A DNA stretch of 64,000 nt, from positions 248,001-312,000 of the forward strand of contig NIVC01000542.1 in the NCBI GenBank assembly GCA_002269645.1. Direction: 5' to 3'. The position numbers and the translations under genes are program-made. The notes under the pieces are model-generated. The model was not told the origin of the DNA, made no database searches, and saw nothing but the letters and a program-made list of their open reading frames with translations. Source of the DNA: Macrostomum lignano (Eukaryota). Shown here one piece after another: positions 1 through 64,000 of this stretch; the first letter of the stretch is position 1, and the number at the start of each line of letters is the position of its first letter.

Positions 1-128
1 CATTGCTCACACTGTGCAATTTGCTCATCAGCAGACAAGTTGCAGTGGAGCGGCGCCCCCTCAGCAGGCAGTTGAGCCAGCAGAAGCAGCAGGCAGGACA
101 GCAGGCGGGGGCGGGTCGGCGGCTGCAT
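1..128 (-). CDS. 5' part of a secreted protein (signal peptide), truncated by the window edge
   Basis: gccgccATG at 128 on the minus strand opens MQPPTRPRLLSCLLLLLAQLPAEGA-PLHCNLSADEQIAQCEQ..., a hydrophobic signal-peptide-like N-terminus, open to position 1. A 3' splice site (attcttacattcgcttcag|) lies at 178/177, upstream of the ATG. Not in the ORF track. Confidence 0.65.
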   Translation of the reverse strand, partial: MQPPTRPRLLSCLLLLLAQLPAEGAPLHCNLSADEQIAQCEQ

Positions 129-261
129 GGCGGCTACGGCTGCATCGGGGTGGGCCGGACCTCGAGCTGCCAGCTGGCTGAAGCGAATGTAAGAATGGCA
201 GTTAATTTGCCCGGCTGCTAACAATTATGAAAACTGATGACTTTTGAAGTTGGCCAGCCTT

Positions 262-676
262 AAATCTCGGGACTCTGGACTCTAGGATCAGCAGACAGGA
301 AATGAGGCAGCTTAAAATCTCGGGACTCTGGACTCTAGGATCAGCAGACAGGAAATGAGGCAGCTTAAAATCTCGGGACTGTTGACTCTGTGATCAGCAG
401 ACAGGAAATGAGGCAGCTTAAAGTCTCGGGACTGCGGTCTCTGTGATCAGCAGACAGGAAATGAGGCAGCTTAAAATCTCGGGACTGCGGTCTCTGTGAT
501 CAGCAGACAGGAAATGAGGCAGCTTAAAATCTCGAGACTGCGGACTCTGTGATCAGCAGACAGGAAATGAGGCAGCTTAAAGTCTCGGGACTGCGGTCTC
601 TGTGATCAGCAGACAGGAAATGAGGCAGCTTAAAGTCTCGGGACTGCGGACTCTGAGATCAGCAGACAGGAAATGA
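262..676. repeat. 53-bp tandem minisatellite, about 8 copies
   Basis: Unit tctcgggactctggactctaggatcagcagacaggaaatgaggcagcttaaaa recurs at 265, 318, 371, 424 and onward. Confidence 0.95.
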
Positions 677-1013
677 GCGAATCTCCGCAGCAGCTGACAG
701 GCGGGCAGCTCTCGTAGGATCAACAGCACAACAGGCAGTCTGTGGTGCATTGCATTTTAACTGATTGATTTATTGAAAGCAAATCACTGACAAAGCAGTG
801 CAAGAATGCCGAAAGTTCAGTACAAGAGAGATTAATTTGGAGTAAAAATACAATACTAATAGTTTAGTAAGCTTAGACAATTATAATTTCTTAGCCTTAA
901 TTAATGCACAATTCTTAACATAGGGAAAGCTTATTGCAGAGCCGGAGATAACTACAGAAAATGCAGAGCCGATGCCAACACTACTGTGAGTAGTATTATA
1001 TATTATCGCTGCT

Positions 1014-4000
1014 CTAATCGGCTGGCCGAATTCGCTTGGCCGGCGGCGGCCTGGCGGCGGCTGCTGCTACCTCCGCCGGGCTGAGGCGCTTCAGGCGCAC
1101 CAAGCACGGCCGGGTGTGCGACCGCAGCAGGTGGCAGGTGAGCGGCAGCCCCACCTGGAAGGTCTCCGGACAGGCGATGCACCTGGGGCGGGCGGTAAGT
1201 AGTTGGAGATCGTAAACGAGCTCAGGACTTTACGTTGCATCTCTCTGGGGTTTGACTTTTCTTATTGATTATTTTCATTCTATTATCTATAAATACTCCC
1301 CACTAATCATTAACCATAGATGAGTGTTAATTCATATTTCATCATTCGAAGTAATTAAAAATGAAAATAATGAAAAGCGGACAAAGCTACACTAACAGCA
1401 GGCAAGCAGGAAGGCAGCCTCACCTCTCTTTGTCAGTTGCGTGAGCAGAGAGCAGGTGCGCCACCCAGGCCTCCTTGCTGGGCAGCAGCGAGCCGTCCCT
1501 GGGGCAGCGATGGCAGCGGTAGCCGTGGCCCGAGGTCAGCATGTGGTCGCGCAGCTGCAGCTCAGTGGCAAAGCACCGGCTACAGGCTGGGCAGTCGTGC
1601 GGCGCCCGGCCCGCGCCAGGCCGCGGCGCGAAGGACACGGCGCTGGAGCCGAGGGAGACGATTAGGCCGTGGGCGGAGGCCAGATGGCGGAGCAGCTGCC
1701 CGGCGGCGCCAGCGGAAGCCACACAGAGCGGACAGACGCCGCGGTTGATGAGAGAGCGCAGCTCGCGCGGGTGCCGCTCGGCCAGGTGGCCCAGCAGGTG
1801 ATGGCGCGCCAAGTCGAAGGGCCGCTGGCAGAAGGCGCAGACCCGGCCGATGGGGCAGCCGCCGCCAGCCGACCGATGAGCCCGGAGGCCGCGTCGGGTG
1901 ACGAAGCCGCGGCCGCAGTCCGGACAGGCGGAGCCGCAGCCGGCGGTGATGGCGGCGGCCACCCGCGCCTGCAGCTGCGGCGACTGCTCGGCGCTGCCTC
2001 CGCCGAGAGCGTCGGGGTGCGCGGCGGCCAGGTGCTTGGCGAGGGCGGAGGCGGAGGCGCACAGACCGTTGCACAGCTCGCAATGGATGGCAGTCGAACT
2101 GCCGCGGTCCCGCAGCGGAGCAGCGATGAGAGGCGCAAAGGAGCCGAGGGGTGCCGGCCTGCGGGGATTTGAGTCGGCTTAGTGTGCAATTTGGGATTGA
2201 CGCACAGATTCTTGGGCCTGCTGGCGCTGTGTGACACCAAGGCGAAGGAGAGAGCATTCACTGCCTGACGATGTTTACAATTTTAGGCATTGTATGTACA
2301 TGCCCTGGGCTATAAAAAAACAAAGTTGGAACTTGCAGTGATTGAAATGTCGCGGGTTTTGGCAGTTGAAAGCAAAGTTATGCATAGACTGCAGTCCGCT
2401 GTAATTTTTTGAACGAACTGACAACAGATTCATCGAATTACCCAGAAAGAGCGGAGTCTCCGACTCTACTGCACTCAATTCGTGTACCCTTTGAGTCATC
2501 TTTCAACCCAGCTCAACTCTAGTAGCTCGGATGCTGGGATCTTTAAGAAGCAGACAGGACTTTCAAATCTTACCTGGAGCTGAACAGGCCGTCGGGTCGT
2601 CCTACAGACTGCTGACTCTGCTGTATCTGTTGCTGGGCCGGTTTCACCTGCTGCACTTTCAGAGGCCCAGCGGCCGCAGTGGCAGCAGCGGAGGCCGCGG
2701 CAGGAGCGGCGACAGGCAATGGGCGGTAGCTGCCCTTTGGCATGACAATTTGGCGTCCGCGGAAGACGCCGGGCTCGAGGCGGCCGTGCAGTTCGGACAC
2801 GCCGAACCTGTGCAGGCTGTCCAGGCGCAGGCAGCAGTTCAGGTCGGCGCCGTCCGGCGACAGCAGCGCGGGGTGGCCGGCGGAGGCGGCGGCCGCGGTG
2901 CAGACGGGCAAGTGGCGGTAGAAGACAGCCGGCGTAGCGGCGCCGAAGCAGCAGAAGGTGCAGGCGTAAGCAGGCGGCTTGTCCTCGGGCAGGCCAACCA
3001 GGCAGTGCATTCGGCTCATGTGCTGCCTGCAATGCCGGCACAGAATTAGCCAAGCCTGCTCTGCTCGCGAAATAAATGGGTTTTTAAAGTCTCCCCCGGT
3101 CTCATGGAGATTGGGGTAGTTGTGGGTCGCCCCACAGTCTCATGGGGAGATTGGGGTAGTTGTGGGTCACCCCCACAGTCTCATGGGGAGATTGGGGTAG
3201 TTGTGGGTCGCCCCCACAGTCTCATGGGGAGATTGGGGTAGTTGTGGGTCACCCCCACAGTCTCATGGGGAGATTGGGACAGTTGTGGGTCGCCCCTACA
3301 GTCTCATGAGATTGGGACAGTTGTGGGTCACCCCTACAGTCTCATGAGATTGGGACAGTTGTGGGTCACCCCACAGTCTCATGAAGATTGGGACAGTTGT
3401 GGGTCACCCCTACAGTCTCATGAGATTGGGACAGTTGTGGGTCACCCCACAGTCTCATGAAGATTGGGACAGTTGTGGGTCACCCCTACAGTCTCATGAG
3501 ATTGGGACAGTTGTGGGTCACCCCTACAGTCTCATGGAGATTGGGACAGTTGTGGGTCACCCCACAGTCTCATGAGATTGGGACAGTTGTGGGTCACCCC
3601 TACAGTCTCATGGAGATTGGGACAGTTGTGGGTCACCCCACAGTCTCATGAGATTGGGACAGTTGTGGGTCACCCCTACAGTCTCATGGAGATTGGGACA
3701 GTTGTGGGTCACCCCATAGTCTCATGAGATTGGGGTAGAACATGTGGGTCACATAATTTGGCTGCCAGTGACAATTCACAGCCAAATTTCATTGCCAGTG
3801 ATAACAGACTGTAAGACAGCTGACTATAAAGAATTTGATATTTTGACAGTGAGTTTTGCTCTCAATTTCTTGGTTGGATCAATGGATGCAAAGGACCTGG
3901 CTCTAGGCAGCAGTGCTCCATTGAATCGGTAACCATTGATAGCAGTGTGCAATCTGGGGCAATCTGCAGCCAAATTTCAGAATTTCGGTTCATATAAACT

Positions 4001-5180
4001 TCACGCTGCGAAAACAGCATCTTCGTAACTTTTTCATGCGCTAAATCTTAACTAGCAGCTTGTTGGGCCTTTCAGTAGCAGCGGCCTTCAGGCATTCAAG
4101 GCGCATACAAGATGCATGCCCTCACAATCCCCAGATCGCGCACCTGAATGCCTGCGCATCCCTGGTCCCGTAGCGGTCCAGCGCGCAGGAGTAAACTCCG
4201 TCATCGCTGAGGTGGCCCCGCTGGTAGTGCAGCAGCACTGACAGCTCTGTGTCGCCGCGGAACGAGCACGAGTGGCAGCGGAATTTAAAGGACGCTAGCA
4301 GGTGGTCGACACTCGGCAGATCGGCCAGCTGCTCCGCCTCCGCGGTCGCGTCCGCCTCCTCGCCTTCCTTGTCTTCCGCGTAGGCGGTCCGCACCAACGC
4401 CAGCCCGGTGTCGAACAGGAAGCGCGCAGTCGGCCGCAGCTGCTCGACGCCACTGGCGCCCGCGGGCTCTGCCGCCACCAGCTGCAGCCGCTTCTGGTGC
4501 ACGAACAGGTCGCCAGCCCGGTGCGGCACCTGGCTGTAATTCAGCACCACCATGTCGGAGTCCGGCCTCAGACCCGCTTCGCCTTCGCTGAGCACCTGCG
4601 GCCCGGGGCACGCCGGACGCGACTGAAGATTGGGCGCCCGGGGCCTTGTTGCTGCTGCAGGTTGGGGATGCTGGCGCTGCTGATGCTGAAATTGCTGGAT
4701 TGGCCGCTGAGGATACTGGAGTTGCCGCTGATAATACTGAGGACGTTGGAGTGGCCGCTGCTCAGGATGCTGGAGTGGCCGCTGCTCAGGATGCTGGAGT
4801 GGCCGCTGCTCAGGATGCTGGAGTGGCCGCTGCTCAGGATGCTGGGTCAGCCACTGCTGTTGATGCTGAATGGGCCGCAAAGGAGTTCCCGCAATCGCAG
4901 ACGGGGCAGCAGAGGCAAACGGAATCCACGGCAGTGGAATAGGCGGCCTCGAGTGGAGAGGTTTGTGCGCATTGCACGGAGGCGCTGGCATGGCCAGCGT
5001 GGCGGAGCTGGTGGCGGACTTCAGCAAGCCTGGCTGTTGGTGCTGGTTCAGTTGGCCTTGCGGCTGGTAGAACTGCTGCATGGAGAGCTGCTGGTACCAC
5101 TGCTGCTGTTGCTGCTGCTGCTGCTGCAGACTCGCCGCTTGCTGGCCAGAGATGCCCAGCCAAGGCTGCTGCTGCTGCAT
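1014..5180 (-). CDS. Q/P-rich multi-zinc-finger (C2H2/C2HC) protein, about 797 aa, 4 coding exons
   Basis: Exons 5180-4144, 3026-2574, 2158-1424 and 1182-1014. All junctions are GT-AG and phase-2 compatible; total 2,394 nt. About 10 fingers, e.g. CHSC..H..H, CELC..HLAAAH, CPAC..HMLTSGH, CIAC..HLLRSH. N-terminal poly-Q and HPEQRPLQ repeats; basic C-terminal PAKRIRP; AATAAA on the minus strand near 770. Confidence 0.85.
3100..3735. repeat. Intronic ~38-bp minisatellite
   Basis: Unit gtctcatgagattgggacagttgtgggtcacccctaca (37-41 bp variants) fills the intron between zinc-finger exons 1 and 2. Confidence 0.95.
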
Positions 5181-5748
5181 TGGGTCTCTGCTGATAATAG
5201 CGGTCAGAACCCAGGAAGTGGTCAGTGCATGAAAGCAGGTGAACATTTTTTAGCTTATCATTGACAGACAAATCAATGAGCACTGGCTGTGTTCCTTTTG
5301 CTGGCTTCGATGACAAGTAAAAATAGTGATGGGCATTGGAGCTAATAGAATTTTGAAATAAGCTAATAATTTTTCTAAACTTCCTAAATTCATATTTACT
5401 CTAAGTAGTTCTATTAGCTACATTTTTAGAACTGATTTTAGAATGATAGATGAGGGCACTAAGAACACAAGGTTGATGGTATTTTTATTATTTTGCTAAA
5501 TAAGCTACGAATTTATTTTAGTTTAACTAAAAAACATTTCTTGACCAGTCAATCAGAAAATATATGCAATAGGTTTGGGTTAACATAGTCCTTCTGCCCA
5601 ATATCAATGATCTGGTCTGGGATGGATTGAAGGCTTCTATTCTAGGTTTGCTCTCCTGCCTTATTTGCACCTGATCTGGTCAGTGCAGAGTTATTATGTT
5701 GCCTGTTTCTTTTGTGCAATGTGATGTTCCTGCTTCAACCAGGAGCAC

Positions 5749-6134
5749 AAGAATTGCCCATAGACAAATTGCCTACCAAGATTTGCCTGCAGGAGATTTG
5801 CCTGTAGGAGATTTGCCTGCAAAGCAATTTGTCCACAAGTGAATTGCCTATGAAGTTTTTCTTGCCAAGGTTTGCCCATAGGCCTACAATGTTTTTTTCT
5901 TATAGCACATTTAGCCACATGGCAGATTTGTCTGCATTGCCTCCCCATTGCTTATTAAGTCTTAATAAAGGGATTTAACCTAAATGTGCTATGGGAAAAA
6001 GCATGCAGACAAATCTTGGTAGGGAATTTGCTTGCAGGCAATTAATTGAGAGCAAATTGCACTGCAGGCAAAGCTTAATGGGCAAATCTTAATAGGCAAA
6101 TCTTGGTAGTCAACTTGTCTATAGGTCAATTCTT
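5749..6134. mobile_element. Foldback/MITE-like imperfect inverted repeat, ~385 bp
   Basis: aagaattgcccatagacaaattgcctaccaagatttgcct (5749) is the near reverse complement of aggcaaatcttggtagtcaacttgtctataggtcaattctt (ending 6134). An inner pair tatagcacatttag / ctaaatgtgctatg also matches. Confidence 0.6.
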
Positions 6135-6269
6135 ATAGACCCAATTCAACTATCATTTGCTTAATAGATCTGAATCATCTAGTATAGCAGTCAACATGAT
6201 TTTGTTTGAAGGCATTTTAATTTTAAAGTGCTTTCAAATAAATAGTATTAATTTTACAATTTATTTCAA

Positions 6270-6499
6270 ATCAAAAGAGCTGCTTGACCTTTGCAAAAAA
6301 AGCATATTTTTTTATATTTAATACCTTTAGCATCAAGCAATTTCTTAGCCACATTGTATATACTGTTACAAAACAATTTCTGATTGAACAATGCAAGTTC
6401 AGAAAAATTGGTTGAGCCATTTTTGCTAAAATGGATTGCATACCTACCTAGATAGATAGATAGATACTTATTACTGACAGACCATTTTTAGTATATGGA
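6270..6499 (-). mobile_element. 5'-terminal fragment of a non-autonomous Helitron-like element
   Basis: About 230 bp homologous to 10788-11004. Ends ...catacctacctagataga...tttttagtatatgga|t, i.e. A|TCC on the minus strand. No matching CTAG/hairpin end was found. Confidence 0.55.
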
Positions 6500-6889
6500 T
6501 TGTTGTACACTTGTAATATATCAATTTTTTTTAAAATATCTTTTTTATAAATTGCCAATTTTATTGATTAGGTTCTTTTCCACTCTTATTAAATTGTAGA
6601 ATTATAAGACAATAGTTAGAATTTCTTTAAAACTATCTTAGCTAATAAATATAAAAAAAATATAAAGAAATATAAAAAAGCCACAAATAAAATCAATCCA
6701 TTTCAAACATAATAAAAATAAATTATATGCCACTTTTGCCAGAAAATCTCTATTCTAAGTGAAAGTAAATAGCATGATACTAGCAATCTTTGCCCCCAAT
6801 GGGGGACATCTGGATAGAATCCTTGTTCTTTACAAATAACAAATAGACAGCGAAATAAAGTCTTCATAAAAAACAACAGACATTCCCTC

Positions 6890-7360
6890 TTAAAAACAAA
6901 ACATCCCAAGACAGCAAGCATCCTCAGACAGCATTCAAGCATTGATCCCCAAATAGCAAGCATCCCCCAGACTGCAAGCATCCCCCCGATAGCAAGCAAC
7001 CCTCAATAGCAAGCAACCCTAGATAGCAAACATCCCCCCAATAGCAAGCAACCCCAGATAGCAACCATTCCCCAGATAGCAAGCATCCCCCAGATAGCAA
7101 GCATCCCCCAGATAGCAAGCATCCCCCAGACCACAAGAAACCCCAGATAGCAAGCATAACCTGGATACAAAGAGACCTTATAGATACCTAGCAACCCCCT
7201 CTCAGAAAGCAAGTACCCTCCACCCCCCCAAGAGCAAGCATCTCCCAATAGCAAGTTACCCCAGTAGCAAGCATCCTTCCAATAGCAAGTATCCCCCTGA
7301 TAGCAAGTATCCATCCTTAAATAGCAAGCATCCACTAGAGAACAAGTAGCTAGTGCAACA
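6890..7360. repeat. 18-bp degenerate minisatellite
   Basis: Unit gatagcaagcatccccca, e.g. at 7075, 7093, 7111. Confidence 0.9.
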
Positions 7361-7379
7361 ATATCCTTAGCTTTGTAAT

Positions 7380-10300
7380 GGCTCCATTTTGTTTGGCATG
7401 ACACTTCTTTTTATGTTTGAAATGGTGTCTCTTTTATTTTTGAAATGGTGGCTCTTTAATGTTTGACATGGAGTCACTTATATGTTTCACATTGTGGCTC
7501 TTTGATGTTCGACATGGTGGCTCTTTTATGTCTGACATGATGGCTCTTTTATGTCTTACATGATGGCTCTTTAATGTTCAACATGGTGGCTCTTTAATAT
7601 TTTACATGGTGGCTCTTCTATGTTTGACATGGAGTCACGTATATGTTGGACATGGTGACTCCCTTATGTGTGGCATGGTGTCTCTTTTATGTTTAATGTT
7701 TGACATGGTAGCTCTTTATTGTTTGACATGGTGGCTTTTTAAAGTTCGACATGGTGGCTCTTTTATGTTTGACATAAAGTCACATATATGTTTTACATAG
7801 TGGCTCTCTTATGTTTGACATGGTAGCTCTTTAATGTTCGACATGCTGGCTCTTTAATGTTTGACATGGTGGCACTCTAATGTGTTTACATGGTGCCTCT
7901 TTTATGTCCTACATGATGGCTCTTTAATGTTCGACATGGTGGCTCTTTAATGTTCAACATGGTGGCTCTTTAATGTTGATATGGTGGCTTTTAAATGTCT
8001 GACATGGTGGTTCAAATATGTTTGACATGGTGGTTCTAATATGTTTGACATGGTGGCTCTTTAATTTTTGAAATGGTGGCTCTTTTATGTTTGACATGGT
8101 GGCTCTTTAATGTTCGAAATGGTGGCTCTTTAATGTTTGAAATAGTGGCTCCTTAATGTTTGACATGGTGGCTCTATTATGTTAGATATGGTGGCTTTTT
8201 TAGGTTTAACATGATGGCTCTTTAATGTTTGACACTGTGGCTCTTTTAGCTTTGACATGGTGGCTCTCAAATGTTAGACATTGTGGCTCTTTAATGTTTG
8301 ACATGGTGGCTCTTTAATGTTCTTCATGGTGGCTCTTTTATGTTTGACATGGTGGCTCTTTTATGTTTGACATGGAGTCACGGATATGTTTGTCATGGAG
8401 TCACGTATATGTTTTACATGGTGGCTCCTAAATGTTTGACATGGTGGCTCTTTAATGTTCTTCATGGTGGCTCTTTTATGTTTGACATGGTGGCTCCTTT
8501 ATGTTTGACATGGAGTCACGGATATCTTTGTCATGGAGTCACATATATGTTTTACATGGTGGCTCTTAAATGTTTGACATGGTGGCTCTTTTATGTTTGA
8601 CATGGAGTCACGGATATGTTTGTCATGGAGTCACGTATATGTTTTACATGGTGGCTCCTAAATGTTTGACATGGTGGCTCTTTAATGTTCTTCATGGTGG
8701 CTCTTTTATGTTTGACATGGTGGCTCTTTTATGTTTGACATGGAGTCACGGATATGTTTGTCATGGAGTCACGTATATGTTTTACATGGTGGCTCCTAAA
8801 TGTTTGACATGGTGGCTCTTTAATGTTCTTCATGGTGGCTCTTTTATGTTTGACATGGTGGCTCCTTTATGTTTGACATGGAGTCACGGATATCTTTGTC
8901 ATGGAGTCACATATATGTTTTACATGGTGGCTCTTAAATGTTTGACATGGTGGCTCTTTTATGTTTGACATGGAGTCACGGATATGTTTGTCATGGAGTC
9001 ACGTATATGTTTTACATGGTGGCTCCTAAATGTTTGACATGGTGGCTCTTTAATGTTCTTCATGGTGGCTCTTTTATGTTTGACATGGTGGCTCTTTTAT
9101 GTTTGACATGGAGTCATGGATATGTTTGTCATGGAGTCACGTATATGTTTTACATGGTGGCTCCTAAATGTTTGACATGGTGGCTCTTTAATGTTCTTCA
9201 TGGTGGCTCTTTTATGTTTGACATGGTGGCTCCTTTATGTTTGACATGGAGTCACGGATATCTTTGTCATGGAGTCACATATATGTTTTACATGGTGGCT
9301 CTTAAATGTTTGACATGGTGGCTCTTTTATGTTTGACATGGAGTCACGGATATGTTTGTCATGGAGTCACGTATATGTTTTACATGGTGGCTCCTAAATG
9401 TTTGACATGGTGGCTCTTTAATGTTCTTCATGGTGGCTCTTTTATGTTTGACATGGTGGCTCCTTTATGTTTGACATGGAGTCACGGATATCTTTGTCAT
9501 GGAGTCACATATATGTTTTACATGGTGGCTCTTAAATGTTTGACATGGTGGCTCTTTTATGTTTGACATGGAGTCACGGATATGTTTGTCATGGAGTCAC
9601 GTATATGTTTTACATGGTGGCTCCTAAATGTTTGACATGGTGGCTCTTTAATGTTCTTCATGGTGGCTCTTTTATGTTTGACATGGTGGCTCTTTTATGT
9701 TTGACATGGAGTCACATATATGTTTTACATGGTGGCTCTTAAATGTTTGACATGGTGGCTCTTTAATGTTCGAAATGGTGGCTCTTTTATGTTTGACATG
9801 GTGGCTCTTTTATGTTTGACATGGAGTCACGTATATGTTTGTCATGGAGTCACATATATGTTTTACATGGTCGCGCTCTTAAATGTTTGACATGGTGGCT
9901 CTTTAATGTTCTTCATGGTGGCTCTTTTATGTTTGACATGGTGGCTCTTTTATGTTTGACATGGAGTCATGGATATGTTTGACATAGTGGCTCTTTAATG
10001 TTTGACATGGTGCTCTTAAAATATTTGACATGGTGGCTCTTTATTGCTCGACATAGTGGCTATTTAATGTTCTTCATGGTGGCTCTTTAATGTTTGACAT
10101 GGGAGTTCTTTTATGTTTGAAATAGTGGCTCTTTTATGTTTGGCATGGTGGCTCTTTAATGTTCGATATGGTGGCCCTTTTATGTTTAACATGGTGGCTC
10201 TTTTATATTTTGTATGGTGGCTCTTTGATGTTTGACATGGTGGCTCTTTTTTGTTTGGCATGGTGGCTCTTTTATGTTCGACATGGTGGCTCTTTTATAT

Positions 10301-10420
10301 GTGACATGGTGGCTCTTTTATTTTTGACATGGTGGCTCTTTAATGTTTAACATGGTGGCTCTTTAATGTTCAACATGGTGGCTCTTCTATGTTTGACATT
10401 GCGCTTTTTTATGTTTAGCA
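7380..10420. repeat. 23-bp satellite array with higher-order structure
   Basis: Unit tgtttgacatggtggctctttaa. The centre (about 8300-9750) is built from 138-bp (6-mer) and 92-bp (4-mer) blocks, giving 368- and 230-bp periods (identical spurious ORFs at 8570/8938/9306/9536). Confidence 0.95.
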
Positions 10421-10461
10421 TTTTGTTTTTTTTAAGTGTTTTAATAAAAAAATTATTTTGC

Positions 10462-10524
10462 ACTACTAAGATTCGAACCTAGGTCGCTACATTAGTAGTC
10501 CAGTTTTTTCGCATCTTGGCTATC
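10462..10524 (-). pseudogene. Degenerate tRNA-like / SINE-head sequence
   Basis: The minus strand reads gatagccaagatg...ctggactactaatgtagcgacctaggttcgaatcttagt: an A-box-like TAGCCAAG and a B-box/T-loop GGTTCGAATC at tRNA-like spacing, with imperfect stems. Confidence 0.3.
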
Positions 10525-11004
10525 TCTTTTCAATTGGAGAACATGAATTGTGGCCCTTATAATTCAATTCTTATAGCAAGTCGGTTAAATTAAAAAGTTA
10601 TGACATAATCAATTTCTCAGTCAGCCAGTATCAGTCTCAATTCAAGTTAGCAATGTGGTTACGCAATTACAATCAAGTCTTGTGTGCATTTTTCGACACT
10701 GTTTTCATCTTGTTGTGATGCAATCTTTATCAGAATTGAAATTCAGTCAGTTAGTTTTTTCTCTAGCATTTTTACAATGCATTTCAGGTCAAAAGAGCTA
10801 CTTGACCTTTGCAAAAAAGCATGTTTTTTGAATATTTAATCCCTTTAAAATTGAGCAATTTCTTAGCCAAGATGCATGTACCGTCCCAGGAAAATTTCTG
10901 ATCAAATGGTGCAAGTTTGAAGAAAATCAGTTGAGCCATTTTTTCTGAAATCTATCGCATACCTACCTACCCACATACAGACAACTCATTTTTAGTATAT
11001 AGGA

Positions 11005-12650
11005 CTAGCAATTTAAGACCCCCGTTGGGGGACGCAAGAATGACGCCAAATGGTTTTTATTTTGGCCTATGAGTAATAACCTTATTTCAAGCAAGCCTTG
11101 AAATATCAGCAATTCCCCGAGTAAGCCTTGACATCTCAGCAATTCCCCCAGTAAACCTTGAAAATTCAGCAATTCCTCCCAGTAAGCCTTGACATCTCAG
11201 CAATTCCCCCCAGCAAGCCTTGAAATCTCAGCAATTCCCCGAGTAAGCCTTGACATCTCAGCAATTCCCCCCAGCAAGCCTTGAAATCTCAGCAATTCCC
11301 CGAGTAAGCCTTGACATCTCAGCAATTCCCCCAGTAAACCTTGACAATTCAGCAATTCCTCCCAGTAAGCCTTGACATCTCAGCAATTCCCCCCAGCAAG
11401 CCTTGAAATCTCAGCAATTCCCCGAGTAAGCCTTGAAATCTCAGAAATTCCCCCAGTAAGCCTTGAAATCTTAGCAATTCCCCCAAGTAAGCCTTGACAT
11501 CTCAGCAATTCCCCCAGTAAGCCTTGAAATCTCAGCAATTCCCCGAGTAAGCCTTGACATCTCAGCAATTCCCCCAGTAAGCCTTGAAATCTCAGCAATT
11601 CCCCGAGTAAGCCTTGAAATCTCAGCAATTCCTCCCAGTAAGCCTTGACATCTCAGCAATTCCCCCTAGCAAGCCTTGAAATCTTAGCAATTCCCCGAGT
11701 AAGCCTTGAAATCTCAGAAATTCCCCCAGTAAGCCTTGAAGTCTCAGCGATTCCCCCAAGTAAGCCTTGACATCTTAGCAATTCCCCCAGTAAACCTTGA
11801 CAATTCAGCAATTCCCCCAGTAAGCCTTGACAACTCAACAATTCCCCCAGTTGCCATGAATCAAAACCTTCATCAGCCAAAGTTTCATTCATCAGCTCAA
11901 AACCCTTTCTCATTCAGCAAATAGTACTTATCCTTTCAAGCACAAACTCTTTGGGCATATCGTAATTGGCCTGGGCATATTCTGGTCTGCAGCAGAAGCT
12001 CAATATGCCATAAGCCTTGATGACATCTCAGCAATTTCCCCAGTAAGCCTTGACATCGCAGCAATGCGAAGTCGAGCCTTGGCATCTACGTAATTCTCCT
12101 AGCCCAGTAAGCCTCGAGATTGCAGCAATTACCCCAGTAAGCCTTGAAATCTCAACAATTCCCCCAGTAAGCCAGATAAATTTGCTGCTTCAATGCAGAC
12201 TCCAACTGCCGACCATCTGCTTAGCCTATGCCTGTTATTGCTTGTCTACAGTAATTCAGTAATTATTGTAGCTTGTAGCTTCTCTTCTAATCCCGCAAAA
12301 CAGAATGCAGTCATACTATTAACAGCCTGCAGATATCCACTTTGCCATCTACATCTATGACATACAGACATAGATTAGAGATTTAGTATATTTAGTGCAG
12401 ATATCCACTTTGCTGTCTACAACTTTCATTAACATCAGCAAACTACAAGCAGAATACAGTTATCCCCTCAATAAACTTGCAATTAATCATTCACAGTTTT
12501 TATCCACTAAAACTCTATAGATAGTTATCCCATTGGCAGTTTGAAGCTATACACTTATAAGTCTGGAGGAACTACCTCAGCAGTTCAAGCAATTCAAGCA
12601 AGCAAGCAAGCAAGCATACAAACAAACCTTAGATATTTAGTATATTTGGA
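11005..12650 (-). mobile_element. Second non-autonomous Helitron-like element, head-to-tail with the previous one
   Basis: The 5' end is A|TCCAAATATAC at 12650, next to an (agca)n/catacaaacaaac microsatellite. The 3' end has a ccccc-gtt-ggggg hairpin (11019-11031) then CTAG (11008-11005), abutting the TCC start of the 6780-11004 element. Confidence 0.65.
11090..12180. repeat. 30-bp minisatellite
   Basis: Unit cagcaattcccccagtaagccttgacatct (30-31 bp), e.g. at 11107 and 11137; degenerate after about 11850. Confidence 0.95.
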
Positions 12651-13322
12651 TTAATAAAGTAGATTAATATCATGAAATTTATGATATAAATTTTATAATG
12701 TAAATAATTATAAAATGGTTTGTTTATTATCTTGATTGAGGTAGGCATACAAGTTTAGCCTTAAAATTAAATTAGGCCTAAGGCTTAATGTTTAGACAAA
12801 GAATAATTCACAAAAACAATTTTAATTTGAATTTATTTATTAAGAAAATATAGTCATAGAGAATCTATGACATTTTGTTTAAGGGACATTTCATCTGGGA
12901 CACTGTCCAAAAATTTGGGGCACAACATTTTGTCCAAAAAAATTTGTTTATTTTAGTCTAATTGATTGAAGTGTTCATTGTTTAAAAGGGTCTGTTCAGT
13001 AAAGGATTTAAATGTCAAGCAGGTACCACTTATGTTTGCACTAATGTCCTATCAAAAATCAAAGGATTATAAACAGGCACAACTAATTGTAATAAAAAAT
13101 GAGACCATACAAGTATATGTATATGTGCATTTACATTTTTACAATTCTTTCTAATGTTTTAAAGGTCTTTGACTGCTTTATTGAACTCTTGTTGTTAGAC
13201 TTTGAACAAGGCATGTACACATTACTTATGTATGTTACATATGCAAGCTATACTGTTAATTTGCCATATGTCATATTTCAAACTATAATTTCTACATGTT
13301 TAACCACTTTATACATTTAGGA

Positions 13323-13800
13323 CTGTGGAGGGCCATCAAGGCAATGCTGCCAGGGGTCAAGCTGCAGGGATGCTACTTTCTTTGGACCCAGGCAATCTAG
13401 AGAAATGTATAGACTTCTAGACTTGCTATGCATTATGCTAAGCATGGTATGGTGCACAGGGTTATCCAGTGCATCTTGTCCCTACCTTTTCTTGGCACAT
13501 CTTGGAATCTTGGCACAATAAGCAGTTGTCATAACTGGCACAGTACTTTTGCTTAACTTGGATAAAGAGTGCCATTTTCCTTGTCATATCATAGAGCATT
13601 TACTGGCAGGCTGTCTGCATGAACAATGATGTTGAGAGCTAGCATTGCTGCCTTAACTCTAAAGCCCATGGCTCTTTGTTGCCCATGTATCAGCTTATTG
13701 GCATTTTGCACGAGGAGGCTCAGTTGGTTCCAATACAAAAACAGCTTCTGGACTAGGACGTTGTGCTGCAATACCAATATAAAGTATCAAAGACAGTCCA
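13323..13800 (+). pseudogene. Fossil Mutator-like (MULE) transposase fragment
   Basis: Manual translation gives LWRAIKAMLPGVKLQGCYFLWTQAI*RNV*...YAKHGMVHRVIQCILSLPFL, then MNNDVES*HCCLNSKAHGSLLPMYQLIGILHEEAQLVPIQ. These match the MULE GCxFHxxQA and TNNxVEGWHxxLN...L.xEA motifs, with in-frame stops. Confidence 0.75.
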
Positions 13801-13947
13801 GGGGCACATTGTTTGTCAGTGGCAACTTCTAGAAAAAGGACAAATTAGCCCCAACAGCTTCCTAAAGTCTATGAGCCATATTTATTTGTCAAAATTTGTT
13901 AAACCTGATACATCTCCTGGTTAAAATTTGCATTAACACATACATGT

Positions 13948-14101
13948 GCAACCTTGGGATTCACTCGGCCATTTCTGTTGGCAACACACACATGTAAGTT
14001 GCTATTGGCTGAGAGCAGTCACGTGACTACTATTCTGTCCAATAGCAACTTATATGCACGTGTGTTGCCAATAGAAATGGCCGAGTGAATCCTAAGGTTG
14101 C
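13948..14101. mobile_element. ~155-bp palindromic MITE/foldback
   Basis: gcaaccttgggattcactcggccatttctgttggcaacacac pairs with gtgtgttgccaatagaaatggccgagtgaatcctaaggttgc. An inner pair aagttgctattgg / ccaatagcaactt surrounds a central gtcacgtgac. Confidence 0.75.
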
Positions 14102-14855
14102 GCCCAAGCATGCATTAACATGGCATTCTACATGTACTATATTACTAAAAGTTTTAATACAATGCTATATTTTATGCAATCTATGAGCCATATTCATTAT
14201 TATTATGGCAATGGCATGTTACATGTACCATTTTAAATAATTTTAGTACTTAAAAGTTCTGCACTGCTACGCACTCAAATTCACCCTCATACAAACACTT
14301 CCATCAATAAGACTAAAATTAGTATATTGGACTTAGATGAAATGTTGTGCATATTAGATGATATATTGTACTTTTCAAACAAAATGTCTTTGGATGAAAT
14401 ATCCTATTCCCATCATAGAAATAGATAATAATTAGTATTAAGTTAATCAATCTTAAAACATCTAAATATCATATCATAAATTATAATCATATAAGCCCCC
14501 TACCAATAATACTTGGCCTACACTAGGCTAGGTTCTATGCTTATAGCAAAGGCTAAAAGAACTAGGCCTTAGGCCTATAGAGTAGGGCTTAGGCCTTTTT
14601 ATTGATTCAATGAATCAATAATTGTAATAAACTTTTTAGAAGAACTTGATATAGTAGTTGAGGCCAAAGGTCTAATATAGGTTTAGCCTAATAGGTATAT
14701 AGCCATAGCCATAGGTGTAGCTTAGCTTATAGATTTTGTTTTAGGCCCTAAATATAAGCATCTAAGCGGCTAAGCCTAAGCTGGCCCTAACACTTAAGCT
14801 TAGCTAATGACTAAATCTGAGCAGACCAAAACAAAGGCCTTAGGCCTATACAAGA

Positions 14856-15255
14856 CAGTGGCATAGGCAAGGGGGGATATGGGGATGTATCCCCCCCCCG
14901 TGGGCCTGGTTGGTGGGTGTAAGAAATTACTAAATCTCTAAGTCTAAGGTTTGTATTCAAAATTGATACATTGGAAAGCATATTGCATGCTAGTGCAGCA
15001 AGTAAAAAACGATTTTCATTTACTCAAGCATTTAGTAAAAAGAATTCTTTCTACTTTTTTCACTAGATTGTGCAATGTTCATCGAATTAAAAACTTGACT
15101 GGCCATTCATAGCTACCTATCACCTACATATTTGATTTATGGCACTTAATTTTCTTGTGAACTGTCATTGGGCCAGCAAGCTGTACAAGTAGCAGCAGCT
15201 TTACTCATTTATATCCTTGCATCCCCCCCATGAGAAATTCCTGGCTATGCCCCTG
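14856..15255. mobile_element. hAT-type MITE, ~400 bp
   Basis: Termini CAGTGGCATAGGCA and TGGCTATGCCCCTG resemble the CAG(G/T)GGCGTAGCC hAT TIR type. A possible 8-bp TSD (atacaaga / atacagga) is displaced by 6 nt on the right. Confidence 0.55.
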
Positions 15256-17711
15256 ACCCTGATACAGGATGTAATGAGCCTAAAGCTAATATATGGGGCT
15301 CTATTTTAATTTAGGCCTATTCAGTATACCTGCTATTTAGCCATTGGAATGATACTTAGATTAGGCCTAAATTTTAGTATATGGCTATAGAATATCAAGA
15401 TAATAGCAATAGGCCTATATAAGCCTAGGCCTATTAGTATTATTAGGACACGGACATTAAGTTTATACAGAAATAAAAGCTTTCTAACAATACTTTTACA
15501 ATGCAAGACCTTTACCATGGCTCATTTCACAGAAATTGTCTAGTTAATCCCCGATCTACCGGTCTTACTCTACATGGTCTTACGATTCGGCCTTAGGCCT
15601 ATCTAAAGGCAAGGCTTGTGACTAGATGTCCCGACAACCCGGAAAATTATATTGCATTTGTTAAATCTCATAAGCAAAGTTTCTAAGAGGATGTATCTCT
15701 CCAAAAATAGTCACAAATTTTACCTTTAATTTACCAGTGTAAAAAGAGGAAACTCAGGCAGGGGGTTCTTTTAATTCGGGTTAAAATACGCTTAGTACAA
15801 TTTCTGGGAAAGATATTATCAACAACACTGCTTTCCATTTACAAAAGGCTGACGACAGGTTAGGACCTTTATCACCTCATCAGGCTCACCTTTATTTTTA
15901 GTGCACTCAAAGTGCAATCCAATTACACTCAGCAAAGTGCAGTGCTAAATTTTCCTTACCGAAACCAGTACATGAATTAGTCACCCAATCAATGACGTTA
16001 GTCTGCATATCGAATTTCTTCCATAACAGGGGGCTGGATCCGAGATTTTTCTTAAGAAAGAGGTTTTTTCTTTAAAAATTTATGTAGGGTCAAATCGGTA
16101 ATGAGCCATCAATACATGCATATGACATGTCTGCCAATGTCCCTGGCCTGTTAGGACTAAGAACTGGGGGCAAAATGCAATACAGGGCAAAAAATTTTTC
16201 CTGCACGGCAGGAAAAAAAGCATTGCGCGGGCAAATCGTCAGTGGACAATTCTCATGAACTCGTTAGTTTCTCTGTGCTGATTACGTAATCAGGCCCATT
16301 ACGGGCGTGGTGTGCTCGCGGGCGTGGTGTGCAGTTCATCACTTTGGGGCGGAGATCTGACGCAAATTGACGCAAATGACGTAAATTATAAAAAATGGCT
16401 TTTTTCTGTGTCACTACTAATTTAACCTTTGATCTCTTTTGAATTCAAGTCGCTAATAAAGTTAGCCTAAGTCTATTAAAGTACATGTAGCCAGGTCCAT
16501 GGATCAATTCGGGAGGTTTCGGGAACGAGAAAATTCCAATTCTTTTCGGTGCACTGGTTTTTACTGTTTGCAGAAATTTCCTGCAGAAGAAAAAATGGAG
16601 CTTTTGTTTGTAATTTAATGCATGCATATGCGTACATGTACCTGTACTGTGTGTAGACTCTAAATCGTTGTGCAGCTCTCCGCCTCACTTGGAGATACAC
16701 GTACAGAGCACGCATACACGTGCACTGGGAGGCGTCAGTAATCAAAATCCATAAGGCCAAAAAAGAAGCAAATTGAAGGTTGAAAAGTTTAAATTTTCCT
16801 TTATTTGAAATTGAAAAAAGCACAAGGAAAGGCGGTCTCTATCAGCTAAAAAAGAACAACAATGATTTGAAACATTCTTACTTGCAAGTTCGCTAGCAGG
16901 AAACTCCGGAAAAAAACAGGAGGCCAACCGAATAGAAAAAAATAGCGTGGGTAAAAATTGGGGCATTGAAGAACAGAGTCAAAAACTCAAAGCCTGTCTC
17001 TGCAGCCAGCTGATGGCGAGTTGTAGCTTCCACGAACTCGGCGTCCTGAAACAGCAGTCACTGCGAGAAAGGCCGGACCAAAACAGCAAGTGGAAACACT
17101 AATAATAAAAAATCCCGTGACCAAATGGCAGCATAAAGTGCCAAAATATGAGAAAAATAACAAAAGCAGAGAGCAGAGCCCGCTCAAAGGGCAGAGAAAA
17201 AACAAAAGCGGGACGAGATGGGGCAGGCAGCTAGAGAACAGTAGCTGATGAGGTGCGAGTCTGGGCAGGGACAACGCCAATCAGACTGACTTTCAATCAT
17301 CAGCTGGCAAGCGGTGCGTAGAAGTTAAAGGCGAATAAGAGGGCCGTATGCTAAACCTTTCACAACTAAGGTTCATGAGCTCCCGAGCAGGGAAACCTGG
17401 ATATTGCACGAGGAGGATGACGCAGAGAGACAAAAGCGAAATGGCTATAAAACACTGAAAAAGGGTGGCGCTAGAAAACGAGAAGGGCGGGATTTACAGA
17501 AAATGGTGCTGAGCTGTGAGCCAACCCCACCTGGGGCGACGGCTGTGTCTGCAAGAAATCTTCCATTGTAATTGGAGTCTGAAAATTCTAAAACCTTTTC
17601 TTTGTTTTAACTGCAGCAGCAACTCAAGTTAGCTTAAATTATCATCATTCGACTTCGTTTCCAACTTCTGGACAATGAACCGAGCTGGTCCGTGACCGGA
17701 GCCCCGCCAAC

Positions 17712-20700
17712 TCAGTTGGCCCGCATGTTCAGCCGATTGTACCCTGACGTGCCCGCAGCGCCGGAGGTGGCCGCGGCCGGGCTTTTGTTGCTGAGAAGGT
17801 CTGCCATCAGCTGCTCCAGGTTGTCGCGGCTGTCATCTTCGGCTTGGGTCTGCTGCTGCTGCTGCTGTTGTTGTTGCTGCTGCTGCTGTAGATGCTGTTG
17901 CTGCTGTGGCGGCGGCGGCAGGCTGGCCGGCGCCATCTCCAGGCCGCGGATCATCTGCTTTACGGGCGTGAAGTCCGGCCATCCACCGCCCCCGGTGGCT
18001 CCCACGCCGCTTCCGCAGACGCCGCCGGAGAGTCGCGGATCGGGCAGCTCTGTGGCGCGCATGTTCTGCGGCGGCGAGATGAAAGAACCAAGCAAGGCGG
18101 CGGCCGAAGGGTGGCCCGCATGCGGATTCTGGGCCTGCTGGTGCAGCGGCTGCGGCTGCTGAAAAGGCTGCTGTGGCTGGTAGACGGCAGACAGCGAGGT
18201 CGGCGACAACTCGTTGGCGAGGTCACAGGAAGCGGACGGCACCGGGCGCAGCTGGTCGCGGGAGAGCTCCTGGAGAAGCTCCTCGTGTGATAGCAGCGGC
18301 TCGGTGGAGTAGGCGGTCTGATAGGCCAGGCGGGCCACGAAGTCGCTGCAGAGCAGCACGGTGGCGCGCTGGTTGCGGCCGCGTGTCTGGCACACGAAGG
18401 ACACGGCAGATATCAGCGAGGCCAGCGATGGGTAGCCGTAGTTGGAGGGGCGCAGCGGCACTCCGAAGTAGCGCTGGTAGTCTGGCTCGAGCTGGCTGAA
18501 GGAGATGCGGCCCTGGTTGGCCTGCAGCAGCGAGCTGAGGTCGCGGGCAAACAACACCAGCGGGCGCAGGGTGACGCGCTTGCGACCAGGGCTGAGCGGG
18601 TCGTCAGTGACGGTCAGGATGTCCGAGAGCTCGCGCTGCACCCAGTCCAGATTCAGCGGGGTGCGGTAGGCGCGAAGGAAATCCTCCTGTTAATTGGGGG
18701 TGGTGCTTGGATCACGGATTGAAGACCAGGGCGACTTCTGGCGAGTCGGGGGAATCTGTTCATAAAAAAACTGATGACCAGTGAAGTTAAAGTTTCTGTT
18801 CGGAGCCTCTCTACGTCAAAGGAGGAAATGTAAACAGGGGTTAGGAAGGTATCTTGGTTGTTAGAGGCGTCAACCAGTGAGTGTCAGGTGCACAATTTCG
18901 GTTGCCAAAGGCACCACTTTGTAACTTGGCTCCTATATGCAAGTGTCAGAAGTTTGAGGCGCGCCAATATTGTTGCAAGAAGCGCCAAAGAGTCGAGGTG
19001 AGTGCTCAAAAGCGCATCACAGCAGTACAAAATGTTGTGCAACAAGCGGCTGGGCAGCTCACCAGCGGCATGGAGCCGGTGCTGCAGTCCCGCAGCAGCA
19101 GCAGGCACTTGTAGGCGCAGTTCTTCACGTCGGTGCGGTCGGCCAGCCGCACCCAGGACTCGCCGGCGTCGTCTCGCCACAGCTCGGCCACGGTGGGCAT
19201 CTTGGCCACCAGCTGCGGCACCGACTCCACGCCCAGGTCGGCCAGGTTCAGCGCGCTGCCGTACTGCCTGACGTACACCGACAGGAAGTCCGCCACCCGC
19301 AGGCGCCTATCCGGACAGGCCTCCAGCATGGCCAGCACGTGGCTGGCGCAGACCCGCAGGTGCTCGCGCAGGGTCAGGCAGATGAACTTTTCTCCCAGCT
19401 CGTCGCGCATCTCGATCACGTGACTGACGGCCTCAAGCAGGTCGATGAGCTTCACGAAGCCAAATTCCGACACGCGGCATTGGCGAGCAAAGTAGTGATG
19501 GTAGCTGGGGATGAACTTGCTGAAGGGGACGCGGCAGCGGGGCGCCTGGCGTAGCAGGTCCACCACCTGGTAAGAGCAGTGGAGGGAGCAGTGGCTCAGG
19601 TACAGATTGGAGCAGGTCCACCACTTGGTAAGAGCAGTGGAGGGAGCAGTGGCTCAGGTACAGATTGGAGCAGGTTCACCACCTGGTAAGAGCAGTGGAG
19701 GGAGCAGTGGCTCAGGTACAGATTGGAGCAGGTTCACCACCTGGTAAGTGCAGTGGAGGGAGCAGTGGCTCAGGTACAGATTGGAGCAGGTTCACCACCA
19801 CTGGTGGGTGCAGTGGAGGGAGGGGGGTTGATCACTGCTCAGCCTCGGCAGCTGCGCTCACCTCCAGAGCGAAGTGCGCTGTCTTCGCCCTCTCCGCCAG
19901 AGTCTGAACGCGGGTCGGCAGGCCGAGCTGCAAGTCAGGCGAGCCCTCAGTGCAGCTGACATCGATGCTGTTCTCCGGCAGCTCCTCCAGCATGTCCTCC
20001 AGGAAGCAGACCCCGTAGTCGGCGATGTTGAACTGGCGGCCGAACAGGCGGTTCATGTAGTAGGGGAGTTCGGATGCCAGGCACTGCTTGGCTGGCGCGA
20101 GCTTCAGGATCTTGCTCAGGTCGGAGGAGAATCGGCGCACCTGGTCAAGCAGATTTTGAGAATTTGCTGAGCAATCGCAAAGTTCAGAATGAGATCTTAT
20201 GCATCGCGGACGAATTTGAGACAAAGTGTAAAGCTACTTCAGTTCGAAATTGATGACAGTGAGAAGCACGAAAAGTCACAGACGGCTTTGAGAAGCATGC
20301 GAGAGGCTATAGGCAGTGAGGAGCATGAGAAAGAGTTGACTCAGGCAGTGAGGAGCATGAGAAGAATGAGAAAGAGGAAATAGGGAGTGAGGAGAATAAG
20401 ACGGAGGGAACACAGGCAGTGAAAAGAGAAAAGTGAGCGGTGTCGCACCTGCACCCGGTGCGTGAGGAAAATCATCCTGGCGGGCCCGGAGCCCACCACG
20501 TGGACGCTGTGCGGCAGGGCCTCCAGCAGGTCGGCCAGCTTGGTAAAGCCGTAGTCGGCCACGCGGCACTGCCGGCCGAAGTGGTGATGATAGGCCGGGA
20601 TGAACTTGGACAGCAGCAGACGGCAGCCGGGCTGCACGCGGACCAGGTCCACCACCTGGGGCGGGAGAGAAGAAATTGAGAAGCATTGAGTCGTACAAGC

Positions 20701-23700
20701 AATGTCTGCTTCAGTGTGTCCTACATACAAAGTCTGCTTCAGCGTATCCTACATGCAATGTCTGCTTCAGTGTGTCCTACATGCAATGTCTGCTTCAGTG
20801 TGCCCTACAAGCAATGTCTGCTTCAGTGTGCCCTACAAACAATGTCTGCTTCAGTGTGTCCTACAAGCAATATCTACTTCAGTGTGCCCTACAAGCAATG
20901 TCTCCCTCGGTGTCCCCTTACATGCAAGGTTTTGTTGTCTGCATTTGGGTCAGTGTCCATGTCCTTTTGTCATTGATTGAATAATTGTGCCTCAAGTCAA
21001 CTTAATTGATTTCTTATCGTCCTTCTACACAGGGATTTACAGCATCCAGCCCCCCCCCCAGTGAGCCGGCTCCAAACCAAACCAAAGGCCCCTTATAGCC
21101 AGCAGGACAGCTCCCGCTCACCTCCCGGGAGAACTGCGCCATCTGGTCGCTCAGCGGCGGGCCGGACTGGCCGCTCCGCTCCTCCCAGCAGAGGTTCTTC
21201 ACCCCGGCTGCCGACACGCAGACCCGCACGCCGGGTACAGCGGACAGCAGGTGCTCCAGGTAGACTCCACCGCCTAGCGGAGGCTCCCGCGCCAGCGCCA
21301 GACCACCGAACTCGGCCTGGTAACAGGCGGGGAAGCTGCCGACCGGCATGACGCCGTTGTGCTGCTGCAGCAGCTTGTGCAGCTGGTGCTTGAACGCGCG
21401 CAGAGACAGCAGCACGCAGGGCAGCAGGCAGCAGTCCAGGGCTTGCACGTACTCCGGCGAGCCCTCGCGGCAGTGGATGCCGCAGACCACCGGCTCCACG
21501 TCGGCAGACAGCGCCTTGGAGGCTGAGGAGGCAGCATTCAGGATCACTACTCGGCCGCCGTTGGGGCCCTCCTTCACCTCGCAGACGTCGCGGTGGCGGT
21601 AGAGCTCGGCCAGGGCGAGGGACCGGTGGTAGCTGCGGGGAGGCAGAGGCGGCATTCAACCAGCGGCTGCATTGGCGGGATTGCGCCCTTGCCGAACCCA
21701 AGATACGCGCTTCAGGTTTCGCCAGGACAACTTTGGCTTTCAGCCAATAATAAGAGTGTGTCAATTGTCTAAATGAAGTCCAATTTCATCTGTCGATATA
21801 ACTTTTACAGGTGATGACACAGGAAGATTTAGAAAAGTGAAAGGATGCTAAAAAACGATAGGCCAGGACTTACTCGAGTATTTAACTGTGCAAAAGTTTA
21901 AACGCACTAAAAGAAATTTGTTTAAAATGGTTCCCTCGCTACTTGTTAGTAGGGCGATACGAGCGCATGTGCAATGAGACAGCAAAACCAAGACAGTTGT
22001 ATTGGTACACCAGTGGAGCGAACTGGCTCACCGTCTCTCGTAGAGCTCCAGGAACTTGGTGACGGCCAGCTGCTTGCCGCTGACGCCGCCAAGCAGCCCG
22101 ACAATGTCCAGCTTGATCCGGTTCTGCGCCTGGGAGGCTGTGCAGCCCCCGGCGCCGCCTGCGCCCAGCAGCTGTACCTGGGGGAGGGCGAGGCAGATTA
22201 AGCACTAGTTACAGGTACTGCTAGTAGGCCGCACTGGCAAATTTGGGATTCTTCGTTTCTAGGGACGCAGGTGCGAGTAAGCTCTTGGCTGCTATTGGCT
22301 CGAGGCGGTCACGTGACAACTGCTTCGTCATTAGGCAGCACTGGCAGAGCAGCAGACTCACCTGGATCCGCTTGTAGCCGATTTTTTTGCGGTGGAACTG
22401 CGACACGGCCAGCCGGGCGTCCTCCAGCGACCGCAGCTTGACGACGGCGGCCACGGAGTCGTCCGCCAGGCTGTGCATGGCCACGTCCAGCACGGGCAGC
22501 GAGGCCCCGATCTGCGTCTCCAGAATCTTCTTCCACTCCTTCGGCGCGATGTTGTAGTCAAGGTTCGTCACCTGCGCGGTTTGGGGGCGACTTAACTGCA
22601 CTGCGGGGATCGCTGCATCGTTTGACTTTATTTGGTATACAGTGCCTACATCCAGCTCCTGCCTGATGTCTGATGTCTGTTCCTACACTCAGCTCCTGCC
22701 TGATGTCTGATGTCTGTGCCTACACCCAGCTCCTGCCTGATGTCTGATGTCTGTGCCTACACCCAGCTCCTGCCTGATGTCTGATGTCTGTGCCTACACC
22801 CAGCTCCTGCCTGATGTCTGATGTCTGTGCCTACACCCAGCTCCTGCCTGATGTCTGATGTCTGTGCCTACACCCAGCTCCTGCCTGATGTCTGATGTCT
22901 GTGCCTACACCCAGCTCCTGCCTGATGTCTGATGTCTGTGCCTACACCCAGCTCCTGCCTGATGTCTGATGTCTGTGCCTACACCCAGCTCCTGATGTCC
23001 TGCCTGATGTCGGATGTCTGTGCCTACACCAAGCTCCTGATGTCTGTGCCTACACCCAGCTCCTGATGTCTGTGCCTACACCCAGCTCCTGATGTCTGTG
23101 CCTACACCCAGCTCCTGATGTCTGTGCCTACACCCAGCTCCTGATGTCTGTGCCTACACCCAGCTCCTGATGTCTGTGCCTACACCCAGCTCCTGATGTC
23201 TGTGCCTACACCCAGCTCCTGATGTCTGTGCCTACACCCAGCTCCTGATGTCTGTGCCTACACCCAGCTCCTGATGTCTGTGCCTACACCCAGCTGATGT
23301 CTCTGTTCTCTTATTCTGCTCTCCCTCTGATCTCATTCTGCTCTCCTTCTACGATGCAAAGCGATTCAAGCTGTCCCAATCCAATACTCACCTGTATTTC
23401 CACGCTGTCGAGGGCAGCGGCGCCGGCGGCTCCGGTCCCCGAGGAAGAGGCGGTGGCCTCTGGCGACGCCTGGCTCGGCGTAGAATCGTCAATGGAGCCC
23501 GCGGACTGCTGGCGCTGGTGCTGGCGCTGGTGAGAGTCGGCGAAGGTGCCACTGTTGCTGCGGTTGCGGTGGTGCTGCGGCTGGTTGAAGTGCCGTCGCG
23601 AATTGTACAGCTGCTGGCCGGAGCGGAAGGCCTCCTTGGACGAAGTGAAACTGTAGCGGCGCTGCTGATGGTGCGGCGGCAGCTGCTGGTACGGCGGGTT

Positions 23701-25257
23701 CTGCTGACCGCGGGACTCGTTGAAGGAATTTGGTCGCTTGATGAACACGGAGCTCAGATTTCGGCGCAGCTGCACCTGTTGGTTTGGGTGTTTGGGGTGA
23801 GCTCAAAAGCTAACAGGACCAGAAGGTGTTCTCTAAGTAGCTGCTGCGGCTTCACGGGAAACTTGGTCGGGAGATCTGGGGAGGGGTGGGGAGATCTGGG
23901 GAGGGGTGGGGAGAGCTGGGAGTTGGGGTGGGGAGAGTTGGGAGTTGGGGCGGGGAGATCTGGGGAGGGGTGGGGAGAGCTGGGAGTTGGGGTGGGGAGA
24001 GCTGGGAGTTGGGGTCGGGAGATCTGGGGAATTGGGTGCGGAGAGCTGGGAGTTGAGGCGGGAAGATTTGGGAAATCGGGTGGGGAGAGCTGGGAGTTGG
24101 GGTGGGGAGACCCGAGAGTTTGAGTGGGGAGATACTGGGAGTTGGGGTGGGGAGGTCTGGGGAGTTGGGTGGGGAGACCTGGAATTGGGTGGGGAGACCT
24201 GGAATTGGGTGGAGACCTGGAATTGGGTGGAGACCTGGAATTGGGTGGAGACCTGGAATTGGGTGGAGACCTGGAATTGGGTGGAGACCTGGAATTGGGT
24301 GGAGACCTGGAATTGGGTGGAGACCTGGAATTCGGTTGGGAGACCTGGAATTGGGTGGAGACCTGGAATTGGGTGGAGACCTGGAATTGGGTGGAGACCT
24401 GGAATTGGGTGGAGACCTGGAATTGGGTGGAGACCTGGAATTGGGTGTAGACCTGGAATTGGGTGGAGACCTGGAATTGGGTGGAGACCTGGAATTGGGT
24501 GGAGACCTGGAATTGGGTGTAGGTAGACCTGGAATTCGGTTGGGAGACCTGGAATTGGGTGGAGACCTGGAATTGGGTGGAGACCTGGAATTGGTTAAGA
24601 AGACCTGGAATTGGTCGGGAAGAGTAAATACCTGAATTAAGTGGGGAATTATTAAGTGTTTTTGCGTAGGTGAATTGTTTTAAAGGTCATTATTTTTACC
24701 CATTCAAAACAGCGGCAGACTTAGAATTGGGTAAGGAGACCTGGAATTGGGTGGGGAGACTTGGGAGTTGAGGTGGAGAGACCTGGGGATTTGTGTGGAG
24801 ACTTGGGGGGCTGAGTGATGTCTGGGGAGGACAGGAGCAGGACAGGACCGAAGTGAACGTCAATGTAATTGTCTTTGTTACATAACTATATTAACCAAAA
24901 ATTAGGTTGATAAAAGTACATTACTATATAGTCTACATCTAGTACTACTAGGTTAAGTAGGCAATTATAAATTATAACTGCACTCGCCTCTTCGTCCCCC
25001 CTGTCATCGTCGAAGTGCAGTTCGGTGCGCCCGCCGAACGGCGGGCTGCTAGCGCCTAGGCTGTCCGTCGGCGAGCTGGGATCGAGGGGCCAGTAGTTCT
25101 GGTGCTGCTGCTGCCGCCTGAATGCCTCCCCTTTGCATTGGGGGCTACCTTCTGCTGCAGCAGGGACGTTTCTGCTCCTGCAGCCTGGCATGCTGCCGTG
25201 CTCGTATTCGTGTTGAGTTGCCGAAGCTTCCGAATGTCCAGACGAGGCGGTTGCCAT
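17712..25257 (-). CDS. MARF1: MARF1/Limkain-b1 homologue (RRM + about 8 LOTUS/OST-HTH domains, no NYN domain seen), about 1,161 aa
   Basis: Exons 25257-24988, 23775-23392, 22571-22362, 22177-22032, 21632-21122, 20655-20449, 20140-19862, 19566-19063 and 18686-17712 are phase-compatible; total 3,486 nt. The [23 protein letters not shown]...[17 protein letters not shown] resembles MARF1 RRM2. LOTUS repeats include [47 protein letters not shown]. Confidence 0.9.
19555..19815. repeat. 58-bp tandem repeat duplicating a MARF1 3' splice site
   Basis: About 4.5 copies of caggtccaccacctggtaagagcagtggagggagcagtggctcaggtacagattggag. The minus strand of intact units contains cttaccag|gtggtg. Confidence 0.9.
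20695..20905. repeat. Intronic 28-bp minisatellite
   Basis: tctgcttcagtgtg recurs at 20761, 20789, 20817. Confidence 0.9.
22645..23296. repeat. Intronic minisatellite switching from a 37-bp to a 26-bp unit
   Basis: cagctcctgcctgatgtctgatgtctgtgcctacacc (37 bp) runs to about 22990, then cagctcctgatgtctgtgcctacacc (26 bp, an 11-nt internal deletion). Confidence 0.95.
23870..24600 (+). repeat. G-rich intronic repeats (degenerate GGG-tract repeat, then 18-bp ggagacctggaattgggt array)
   Basis: gggagagctgggagttggggtg-type units occupy 23870-24170, followed by a near-perfect 18-bp array at 24170-24600. Confidence 0.9.
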
Positions 25258-26775
25258 TTTTACAAGGCGCCAAAGAGGTTTTAGCTTAGTCTGAGTGCCG
25301 CTATATTGTCACTGTGTAATAATGCACACACAGTAGAATCAATCCACGGCAGGTTTGCCTAGCAGGCTTGTGGGCCTTGCAAGTAAATAAAAACTCAGTT
25401 TAAGTTAACTGTGCGTCGGGGGGAGGGCGGGGCAGAGTTAATAAGGGTGGCCTCTTATCTCGGGGTGGGGTGTTGGGGTCTGACTTGCCGGTGTGTTTGA
25501 TATCGTGCTAGCAGACCCACCCTCCGTCCTCCGATTGGCTGGCTGAGGGAGGCGCCAGATTAAGGGGGTCTTGGAGTGAGGGTGGAAAGAAAGGAAAGTG
25601 TGGGCCAACGCCTGAGTGAGGTGCAGCTGCACCCAGACGAGGCTTATGTAGTAGCTGGTAGCGACTGCATTATTTTCACCTACCACAGTCTTGACTTGGC
25701 AATCGTACTATTTGCCCTTGTCCCTCACTATCAGACACTCAATAGCAATTGATGCATTGCATAATGCAATTGAATCGAAATTTACATGCTTTTTTCTTAG
25801 TGTAGTGTAGCTTGTGTGCTTAATACAGATTGCTTAATTTTATTGACCCTAAGGTAAAATGTTCCCTAGTTATAAATACTCATGTAAAGGGTTCAACCCC
25901 TGAAACCAGTGGTCCACTTTTCTCAGTTCTCAGCCCACTCACACCACGCCCACGGTTTCCGTGTCAACTGTGTGCATGATGCAATTCGCGTCACAATGCT
26001 CCAGCTTAGGAGAGTAAGAGGGTATGAAGCGGCTCCTTAACAAGCTGTTCCGTTCCAGCTGATCTGCTGCTCAGGTGAGCTGTTCAGCACTGCATCCCAG
26101 AGGCTGCATGGCTAACCGGTAGCGGTGCGTCGCCACCACAGCAAAGGTCAGAGGAGCCCGAGGCCACTGTCGGGGAGTCGCCGGACCTGCTCTTTCTACA
26201 TTGAACATTGGACTACAAAATCTAGCGCCCACGATTTGCTGATTGAACTTAGTTGCCGCAATGGACTGCTCACGAACTTTTAACTCAACTCATGCTGATA
26301 CGAGCGTATTTTTTAAAGGCCCCTTTTCATACGTTTTAATTTTTTCGAAAATTCGTGTAACTCGATACGAAAACTCCATTCTACCTTGCGCTCTGCGCCC
26401 TCTCTATTTCAAAAGTACATCGAATTCATCGAATTCACAGTACTCCAGTGCATGTTGCGTTCAGAAGTGCTGACTGGGCCGCTGGCACACCAGAGCGCCG
26501 CGCTAGACCACCTAGGCCAGCCCCTGCCCCCCGAACTATATTCGAAAAGCGCATCAGATAACTGGAAACCATTTTTTCAAGAAATAACTGTTGAACCGAG
26601 TTCCAAACCGCCAGCATTAGTTCGTTTGTTTGATTAAATCATTTTGACCCCACAGACCAATCGGGAACTGAAAACAATTGCATCTGGTACTCGGGAAATA
26701 ATGCTGTTGTCCGAAATATCGTCATGCGAGTTAAGTTTGCCCCTTTGCCGGCTCATTTCCTCTGGGCATTCATCA

Positions 26776-27872
26776 TCATCCATAATGGCAGTGCGAATAT
26801 TCGGTTTCCGAAGCTGCTGTGCTCGGAGTTGCAGTCTGGGCCACAGTACAAGTGCAGGCACGGTTGCGCGTCCTTTGTTTCCTGCCCTGATTATTATAGC
26901 CACAATTGCTTTGATGCCAGCCATACCAGTTGCTCCAGGGGCTCCACCGGCACCAGCCAATAAATCTGGTCTGCTGCTGCGAAGACTTGGCCAGCGGACT
27001 CGGCACCGCTTCGATGAGGCAGCTGCAGTCTCTCCTCCTGCTGCGCTGCTGGTTCCTATTGCACCCTGTGAAGTTGCGGTGTTCGAATATCCGAAAATTT
27101 TAAACGGAAAATGTTACTATAGAAATATCTATAATATCGCGTCCTACCCGAGCTCCACGAGCTCCAGCCTTTCCAGGCGCACCAGCCGATGAACAGTTCA
27201 TTCGCCGATGGGCCATCGCATTTCGCTGCCGCCGCCTGCGGCTCCGGGCACTGGCACTGGCGGGTGCGCCGTTTTGATCCGACGTGACAGGCAGGCGTCC
27301 AGGCAGACCAGCCGCTCCAGGAGCACCAGCCGCCGCTTACTGGCAAGAATTTTGAGGGAAATAAAAGCCCGGAGCTGCAATAAATTTCGTCTGGATTTGT
27401 CAAGGAACCCGCTGGGGCCTCCAGCATAAAAATGGACAAAGACTCACTCCGGCTGAGGAACCCGCTGGGGCCTCCAGCATCAAAATGGACAAAGACTCAC
27501 TCCGGCTGAGGAACCCGCTGGGGTCTGTGGCATCAAAATGGACTAAGACTCACTCCGGCGCCGGCTGGTCAGGGCCAAGACTCGACAGCCAGCTGGCAGA
27601 GCAGACAAGGCTCCTGCGGTGTCGCCCAGCAGCCGGCATTGGTCAGGCGAGCACCAGACAACGCCGAAGCAGGCCGAGCTCATCGCCTCGCAGATGGCGG
27701 CGCATTCGACTTCGGAGCGGGCGTCAAGGATGGCAGAGGAGGAAGATGTTCCTGAAGCTTCTCCGTCACTTCCCCAGGCAGCCTGATCCGGGGTGTACAT
27801 GTACTGGTCGGCGGCGAACGACAGAGATGTCAGCAGCAGCAGGACCCAGGCAGTCAGAGTAGCGAGGTGCAT
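26776..27872 (-). CDS. Secreted PAN/Apple-like + three TSP1-like repeat protein, about 266 aa
   Basis: Exons 27872-27554, 27339-27148 and 27065-26776 (GT-AG, all phase 1; 801 nt). Signal peptide MHLATLTAWVLLLLTSLSFA; PAN-like ECAAIC..C...C...C; TSP1 motifs WCSWSGWSAW..C...RRTRQC, WCAWKGWSSW..C..RSRRRDC and WCRWSPWSNW..C..RTRNRAC. Confidence 0.8.
27395..27560. repeat. 53-bp tandem repeat duplicating the exon-1 donor of the TSP1 gene
   Basis: aaaatggacaaagactcactccggctgaggaacccgctggggcctccagcat occurs about 3 times; the minus strand carries ccgga|gtgagtc in each copy. Confidence 0.85.
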
Positions 27873-27953
27873 AACTAGGCTTTTTGCTGTTTCTTACGAG
27901 TATTTTAGGTAAAAAATGTGCCGGCAGTCCGCGCTCCCTGTGGATTTTGCTCA

Positions 27954-27960
27954 ATTTATA
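27954..27960 (-). promoter_or_regulatory. Candidate TATA box of the PAN-TSP1 gene
   Basis: TATAAAT on the minus strand about 85 nt upstream of the ATG at 27872; no upstream splice acceptor near this ATG. Confidence 0.4.
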
Positions 27961-28659
27961 CAAGCTTTGTAAGAAAAAAGCATTCCGGAATTGCCACGAA
28001 AACCAAGGAAGTGTGAGTGATGAGTGCAGTAAAACGACGAGTTAAGAAGACAGGCAGCATGAAGCAAGCAGGTTGCTTGACTCATGCATGTCGCTCATGG
28101 AAGCATTAGCGTGTTTCACAATTATAACCGTCACTCAAAGCTTGGCAGATAACTAAAAAGCTAAATAGCTAATAGCTCGTACGAGCTGCAGTCGCTCCAG
28201 TTTGAAAATGACAGTTTTTTAAATTCGGAATGCAATTTGCTTTTAAGATTTCTTCAAAATATTCCTCCCAGAGATGAACTCGCGGGGGTGTTAAACTCAG
28301 ACAATTCCACGTACGCTCCTATTTGGGAAGAATTATGCTCAACCGATGCCCTACGAAACTCAAATAGGGGGCGGAAACTGGCAGACTTTCGCCTAAAGCT
28401 GAATTGGTGCAATAGGGAATTCTGAGCTTTTCGGCACAAAATTCATAAATTTCTCACTTTGCGGACTTCCTCGCAGGATAATTTTGCATACCCGAATGTC
28501 AACACAATGGTTTTTCAATAATTGCAGTCGTACAGCGGCCTTGAATGTGACTTGCTGGCAGCCGGTTCTCCATTACGGCTGCTGCAAGAACTGTCAAGGC
28601 GATCAAATCCCCTGCTCGGTGATTATGTCAGTCAGAATTTTGTATGCCTTTTTACTTTA

Positions 28660-29005
28660 TAACTCTTGTGCTTCAGAGCTGGTGTTTCACAGCTTGTGTT
28701 TCAAAGCTAGTGTGTTCAGAGCTTGTGTTTCAGAGCTTGTGTTTCAGAGCTTGTGTTTCAGGGCTTGTGGTTCACAGCTTGTGGTTCACGGTTCTTGCTT
28801 CAGAGGTGTTTCACGGCTTGTGTTTCACGGCTTGTGTTTCAGGGGTTGTTTCACAGCTAGAGTTTTCAGAGCTTTTGTTTCAGAGCTTGTGTTTCAGAGG
28901 TTGTTTCACAGCTCGAGTGTTCAGAGCTTGTGTTTCAGAGCTTGTGTTTCAGAGGTTGTGTTTCAGAAGTTCTGTTTCAGAGATTGTGCTTCAAAGCTTG
29001 TGTTT
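28660..29005. repeat. 14-bp minisatellite
   Basis: Unit ttcagagcttgtgt repeated with variants. Confidence 0.9.
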
Positions 29006-29369
29006 TAGAATTTTTTTTCTCTTTGATGTGCCTGTTTGCTTTTTTCTGCTCTAACTATCTGCAACAGCAAAGGTTGTTCTTTCTCCAACTTAATTTGACT
29101 TGTGTTTTGGCCACGCAAGCGCGCTTTTGCCAGCACTTCTGCCGAGGCGCGTTTACGCCAGTTGCCTGCAATCAGTCTTGACTTACCTGACTCAGCTGCA
29201 GGGGCTCCGGGCATCCGGATACAGCGGGGGAGGCGTCGCCACCCATTCCGCTAACCACTGGCGACCACGGGCAGCTGGTGTTGCGGTGTCGCGCAGGGAG
29301 ATCCGGTGGTGCCGGTATCCGCAGCGCGGTCCCCCTCCGGAGAGTCCAGGAGGTGGATGGTCGTTCGCC

Positions 29370-29760
29370 CGGTAGCCTTCAGGTAGAGGACAAGCTGGCA
29401 GAGATTCTTGGGCCTAAAAACGTCCGAGAGATCCGGGTTTAGGCCGATGTAGGCGAGCCTGTCCTGATCGAGTAAGGCGGGGCATTCACAGATGAAGTGC
29501 ACATTCTGGACAGGCAGAATGGGCATTCCTCGCTACGGATTTTCCCTGGAGGTGGCGACGCCTGGCCAAACAGCCATGTCCTGAGAGGGCCTGCAATCAG
29601 CCAGTCGATTCGCGCTAATGTGCGTGACGTTTATTCAGTCCTCCCCAGCCACAGTAAGGCGCGAGTCCAAAATTCTGGCTGTGCGCGCCCAGAATCACTG
29701 GAAATCATTGCTCCATGCACAAAAGATTTCGCAATGCTTTGCCTGAAGCTGTCTAAAGCT
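29370..29760 (-). pseudogene. 3' fragment of a non-LTR (LINE, RNase H-clade type) ORF2
   Basis: Frameshifted translation [41 protein letters not shown]...[10 protein letters not shown] matches the LTGH..L..H...CxxC..HxLCxCPAL..ATG C-terminus of LINE ORF2. Confidence 0.65.
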
Positions 29761-30050
29761 TGTGGGCGGGGGCGTTGTCGTGATGAAGAAGCACACCCCC
29801 GAGCTCGAGTCCTTGGACGGCAACTGGAGAGAGCACTTCTGGCGCTGGCAGTAGTTGGCATAACAGTTGCCATTGACTGTGCGCTGCTGCACAAGTGGCG
29901 CGGTCGCTAGATGACCCGCAAACGGCCAACATCTGCTTTGCCACGCTGCGCTCTCCTTCAAAAATACGAGTATGTCGAAGAGAAACCGCAAGCCACACAT
30001 ATTGCTGCGTTTCTGAATTAGAACCCATTCTGCTTTTGAGGAGTTTCACG
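29761..30050 (-). pseudogene. Degenerate mariner/Tc1 transposase fragment
   Basis: Across frames: SETQQ..W, VAKQMLAVC, TVNGNCYANY and GVLLHHDNAPAH. These are colinear with the mariner PETKxQS, KVMxxVFWD, TINxxYY and LLHDNAxxH motifs. Confidence 0.65.
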
Positions 30051-30660
30051 CCGTTTCAGGGGTGCACATTTGCCATTGCTGAGCGGGAGTAGTCAATTTT
30101 GCACAGCGGCGACAAAGTTGAACTCAAGCTGTTCTGGATGACAGAGCCCTCAAACTAACCAAACTCACAAGTTAGTCATCGAAAAAGAAATCCAACAGAA
30201 ATTGAAATCGACTTCAGATTTGATCGAAACAGTAGATCAACATTATTATAATTTACTTATGCATATATTTATCCACGATAATCTAGTTAAGATCTGGATT
30301 ATAAGGAATGGTTGTTCTCAAATGTCACCAACACGTAGCCACGCACTGTACATGCAGAATCAAGAGAGGCTAGAAAGGCAGGTAAATTAATTACTGTGGA
30401 CACAAAGGATAATACTCTGCACTGCATGACCCGCCAAGAGCAAATTTGCTTTAAATGAAAAATTCGAACTATTGCAGCCTCGGGAGCATAGCTGTCCCTT
30501 CTAGCTTATCGGGAACGTATGAGCTCGCATTGAGATTTTGCCTGCATCAGGAGGTGGCAGCGGCCCCCATCAGAAGATTAAATGAGGGCAGCGGCGCAGT
30601 GTGGTACGATTACCCAAGAGCACAATGACTAGCACCAGCTCTTCCCAATGCACTCTGGAG

Positions 30661-32386
30661 TCACTCGATAAACAGGATGCTGTGGAACTGCGCCTGGCAG
30701 AGCCGGGATACCTCCTCGGTGACCAGGATGAGGTTGGCCGGCCGGAACTGAGTCACCAGGGCGAAGAAGTCGCGCCTGTCGAACTTCTTGGCCACCAGCC
30801 AGGCGTCGCCGGCGGTCTTGGCGACGGTCTCCGTGTCGACGAGGTCGCCGTGCCTGCAGTGGTCGGCGTGCACGTCGGCGCAGAGGCGCATGAGGTCCCG
30901 CTTGACTGCCAGCACGCCGGGCCGCTTGGAGCCCTCGGCTGCACAAACACGGTGCTCTTCTGCGCCGAGTTCATGTGGTTGAAGTACAGGAAGCGGATGT
31001 GGCTGTCGGCGCCACCGCCGGAGCCGGAAGCAGCCGAGGCGGAGGCAGCGCTGGCCTCGCTGAGCTGCTGGCTGCAGGTCTGCACGGTGTCGCTGGCGTG
31101 GCGCATCAGCGGCTGCAGCAGACGGTCCAGCGCCAGGTACTGCTCGTACGTCACGGGGTCTCCGGCGTCCACAAACAGGCAGAGGCTGCTGCGGCCGGAC
31201 CGGTACACCAGCATGTGGCACTCGGCCAGCGAGCCGCCGTCCGGCCCCGTCAGGAACAGGCGCGGCACTGAGCCCAGCTGGCTCGGGTCGTCTAGGTTGG
31301 GTGGCCCCGTGATGAAGCTGAAAAGTGAGTAGAAATGCCAAGCCAATTTTTGTCTCACTTTGAGCTCGGTAAAGCTTCTAGCCGATGACTCACCGTCCAA
31401 AGGCGCCGGAGCTTCCGATACCCTTGTCCAGGTTTCTGAGGTCGTCCTCGGTGTGCCTGGGGAACAGGCTGTGCACCAGGTAGGCGTACACGCAGCGGGT
31501 GTCCGTGGGGTGCAGGGAGGTCCACACCAGCTGGTCGCTGTGCAGGTAGCAGGCAAAGCGGACGCGGGAGAAAGTGGCCTGCACCCGCTGCACCAAGCAG
31601 TGCACCTGCAGGAAGGCCCGCTTGCTCAGCGGCAGAAACGTAACGCCCCGGTAGACCTCTAGCAGCGTGGATTGGTAGATGGAGAAGCACGAATGGTTTG
31701 GGTCCGCCAGGTACCTGCACGGCGGGTTGAGTGAGGATGGCCGAGGATTGAGTAAGCAGAAATGATGCGGGAGGAAAGGTGGAACTGAAAGCACAACCGT
31801 GTTAGGGCTAAAACACACTGCAGGCACAGACAGCACAACAGAATAGACCTGCTGAAGAAGTGGTTGCAGAAACACACTGCAGGCACAGACAGCACAACAG
31901 AACAGACCTGCTGAAGAAGTGGTTGCACTTCTGGCGCAGAATTTCCACGTTGCCCCGCTCAAGAGTCATAGCGATGGAGCCCTTGAACAGGCGGTACATC
32001 AGGTAGGCCTGGTGCAGCAGCTCATGGCAGACAACGTCCTGCACATTCTCTGCCAGGTACTCGGCGTCCTCCTTGGCCTCAGCTGCGGCCTGCTGCTGCA
32101 GGGGGATCTTGGGCACGGAGAAGCGCATGACAAACCAGTAGCCGGGCTCGGGCTGCAGGAACACCTGGCGGCTCTTCAGGGTGGTGAGGCAGCGGACCGG
32201 CTGGTCGCTGAAGTCGGCGGTGAAGCGAACCACCGCCTCGGCCAGGCCCACGCATTTCACCTGCAGGTTGAGCTCGGTGCTAGCCGGATAAAAGTACACA
32301 ATTTTCTGGGCTTCCTCGCCCTCCCGAATGCAGAGGCTGGGACTGAAGATGAAGAACTGCTCGCACTGGGCCTCGCTGTCTTCCAT
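30661..32386 (-). CDS. CCZ1: Vacuolar fusion protein CCZ1 homologue (MON1-CCZ1 Rab7 GEF subunit), with an apparent 1-nt frameshift near 30940
   Basis: Exons 32386-31908, 31714-31394 and 31317-30661. Motifs FFIFSP..REGEEAQKIVYFYP, VGLAEAVVRFT, GRFITGPPNL, YFNHMNSAQKST and WLVAKKFDRRDFF..EEVSRLCQAQFHSILFIE. The sum is 1,457 nt, one base short of 486 codons. Confidence 0.9.
31810..31925. repeat. 59-bp duplication copying the CCZ1 exon-1 donor
   Basis: gacctgctgaagaagtggttgca occurs at 31846 and 31905; the minus strand has ttcagcag|gtct in both. Confidence 0.85.
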
Positions 32387-33037
32387 GCGGCCGGCGAAGC
32401 TGCAGCGGCAGAAGCAGGACATGAGTGAAATTTGCCAGATGGCCTACTGACGAAAGTAGTCTGTCTAGTGATTTACTGCTGCTACTATAGAAATACCCAT
32501 TGATAAGCTGTTCTTCATCTTAAGCTGCCATGAGCTGCATACTAACCACAGCCAACTCTGCTTAACTTGCAGCACTGACGGTGAATGCACTAATCCACTC
32601 GGCTACTGAGGCTGCTTCAACCTTTACCTCTTGGCTGGTAAGCAAGCATAGTAGTAACACTTAGTTAAATACAAGCTGGTGAATCACGGCAAATGAATTG
32701 GAAAAGAAATGCCTGCTTTAAATATCAATAAGTTTAACAAGCGAGGCGAGCGAGCGACAAGCAGTTTATGTTTAGAAAATTTTGCTTTAATTTACAGGCC
32801 AATGTGCAGCTGAAATTTGTTGAAAACTAGAATGGGACGGTACATAATAAAAGCTTTCATACGCACAGAAATATACTTTATAAGAAAGTACAGATATAAT
32901 AAAAGTGCGTAAAATTGCTGCACCGAAGAGCTGAGTCTGACTGCAGTCAGCGGAGTTCAGTTAGAAAATTGACAAACAAGCGAAACACATGAACGAATGC
33001 AGCCCCTGCGTCACACCGGCTTCTGGACCCAATGACG

Positions 33038-36000
33038 TCACTTCCGGCTGCCGCCGCTGCGCTGATGCTGATGGTGCCCGCCGGAGCGGGAGGCGGACTT
33101 CCGGGAAGCGGCCGAGCTGGGCGAGCCCTGCGACGAAGACTGAGCCAGCTGCTGGCCCGCCGAGGCCGATGCGATCGACTTCTTGGGCGGCGGCGCAGCG
33201 CCGTCGGTGGAATGCGACGACGACGTCGACTGCTGCCTGCTGGCGCCCGGCGGCTTCTTGGCGCCCGACTGCAGAAACGGGTGCAGCTCGTCGGCCGGCG
33301 CGCCGGGCAGGTCGATGTCGTGCGTGCGCGTCTTGCGCCGCTTGGCGTCCGGACTGGCGCCGGAGCTGGCCGGGCGCTTCTTGTCCGGAGTGGTGCCGGC
33401 CAGGGACTGATCGGACAGGGTCTGGTCCGCGTCGTCGATCTGCGGGTTGATCGACGAATTCATAAAGTCAAATCGCCTACTCATATGAGTAGTATAACTG
33501 AGCACGCCTGAGCACTTTTAACGGCGAAGCCATGGACTGGCAGGATCGCAACTCCCACACCCTCAGAATGCATACCTGCGTACTAGCCGCAGCCAAGTCT
33601 GCTTAACTCAGCCGAAAATCGATCCTTAAAACAAAGCTCTGTAAGCCAAAGGTCACTAGGTGGGGAGATGGATTTCACTAACAGCGCTGAAAGTTAAGCA
33701 GAGTTGATCGTGGCTAGTACGCTGCCTGTGTCAGTCGTGACAAGTGAAAAATTAAGCTAAGCTGCACATTTAACCTGCTGTGATTGGGCAGCAGCTCTAA
33801 GCTGCAGATTTCACCTGCTGTGATTGGGCAGCAGCTCTAAGCTGCAGATTTCACCTGCTGTGATTGGGCAGCAGCTCTAAGCTGCAGATTTCACCTGCTG
33901 TGATTGGGTAGCAGCTCTTAGCTGCAGATTTCACCTGCTGTGATTGGGCAGCAGCTCTAAGCTGCAGATTTCACCTGCTGTGATTGGGCAGCAGCTCTAA
34001 GCTGCAGATTTCACCTGCTGTGATTGGGCAGCAGCTCTAAGCTGCAGATTTCACCTGCTGTGATTGGGCAGCAGCTCTAAGCTGCAGATTTCACCTGCTG
34101 TGATTGGGCAGCAGCTCTAAGCTGCAGATTTCACCTGCTGTGATTGGGCAGCAGCTCTAAGCTGCAGATTTCACCTGCTGTGATTGGGCAGCAGCTCTAA
34201 GCTGCAGATTTCACCTGCTGTGATTGGGCAGCAGCTCTAAGCTGCAGATTTCACCTGCTGTAATTGGGTAGCAGCTCTAAGCTGTACACAAAGCCCTCAG
34301 AGCTGCCACACTTGTGGCATCTTGTATCATGCAGCGCATTACAAGTAAGCCGAGACTGAGGCTATCATTCTGCCCAGCCAGTCCCCGCAGCGGCAAATCA
34401 CCTCGGGTGCGACTGGCAGGAACAGCAGCATGTCCGGGTCCGCCTCCTCGTCCGAGCTGAGCAGCGCCTGCACCGGCTCGCAGCGCTCAACGTCCACCTC
34501 CTCGTCCGAATTGCTGGCAGACGGCACCGCAGCGACCTTCGGCTCCGCGTCCTCGTCCGATAGGTCGAACTCGCTCTCGCGCTCCTCGTACTCGACGTTC
34601 TCGTCCAGCTCTTTGAAATCCGGTGCGAATGCGCTCCAGTTTTGCACCTGGGAGGAGGGCGGAGCGCAATTTAGTGTAAAGTATGACAAGTTAGCGACTG
34701 CTTGCTGGGTTTGAGATAGCGACTGTGCCTGCCCCCAGTGAGTCACTGCTTGCCGCTCCCAGCCCAGTGAGTCACTGCTTGCCGCTCCCAGCCCAGTGAG
34801 TTACTGCTTGCCGCTTCCAGCCCAGTGAGTCACTGCTTGCCGCTCCCAGCCCAGTGAGTCACTGCTTGCCGCTCCCAGCCCAGTGAGTCACTGCTTGCCG
34901 CTCCCAGCCCAGTGAGTCACTGCTTGCCGCTCCCAGCCCAGTGAGTCACTGCTTGCCGCTCCCAGCCCAGTGAGTCACTGCTTGCCGCTCCCAGCCCAGT
35001 GAGTCACTGCTTGCCGCTCCCAGCCCAGTGAGTCACTGCTTGCCGCTCCCAGCCCAGTGAGTCACTGCTTGCCGCTCCCAGCCCAGCGAGTCACTGCTTG
35101 CCGCTCCCAGCCCAGCGAGTCGGTCCAGGGGTTTGCAGAATGGGTGCCCGAGAGTGTGGATACAGTAAAAATGAGCGGCCGACCGCAGCGCACCTGGCTC
35201 TGGCTCCACACAGTCACGAGCCCGTTAGAAATGGAGCAGATGATGGGCCGCAGCGGGTGCCACACGACATCCAGCAGCGTCTCGCCCTTGGTGCCCTGCA
35301 GCATCTTGACCATGGCGCCGCCGATACGGTCCCAGATGTAGATGGAGTGCGCCTTCATCGATCCCGCGCACACAAACTCGCCGTCTCCGCTGAAGCAGCA
35401 CTTGCGCCAATGGTTGCCAGTCACCAGGTCCTGCGGGATGATCACAGGTAATGGCGGACTGCTCTAAGTTGCTGAGGGGGGACTGCTCTAAGGTGCTGAG
35501 GGGGGACTGCTCTAAGGTGCTGAGGGGGGACTGCTCTAAGGTGCTGAGGGGGGACTGCTCTAAGGTGCTGAGGGGGACTGCTCTAAGGTGCTGAGGGGGG
35601 ACTGCTCTAAGTTGCTGAGGGGGGACTGCTCTAAGGTGCTGAGGGGGACTGCTCTAAGGTGCTGAGGGGGGACTGCTCTAAGGTGCTGAGGGGGACTGCT
35701 CTAAGGTGCTGAGGGGGGACTGCTCTAAGTTGCTGAGGGGGGACTGCTCTAAGGTGCTGAGGGGGGACTGCTCTAAGGTGCTGAGGGGGGACTGCTCTAA
35801 GTTGCTGAGGGGGGACTGCTCTAAGTTGCTGAGGGGGACTGCTCTAAGGTGCTGAGGGGGGACTGCTCTAAGGTTCTGACGGAAACTGCTCTAAGGTGCT
35901 GAGGGGGGACTGCTCTAAGGTTCTGACGGAAACTGCTCTAAGGTGCTGAGGGGGGACTGCTCTAAGGTTCTGACGGAAACTGCTCTAAGGTGCTGAGGGG

Positions 36001-37763
36001 GGACTGCTCTAAGTTGCTGAGGGGGGACTGCTCTAAGTTGCTGAGGGGGGACTGCTCTAAGGTGCTGAGGGGGGACTGCTCTAAGGTGCTGAGGGGGGAC
36101 TGCTCTAAGTTGCTGAGGGGGGACTGCTCTAAGTTGCTGAGGGGGGACTGCTCTAAGGTGCTGAGGGGGGACTGCTCTAAGGTTCTGACGGAAACTGCTC
36201 TAAGGTGCTGAGGGGGGACTGCTCTAAGGTTCTGACGGAAACTGCTCTAAGGTGCTGAGGGGGGACTGCTCTAAGGTTCTGACGGAAACTGCTCTAAGGC
36301 TCAGGGAGGACTGTTTTAGAGTGCAGCGAGTTGTCAAAGTGCAACTTAGGTGGCTAGTTAAATCCCAAAGGCCGCACCTTCAGCTTCTGCAGCGGCTCGA
36401 CCTCCTGGTTGCGCCTGGCCTCCAGCACGATGTCGCAGGAGTACACGCGCACTATGCGATCCGAGCAGTTCAGCAGAAAGTTGCGCTGCTTGCGCGCGAA
36501 CTCGATCGATTTTACAGCCGTGTTGGACGTGGCCGGTGTTGCTCGGAAGGCCGCCACCTGGCGGAGCGTGCGCGTCTGAATGGATTCGACCGGGTGGAAT
36601 GTGCTGATGGAGAGTATCAGATTTGCATAGTAACTGGTGCACAGCCTCTCAACCCACCTGGTACACAGCCATCCAATCTATCTGGTACACAGTCACCCAA
36701 CCCACCTGGTACACAGTCACCCAACCCACCTGCTACACAGTCACCCAACGCACCCGGTACACAGTCACCCAACCCACCTGGTACACAGTCACACAACCCA
36801 CCTGGAACACAATCACCCAACCCACCTGGTACACAGCCACCCAATCTACCTGGTACACAGTCACCCAATCCACCTGGTACACAGTCACACAACCCACCTG
36901 GTACACTGCCACCCTGCCGCGCGAGTTGCCAACGTAGACGTGATCGCCGCGAGAGTTGAAGGCGGCCGCGGTGCTGAACTCGCCCTCCTCGTCGGGCGGC
37001 AGGCAGCTGTGGCTGCCGGTCTCAGCGTCCACCAGCACTGGCGGGTGGCGCATCGGGCACACCAGCAGCCGCTGGCTGTTACGGGGGTGAAAGGCAGCTC
37101 TGGAAATGGGCAGGTGAAGCCGGTCAAGTTTTCACATCAGCTGCCGCATCGGACAACTTTAACAGTGCGGAAGGCTGTGCCAGGTAGACTGAGAATTCTA
37201 CCTGACAAGTTCTGCCGCGCCGGAATGGAAAGCAGTTGGAAAAACATCAGAATGCTATTCAACACAAAAATAGCAACTACATATGCCACGGCACATTTGC
37301 ATGTAGCTACTTTCAGTAGAAGGTCAAACAAAAGCATTTTAATGAAAATTTTCTAGCAGCAATTTACACACGAAACCCTTTACCCCCATCCTTAAATAGC
37401 GAAGATTTGACAGCCCCCAGCAACGCACTTGAGCACAGGCGAGGGGAAGCGGAACACCTTGTCGCACTCGCCAGACAGCACATCCCACAGCGCCACCGTG
37501 TTATCCGTGGAAGCCGTCAGCAGCTTCTTGGAGTCGCGGCTCCAGCTGACGGAGCAGACGGTGACCGCGTGCGCCGTGATGGTCTTGGCGATGCCGCGGG
37601 TCAGGAAGTCCCAGATCACCACGCGGCCATCGTTGCAGCCGACGGCCAGCAGGGTGCCGAACCTGTTGAAGGCGCAGGTCACGGCGAAGGAGACGCAGTC
37701 CAGCACGCCGTCGTTCTCCTCCGGGTAGTTCTTGTGGAAGGACTCCAGCAGCTCCAGGTTCAT
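33038..37763 (-). CDS. RBBP5: Retinoblastoma-binding protein 5 (WD40; COMPASS/MLL WRAD subunit), about 539 aa
   Basis: Exons 37763-37429, 37099-36898, 36575-36378, 35430-35194, 34647-34402 and 33439-33038 (1,620 nt, phase-compatible). Motifs MNLELLESF..NYPEE.DG, GTLLAVGCNDGRVVIWDFLTRGIAK and QNWSAFAPDFKELDENVEYEERESEFD. Confidence 0.97.
33760..34285. repeat. Intronic 40-bp minisatellite, about 13 near-identical copies
   Basis: Unit gctgcagatttcacctgctgtgattgggcagcagctctaa. Confidence 0.97.
34735..35120. repeat. Intronic 29-bp minisatellite
   Basis: Unit cagcccagtgagtcactgcttgccgctcc, about 13 copies. Confidence 0.97.
35455..36300. repeat. Intronic ~24-bp minisatellite
   Basis: Unit gactgctctaaggtgctgagggg(g), interleaved distally with a gaaactgctctaaggttctgacg variant. 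Confidence 0.97.
36645..36910. repeat. 24-bp tandem repeat duplicating the RBBP5 exon-2 donor
   Basis: Unit cacagtcacccaacccacctggta; the minus strand gtgtaccag|gtgggttgg repeats about 11 times. Confidence 0.92.
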
Positions 37764-37999
37764 GGCTGGCGCTGAGGGGAAGGCGGCGGTGCTCAAACTG
37801 CCTTACAGGTGTAAACGTAAACGTAACAAAACTGTAAACGTACTGACTGAATAGAATAGGCCCAGTTTATTCAAGTCATGCAAAAATCTCAAAACCACGG
37901 TAGCCCACTAACCTAATGCTGAGCTGCATGGGGCATGGCAACCGAGGATTAGGGCTGTGTCACTTTAGGATTGAATTAACTTCACAATGGAGCCACAGA

Positions 38000-38860
38000 T
38001 CTCAGCTCAGTGACAAATGTCTCAGCTCAGTGATGAGTGTCTCAGCTCGAGTGTCTCAGCTCAGTGACAAGTGTCTCAGCTCAGTGATGAGTGTCTCAGC
38101 TCAGTGATGAGTGTCTCAGCTTGGTGATGAGTGTCTCAGCTCAGTGATGAGTGTCTCAGTTCAGTTATGAGTGTCTTAGCTTAGTGCTGAGTGTCTCAGC
38201 TCAGTGATGAGTGTCTCAGCTCAGTGATGAGTGTCTCAGCTCAGTGATGAGTGTCTCAGTTCAGTTATGAGTGTCTTAGCTTAGTGCTGAGTGTCTTAGC
38301 TTAGTGCTGAGTGTCTCAGCTCAGTGATGAGTGTCTCAGCTCAGGGACGAGTGTCTCAGTTCAGTTATGAGTGTCTTAGCTTAGTGCTGAGTGTCTTAGC
38401 TTAGTGCTGAGTGTCTCAGCTCAGTGATGAGTGTCTCAGCTCAGGGACGAGTGTCTCAGCTCAGTGATGAGTGTCTCAGCTCAGTGATGAGTGTCTCAGC
38501 TCAGGGACGAGTGTCTCAGCTCAGTGATGAGTGTCTCAGTTCAGTTATGAGTGTCTCAGCTCAGTGATGTGTCTCAGCTCAGTGATGAGTGTCTCAGCTC
38601 AGCTCAGTGACGAGTGTCTCAGCTCAGTGATGAGTGTCTCAGCTCAGTGATGAGTGTCTCAGCTCAGTGATGAGTGTCTCAGCTCAGTGCTGAGTGTCTC
38701 AGCTCAGTGATGAGTGTCTCAGCTCAGCTCAGTGACGAGTGTCTCAGCTCAGTGATGAGTGTCTCAGCTCAGTGATGAGTGTCTCAGCTCAGCTCAGTGA
38801 TGAGTGTCTCAGCTCAGTGATGAGTGTCTCAGCTCAGTGACGAGTGTCTCAGTTCAGTGA
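38000..38860. repeat. 20-bp minisatellite
   Basis: Unit gagtgtctcagctcagtgat, with occasional 5-bp ctcag insertions. Confidence 0.97.
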
Positions 38861-39624
38861 TATTTCGATTAGCAAGACCAAGTATCAATTTAAGCTAAAT
38901 ACCTCAAAAGCGTTCAAAAGTTGTCCCAGAGTATCCAAGACCCTAACCGTGTTTAAATATTTGTCAATAATTAACAAGCAAGAATTTACAGCTTCGAAAA
39001 GTTAAAAAAGACACAGCCAAAACTGAAAAAAAGATTGTATATTTGATGATCTCAAAGTAAAAAGCGAATATAAAATAAACTCAATAAAAAAGTTGACTAG
39101 CGAGGAACTCAAAACAAAGCAAAACAAAAAGAATCTTAAATAAATATTGCGGCCCAAAGCAACAGAGAATTCGGTATTTGGCTTGGGCCACGAGCGAGGA
39201 AATTCTATACGAGGAATGCACTAAACAGTCTGTAAATATGAAACTGTCTAATAAACTAATACTAAATCTCACAATACGCAGACAGAGAGCTAAAATATAA
39301 TATTGAAGGCCAGGTAATAACAACAGAATCATGCTAGATAAGACATTGCTATCGAACACAGCAGTAAACAATGTTTATGATGCTTCACAGTGAATCACAG
39401 ATACTAGAATAACTAAATAGGTCACTCGCAATTAAAATTGTGAAAAAGTAGAGCCTCCACTCTTTTTTCAGTAGTTGTCTGCGTTAATGTAATTTAAATT
39501 TGATGTAGCAGATAAAATTCCTTTCCTTCCTCAAGGCTTGCGGCCTCAAGAGCATATGGGGTTAAGAATGAACAAGCATTTGTTAACTCAATGTACACAA
39601 ATGAACGCAAGACGGACGAAACTC

Positions 39625-39870
39625 AGCCTAGGGGGCAGGCCCAATCTAGCTCAGCCAATGAGAGAGCAGTAGAGAGATGCCTGGCTAGGGGGCAGGCCCA
39701 ATCTAGCTCAGCCAATGAGAGAGCAGTAGAGAGATGCCTGGCTAGGGGGCAGGCTTAATCTAGCTCAGCCAATGAGAGAGCAGTAGAGAGATGCCTGGCT
39801 AGGGAGGGGGCAGGCCCAATCTAGCTCAGCCAATGAGAGAGCAGTAGAGAGATGCCTGGCTAGGGGGCTG
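39625..39870. repeat. 57-bp tandem repeat (4 copies) containing a CCAAT box
   Basis: ctagggggcaggcccaatctagctcagccaatgagagagcagtagagagatgcctgg at 39628, 39685 and onward. Confidence 0.9.
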
Positions 39871-40300
39871 GGGCGCCAGCACTGAATTTTCTGTTGCTCT
39901 CTATGCCAAGCACTGAATTTGGGAATTTTACATTTTTAGAGTTTTCTACAGTATTAAGTCTTTAATTCGTTCTTTTTGAACTGGTAAAACTGAGCAGACA
40001 TGCTTATTTAATTAGCCTGCTTGTAGAATTAGGCACCGACAAATTTTGCAGCTTTAAAAACTTTTAATTTGGTTTAAAATAGATAACTTTTAATTTCACT
40101 TTCATAAAGGCAAAAAACGCTAATTTTGCTACTGAAAAAGAGTAGAGAAATGCATTTTTTGCGAGTGACATATCTAGTTATTCTAGTATCTGTGGTCCCT
40201 GCTCACCTCCATGTTGTTTAGAGAATAGCCCGCCATTCACAGTGAAGCCATCGTGCACAGCACTGCTATGCTAGCTAAAAAAGATAAGAAACGCTAGACA

Positions 40301-40693
40301 CTACTGCTGCGAGTAGCCGCTGCTGCGCCCGGCAGGCGGGCCGAGGCGCCGGTAGAAAAACGGCTGACAGCCGTGCGGCCAGCCGTCGGCGCCGTCGTGA
40401 GACGTGTCGGTGGTCAGCGGCCGCGTCATCAGGAACAGCCGTCGGATGCCCACGCTGGCGAGGACGGTTGCGGGCTTCTCTGACGGCAGAGGTGGCGGCG
40501 GTGGCGGCCGCTGTTGCTCCGCCGTCGAAGTCTGGGGGTCGGCAGCCAACTCCAAGCTGCAGCGGCGGCTCCATTTGATGGCTGGAGCCGCTGGCCGCTG
40601 CTCAGCGGGCGGGTCGCCGCCCAGGCAACAGCGCAGCCGGTCAACAGCGGCCCGGTGAGCCAGGGCGGCCTCCTTAGCGGCCTGGTCCGAGGG
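40301..40693 (-). CDS. Orphan GC-rich terminal coding exon (130 aa), possibly an alternative last exon of the giant gene
   Basis: An acceptor ctcacctgccttccag| at 40694/40693 opens a GC3-rich frame PSDQAAKEAALAHRAAVDRLRCCLGG...GYSQQ*. There is no early ATG and no recognisable domain. Confidence 0.45.
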   Translation of the reverse strand, partial: PSDQAAKEAALAHRAAVDRLRCCLGGDPPAEQRPAAPAIKWSRRCSLELAADPQTSTAEQQRPPPPPPLPSEKPATVLASVGIRRLFLMTRPLTTDTSHDGADGWPHGCQPFFYRRLGPPAGRSSGYSQQ

Positions 40694-42762
40694 CTGGAAG
40701 GCAGGTGAGATCGAAATCAACTGACTGATTGCCAACTGTATAATCAAGCAATATAAGCGAGCATTGAGCGCATCTGACTGAACTCATCACTCCCTGTCTG
40801 CAAAGAATCGCTAGAGTAATTGCAAAAAACTCACTAGTGACCCTAGCGGACTATCGGGCGACTCTTTTTTGACGACTCAAAACCGACTGCAATGCGACGG
40901 AGAGGCGACTGATGACTCACGAGCGCATCACGTGAGTTGGAGAAGCGTAAAAGAGTAGCAAAAGAGTCGTCCAAAAATGGTGTTAACGCTTAACTTTCTA
41001 CTAACTCAAGTAGACTAATTCTACTTCTTGAGTGACGCAAATGCGCTTCAGAAGCAACTCAGTGATTCTAGCACGCCTCAGGTACGGCTATACGGCTCCA
41101 GAGTCGCAGACGATAGAAGGCCTCAAATGACTCTTAGGTGACTCTTTGACTTTTGGCAACTCGTACCGTGGCACTAGCTACAGTCACTTCTTTCCTACTT
41201 TACCTATGCTACATGCAACGACTCTAGCTCTGCTTCGCGGCCTAGGTAGGTATCGTTTTTGTCGGGACTTTTCTGGACCGACTTCATCACCCGCACCTGT
41301 TTATGGCTCACAGGAAAGGAAATTTCCACCGTGCTCAAGTAAAGAGATGCGGGCTCACAAAAATTTAAAGAAATGCTCTATAAACTTTGCCCCATTCGGG
41401 ACAGGCACAGGTCAAGATGGAGAACCGCTAGTGCCGGAGACCAGTTACAAGTGTAAGACCTTCGGAACCATAAAGACTTAACTAATTTCACTAAAAGCAG
41501 GAGATTTCACTGAACCGAAAGCAGACCCTGCCGCCAACAGCTCACACCAGTGCCTCAATAAGTCTTTCTGGGGTCAGTTTTCGATTGATAAAGAAAACGC
41601 AAGATGCTAAATAGTGGCAAAGCTGGTATTATCCGGACTATACGAGTCTATTTCTCAATGTCAAGTGATTACAGTTCGACAAAGAAATGATAACCTATGC
41701 CTTGAGCCAAGCGATTTAGCCAAGAAATAAATATCCGAGCACTAGAGACATGTGGAATAATATTATTGTGTGTATAGATATGTGTTGCCAACGCTAGCGA
41801 AGGCAATAATACATTTAAACAAAAGCACACCTATTGTATTCAAGTGCATCTGCGGACCTGCGCTACCGGGCGAAATCAGACTGAACTGAAATTCCGTAGT
41901 GCAGCCGAGCGGCTGGCATTCGCAGTGCGGGATAAAAACGCAACAAGGAATAATAAAGACAAAATAGCGCAACTTCTGTCCAAACAGGTTGGATAAAACG
42001 GGGCAAATCAATCTCATTCCACCAGCAGGTGAAAAACTCTAAGCTGAAAATTAGTAGATGAGGTAAATAAAAGAAAACAAACAATATTGTGGCATTCTGA
42101 CGGCGCACAAAAAAACTCTGCAGACAATGAGGAAGCAATAAATCGAATCACAGCAGCGAACTCAACAACTCAAACGGAGGGGGGGATAACTGGCATTAAG
42201 AGGGGCCGCACTGCAGGCAGTGAAAGGCCACTGCAAGCAGGAAGTCAAGTCGATGCGGGGTAGGAAATTAAGGCGAGAAAAAGCCCAGGAAAAATGAGAA
42301 AATTCACAGGACAGCACAGCGAGTTCCGCCCCAGCTCACAAATATTTGCGCGTTTTCTGTTCCTGATTGGCAAAAGCAGAAGAGTGTACTTCAGGCCAGC
42401 CCTGAGAAGGGGAGTCAGACAGGCGCTGGGAGACCACAGCTGCGGTGCCAATGTACAGCTGGATTCAGGGCTCAGCTTTCAAGGTCCGAAGTACTTTAAG
42501 GCGTAGTTATTGATTCCATTTTTTTAAATCCTGTTTCTAAGCCTAGCAGTTGGTGCAGAACCTTCGCCATTGCTGTTGGAAATAGTTGAGTAATGTGAAA
42601 ACATGTCTTGGATATCTGTGGGAAACACTTTTAGTTGATCACATAAACACATTTAATAGGCACTTAAACAACAATATAAACACAAAGTCTGCACAAAAAC
42701 ACGGCAAAGCTGAATGCAAAGGTAATCTGTTGATTCGTAGACGACATCTTCCAAATCCCAAA

Positions 42763-45700
42763 TCACTTCCGGTTGAAGATCGACCTGCCGGAGGTGGGCG
42801 GCGACCGCCGGGAGCCGCAGCACAGCTGAGACCGGAGCCGCCGCACCAGGGAGCCGTGCTCAACCTCGGCCGCCAGCCGCTCGCGCCGCAGCCACTCCAC
42901 GGAGCCGCTGCGCGGCCAGGCGGCCCGCCTCTGCGGCAGCGGAGATTCGGCGGCGCCAGCCTCGACTTGCAGCAGCCGCGCAGTCCAGGGCAGCGGCAGG
43001 AGGCGGCCGCCGCGCTCCGCAGAGTCCAGCCAGTCGCGACAGTGCGCCAGGTAGGTGCGCGCCTGCCGGCACTCGGCGCAGCCCTCGGAGCCGGCGCCAA
43101 CGGCCTGGATGAGGTCGCGCACCACTTGCAGCGCAGACTGCGAGGCTTCGGGCGATTCGGCAAGCTCGCCGACCTCATCGACATCGACGTCGCTGGCGGT
43201 GTCGGCCTCCCAAAGCTGAGGATCGGCGTCCAGACTCTGCAGAGATGCCTGGGCGGCGTCGCGCTGCCCGGCGGGGTGGGTGGGGGATCAGCGATGCAGG
43301 GCGGCTCTTCGCAATTCTTTATTTGATTAATTTCGAGAACAAATATTCGAACCCATGCGATGGAGGGACTCAGGCGAGCTCTGGTGAGCTGCATGATAGG
43401 CTTGTAAATTAAACAGACTGCAGCTTGATTCATTTTTTCTCAAAGCCCAAATGTGCTTAAACTGCGTTAAACCGTACCAGAATCTCCATAACCAACAAGC
43501 AGAACTACTGAGATAAGATTTCCAAGCTGCAATCAATCATAAGCAGGTTCCCATTTGTTCCAATTGTATAAACTCAATTAGCAGTAAGCCACGGGTTGCA
43601 TAATGCTTTCCCCATAAATTGGCCACTTCAATCAAAATAGTTAAAACATTTAGTTGATGCAGTTAAAGGTTTAAAAAGAATAAAAAATAAGCACGCCATC
43701 CAGCAGTAGCTGATTGGCCAGTGACACTACAGAGCTGCTATAATGCACATTAGTAAGCTTTAGTACGGTTAGTAAAGCACAGGTGAAACAAAAGCCGGGC
43801 TGCACAACACTGAGCCGCTGAAAGCACTGAAACACTACCTTCAGTCCTCGGGCCTCAATTGAGCTTGCTGGCGCCTACAACAGAATTAAGCACGGGTTAG
43901 AGAGTGGGCTGTTAAAAAAACGCCAATGCAAAATGGCCTACACAGATGAGAACAGTGCGAGTCTACAGATTAAAGTTGGCTATTTTTGTTATGCTGCGAA
44001 ACCGGCTGCTGCCAGACTCCATTGGCTTGCCAGTGAGGCTCATTGCAAGATACTGCTGTGTTTGCATGGAACTTGATAATCTAAGCTAGTTTTACAAGCG
44101 CACTAGTGAGTTGCTGAGCAACAATATAATGCACACGATGTTAAACTAGGAATAAAAACAGGTAAACCGAAAACGTGTTACGCACATCAGCAAACTATTT
44201 AAATTTGTATACGAACGTTGAAATTCAATAGTGAAATAAGCGGATAATGTTGGGCTTTCACAAAAAGCAATGTTTAAGCTAAATCAAGTTAAAAACGGCA
44301 CAGATGTCTACTCTCTGCTGTAACGAGTGAGCTCAATGGTTTTCTACATAGAGTTATGAAGGATTAAAACAAAAAACAAGCCACAAAACTAGCGGATTAA
44401 AACGGTTCGACCGACTTGGCGGACCGGGTGCTTCCGGGATGTGCATGCACGCAGCGCAACAGCCGGTTCGCTCCCTAGAGTTCGCTGTTATTGGTTGCAC
44501 ACGCAGAGCTCTCAACGCCACGACTCCGCAATCTCTTAGCACACGGGTTTTGCCATCAATGCTAATTTTTCTCACCAGAGCGGAGGAAGTGGTGGCGGCG
44601 GCCAAGGCAGCCTTGGCTGACTCACTCGACTGGCGCGGGCGCAGCGGCGCGGAGGAGGCGGGCACAGGAAACGGCCGGCTGGGCCGCAGGCGCTTGCCCG
44701 CCTCCGTGGCAACGTAGCCGCAGTCGTCAGAGACGCCGGACGCATCGTGTTTGCATTCGTAAATGTCTCTTCCAGCGCCCCCGCTGCTGCTACCGCGACA
44801 GTCTTGCAGTCGCCTGTAGATATCCTCAAGCGTCCGGCCTGGCGGAAGCTGCTGGGCAGCGGAGGCGCACAATTTGCACACAAAATCCCACATGGCTAGA
44901 AGCATCTGGGTCGCTTGCAGCTTGAGAAAGTCGCATGGAAACATGACAGCAGTTCCGCCATCCGAAAGCAGCTGCTTGACCTCAGAATCGAGCAGAGACA
45001 GTCTCTCTGCTACCTCACCGGCGGCTTCCTCGGGTGGGCAGGCGAAATAGCGGCGCGACTCCGCGACCGCTAACTGAAGAAAACTACCCAACCCATTTCC
45101 AGTGAGATCGAAAACAGATCCGCTAGTATTTACATTGTTTACCTGGTCCGCTACAGTCGCAGCTTCCGCGTCTGCTGCATCAAGTACAGCATCGATGTCA
45201 GTCTCCAGGAAGCTGAGGATGCCCTTCAGCTTCACTTTGACAGGCGGGTCGACGTCAATGTCCGTCTGGCTTTCGTTGTCTCGCATTGCGGGGCGCTGCT
45301 CATCTGACGGCTCAACCTGAATGAAGGGCTTGAAAGCCAACGGCGCAATCTTTGGCGCGATTTCCGACTCGAGACTGGCGCCGTCGCCGAAATGACTCGG
45401 CTCCGGCTCCGAATCTTTGGCGAATTCCAGGACACTGCTGAGCCATTCGGGGGGTCGAGCTGTGGGAGCTTCAGCAAAGTCGCTGCTTACAGGCCGACAC
45501 TGAGTTGACTCTGATTGCTTGAGCTCTACTGCATTCTGTTGACTTGCAATTAGGTCTTCGGAGAAGAATTGCTCTGCACTACGTTCGACTGCATTCGGGT
45601 TGGAGTCGGTAGTCTGGGAGCAAGAATCTTGCGTCACTATAACTTTTTGATCCGTGAGAGTCAAGCTTCTTTCTTTCTCTAACAGACTGCGTTGAAACTC

Positions 45701-48700
45701 GTCCAGCTGGTTGTTCCTAATGTCAAGCTCCAACTTTTGTCCATATAAGTTCCTCTCGCAATCAAGTAGTTCACTTTGCTTCTGTACGATTTCTGCCCAT
45801 CTGGTTTGCAACTCAATCTCAGCGATTGCCTTTCTTTCTTCAAAATTTGCTTGAGCCACAGCCAGTTCGTGTCTTGATGCAATGATGGAATCATTTGCTT
45901 CAGCTAATAATGTTTGGCTGCTTTCAAATTCTGATCCAGATGAACCATAACCAACCTCACCGTGCTGGAATTCAGTGTTAGTACTGGCGTCTACTATCCG
46001 TTCAGATGAACCTGAACCTGCATCAGCCTGGAAAAGCACTGCACTTGAGCTAGAATCGACTTTTCCGTCAGTAGTTCCGGAACCGATTTCGCTATAACTG
46101 ACTGCAGCAACTGTACTGGCATCGACGTTGTCATCCGTTGAGCCTACACTGGCGTCGATTAGAATACACTCCGCACTCGAGCTAGCATCGACTTTTCCAG
46201 CACATGATCCTGAGCCGATCTCACTATGCTCAACTTCAGCTCTAGTGCTGGCATCTACTTTCCTTTCAGATGAACCTGAACCTGCATCAGCCTGGAAAAG
46301 CACCGCACTTGAGCTAGAATCGACTTTTCCGTCAGTAGTTCCAGAACCGATTTCGATATAACTGACTGCAGCAACTGTACTGGCATCGACTTTGTCATCC
46401 GTTGAGCCTACACTGGCGTCGATTAGAATACACTCCGCACTCGAGCTAGCATCGACTTTTCCAGCACATGATCCTGAGCCTATCTCACTATACTCAACTT
46501 CAGCTCTAGTGCTGGCATCTACTTTCCTTTCAGATGAACCTGAACCTGCATCAGCCTGGAAAGGCACTGCACTTGAGCTAGAATCGACTTTTCCGTCAGT
46601 AGTTCCAGAACCGATTTCGCTATAACTGACTGCAGCAACTGTACTGGCATCAACGTTGTCATCCGTTGAGCCTATACTGACGTCGATTAGAATACACTCC
46701 GCACTCGAGCTAGCATCGACTTTTCCAGCACATGATCCTGAGCCGATCTCACTATGCTCAACTTCAGCTCTAGTGCTGGCATCTACTTTCCTTTCAGATG
46801 AACCTGAACCTGCATCAGCCTGGAAAAGCACCGCACTTGAGCTAGAATCGACTTTTCCGTCAGTAGATCCAGGACCAATTTCCCTATAACTGACTGCAGC
46901 AACTGTGCTGGAGTCGGCAGCACGATTCTCAACCTCAGCACTAGTGTCAGCATCCAGATTCCGTTCTGATGCATGCGACAATACATTATCTTGGAGACAC
47001 TCTGTGCCTGTGCTGGCATCAATTTTACCGTCAGACGATCCATAACCGACCTCACCGTGCTGGAATTCAGTGTTAGTACTGGCATCTACTTTCCTTTCAG
47101 ATGAACCTGAACCTGCATCAGCCTGGAAAAGCACTGCACTTGAGCTAGAATCGACTTTTCCGTCAGTAGTTCCAGAACCGATTTCGATATAACTGACTGC
47201 AGCAACTGTACTGGCATCGACTTTGTCATCCGTTGAGCCTACACTGGCGTCGATTAGAATACACTCCGCACTCGAGCTAGCATCGACTTTTCCGTCAATA
47301 GATCCAGGACCGATTTCACTATAACTGACTACAGCAGATGTGCTGGCATGGACGTTACCCTCTGCTGAGACTACAATGGCGTCGTCTTCTTGGATATTCA
47401 CTCGGCACTTTCGGCACACAGATACACCGATTTCGACACTTGAACTCTTATCAATCTTTTCGGCTGCACGATTCTCGACCTCAGCACTAGTGTCAGCATC
47501 TAGATTCCGTTCTGTTGCATGCGACAATACATTATCTTGGAGACACTCTGTGCCTGTGCTGGCATCAATTTTACCGCCAGACGATCCATAACCGACCTCA
47601 CCGTGCTGGAATTCAGTGTTAGTACTGGCGTCTACTATCCGTTCAGATGAACCTGAACCTGCATCAGCCTGGAAAAGCACTGCACTTGAGCTAGAATCGA
47701 CTTTTCCGTCAGTAGTTCCAGAACCGATTTCGCTATAACTGACTGCAGCAACTGTACTGGCATCGACGTTGTCATCCGTTGAGCCTACACTGGCGTCGAT
47801 TAGAATACACTCCGCACTCGAGCTAGCATCGACTTTTCCAGCACATGATCCTGAGCCTATCTCACTATACTCAACTTCAGCTCTAGTGCTGGCATCTACT
47901 TTCCTTTCAGATGAACCTGAACCTGCATCAGCCTGGAAAGGCACTGCACTTGAGCTAGAATCGACTTTTCCGTCAGTAGTTCCAGAACCGATTTCGCTAT
48001 AACTGACTGCAGCAACTGTACTGGCATCAACGTTGTCATCCGTTGAGCCTATACTGACGTCGATTAGAATACACTCCGCACTCGAGCTAGCATCGACTTT
48101 TCCAGCACATGATCCTGAGCCGATCTCACTATGCTCAACTTCAGCTCTAGTGCTGGCATCTACTTTCCTTTCAGATGAACCTGAACCTGCATCAGCCTGG
48201 AAAAGCACCGCACTTGAGCTAGAATCGACTTTTCCGTCAGTAGATCCAGGACCAATTTCCCTATAACTGACTGCAGCAACTGTGCTGGAGTCGGCAGCAC
48301 GATTCTCAACCTCAGCACTAGTGTCAGCATCCAGATTCCGTTCTGATGCATGCGACAATACATTATCTTGGAGACACTCTGTGCCTGTGCTGGCATCAAT
48401 TTTACCGTCAGACGATCCATAACCGACCTCACCGTGCTGGAATTCAGTGTTAGTACTGGCATCTACTTTCCTTTCAGATGAACCTGAACCTGCATCAGCC
48501 TGGAAAAGCACTGCACTTGAGCTAGAATCGACTTTTCCGTCAGTAGTTCCAGAACCGATTTCGCTATAACTGACTGCAGCAACTATACTGGCATCGACGT
48601 TGTCATCCGTTGAGCCTACACTGGCGTCGATTAGAATACACTCCGCACTCGAGCTAGCATCGACTTTTCCGTCAATAGATCCAGGACCGATTTCACTATA

Positions 48701-51700
48701 ACTGACTACAGCAGATGTGCTGGCATGGACGTTACCCTCTGCTGAGACTACAATGGCGTCGTCTTCTTGGATATTCACTCGGCACTTTCGGCACACAGAT
48801 ACACCGATTTCGACACTTGAACTCTTATCAATCTTTTCGGCTGCACGATTCTCGACCTCAGCACTAGTGTCAGCATCTAGATTCCGTTCTGATGCATGCG
48901 ACAATACATTATCTTGGAGACACTCTGTGCCTGTGCTGGCATCAATTTTACCGCCAGACGATCCATAACCGACCTCACCGTGCTGGAATTCAGTGTTAGT
49001 ACTGGCGTCTACTATCCGTTCAGGTGAACCTGAACCTGCATCAGCCTGGAAAAGCACTGCACTTGAGCTAGAATCGACTTTTCCGTCAGTAGTTCCAGAA
49101 CCGATTTCGCTATAACTGACTGCAGCAACTGTACTGGCATCGACGTTGTCATCCGTTGAGCCTACACTGGCGTCGATTAGAATACACTCCGCACTCGAGC
49201 TAGCATCGACTTTTCCAGCACATGATCCTGAGCCTATCTCACTATACTCAACTTCAGCTCTAGTGCTGGCATCTACTTTCCTTTCAGATGAACCTGAACC
49301 TGCATCAGCCTGGAAAAGCACTGCACTTGAGCTAGAATCGACTTTTCCGTCAGTAGTTCCAGAACCGATTTCGCTATAACTGACTGCAGCAACTGTACTG
49401 GCATCGACGTTGTCATCCGTTGAGCCTACACTGGCGTCGATTAGAATACACTCCGCACTCGAGCTAGCATCGACTTTTCCGTCAATAGATCCAGGACCGA
49501 TTTCACTATAACTGACTACAGCAGATGTGCTGGCATGGACGTTACCCTCTGCTGAGACTACAATGGCGTCGTCTTCTTGGATATTCACTCGGCACTTTCG
49601 GCACACAGATACACTGATTTCGACACTTGAACTCTTATCAATCTTTTCGGCTGCACGATTCTCGACCTCAGCACTAGTGTCAGCATCTAGATTCCGTTCT
49701 GATGCATGCGACAATACATTATCTTGGAGACACTCTGTGCCTGTGCTGGCATCAATTTTACCGCCAGACGATCCATAACCGACCTCACCGTGCTGGAATT
49801 CAGTGTTAGTACTGGCGTCTACTATCCGTTCAGATGAACCTGAACCTGCATCAGCCTGGAAAAGCACTGCACTTGAGCTAGAATCGACTTTTCCGTCAGT
49901 AGTTCCAGAACCGATTTCGCTATAACTGACTGCAGCAACTGTACTGGCATCGACATTGTCATCCGTTGAGCCTACACTGGCGTCGATTAGAATACACTCC
50001 GCACTCGAGCTAGCATCGACTTTTCCAGCACATGATCCTGAGCCGATCTCACTATGCTCAACTTCAGCTCTAGTGCTGGCATCTACTTTCCTTTCAGATG
50101 AACCTGAACCTGCATCAGCCTGGAAAAGCACCGCACTTGAGCTAGAATCGACTTTTCCGTCAGTAGATCCAGGACCAATTTCCCTATAACTGACTGCAGC
50201 AACTGTGCTGGAGTCGGCAGCACGATTCTCAACCTCAGCACTAGTGTCAGCATCCAGATTCCGTTCTGATGCATGCGACAATACATTATCTTGGAGACAC
50301 TCTGTGCCTGTGCTGGCATCAATTTTACCGTCAGACGATCCATAACCGACCTCACCGTGCTGGAATTCAGTGTTAGTACTGGCATCTACTTTCCTTTCAG
50401 ATGAACCTGAACCTGCATCAGCCTGGAAAAGCACTGCACTTGAGCTAGAATCGACTTTTCCGTCAGTAGTTCCAGAACCGATTTCGCTATAACTGACTGC
50501 AGCAACTATACTGGCATCGACGTTGTCATCCGTTGAGCCTACACTGGCGTCGATTAGAATACACTCCGCACTCGAGCTAGCATCGACTTTTCCGTCAATA
50601 GATCCAGGACCGATTTCACTATAACTGACTACAGCAGATGTGCTGGCATGGACGTTACCCTCTGCTGAGACTACAATGGCGTCGTCTTCTTGGATATTCA
50701 CTCGGCACTTTCGGCACACAGATACACCGATTTCGACACTTGAACTCTTATCAATCTTTTCGGCTGCACGATTCTCGACCTCAGCACTAGTGTCAGCATC
50801 TAGATTCCGTTCTGATGCATGCGACAATACATTATCTTGGAGACACTCTGTGCCTGTGCTGGCATCAATTTTACCGCCAGACGATCCATAACCGACCTCA
50901 CCGTGCTGGAATTCAGTGTTAGTACTGGCGTCTACTATCCGTTCAGATGAACCTGAACCTGCATCAGCCTGGAAAAGCACTGCACTTGAGCTAGAATCGA
51001 CTTTTCCGTCAGTAGTTCCAGAACCGATTTCGCTATAACTGACTGCAGCAACTGTACTGGCATCGACGTTGTCATCCGTTGAGCCTACACTGGCGTCGAT
51101 TAGAATACACTCCGCACTCGAGCTAGCATCGACTTTTCCAGCACATGATCCTGAGCCTATCTCACTATACTCAACTTCAGCTCTAGTGCTGGCATCTACT
51201 TTCCTTTCAGATGAACCTAAACCTGCATCAGCCTGGAAAAGCACTGCACTTGAGCTAGAATCGACTTTTCCGTCAGTAGTTCCAGAACCGATTTCGCTAT
51301 AACTGATTGCAGCAACTGTACTGGCATCGACATTGTCATCCGTTGAGCCTACACTGGCGTCGATTAGAATACACTCCGCACTCGAGCTAGCATCGACTTT
51401 TCCAGCACATGATCCTGAGCCTATCTCACTATACTCAACTTCAGCTCTAGTGCTGGCATCTACTTTCCTTTCAGATGAACCTGAACCTGCATCAGCCTGG
51501 AAAAGCACTGCACTTGAGCTAGAATCGACTTTTCCGTCAGTAGTTCCAGAACCGATTTCGATATAACTGACTGCAGCAACTGTACTGGCATCGACGTTGT
51601 CATCCGTTGAGCCTACACTGGCGTCGATTAGAATACACTCCGCACTCGAGCTAGCATCGACTTTTCCGTCAATAGATCCAGGACCGATTTCACTATAACT

Positions 51701-54700
51701 GACTACAGCAGATGTGCTGGCATGGACGTTACCCTCTGCTGAGACTACAATGGCGTCGTCTTCTTGGATATTCACTCGGCACTTTCGGCACACAGATACA
51801 CCGATTTCGACACTTGAACTCTTATCAATCTTTTCGGCTGCACGATTCTCGACCTCAGCACTAGTGTCAGCATCTAGATTCCGTTCTGATGCATGCGACA
51901 ATACATTATCTTGGAGACACTCTGTGCCTGTGCTGGCATCAATTTTACCGCCAGACGATCCATAACCGACCTCACCGTGCTGGAATTCAGTGTTAGTACT
52001 GGCGTCTACTATCCGTTCAGATGAACCTGAACCTGCATCAGCCTGGAAAAGCACTGCACTTGAGCTAGAATCGACTTTTCCGTCAGTAGTTCCAGAACCG
52101 ATTTCGCTATAACTGACTGCAGCAACTGTACTGGCATCGACATTGTCATCCGTTGAGCCTACACTGGCGTCGATTAGAATACACTCCGCACTCGAGCTAG
52201 CATCGACTTTTCCAGCACATGATCCTGAGCCGATCTCACTATGCTCAACTTCAGCTCTAGTGCTGGCATCTACTTTCCTTTCAGATGAACCTGAACCTGC
52301 ATCAGCCTGGAAAAGCACTGCACTTGAGCTAGAATCGACTTTTCCGTCAGTAGATCCAGGACCAATTTCCCTATAACTGACTGCAGCAACTGTGCTGGAG
52401 TCGGCAGCACGATTCTCAACCTCAGCACTAGTGTCAGCATCCAGATTCCGTTCTGATGCATGCGACAATACATTATCTTGGAGACACTCTGTGCCTGTGC
52501 TGGCATCAATTTTACCGTCAGACGATCCATAACCGACCTCACCGTGCTGGAATTCAGTGTTAGTACTGGCATCTACTTTCCTTTCAGATGAACCTGAACC
52601 TGCATCAGCCTGGAAAAGCACTGCACTTGAGCTAGAATCGACTTTTCCGTCAGTAGTTCCAGAACCGATTTCGCTATAACTGATTGCAGCAACTGTACTG
52701 GCATCGACTTTGTCATCCGTTGAGCCTACACTGGCGTCGATTAGAATACACTCCGCACTCGAGCTAGCATCGACTTTTCCGTCAATAGATCCAGAACCGA
52801 TTTCGCTATAACTGACTGCAGCAACTGTACTGGCATCGACGTTACCCTCTGCTGAGACTACAATGGCGTCGTCTTCTTGGATATTCACTCGGCACTTTCG
52901 GCACACAGATACACCGATTTCGACACTTGAACTCTTATCAATCTTTTCGGCTGCACGATTCTCGACCTCAGCACTAGTGTCAGCATCTAGATTCCGTTCT
53001 GATGCATGCGACAATACATTATCTTGGCGAAATCCTGTGCCTGTGCTGGCATCAATTTTATCGCCAGACGATCCATAACTGACCTGGAATTCAGTGTTAG
53101 TTCTGGCATCTACTTCCTTTTCAGATGAACCTGAACCTGCATCAGCCTGAAAAAGCACTGCACTTGAGCTAGAATCGACTTTTCTGTCAGTAGATTTAGA
53201 ACTAATTTTACTATGCATGTAATTGACTGCAGCACCAGTGCTGGTATCAACGCTGCTGTTTGATGAGTCTATACTTACATCTATGTTGAGACCCTCAGCA
53301 TTCAAACTAGAATCAAGCTTACTATGTTGAGCTTCAGCTTCCGATGAACCTGAGCTTGCATCACTATGGAGAAGCTCTGTACTTAAGCCCGCAGTGGCCT
53401 TTCTGTCAGGTGATCCAGAACCGAGCCCACTGTGCTCGATATCAGCTCCAGTGATGGAGGAAACTGTTTTTTCTGAATTTAGGCAAAGAGCATGGTTGGG
53501 CACATCCAACTCCTCAGTAATTTGACTACTGGCTTCAGTAGTTGTAGGTAGTGCATAGCAGCAGAAGTCTTTTGAAATAACATTCGAGTCTTGTGTTGGC
53601 GTCTCCTCGTCACAGGAAAAAACAAGCGCGGATGGTGCACTAAATCCAGAATCTTTCAAGTGAGGGGAATTAAGAGCATCAAATAAGCGCCGCTGTGAGA
53701 TCGTATTAGGAGTAGAGTAAGTAGGGACTTCTGAATCATTCGAATACACAGAAGTTTGTGCTGCAGAATCAATCAGCTTAAGCGCAGTGCTTGTGCCTTT
53801 GCATTCGTGCAAAACTTCTTGTGGTGCATTTTCGATGTCGACTTGGTCGGTCGATTCTAGCAAAGCAGACTGAAGTGATGATTTCTCTGATGCGAGTTGA
53901 TCTAATCTAAGATTCTGACTTTTTACTGTTTTTAACAACTCTTTTAAGGCATTTTTATAGTAGCTGAGGCTTTGAATACCTTCTACGCATTGACTATACA
54001 AAGTAGTGCCTTCGTTAGATTCTTGATTATCCGTTTGCGAAGAAGCATTTGCCGTAATGACAGTGGTATCTGAACCAGCATAATAAGCATTCGTCAGATT
54101 TTTAAGCTCCTCTGAAAAAGATTCGCGGAAAAAGGATGAATCCGTCTCTAGTCTGGCAACGATTGCCTTTAAATCTTTTGTCTCAGACAAAAGAGACTCA
54201 ATCCGAGCATTATTACTTTCTAACTCAGAGCGTTGCTCTTCAATTCGGATATCTCTATAATTTAATTCTGAATTTAAACTTAAAATCAACTCGTCTTGTT
54301 GTCTTATTTGCTCAGACAACAGAACATTTTTAGACTCCAGTTCATTTGCCTCTCTACGAATTTCTGCAAGATCTTGTGCGAGAACGTCGCGTTCAGCGGC
54401 AACTTCAATCAACGAATTTTTCAAATATGTGGGACTTGCTTCAGTCTCGTCATCAAAAGGCTTGCAGGATAGAGAATCTCCCCAGTTAGGATCTAAACCG
54501 GATGGATTAGACGATGAGCGAGTCTCTAGCTGTTGTTGAAAGGTAAAAGCTCGATTTTCAGCATCTGTGAGTTTCTCTTCAATTTGCAGCTTTTCTTCAT
54601 AGACTTTAGTTTGAGAGTCCAAAAGCTCTTGGAACTCTGATTCGGTTGCTCTCAGTGTAGTTTCTAACTTCTTATTCTTTTGCTCAATTTTACGCTGTTC

Positions 54701-57700
54701 TTCTTGAAGAGCAGCTTTTTCAATTGACATTTCTTTGATCGTATCATTTGCCGCAAGAATTTGCTGCGCCTGGTGCTCCTTATTTTCCTGCAGGATAGCC
54801 TCTGCTGATTTTACCTCGGCTATTAGTTGGTGCAATGTGGACAATTCTGATTTCATGGAATCTATATGAGCCTTCAATTGGTCCTGCTCCGCCACAGCAT
54901 TCTTTTTTGCAGCTAGAAGGGCATCACTTTCGGCCTTCAATTGGCTATTTAATTGCTCAGTCGAACTAAGTGATTCCTGCAATTTAGAATTATTAATGGC
55001 TATTGATGACGTTTCGTGTCTCAAAATTTCTAACCGCGCTTCTAGAACTTCCTTTTCTTCCATTAACGATCGATTTGTCGCACTAAGAATGCGCTCACGC
55101 TCGGCAACTAAGTCAATTGTCTGCTCAAGTTCGGCCGATCGGTTTACAAGAGCTTCAAGCTTCTTGCGCATTGTCTCTTTCTCTTTTAGCGCATTTTCAT
55201 ACAAGTCTTGAAGTTGGCGAAATTCAAATTTAGAGTTAGGGCTCTCTAAAAACGAATAATCTGGTCCAATGTGTTGAATATCAGATGAAACAGAATAAAA
55301 ATCGTCTTCAGATTCATCGACATCGGAGTGCAAATTCAACGTGTTTGCTGCGACCGAGTTCCAGGCAATTTGCCCGATCTCAACAACTCTTTGATGGGTA
55401 TCTTCTGATGAAGCTGATGTAGCTGGCATGACTGGTGAATCCGTTTGACAGAAGGCATCACAGGACAGGGAAACAACTGCGAGGCAACTTTCAGACTGAG
55501 AAATTAATCGTGTGTTTAGAGCCACCTTGTCTAAACAGCGACTATTCCATCTAGGGCCGATAAAAGAGGATAACAAAAAGTCTAAACCAGATTGCCTCTT
55601 TGAACCACTCCAATTAGCTGTATTAGTTAAATCCTCATGAATAACTGGTTTCTTGAGTGAAGCAGATGCCTTAGTAGACGATTCTAAGGGTTGATTCTCT
55701 GATTCCTGACGTAGCAAATGAAGATCACTCATGCTTAGGGACGGCTTCAACTTATCTTTAGCGAAAATATATGAACTTGTGACAAGAGTATCTGTTAAAT
55801 AAGGTTTTTCAGTTGGGCCACTCGAGGCAACAGCCAATTCAAGTTTTGTGCTCGCGCTTGTCTCAATTCTCTCGTCAGTGAATCCACTGGAAGCATAAGA
55901 AAATTCGATCTTTGTGCTTGTGCTTGCGTCGATACTTTTTTTAGTTGGACCACTCGATGCATCTGCAAATCCGAGTTTTGCGCTGCTGCTGCCATCAACT
56001 CTCTCTTCGCTTAGTCCACTAGATGCATCAGCAATGTTGACTTTTGCGCTTGTGCTTGCGTCAACACCTTCTTGAGTAAAACCACTTGGTGCATCAGCAA
56101 TGTTGACTTTTGCGCTTGTGCTTGCGTCGATACTTTCTTTAGTTGCACTACTCGACGCATCAGCAACTTCGAGTTTTGCGCTGGTGCTGGCATCAACTCT
56201 CTTTTCGCCTAGTCCGCTCGATGCATCAGCATACTCGAGTTTTGCGTCTGTGCTGGCATCAGCTCTCTCGTCGCTTAGTCCGCTCGATGCATCAGCAAAT
56301 TCGAGCTTTACGTCTGTGCAGGCATCAGCTCTCTCTTTGCTTAGTCCGCTCGATGCATCTGCAAATTCGAGCTTTGCGTCTGTGCTGGCATCAGTCCTCT
56401 CTTTGCTTAGTCCGCTCGATGCATCAGCAAATTCGAGCTTTGCGCTAGTGCTGGCATGAACTCTTTCTTCGCTTAGTCCGCTCGATGCATCAACAAATTC
56501 GAGCTTTAAGCTTGTGCTGACATCAGCTCTCTCTTCGCTTAGTCCGCTCGATGCATCAGCAATGTTGACTTTTGTGCTTGTGCTTGCGTCGATACTTTCT
56601 TTAGTTGGACTACTCGACGCATCAGCAACTTCGAGTTTTGCGCTGGTGCTGGCATCAACTTTCTCGTCGCTTAGTCCGCTCGATGCATCGGCAAATTCGA
56701 GCTTTGCGTCTGTGCTGGCATCAGCTCTCTCTTCGCTTAGTCCACTGGATGCATCAGCAAATTCGAGCTTTGCGTCTGTGCTGGCATCAGTTCTCTCTTT
56801 GCTTAGTCCGCTCGATGCATCTGCAAATTCGAGCTTTGCGCTGGTGCTGGCATCAACTTTCTCGTCGCTTAGTCCGCTCGATGCATCGGCAAATTCGAGC
56901 TTTGCGTCTGTGCTGGCATCAGTTCTCTCTTTGCTTAGTCCGCTCGATGCATCAGCAAATTCGAGCTTTGCGTCTGTGCTGGCATCAGTTCTCTCTTTGC
57001 TTAGTCCGCTCGATGCATCTGCAAATTCGAGCTTTGCGCTGGTGCTGGCATCAACTCTCTCTTCGCCTAGTCCGCTAGATGCATCAGCATACTCGAGTTT
57101 TGCGTCTGTGCTTGCATCAGTTCTCTCTTTGCTTAGTCCGCTAGATGCATCAGCAACTTCGAGTTTTGCGCTGGTGCTGGCATCAACTTTCTCGTCGCTT
57201 AGTACGCTCGATGCATTTGCAAATTCGAGCTTTACTTCTGTGCTGGCATCAGCTCTCTCTTCGCTTAGTCCGCTCGATGCATCAGCAACTTCGAGTTTTG
57301 CGCTGGTGCTGGCATGAACTCTCTCTTCGCTTAGTCCGCTCGATGCATCAGCAAATTCGAGCTTTACGTCTGTGCAGGCATCAGCTCTCTCTTTGCTTAG
57401 TCCGCTCGATGCATCTGCAAATTCGAGCTTTGCGTCTGTGCTGGCATCAGCTCTCTCTTTGTTTAGTCCACTGGATGCATCAGCAATTTTGACTTTTGCG
57501 CTTGTGCTTGCGTCGATACTTTCTTTAGTTGCACTACTCGACGCATCAACAACTTCGAGTTTTGCGCTGGTGCTGGCATCAACTCTCTCGTCGCTTAGTA
57601 CGCTCGATGCATTTGCAAATTCGAGCTTTACTTCTGTGCTGGCATCAGCTCTCTCTTCGCTTAGTCCGCTCGATGCATCAGCAACTTCGAGTTTTGCGCT

Positions 57701-60700
57701 GGTGCTGGCATGAACTCTGTCTTCGCTTAGTCCGCTCGATGCATCAGCTCTCTCTTCGCTTAGTCCGCTCGATGCATCTGCAAATTCGAGCTTTGCGTCT
57801 GTGCAGGCATCAGCTCTCTCTTTGCTTAGTCCGCTCGATGCATCTGCAAATTCGAGCTTTACGTCTGTGCAGGCATCAGCTCTCTCTTTGCTTAGTCCGC
57901 TCGATGCATCAGCAAATTCGAGCTTTGCGTCTGTGCTGGCATCAGTTCTCTCTTTGCTTAGTCCGCTCGATGCATCTGCAAATTCGAGCTTTGCGCTGGT
58001 GCTGGCATCAACTCTCTCTTCGCCTAGTCCGCTAGATGCATCAGCATACTCGAGTTTTGCGTCTGTGCTGGCATCAGTTCTCTCTTTGCTTAGTCCGCTA
58101 GATGCATCAGCAACTTCGAGTTTTGCGCTGGTGCTGGCATCAACTTTCTCGTCGCTTAGTACGCTCGATGCATTTGCAAATTCGAGCTTTACTTCTGTGC
58201 TGGCATCAGCTCTCTCTTCGCTTAGTCCGCTCGATGCATCAGCAACTTCGAGTTTTGCGCTGGTGCTGGCATGAACTCTCTCTTCGCTTAGTCCGCTCGA
58301 TGCATCAGCAAATTCGAGCTTTACGTCTGTGCAGGCATCAGCTCTCTCTTTGCTTAGTCCGCTCGATGCATCTGCAAATTCGAGCTTTGCGTCTGTGCTG
58401 GCATCAGCTCTCTCTTTGTTTAGTCCACTGGATGCATCAGCAATTTTGACTTTTGCGCTTGTGCTTGCGTCGATACTTTCTTTAGTTGCACTACTCGACG
58501 CATCAACAACTTCGAGTTTTGCGCTGGTGCTGGCATCAACTCTCTCGTCGCTTAGTACGCTCGATGCATTTGCAAATTCGAGCTTTACTTCTGTGCTGGC
58601 ATCAGCTCTCTCTTCGCTTAGTCCGCTCGATGCATCAGCAACTTCGAGTTTTGCGCTGGTGCTGGCATGAACTCTGTCTTCGCTTAGTCCGCTCGATGCA
58701 TCAGCTCTCTCTTCGCTTAGTCCGCTCGATGCATCTGCAAATTCGAGCTTTGCGTCTGTGCAGGCATCAGCTCTCTCTTTGCTTAGTCCGCTCGATGCAT
58801 CTGCAAATTCGAGCTTTACGTCTGTGCAGGCATCAGCTCTCTCTTTGCTTAGTCCGCTCGATGCATCTGCAAATTTGAGCTTTGCGTCTGTGCTGGCATC
58901 AGCTCTCTCTTTGCTTAGTCCACTGGATGCATCAGCAATGTTGACTTTTGAGCTTGTGCTTGCGTCGATACTTTCTTTAGTTGCACTACTCGAAGCATCA
59001 GCAACTTCGAGTTTTGCGCTGGTGCTGGCATTAACTCTGTCTTCGCCTAGTCCGCTAGATGCATCAGCAATGTTGCCTCTTGCGTCTGTGCTGGCATCCG
59101 CTCTCTCGTCGCTTAGTCCGCTCGATGCATCAGCAAATTCGAGCTTTGCGCTTGTGCTGACATCAGCTCTCTCTTCGCTTAGTCCGCTCGATGCATCAGC
59201 AAATTCGAGCTTTGCGCTGGTGCTGACATCAGCTCTCTCTTCGCTTCGTCCGCTCGATGCATCAACAAATTCGAGTTTTGCGCTTGTGCTGGCCTCAGCT
59301 TTCTCTTCGCTTAGTCCGCTCGATGCATCAGCAAATTCGAGTTTTGCGCTGGTGCTGGCATGGCTTGTGCCTGCATTTTGAGCTAAATTTTCCTCTTTTT
59401 GTCCAATTATTTTTCGATTCGTATGATCTATACTTAGAACAGGCGGCATGCTTGCTGAAATGAGAATATTGGGTAAGCTCTCACATCTTCTGATTTGAAA
59501 TGTTTTGGACGAGAGCCTGATAAATTCGTTGGTTTCTGTTTGAAGTCCAAATAGCGCACTTCTTTTTCGCTGCGTATATTCGTCTATTTGATGTGGAACA
59601 CCGAAATCGCTTGTTTCGTGAAGTGCATAGCCACTACTATTTATAAGGCCAACAGTTTCCGATGTGCATGTATACTCTAAATCATGCGAGAACTCGTTTT
59701 CTTCGAAAAATTCCTCACATTGAGCGAGGGCTGTAGTACTAACATGGTGATGCTGAGAACTCGTATCTACTAAGAAACTCTGTAACTTTTCTCGAAGTAT
59801 CTCCATATTTTGTTCCTGACTTTGATTTAATTCTACCAGTTGTACTAATTTTGAGTCCTTAATGCGCAAAAGCTCCTCAAGGTATGTATTCTGGCGACGG
59901 ATTTCGGATTCTGATTGCAACGCTCGGTCGTGGCTAGAAATAAGGTGATCAAGCTCATCTAGTATATTGAATTCGGATTTTTGCTGCCCTCTTTTAAATG
60001 GTGCTCTCAAAAATGTGCGATCTTTGAGTTGCCTCGAAATAGTTTCAAGAATACATTTTTTCTCAAGAACGTCCAACGATAAGCGATCAAGTCTAGCCAA
60101 TAAGTCTCCGTTTTCAGATGGCAGCAGTCCAATATGCTGATTGAAGTCCTTTGATACTTTTTCGCCCACTTTATCAATTTCGGTCTGCAAACAGGTCAAT
60201 CGATCAACGAGCTGTTTGATGTGATTACTAGCCTGAGAAAGATTTACGTCCTTAGTTTCTGACTCAGCTCGTAAGGCTTGCCGCTCATCAGAGAGTCGAC
60301 ATACTTCCAACTCAAATTCATCAATAAGGGATCGTGTAAAATCAAGCGCTTCTTTGAGACCTCTGTTCTCATCAGATAGACTGATATTCTGGTTAGACAG
60401 AGTGAAAACTTGCATATTTAGGCCACGAAGGACAACTTTCATCTCTTCGTTGTATCGTTCCACGAAGGTTTGGTGGCTTAGAACTTCTGTCTGTGTTTCA
60501 ACAGACACAGAATTGCGAGCGGTCACATTAAAAGCTCTTAAGGTGGTGTCCAACTCAAATGTTGCGTCACCTTGAACATAATCATGCATGACTTCCATTT
60601 GAAGTGAGCTTGGTGCAGAGACAGCATGATTCTTTGCCTCGTCGGATTGGAAATATGTTGGTACTTCAAGAACTGATTCACTAGCTGCTCCGAATCTCGG

Positions 60701-63700
60701 TTGTGTCATTAAGGCTGCATCAAATTGTCTGAAAACCGTCTCGGCACAGGCAGGATCTGATGTTACAAAGCCGCTTTCTGAGAGGCTCTTAACTGTTGGA
60801 AAATCCACTTTTCTCTCCGCAATGGAAGCGCTTTCTCTTGCCGGGTCATTATTATCAGAAACAGATGCCTGGTCGTGAAAAAAACCGCGAGAATTTTCAG
60901 TCCGAGAAGGAACACAAGTACTGGATGGATCAGTGCCTGAAGTCATATTTTCTGCATACTGAATATCCGGTGCAGTAAAGTATTCTGTGTTTGTGTGAGC
61001 ATCAACGGTCATGATTGCACAATCAACTGAAGAATCGGATAGCAGAGGCTTGCGAAATTCTAAACTAGCATCTAATGCAGCACCGCTTCTTTCTTGCAAA
61101 CCACTAGCGTTTGAACTTGGAAATATTGGCTGAGCACCTGAAGAATTAAAAGCACTTGTAAACAATTCTTTGCAACTGCGAGTTTTTCTCATTGCACTTT
61201 GAGTACTAGCATCTGACACAATGAATGTATGAGCTGCGCCTAAGGCACCTTGATCAGCTGCTTGAGCGGAATCAGAACTATTTTTTTGCTGCATCTTTCG
61301 CTCCTTCATATGTAGTACAACAGGGACCGTAGACTCATTGTCGGCTTCAATTTTAAACTTACTGTTTTGAGCGCCAAAAAATTCGCGAACACTATCTGAG
61401 CTATATGCAAAAGCACATTGAACGCTAGCATCAAGCATTTCTGCAGCAACTGTGAATCCAGGGAAACCAGAGTCCAATTCTATATCGGTACTCGCATCAA
61501 TCAGAATAGCTTTGTCTGTAACCGAATACGCATCGCAAAAAAGCGGATGTACTACAGTATGATCAACTAGATCAAAAGAATGTTTCGGTGCTGATGAAGC
61601 ATCAGTGTTTTTTTGGCTGTCCATTAACAATTTAGCTTTGGAAATTCCCAGCTCTGAGTCCATGCTTGCATCGCTGCTAGAAACAATTGTGCATGCATCA
61701 CGACTTTGAAAAGCATCGGTTGAAACACATACACTAGTAACTCTGATTGAACAATCCACTTCTGCATTGACTAGCGCTTGATTAAAACTCTCGGTGCTTG
61801 CATCAACCAACACACGCGTGTCGGCTTCCATTTTCGCGGTCGTACTTGCATCGCTAGTTGCTTTTATTTCTCTCCATACAAAGCCACTATCAAGGAGTGC
61901 AGTCGAGGTAGTAGTAGCTTCATTGCCTTTAATAGCATCGCTAACTTTGGAGGTACCTTGATAATGTGTAGCTATATCAGCAGGTCGTCGTAAATCAGAG
62001 CTCTCAAAGACTTGTGCTAGGCTTTCTTGATGAGCTGCCATCTCGGTGCCATCTGTACTTGCTTCAAATCTTTCCAATTGTGGCGTGCATACTTTTATAT
62101 CTTTTCCTTTAACTCCTTCACCGCCCGCGCACTGAGTGGCTTCAGCGAAATTATCAAAAGGTGTATCCGTGCCTACGTCCATGGAGCCACTAAAACAAGA
62201 ATCAGTAATAGTTCCTGTTGAAGTACGATTTGGCGTGTTGGTGCTTGTCTCTGTCATGCGAATTAATTCTGTGGATAAATCTGCATTTCTTACTGTCAAT
62301 GAACAGTCAATAGCTGCATCTTTCACAATCTTTGGCTCACAGTTTGTACCAGCATCGGATATCTCAATGGTCTCTGTGGATGCATATGAACTTGACAATA
62401 CGACCGTACATTCAATGGCTGCATCGTGAACAACAATTTCATCGCAATTGGTAGCTTCTTCAATACGCTCAGCACCGCAGCTAGCGTTTTTAACTTGAAT
62501 AGTACATTCAGAAGCAGCTTCTCTTCTAGAAGGGCATTCACAGTCTGTACTTGCGTCAGACATCAGAAGGACATCCGTCGAAATGCTCACTTCTTTTGCA
62601 TTTTTTACAGACTGGACAGCTTTTTCGCAGCAAGAGAACTCTATATCTCTTCCAACAATTGCGTCAGATACTAGCGGATGCTCTGTGGAAACGGCAACAC
62701 TGATGAGCAGATTAGAACATGTTACAGATGCTTCGACACTTGAAACTTCGTTGAACACAGTAGATGCATCAGAAGTATCAGAAACGTCTGTTGACGTGTA
62801 GCGGCTGCTAAACTGCCTGATGTTGTCCACAGAGACATCCTGTTTAAGGACTTGTTGTTGGCATTCTATAGATGCATCACAAAGTTCTAAAGAGGTTAGA
62901 GTAGCTACATCAACGCTGTTAAAACATGGGACACATTCAACTGCGGCGTTACATGTCCGCTCGCGTCCTGTAGCAATGTCAGTAGTAAGCAGTGGACCAG
63001 TCTCGTCCGTCAAAGTACCAACTGCAGCTGTGGTAGTTTTCATGTATTCTGTACTCTTTTCGAGCTTATGGGGCCGATCTGATGAAACATTAAAAACGGC
63101 TGACGGTACTGCAGACTCGGCAACAACTGTATGCATACACATCTCTTCAGAATCCAAATTTGTTACATTTTCTTGAATTTTGACTTCACCTTGAGTAAGA
63201 TTTTTGACTCGAATGCCGGAAACACTGCTGTCCTTATCAAGGTAGTCGCGAGAGCTTGCCATGTATGTGAACATGGGGGCTTCCCACTGGGTGCCCTGGT
63301 CACACATGCCACGTTTTTGCCCACGACTATTTATTTCGGCTATGAATTCTTCTGCAGCGGAATCTTCAATACAATCGGCACTCTTGCTAGGTCGAAGAGG
63401 CTGTGTTGGACCAGCGGCAGAAATAGAAACCCTTCGCTGGCTTTCTAGGAATACATCGAGCGACTTTGACAGTGACCGAGAAAGTGAGGCTACTTTCTGC
63501 TGGAACTCAGCGACCTCAGACGCAGCAGATTTGTTCAAACTTGACTGGCTAGAAGCGGCAGATGCAAATGCTGCTGACTGCTCAATGCAAGCGAGGGATA
63601 TCACGCCCGGCAGCTGATCTCCGATCCCCGGGTAGGAACGGCTCGGATGCAGCTTCCCACCGGGCCGCCAATCTATGTTGCGGCTGTCCCCGCGCAGGCA

Positions 63701-64000
63701 GTTTCGACTGAGACTGAGAATCTCTGAGTCGAGCTCCAAGTATCGCTTCAGATGGTCCAGCTGCGAATCATGCAGTTCAAAGGCTTGGATGTCTGAAACA
63801 AGCGACTGAACTTTCGCCTCGGTATCGGAGAGCCCGGAGGAAAGGCTACAGCGTTGGCGCAGGCATGCACAGTATTCAAGCCGATCTGACTTGACCATAG
63901 CGAGAAAGCTGGACAGGCTGGCATCGGAATCCTCCTGCCGTCTGATGGCGCTGCTGTCGCCGCCGCCGTTGAGGTCGCAGACAACCCGCACGAGGCGCTC
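42763..64000 (-). CDS. Giant (>6,600 aa) coiled-coil / 11-aa-repeat protein, 5' end outside the window
   Basis: The frame is open from 64000 to a strong donor ctg|gtgaga at 44576 (19,425 nt, 6,475 codons, no stop). It is phase-0 compatible with the acceptor gccgcccag|gca at 43248, which reads to TGA at 42763. The protein has several heptad-rich segments and two large repeat blocks. Confidence 0.85.
45950..53400 (-). repeat. Coding repeat block 2 of the giant exon (11-aa register; 264-, 810-, 1377-bp and longer higher-order units)
   Basis: Units such as VDASTRAEVEH-SEIGSGSCAGK-VDASSSAECIL-IDASVGSTDDN-VDASTVAAVSY. Identical side ORFs recur at 46128/46392/46656 (264 bp apart) and 46783/48160 (1,377 bp apart). 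Confidence 0.95.
55880..59370 (-). repeat. Coding repeat block 1 of the giant exon (33/66-bp units; 957-bp higher-order duplication)
   Basis: Units ADASTDAKLEF-ADASSGLSKER. Identical side ORFs at 57145/58102, 57372/58329 and 57529/58486 are 957 bp apart, i.e. 29 x 33 bp. Confidence 0.95.

What the first reader, a model, noticed from the sequence alone, without database searches (positions are those of the whole stretch)
44576..64000. Giant protein with hundreds of 11-aa-periodic DAS(T/S) units between coiled coils: candidate LC8 (dynein light chain) ladder scaffold
Seen: over 6,470 aa in one frame. Two repeat blocks with different sequences share the same 11-residue register built on [A/V/I]-D-A-S-[T/S/V]-x (about 105 and about 225 registers by length/33; not all carry the motif). 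The non-repetitive N-terminal region keeps similar spacing (DASIEC, DASTDC, EKAVQS, EVSISTD, DAGTNC, ETSTNT). Canonical TQT-like motifs are scattered: DQGTQW ~63295, VETQTE ~60495, FCQTD ~55445, SSQTD ~54035, CSQTTD ~45615, ESQTD ~45265. These Ser/Thr/Asp-rich disordered stretches alternate with long coiled coils (~60470-60150, ~55230-54150, ~45930-45650). Known: LC8/DYNLL binds ~10-aa beta-strand motifs with D at -4/-3 and a TQT-type anchor, usually in disordered regions next to coiled coils; multivalent clients such as ASCIZ, Nup159 and KANK carry only a handful to about a dozen sites, and stacked LC8 dimers stiffen Nup159 into a rod. Inference: this may be an LC8-polymerising molecular ruler or filament with roughly ten times more sites than described clients. 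Caveat: most repeat units lack the anchor Gln, so binding may be weak or absent.
Basis: partly seen in the sequence, partly recalled or inferred. Interest (0 to 1): 0.85.

Follow-up and report, generated by a model that had tools for sequence, protein, structure and literature searches.

The report
Giant flatworm repeat and coiled-coil protein
This is a real giant gene (over 6,500 codons) of the flatworm Macrostomum lignano that alternates coiled coils with two arrays of a 22-residue acidic Ser/Thr-rich repeat; it carries one textbook and about twenty borderline dynein-light-chain (LC8) docking motifs, but nothing shows that its roughly 200 repeat units form an LC8 ladder.

Summary
The sequence observation largely holds. 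One frame on the minus strand is open for 6,549 codons (64000 to 44354). It contains three heptad-periodic coiled-coil segments, two tandem-repeat arrays and all six TQT-like motifs at the stated coordinates.

The repeat unit is 22 residues, not 11. There are 54 units in block 1, which has an internal half-repeat. There are about 100 units in block 2, which has no 11-residue sub-period. That gives about 165-200 DAS-type heads, not about 330 registers.

The gene belongs to Macrostomum lignano. A 96% identical second copy has a transcript-derived annotation in GenBank. No homologue was found anywhere else, and there is no Pfam domain.

A scoring matrix built from 79 validated LC8 binders finds:
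- one excellent site, VSVETQTE, just before coiled coil 1;
- ten VDASTNTE units, each followed 22 residues later by IDASTGTE;
- a few SQT sites.

About 90% of repeat heads score far below every known binder, and their putative anchor position is among the least conserved positions of the unit. However, recent KANK1 work shows that LC8 ladders can form on non-canonical weak motifs, so the ladder idea is untested rather than refuted.

Most likely this is a lineage-specific, coiled-coil-dimerised structural scaffold that takes LC8 at a few sites.

The parts
44354..64000 (-). Open reading frame of 6,549 codons. It runs off the window at its 5' end. The likely exon end is 44576, with a GT donor at 44575-44574; the stop is at 44354-44356.
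   Evidence: By homology to L001/P0002 the exon starts about 75 nt beyond the window edge, and at least about 150 further codons lie upstream.
60512..63991 (-). N-terminal Ser/Thr/Asp/Ala-rich non-repetitive region (aa 1-1160). It has a short degenerate repeat of about 11.7 aa at aa 460-600 (window 62614-62192).
   Evidence: No Pfam domain. It is 96% identical to M. lignano BOX15_Mlig029816g2.
60485..60508 (-). Canonical LC8-type motif VSVETQTE (aa 1162-1169), 12 residues upstream of coiled coil 1.
   Evidence: Matrix score 18.1 against a binder median of 14.6. Retained as MSVETQTE in the second gene copy.
59765..60451 (-). Coiled-coil segment 1 (aa 1181-1409).
   Evidence: Crude heptad scan. 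28% of non-repeat residues are coiled-coil-like, against 4% in shuffles.
55805..59362 (-). Repeat block 1: 54 units of 22 aa, consensus ADASTSAKLEF-ADASSGLSKER. The 66-nt period has 132/198-nt super-periods.
   Evidence: pN/pS is 0.57 among 36 distinct unit DNAs. AF2 model with pLDDT 68.8 and two strands per unit.
53837..55360 (-). Coiled-coil segment 2 (aa 2878-3385), interrupted.
   Evidence: The top autocorrelation lags in the mid region are 14, 42, 21, 28 and 7; heptad scan.
45932..53371 (-). Repeat block 2: about 100 units of 22 aa, consensus VDASTSAEVSY-SEIGSGSTDGK. The architecture is (A B C D)n A B N followed by an irregular 35-aa or 38+34-aa insert. Higher-order copies are 97-100% identical in DNA.
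   Evidence: It aligns in register with the block-1 unit: profile score 31.6 at shift 0, against a mean of -7.6 (sd 11.1) over all shifts.
45971..52576 (-). Ten 'N' units VDASTNTE. The 8-mers start at window 52576, 52009, 50935, 50389, 49822, 49012, 48466, 47635, 47089 and 45994. All but the last, which ends the array, are followed 22 aa later by IDASTGTE.
   Evidence: Matrix score 14.6, falling to 8.7 when the three WWC TNT training motifs are removed. IDASTGTE scores 8.6. Conserved in the second gene copy.
45623..45916 (-). Coiled-coil segment 3 (aa ~6026-6123).
   Evidence: The heptad scan core is aa 6084-6123. Lags 7 and 21 are among the top lags in the C-terminal part.
45260..45283 (-). 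LC8-type motif RDNESQTD (aa 6237-6244).
   Evidence: Matrix score 14.3.
44732..45214 (-). C-terminal region that looks non-repetitive and more hydrophobic (aa 6260-6420). No homologue was found.
   Evidence: Uversky position. No hit in the word-indexed search. The exhaustive HMMER search gave only one spurious hit.

Best explanation
The finding is most likely a lineage-restricted, cytoplasmic structural scaffold protein of Macrostomum lignano.

- Three coiled-coil segments would pair two chains in parallel register.
- Between them lie two long arms made of one homologous 22-residue unit. The unit is an xDAST-x-A-x-hydrophobic-x-aromatic stretch followed by a Ser/Gly/charged loop. It was amplified recently in higher-order blocks.
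- The arms would act as extended, acidic, Ser/Thr-rich spacers that may be prone to beta-strand formation.
- LC8 probably docks as a dimer clamp at the canonical VSVETQTE site in front of coiled coil 1. It may also dock at the ten TNT/TGT unit pairs and the SQT sites. That would be a client with up to about 20-25 sites in small, scattered clusters, not a continuous ladder.

Shown here: the ORF, the organism, the 22-aa unit and its common origin in both blocks, the heptad periodicity, the motif scores, and weak purifying selection.

Inferred: cytoplasmic location, dimerisation, the spacer role, and any LC8 binding.
For: - ORF and architecture.
- Organism: M. lignano. A 96% identical second copy has an annotation that derives from RNA-seq-guided transcripts and covers the N-terminus, coiled coil 1 and about 17 block-1 units.
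- Heptad periodicity.
- No Pfam, extracellular or Cys-rich domains, and no signal peptide in the roughly 150 upstream residues recovered.
- pN/pS is about 0.5-0.57 among units, so the protein sequence is weakly constrained.
- Within-type copies are nearly identical in DNA, which indicates recent amplification.
- Block 1 differs in length between the two copies (3.56 kb against about 3.0 kb), which is typical of a length-tolerant spacer.
- LC8 matrix results.
Against: - The 5' end of the gene is not in hand, so a signal peptide cannot be excluded.
- No expression site, partner or structure is known.
- Disorder is not shown. Both blocks sit on the Uversky boundary, and AF2 draws strands.
- The LC8 sites rest on a home-made matrix. 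On it, anchor-containing non-binders score up to 16.7, and VSVSTQTA, a close relative of the best site, is a documented non-binder.
Confidence: 0.4

Rival explanations
1. Both repeat arrays are LC8-polymerising ladders. Most xDAS[ST] heads, spaced 11 or 22 residues apart, bind LC8 dimers weakly but cooperatively between two chains held in register by the coiled coils. This would give rods hundreds of nanometres long with about 100-200 LC8 dimers.
For: - KANK1-L2 binds 15 LC8 dimers through non-canonical anchors (TST, IGC, VNT, VMA) that LC8Pred misses and that do not bind as isolated peptides. Short uniform linkers drive the cooperativity.
- The heads carry D at -4, S at -2 and T/S at -1. Block-2 flank-only scores are 2.6-6.8, against a binder median of 5.0.
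- Coiled coils flank both arrays.
- An 11-residue extended strand is about 3.7 nm (inference). That matches the roughly 3.5 nm per LC8 of the KANK1 rod (53 nm for 15 dimers).
- A canonical TQT site is present.
Against: - Anchor-only scores of the dominant heads are -6.8 to -11, against a binder minimum of +4.6.
- Putative position 0 (S/D/E in block 1; S/V/R/N/G in block 2) is among the least conserved unit positions, whereas A, S, G and K positions outside the anchor are nearly invariant.
- Asp at position 0 in 38% of block-1 units is a charged residue in the anchor, where reference 2019 reports deviations to a charged group as highly unfavourable.
- Block 2 has no real 11-aa register.
- In sequence shuffled to the same composition, about 2.5% of 8-mers already have binder-like flanks.
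- A 3-residue linker gave heterogeneous, off-register complexes in ASCIZ.
Confidence: 0.07
2. The 22-residue units fold on their own into a beta-solenoid or cross-beta rod, with one coil or hairpin per unit. The protein would be a rigid fibrous material, and the resemblance to LC8 motifs would simply reflect amphipathic beta-strand sequence.
For: - AF2 on a single sequence gives 12 block-1 units a periodic two-strands-per-unit model with pLDDT 68.8 and pTM 0.64.
- The weak Foldseek neighbours of that model are mostly parallel beta-helices: pectate lyases, tailspikes, autotransporters.
- 22 residues per coil is typical of right-handed beta-helices (general knowledge).
- The strongest hydropathy harmonic in both blocks has period 2.2.
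- Block 2 also gets strands for its regular units.
Against: [quoted passage not shown]
- The block-2 model has pLDDT 40.8.
- No Foldseek hit has E below 0.4.
- The period-2.2 harmonic is not significant against permuted units (p = 0.18 and 0.056).
- Only 17-21% of residues are large hydrophobics, and net charge is -0.10 per residue.
Confidence: 0.2
3. The arrays are purely disordered, multiply phosphorylated acidic spacers (an entropic bristle or spring) with no LC8 role at all. The TQT, TNT and SQT matches would be by-products of a Ser/Thr/Asp-rich composition.
For: - Composition: S+T 26% and D+E 17-21% in the arrays.
- Anchor-containing non-binders are common and score up to 16.7 on the matrix.
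- VDAHTNTE is VDAHTTTE in the second copy, so at least one hit drifts freely.
- Several non-repeat hits (VDAHTNTE, SDAGTNCE, TETSTNTP) are degenerate copies of the protein's own repeat head rather than independent motifs.
Against: - Matrix hits in non-repeat sequence are about 11-fold over shuffles: 8 against 0.70, with 0 of 500 shuffles reaching the observed count.
- VSVETQTE has both a perfect anchor and good flanks, and it lies directly before a coiled coil.
Confidence: 0.22
4. It is a secreted or granule-stored material protein (for example from a gland, rhabdite or copulatory organ), comparable to other giant repetitive flatworm secretory proteins.
For: - M. lignano makes giant repetitive secreted proteins: Mlig-ap1 has 5,407 aa and Mlig-ap2 has 14,794 aa.
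- The 5' end, and therefore any signal peptide, is unknown.
- Many S-x-E triplets exist that a secretory-pathway kinase could use (inference from the sequence).
Against: - There are long heptad coiled coils and no vWD, EGF, TSP1, lectin or Cys-rich modules.
- The protein is acidic rather than Lys/Arg-rich.
- The upstream exons recovered from the second copy encode further coiled coil, not a signal peptide.
Confidence: 0.08
5. Block 1 is a multivalent VAP (MSP-domain) binding array. 27 units read E-[F/Y]-x-D-A-S-S, resembling the FFAT core E-F-F-D-A-x-E.
For: - The pattern E[FY]xDA[x][EDST] occurs 27 times, all in block 1.
- F2, D4 and A5 are the key FFAT contacts.
Against: - There is no acidic tract. 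The upstream residues are S/C-T-D/S-A-K-L, including a Lys.
- Position 22 of the unit is F in 57%, V in 21% and I in 13% of units. It therefore behaves as a generic hydrophobic position, not the obligatory aromatic.
- Position 3 of the core is Ala.
Confidence: 0.03

Closest known systems
KANK1 linker L2 - LC8 rod (Walker et al., bioRxiv 10.1101/2025.07.16.665182)
   Same: It has a coiled coil next to a long Ser/Thr-rich stretch. It has one canonical TQT plus many weak, non-canonical strand motifs on short regular spacing. TST/TNT anchors are conserved. The ladder idea is physically compatible with an 11-residue pitch.
   Different: KANK1 has about 15 sites in about 250-300 aa of non-repetitive sequence, and binding was shown experimentally. 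Here there are 165-200 heads in exact tandem repeats, nothing has been measured, and the anchor position is the variable one.
ASCIZ/ATMIN and Nup159 DID multivalent LC8/Dyn2 clients
   Same: They have multiple LC8 motifs in one chain, and LC8 acts as a dimer clamp or rigidifier. VSVETQTE resembles ATMIN's SSVETQTS and VSRETQTS.
   Different: Those clients carry 5-11 true TQT motifs with 3-41-residue linkers. This protein has a single TQT.
KIBRA/WWC1-3 LC8 motif VDKETNTE/D
   Same: The block-2 'N' unit VDASTNTE shares V-5, D-4, T-1, N0, T+1 and E+2.
   Different: Positions -3 and -2 are A and S instead of K and E. The match drops from 14.6 to 8.7 when the WWC motifs are left out of training.
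Parallel beta-helix / beta-solenoid repeat proteins (pectate lyase-like, tailspikes, autotransporter passengers)
   Same: The repeat is 22 residues. The AF2 model has stacked strands, and the weak Foldseek neighbours are of this class.
   Different: There is no significant structural match. The sequence is highly charged and Ser-rich. This model type is a known AF2 artefact for repeats.
Mlig-ap1 / Mlig-ap2, giant repetitive adhesive proteins of the same species
   Same: Same organism. They are giant, repetitive and lack homologues outside flatworms.
   Different: Those proteins are Lys/Arg-rich or built of 221/255-aa repeats, with vWD, EGF, TSP1 and lectin domains. This one is acidic, has 22-aa repeats and coiled coils, and has no such domains.

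Membership tests
LC8 (DYNLL) client, single canonical site | An 8-residue motif with a TQT-type anchor and permissive flanks | tested here: met
   VSVETQTE scores 18.1 and RDNESQTD scores 14.3, against a binder leave-one-out median of 14.6 and a 10th percentile of 7.5. Similar non-binders exist, for example VSVSTQTA.
LC8 (DYNLL) client, single canonical site | The motif lies in a disordered segment, typically next to a dimerisation domain | tested here: inconclusive
   The site is 12 residues N-terminal to coiled coil 1. Disorder of the flank was not measured or reliably predicted.
LC8 (DYNLL) client, single canonical site | Direct binding to LC8 | not testable with these tools
   No co-folding or binding assay is available.
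Multivalent LC8 ladder client (ASCIZ, Nup159, KANK1-L2) | Many motifs recognisable as LC8 sites | tested here: not met
   About 90% of heads score -8 to 0, and their anchor-only scores lie below every validated binder. Ten TNT units (14.6) and ten TGT units (8.6) do pass or come close. Caveat: KANK1 sites also fail such matrices.
Multivalent LC8 ladder client (ASCIZ, Nup159, KANK1-L2) | Short, regular linkers between successive sites | tested here: inconclusive
   Heads are 11 aa (block 1) or 22 aa (block 2) apart. Matrix-positive sites are 179-365 aa apart, except for the TNT-TGT pairs at 22 aa. The reference range for homogeneous complexes is 6-9-residue linkers.
Multivalent LC8 ladder client (ASCIZ, Nup159, KANK1-L2) | Conservation concentrated on anchor positions -1, 0 and +1 | tested here: not met
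   Information content at putative position 0 is 2.84 bits in block 1 and 2.6 bits in block 2, among the lower values of each unit. A3, S5 and G17 are invariant.
Multivalent LC8 ladder client (ASCIZ, Nup159, KANK1-L2) | Two client chains held in parallel register | tested here: met
   Heptad-periodic segments flank both arrays. Actual dimerisation is inferred.
Beta-solenoid repeat protein | A confident repetitive beta-coil model that matches known solenoids | tested here: inconclusive
   Block 1 has pLDDT 68.8 and block 2 has pLDDT 40.8. The best Foldseek E-value is 0.48. AF2 has a known artefact on repeats.
Beta-solenoid repeat protein | Alternating inward hydrophobic ladder (hydropathy period of about 2) | tested here: inconclusive
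   The strongest harmonic has period 2.2 in both blocks, but p = 0.18 and 0.056 against permuted units.
FFAT-motif VAP client | Core E-[F/Y]-x-D-A-x-[acidic or S/T] preceded by an acidic tract | tested here: not met
   The core is present 27 times, but the upstream residues are S/C-T-D/S-A-K-L with no acidic tract. The aromatic position varies to V or I.
Mlig-ap1/ap2 flatworm adhesive proteins | Lys/Arg-rich regions or 221/255-aa repeats with vWD, EGF, TSP1 or lectin domains | tested here: not met
   No Pfam domain on any segment. The composition is acidic.

The most novel reading that the evidence does not exclude
Both 22-residue arrays, held in register by the flanking coiled coils, recruit LC8 dimers cooperatively at most xDAS[ST] heads, as KANK1-L2 does with its weak non-canonical motifs. 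This would build LC8-stiffened rods with 100-200 LC8 dimers, roughly ten times the largest described client. Such a structure would be a genetically encoded, repeat-number-tunable molecular ruler or filament.
Probability: 0.07. Interest if true: 0.85.

Novelty: new member of a known kind. Interest (0 to 1): 0.4.

Why it matters
As it stands, this is a lineage-specific giant repeat and coiled-coil gene in a regenerating flatworm model that is tractable by RNAi and transgenesis. It is annotated only as fragmented 'hypothetical proteins', so an intact 19.6-kb exon is useful for annotation and for studying how coding higher-order repeats amplify.

Its wider value depends on the LC8 question. The KANK1 result has just shown that weak non-canonical motifs on short regular linkers can be zipped into rods by LC8. 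A natural protein with about 200 evenly spaced strand motifs between coiled coils would be an extreme and easily testable case of that principle. A negative result would help to define what LC8 does not accept.

Tried and rejected
- **Pfam.** Six segments of the ORF, the upstream exons of the second copy and two downstream candidate exons gave nothing above threshold.
- **Word-indexed homology searches.** The C-terminal 531 aa gave no hits. The N-terminus plus coiled coil 1 and the mid region each gave one M. lignano protein only.
- **Exhaustive HMMER search.** The C-terminal 406 aa against 1.84 billion representatives gave one spurious low-complexity hit.
- **PDB sequence search.** The mid coiled coil gave no informative match.
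- **AF2 and Foldseek.** The two repeat models were low-confidence or artefact-prone, with no significant fold match.
- **Period-2 hydropathy test.** Not significant.
- **Upstream exons.** A search of L001 for a start codon or signal peptide found an acceptor-like site at L001 10001 but no convincing exon further up.
- **Literature.** A search for the locus tag and for a described Macrostomum protein of this type found nothing.
- **Identity with Mlig-ap1/ap2.** Rejected.
- **FFAT/VAP reading of block 1.** Considered and judged weak.
- **First reading of the ORF list.** I first took it to imply an upstream stop at the window edge. The translation shows that the frame is open to base 64000.


Full report
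**1. The observation**

The minus strand carries one frame that is open from the window edge (base 64000) to a stop at 44354-44356, a total of 6,549 codons. My amino-acid numbering starts at 63991.

A consensus splice donor, CTG|GTGAGA, lies with its last exon base at 44576. No other frame is open over this stretch. The ORFs of 150-270 codons on the plus strand inside the repeats are by-products of repetition.

Composition is S 16.7%, A 11.9%, D 8.6% and E 8.5%.

A crude heptad scan finds coiled-coil-like segments at:
- aa 1181-1409 (window 60451-59765);
- aa 2878-3385 (window 55360-53837);
- aa 6084-6123 (window 45742-45623).

By this scan, 28% of non-repeat residues are coiled-coil-like, against 4% in shuffles. 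The best BLOSUM autocorrelation lags of the mid region are 14, 42, 21, 28 and 7. The coiled coils are therefore real features.

**2. The repeat unit is 22 residues, not 11**

Tandem Repeats Finder gives 66-nt periods with 132/198/264-nt super-periods in both arrays.

*Block 1* spans aa 1544-2729 and consists of 54 units with consensus ADASTSAKLEF-ADASSGLSKER. Identity is 0.70 at lag 22 and 0.36 at lag 11, so the unit has a genuine internal half-repeat.

*Block 2* spans aa 3541-6020 and consists of 82 regular 22-aa units plus 38-, 34- and 35-aa variants, about 100 units in all.
- The architecture is (A B C D)n A B N followed by an irregular insert.
- Lag-22 identity is 0.31, lag-44 is 0.38 and lag-88 is 0.42.
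- Lag-11 identity is 0.11, against a background of 0.07-0.09.
- The lag-11 BLOSUM signal is only a faint echo (z = 5.0, against 36.8 at lag 22).

A profile-profile comparison over all 22 cyclic shifts shows that the two blocks share one unit in the same register. The score is 31.6 at shift 0. The next best is 7.6 at shift 11, and the mean is -7.6 with sd 11.1.

DAS[STV] occurs 81 times in block 1, 76 times in block 2, 8 times in the N-terminal region and nowhere else. The true number of heads is about 165-200.

The N-terminal 1,100 residues are aperiodic except for aa ~460-600, which has a degenerate period of about 11.7 residues.

**3. Coding status and evolution**

Nei-Gojobori pN/pS among distinct unit DNAs is 0.57 in block 1 and 0.52 across all block-2 units. 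This indicates weak to moderate purifying selection on the protein.

Within block-2 unit types only 2-9 distinct DNA versions exist for 9-26 copies. Windows of 300 nt recur at 97-100% identity. The higher-order repeats were therefore amplified very recently.

**4. Where the gene comes from**

A search with aa 1-1545 returned a single protein: 'hypothetical protein BOX15_Mlig029816g2, partial [Macrostomum lignano]', 96% identical. The mid region returned BOX15_Mlig001161g3.

Their contigs are L001 (NIVC01003894.1) and L002 (NIVC01000652.1), both from assembly GCA_002269645.1. They carry a second copy that is 96% identical through the N-terminus and coiled coil 1, and about 90% identical through the mid region. 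Block 1 is shorter there (about 3.0 kb, against 3.56 kb here). The frame is broken repeatedly inside the repeats.

That assembly is known to contain 180 Mb of duplicated blocks at least 95% identical. Its gene models derive from RNA-seq-guided transcript assemblies. This gives indirect evidence that the locus is transcribed through the N-terminus, coiled coil 1 and about 17 units of block 1.

The second copy also shows that the big exon starts about 75 nt beyond the window edge. At least about 150 further residues, which are coiled-coil-like and show no signal peptide, lie in small upstream exons. The true 5' end was not found.

Outside M. lignano nothing was found:
- no Pfam domain;
- no hit for the C-terminal 531 aa in the word-indexed search;
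- only a spurious hit in an exhaustive HMMER scan of 1.84 billion representatives.

The protein is not Mlig-ap1 or Mlig-ap2, the known giant adhesive proteins of this species.

**5. Testing the LC8 idea with published motifs**

I took the 79 validated binders and 32 anchor-containing non-binders of Jespersen et al. 2019 (PMC6607443, Table S4) and built a log-odds matrix from them. Binder leave-one-out scores have a median of 14.6 and a 10th percentile of 7.5. Non-binders have a median of 7.8 and a maximum of 16.7.

Hits in the ORF:

| Motif | Position | Score |
|---|---|---|
| VSVETQTE | aa 1162 | 18.1 |
| VDASTNTE | ten block-2 units | 14.6 (8.7 without the three paralogous WWC 'VDKETNTE/D' training motifs) |
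| RDNESQTD | aa 6237 | 14.3 |
| VDAHTNTE | aa 996 | 12.8 |
| TETSTNTP | aa 580 | 12.6 |
| ANASSQTD | aa 3314 | 12.4 |
| QDSCSQTT | aa 6121 | 11.4 |
| IDASTGTE | one unit after each of nine TNT units | 8.6 |

In the non-repeat parts there are 8 hits of at least 10, against 0.70 expected from composition-preserving shuffles, and 0 of 500 shuffles reach the observed count. Some of these hits are degenerate copies of the protein's own head motif rather than independent motifs.

VSVETQTE sits 12 residues before coiled coil 1 and survives as MSVETQTE in the second copy. The TNT units are also conserved there, and IDASTGTE becomes IDASTSTE. In contrast, VDAHTNTE becomes VDAHTTTE.

The dominant heads score between -8.4 and 0.0. 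These are ADASTDAK, VDASTSAK, ADASSGLS, VDASTVAA, VDSSSSAV, VDASTRAE and VDASSSAE. Their anchor-only scores are -6.8 to -11, against +4.6 for the worst validated binder.

The putative position 0 is among the least conserved positions of the unit (2.84 and 2.6 bits). A3, S4/S5, G17 and K19 are nearly invariant. That is the opposite of the LC8 motif, where Gln at position 0 is the most conserved residue.

Binder-like flanks are not rare at this composition. About 2.5% of 8-mers in shuffled sequence reach the binder median.

**6. Why the ladder is still not refuted**

A 2026 preprint on KANK1 (10.1101/2025.07.16.665182) reports the following:
- A 15-LC8 rod forms on a linker that has only one canonical motif.
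- Its other sites use TST, IGC, VNT and VMA anchors. They are missed by LC8Pred and do not bind detectably as isolated peptides.
- They bind cooperatively because the linkers are short and uniform.
- The conserved KANK1 anchor is 'TST or TNT'.

A matrix trained on strong binders therefore cannot exclude weak cooperative sites.

The geometry is compatible. The KANK1 rod is about 53 nm for 15 dimers, or about 3.5 nm per LC8. An extended 11-residue strand is about 3.7 nm (my inference).

On the other hand, a 3-residue linker gave off-register, heterogeneous complexes in ASCIZ, and 6-9-residue linkers were optimal.

Co-folding with LC8 could not be run here.

**7. Do the repeats fold?**

AF2 without an alignment gave block 2 (aa 5453-5823) a pLDDT of 40.8, with strands in the regular units.

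It gave block 1 (aa 2270-2533) a pLDDT of 68.8 and a pTM of 0.64, with two strands per unit. The Foldseek neighbours of that model are mostly parallel beta-helices, but none has E below 0.4.

AF2 is documented to give confident, unrealistic beta-solenoids for near-perfect repeats (PMC11795689).

The strongest hydropathy harmonic in both blocks has period 2.2, which is beta-like. It is not significant against permuted units (p = 0.18 and 0.056).

Both blocks sit on the charge-hydropathy boundary. Fold versus disorder is therefore open. The resemblance of the heads to LC8 flanks may simply reflect an amphipathic strand pattern.

**8. Interpretation**

The best-supported reading (confidence 0.4) is a lineage-specific structural scaffold. 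Three coiled coils would pair two chains. Two length-variable, acidic Ser/Thr-rich arms built from one 22-residue unit lie between them. LC8 is a plausible clamp at the TQT site and possibly at the ten TNT/T[G/S]T pairs and the SQT sites.

The rivals are:
- an autonomously folding beta-rod (0.20);
- a purely disordered phospho-acidic spacer with no LC8 role (0.22);
- a secreted material protein (0.08);
- the full LC8 ladder (0.07);
- a VAP/FFAT array (0.03; 27 E[FY]xDASS cores but no acidic tract).

**9. Novelty and score**

The gene is an orphan with a new repeat unit. Giant repetitive coiled-coil scaffolds and LC8 clients are both known kinds, so I class it as a new member of a known kind.

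Interest is moderate (0.4). The LC8-ladder reading would be remarkable and is cheaply testable, but the present evidence makes it unlikely.

Noticed in passing
window 7409-10416, 11093-11851, 33757-34284, 35456-36313, 38000-38861 and others: Introns and intergenic DNA are packed with minisatellites. Examples are a 23-nt unit repeated 130 times, a 24-nt unit repeated 36 times and a 20-nt unit repeated 43 times. This is consistent with the tandem-repeat-rich M. lignano genome (15% simple and tandem repeats according to PMC5730564).
   Followed up: partly
window 34339-37796 (-), 31808-32422 (-), 17712-21655 (-), 1420-1962 (-): Neighbouring genes on the same strand are a WD40 protein resembling RBBP5, a CCZ1-type longin-domain protein, a multi-LOTUS/OST-HTH (MARF1-like) gene and a C2H2 zinc-finger protein. 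No tRNA or Rfam RNA was found in the window.
   Followed up: partly
L001 10001-24258 and L002 3092-15275 (GCA_002269645.1 contigs NIVC01003894.1 and NIVC01000652.1): The second copy of the gene is 90-96% identical, but its frame is broken several times inside the repeats. It is annotated as separate partial 'hypothetical proteins'. Either long-read indel errors or a decaying duplicate could explain this.
   Followed up: partly
L001 866-1105 (-): A homeobox exon (…[55 protein letters not shown]…) lies about 9 kb upstream of the second copy of the giant gene.
   Followed up: no
window 55805-59362 (block 1): 27 units read E-[F/Y]-x-D-A-S-S, an FFAT-like core (compare E-F-F-D-A-x-E). They lack the acidic tract, and the aromatic position also varies to V or I.
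   Followed up: yes
window block 2; aa 3684, 4055, 4413, 4784, 5054, 5513 (for example window 51829-51728): Six higher-order repeats contain an irregular 34-aa insert, IDKSSSVEIGVSVCRKCRVNIQEDDAIVVSAEGN. It has a C-x-x-C pair and is preceded by a 38-aa helix-like insert. Its role is unknown.
   Followed up: no
window 43839-43874 and 42766-43287 (-): Possible downstream exons lie after the 44576 donor. One is a 36-nt open segment between an AG acceptor and a GT donor. The other is a GC-rich open stretch encoding coiled-coil-like sequence (…RERLAAEVEHGSLVRRLRSQL…). It has no Pfam match, and it is unknown whether it belongs to this gene.
   Followed up: partly
window 4122-5246 (-): A Gln-rich ORF carries four tandem PEQRPLQH repeats and ends in a C2H2-like segment. 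It probably belongs to the neighbouring zinc-finger gene.
   Followed up: no
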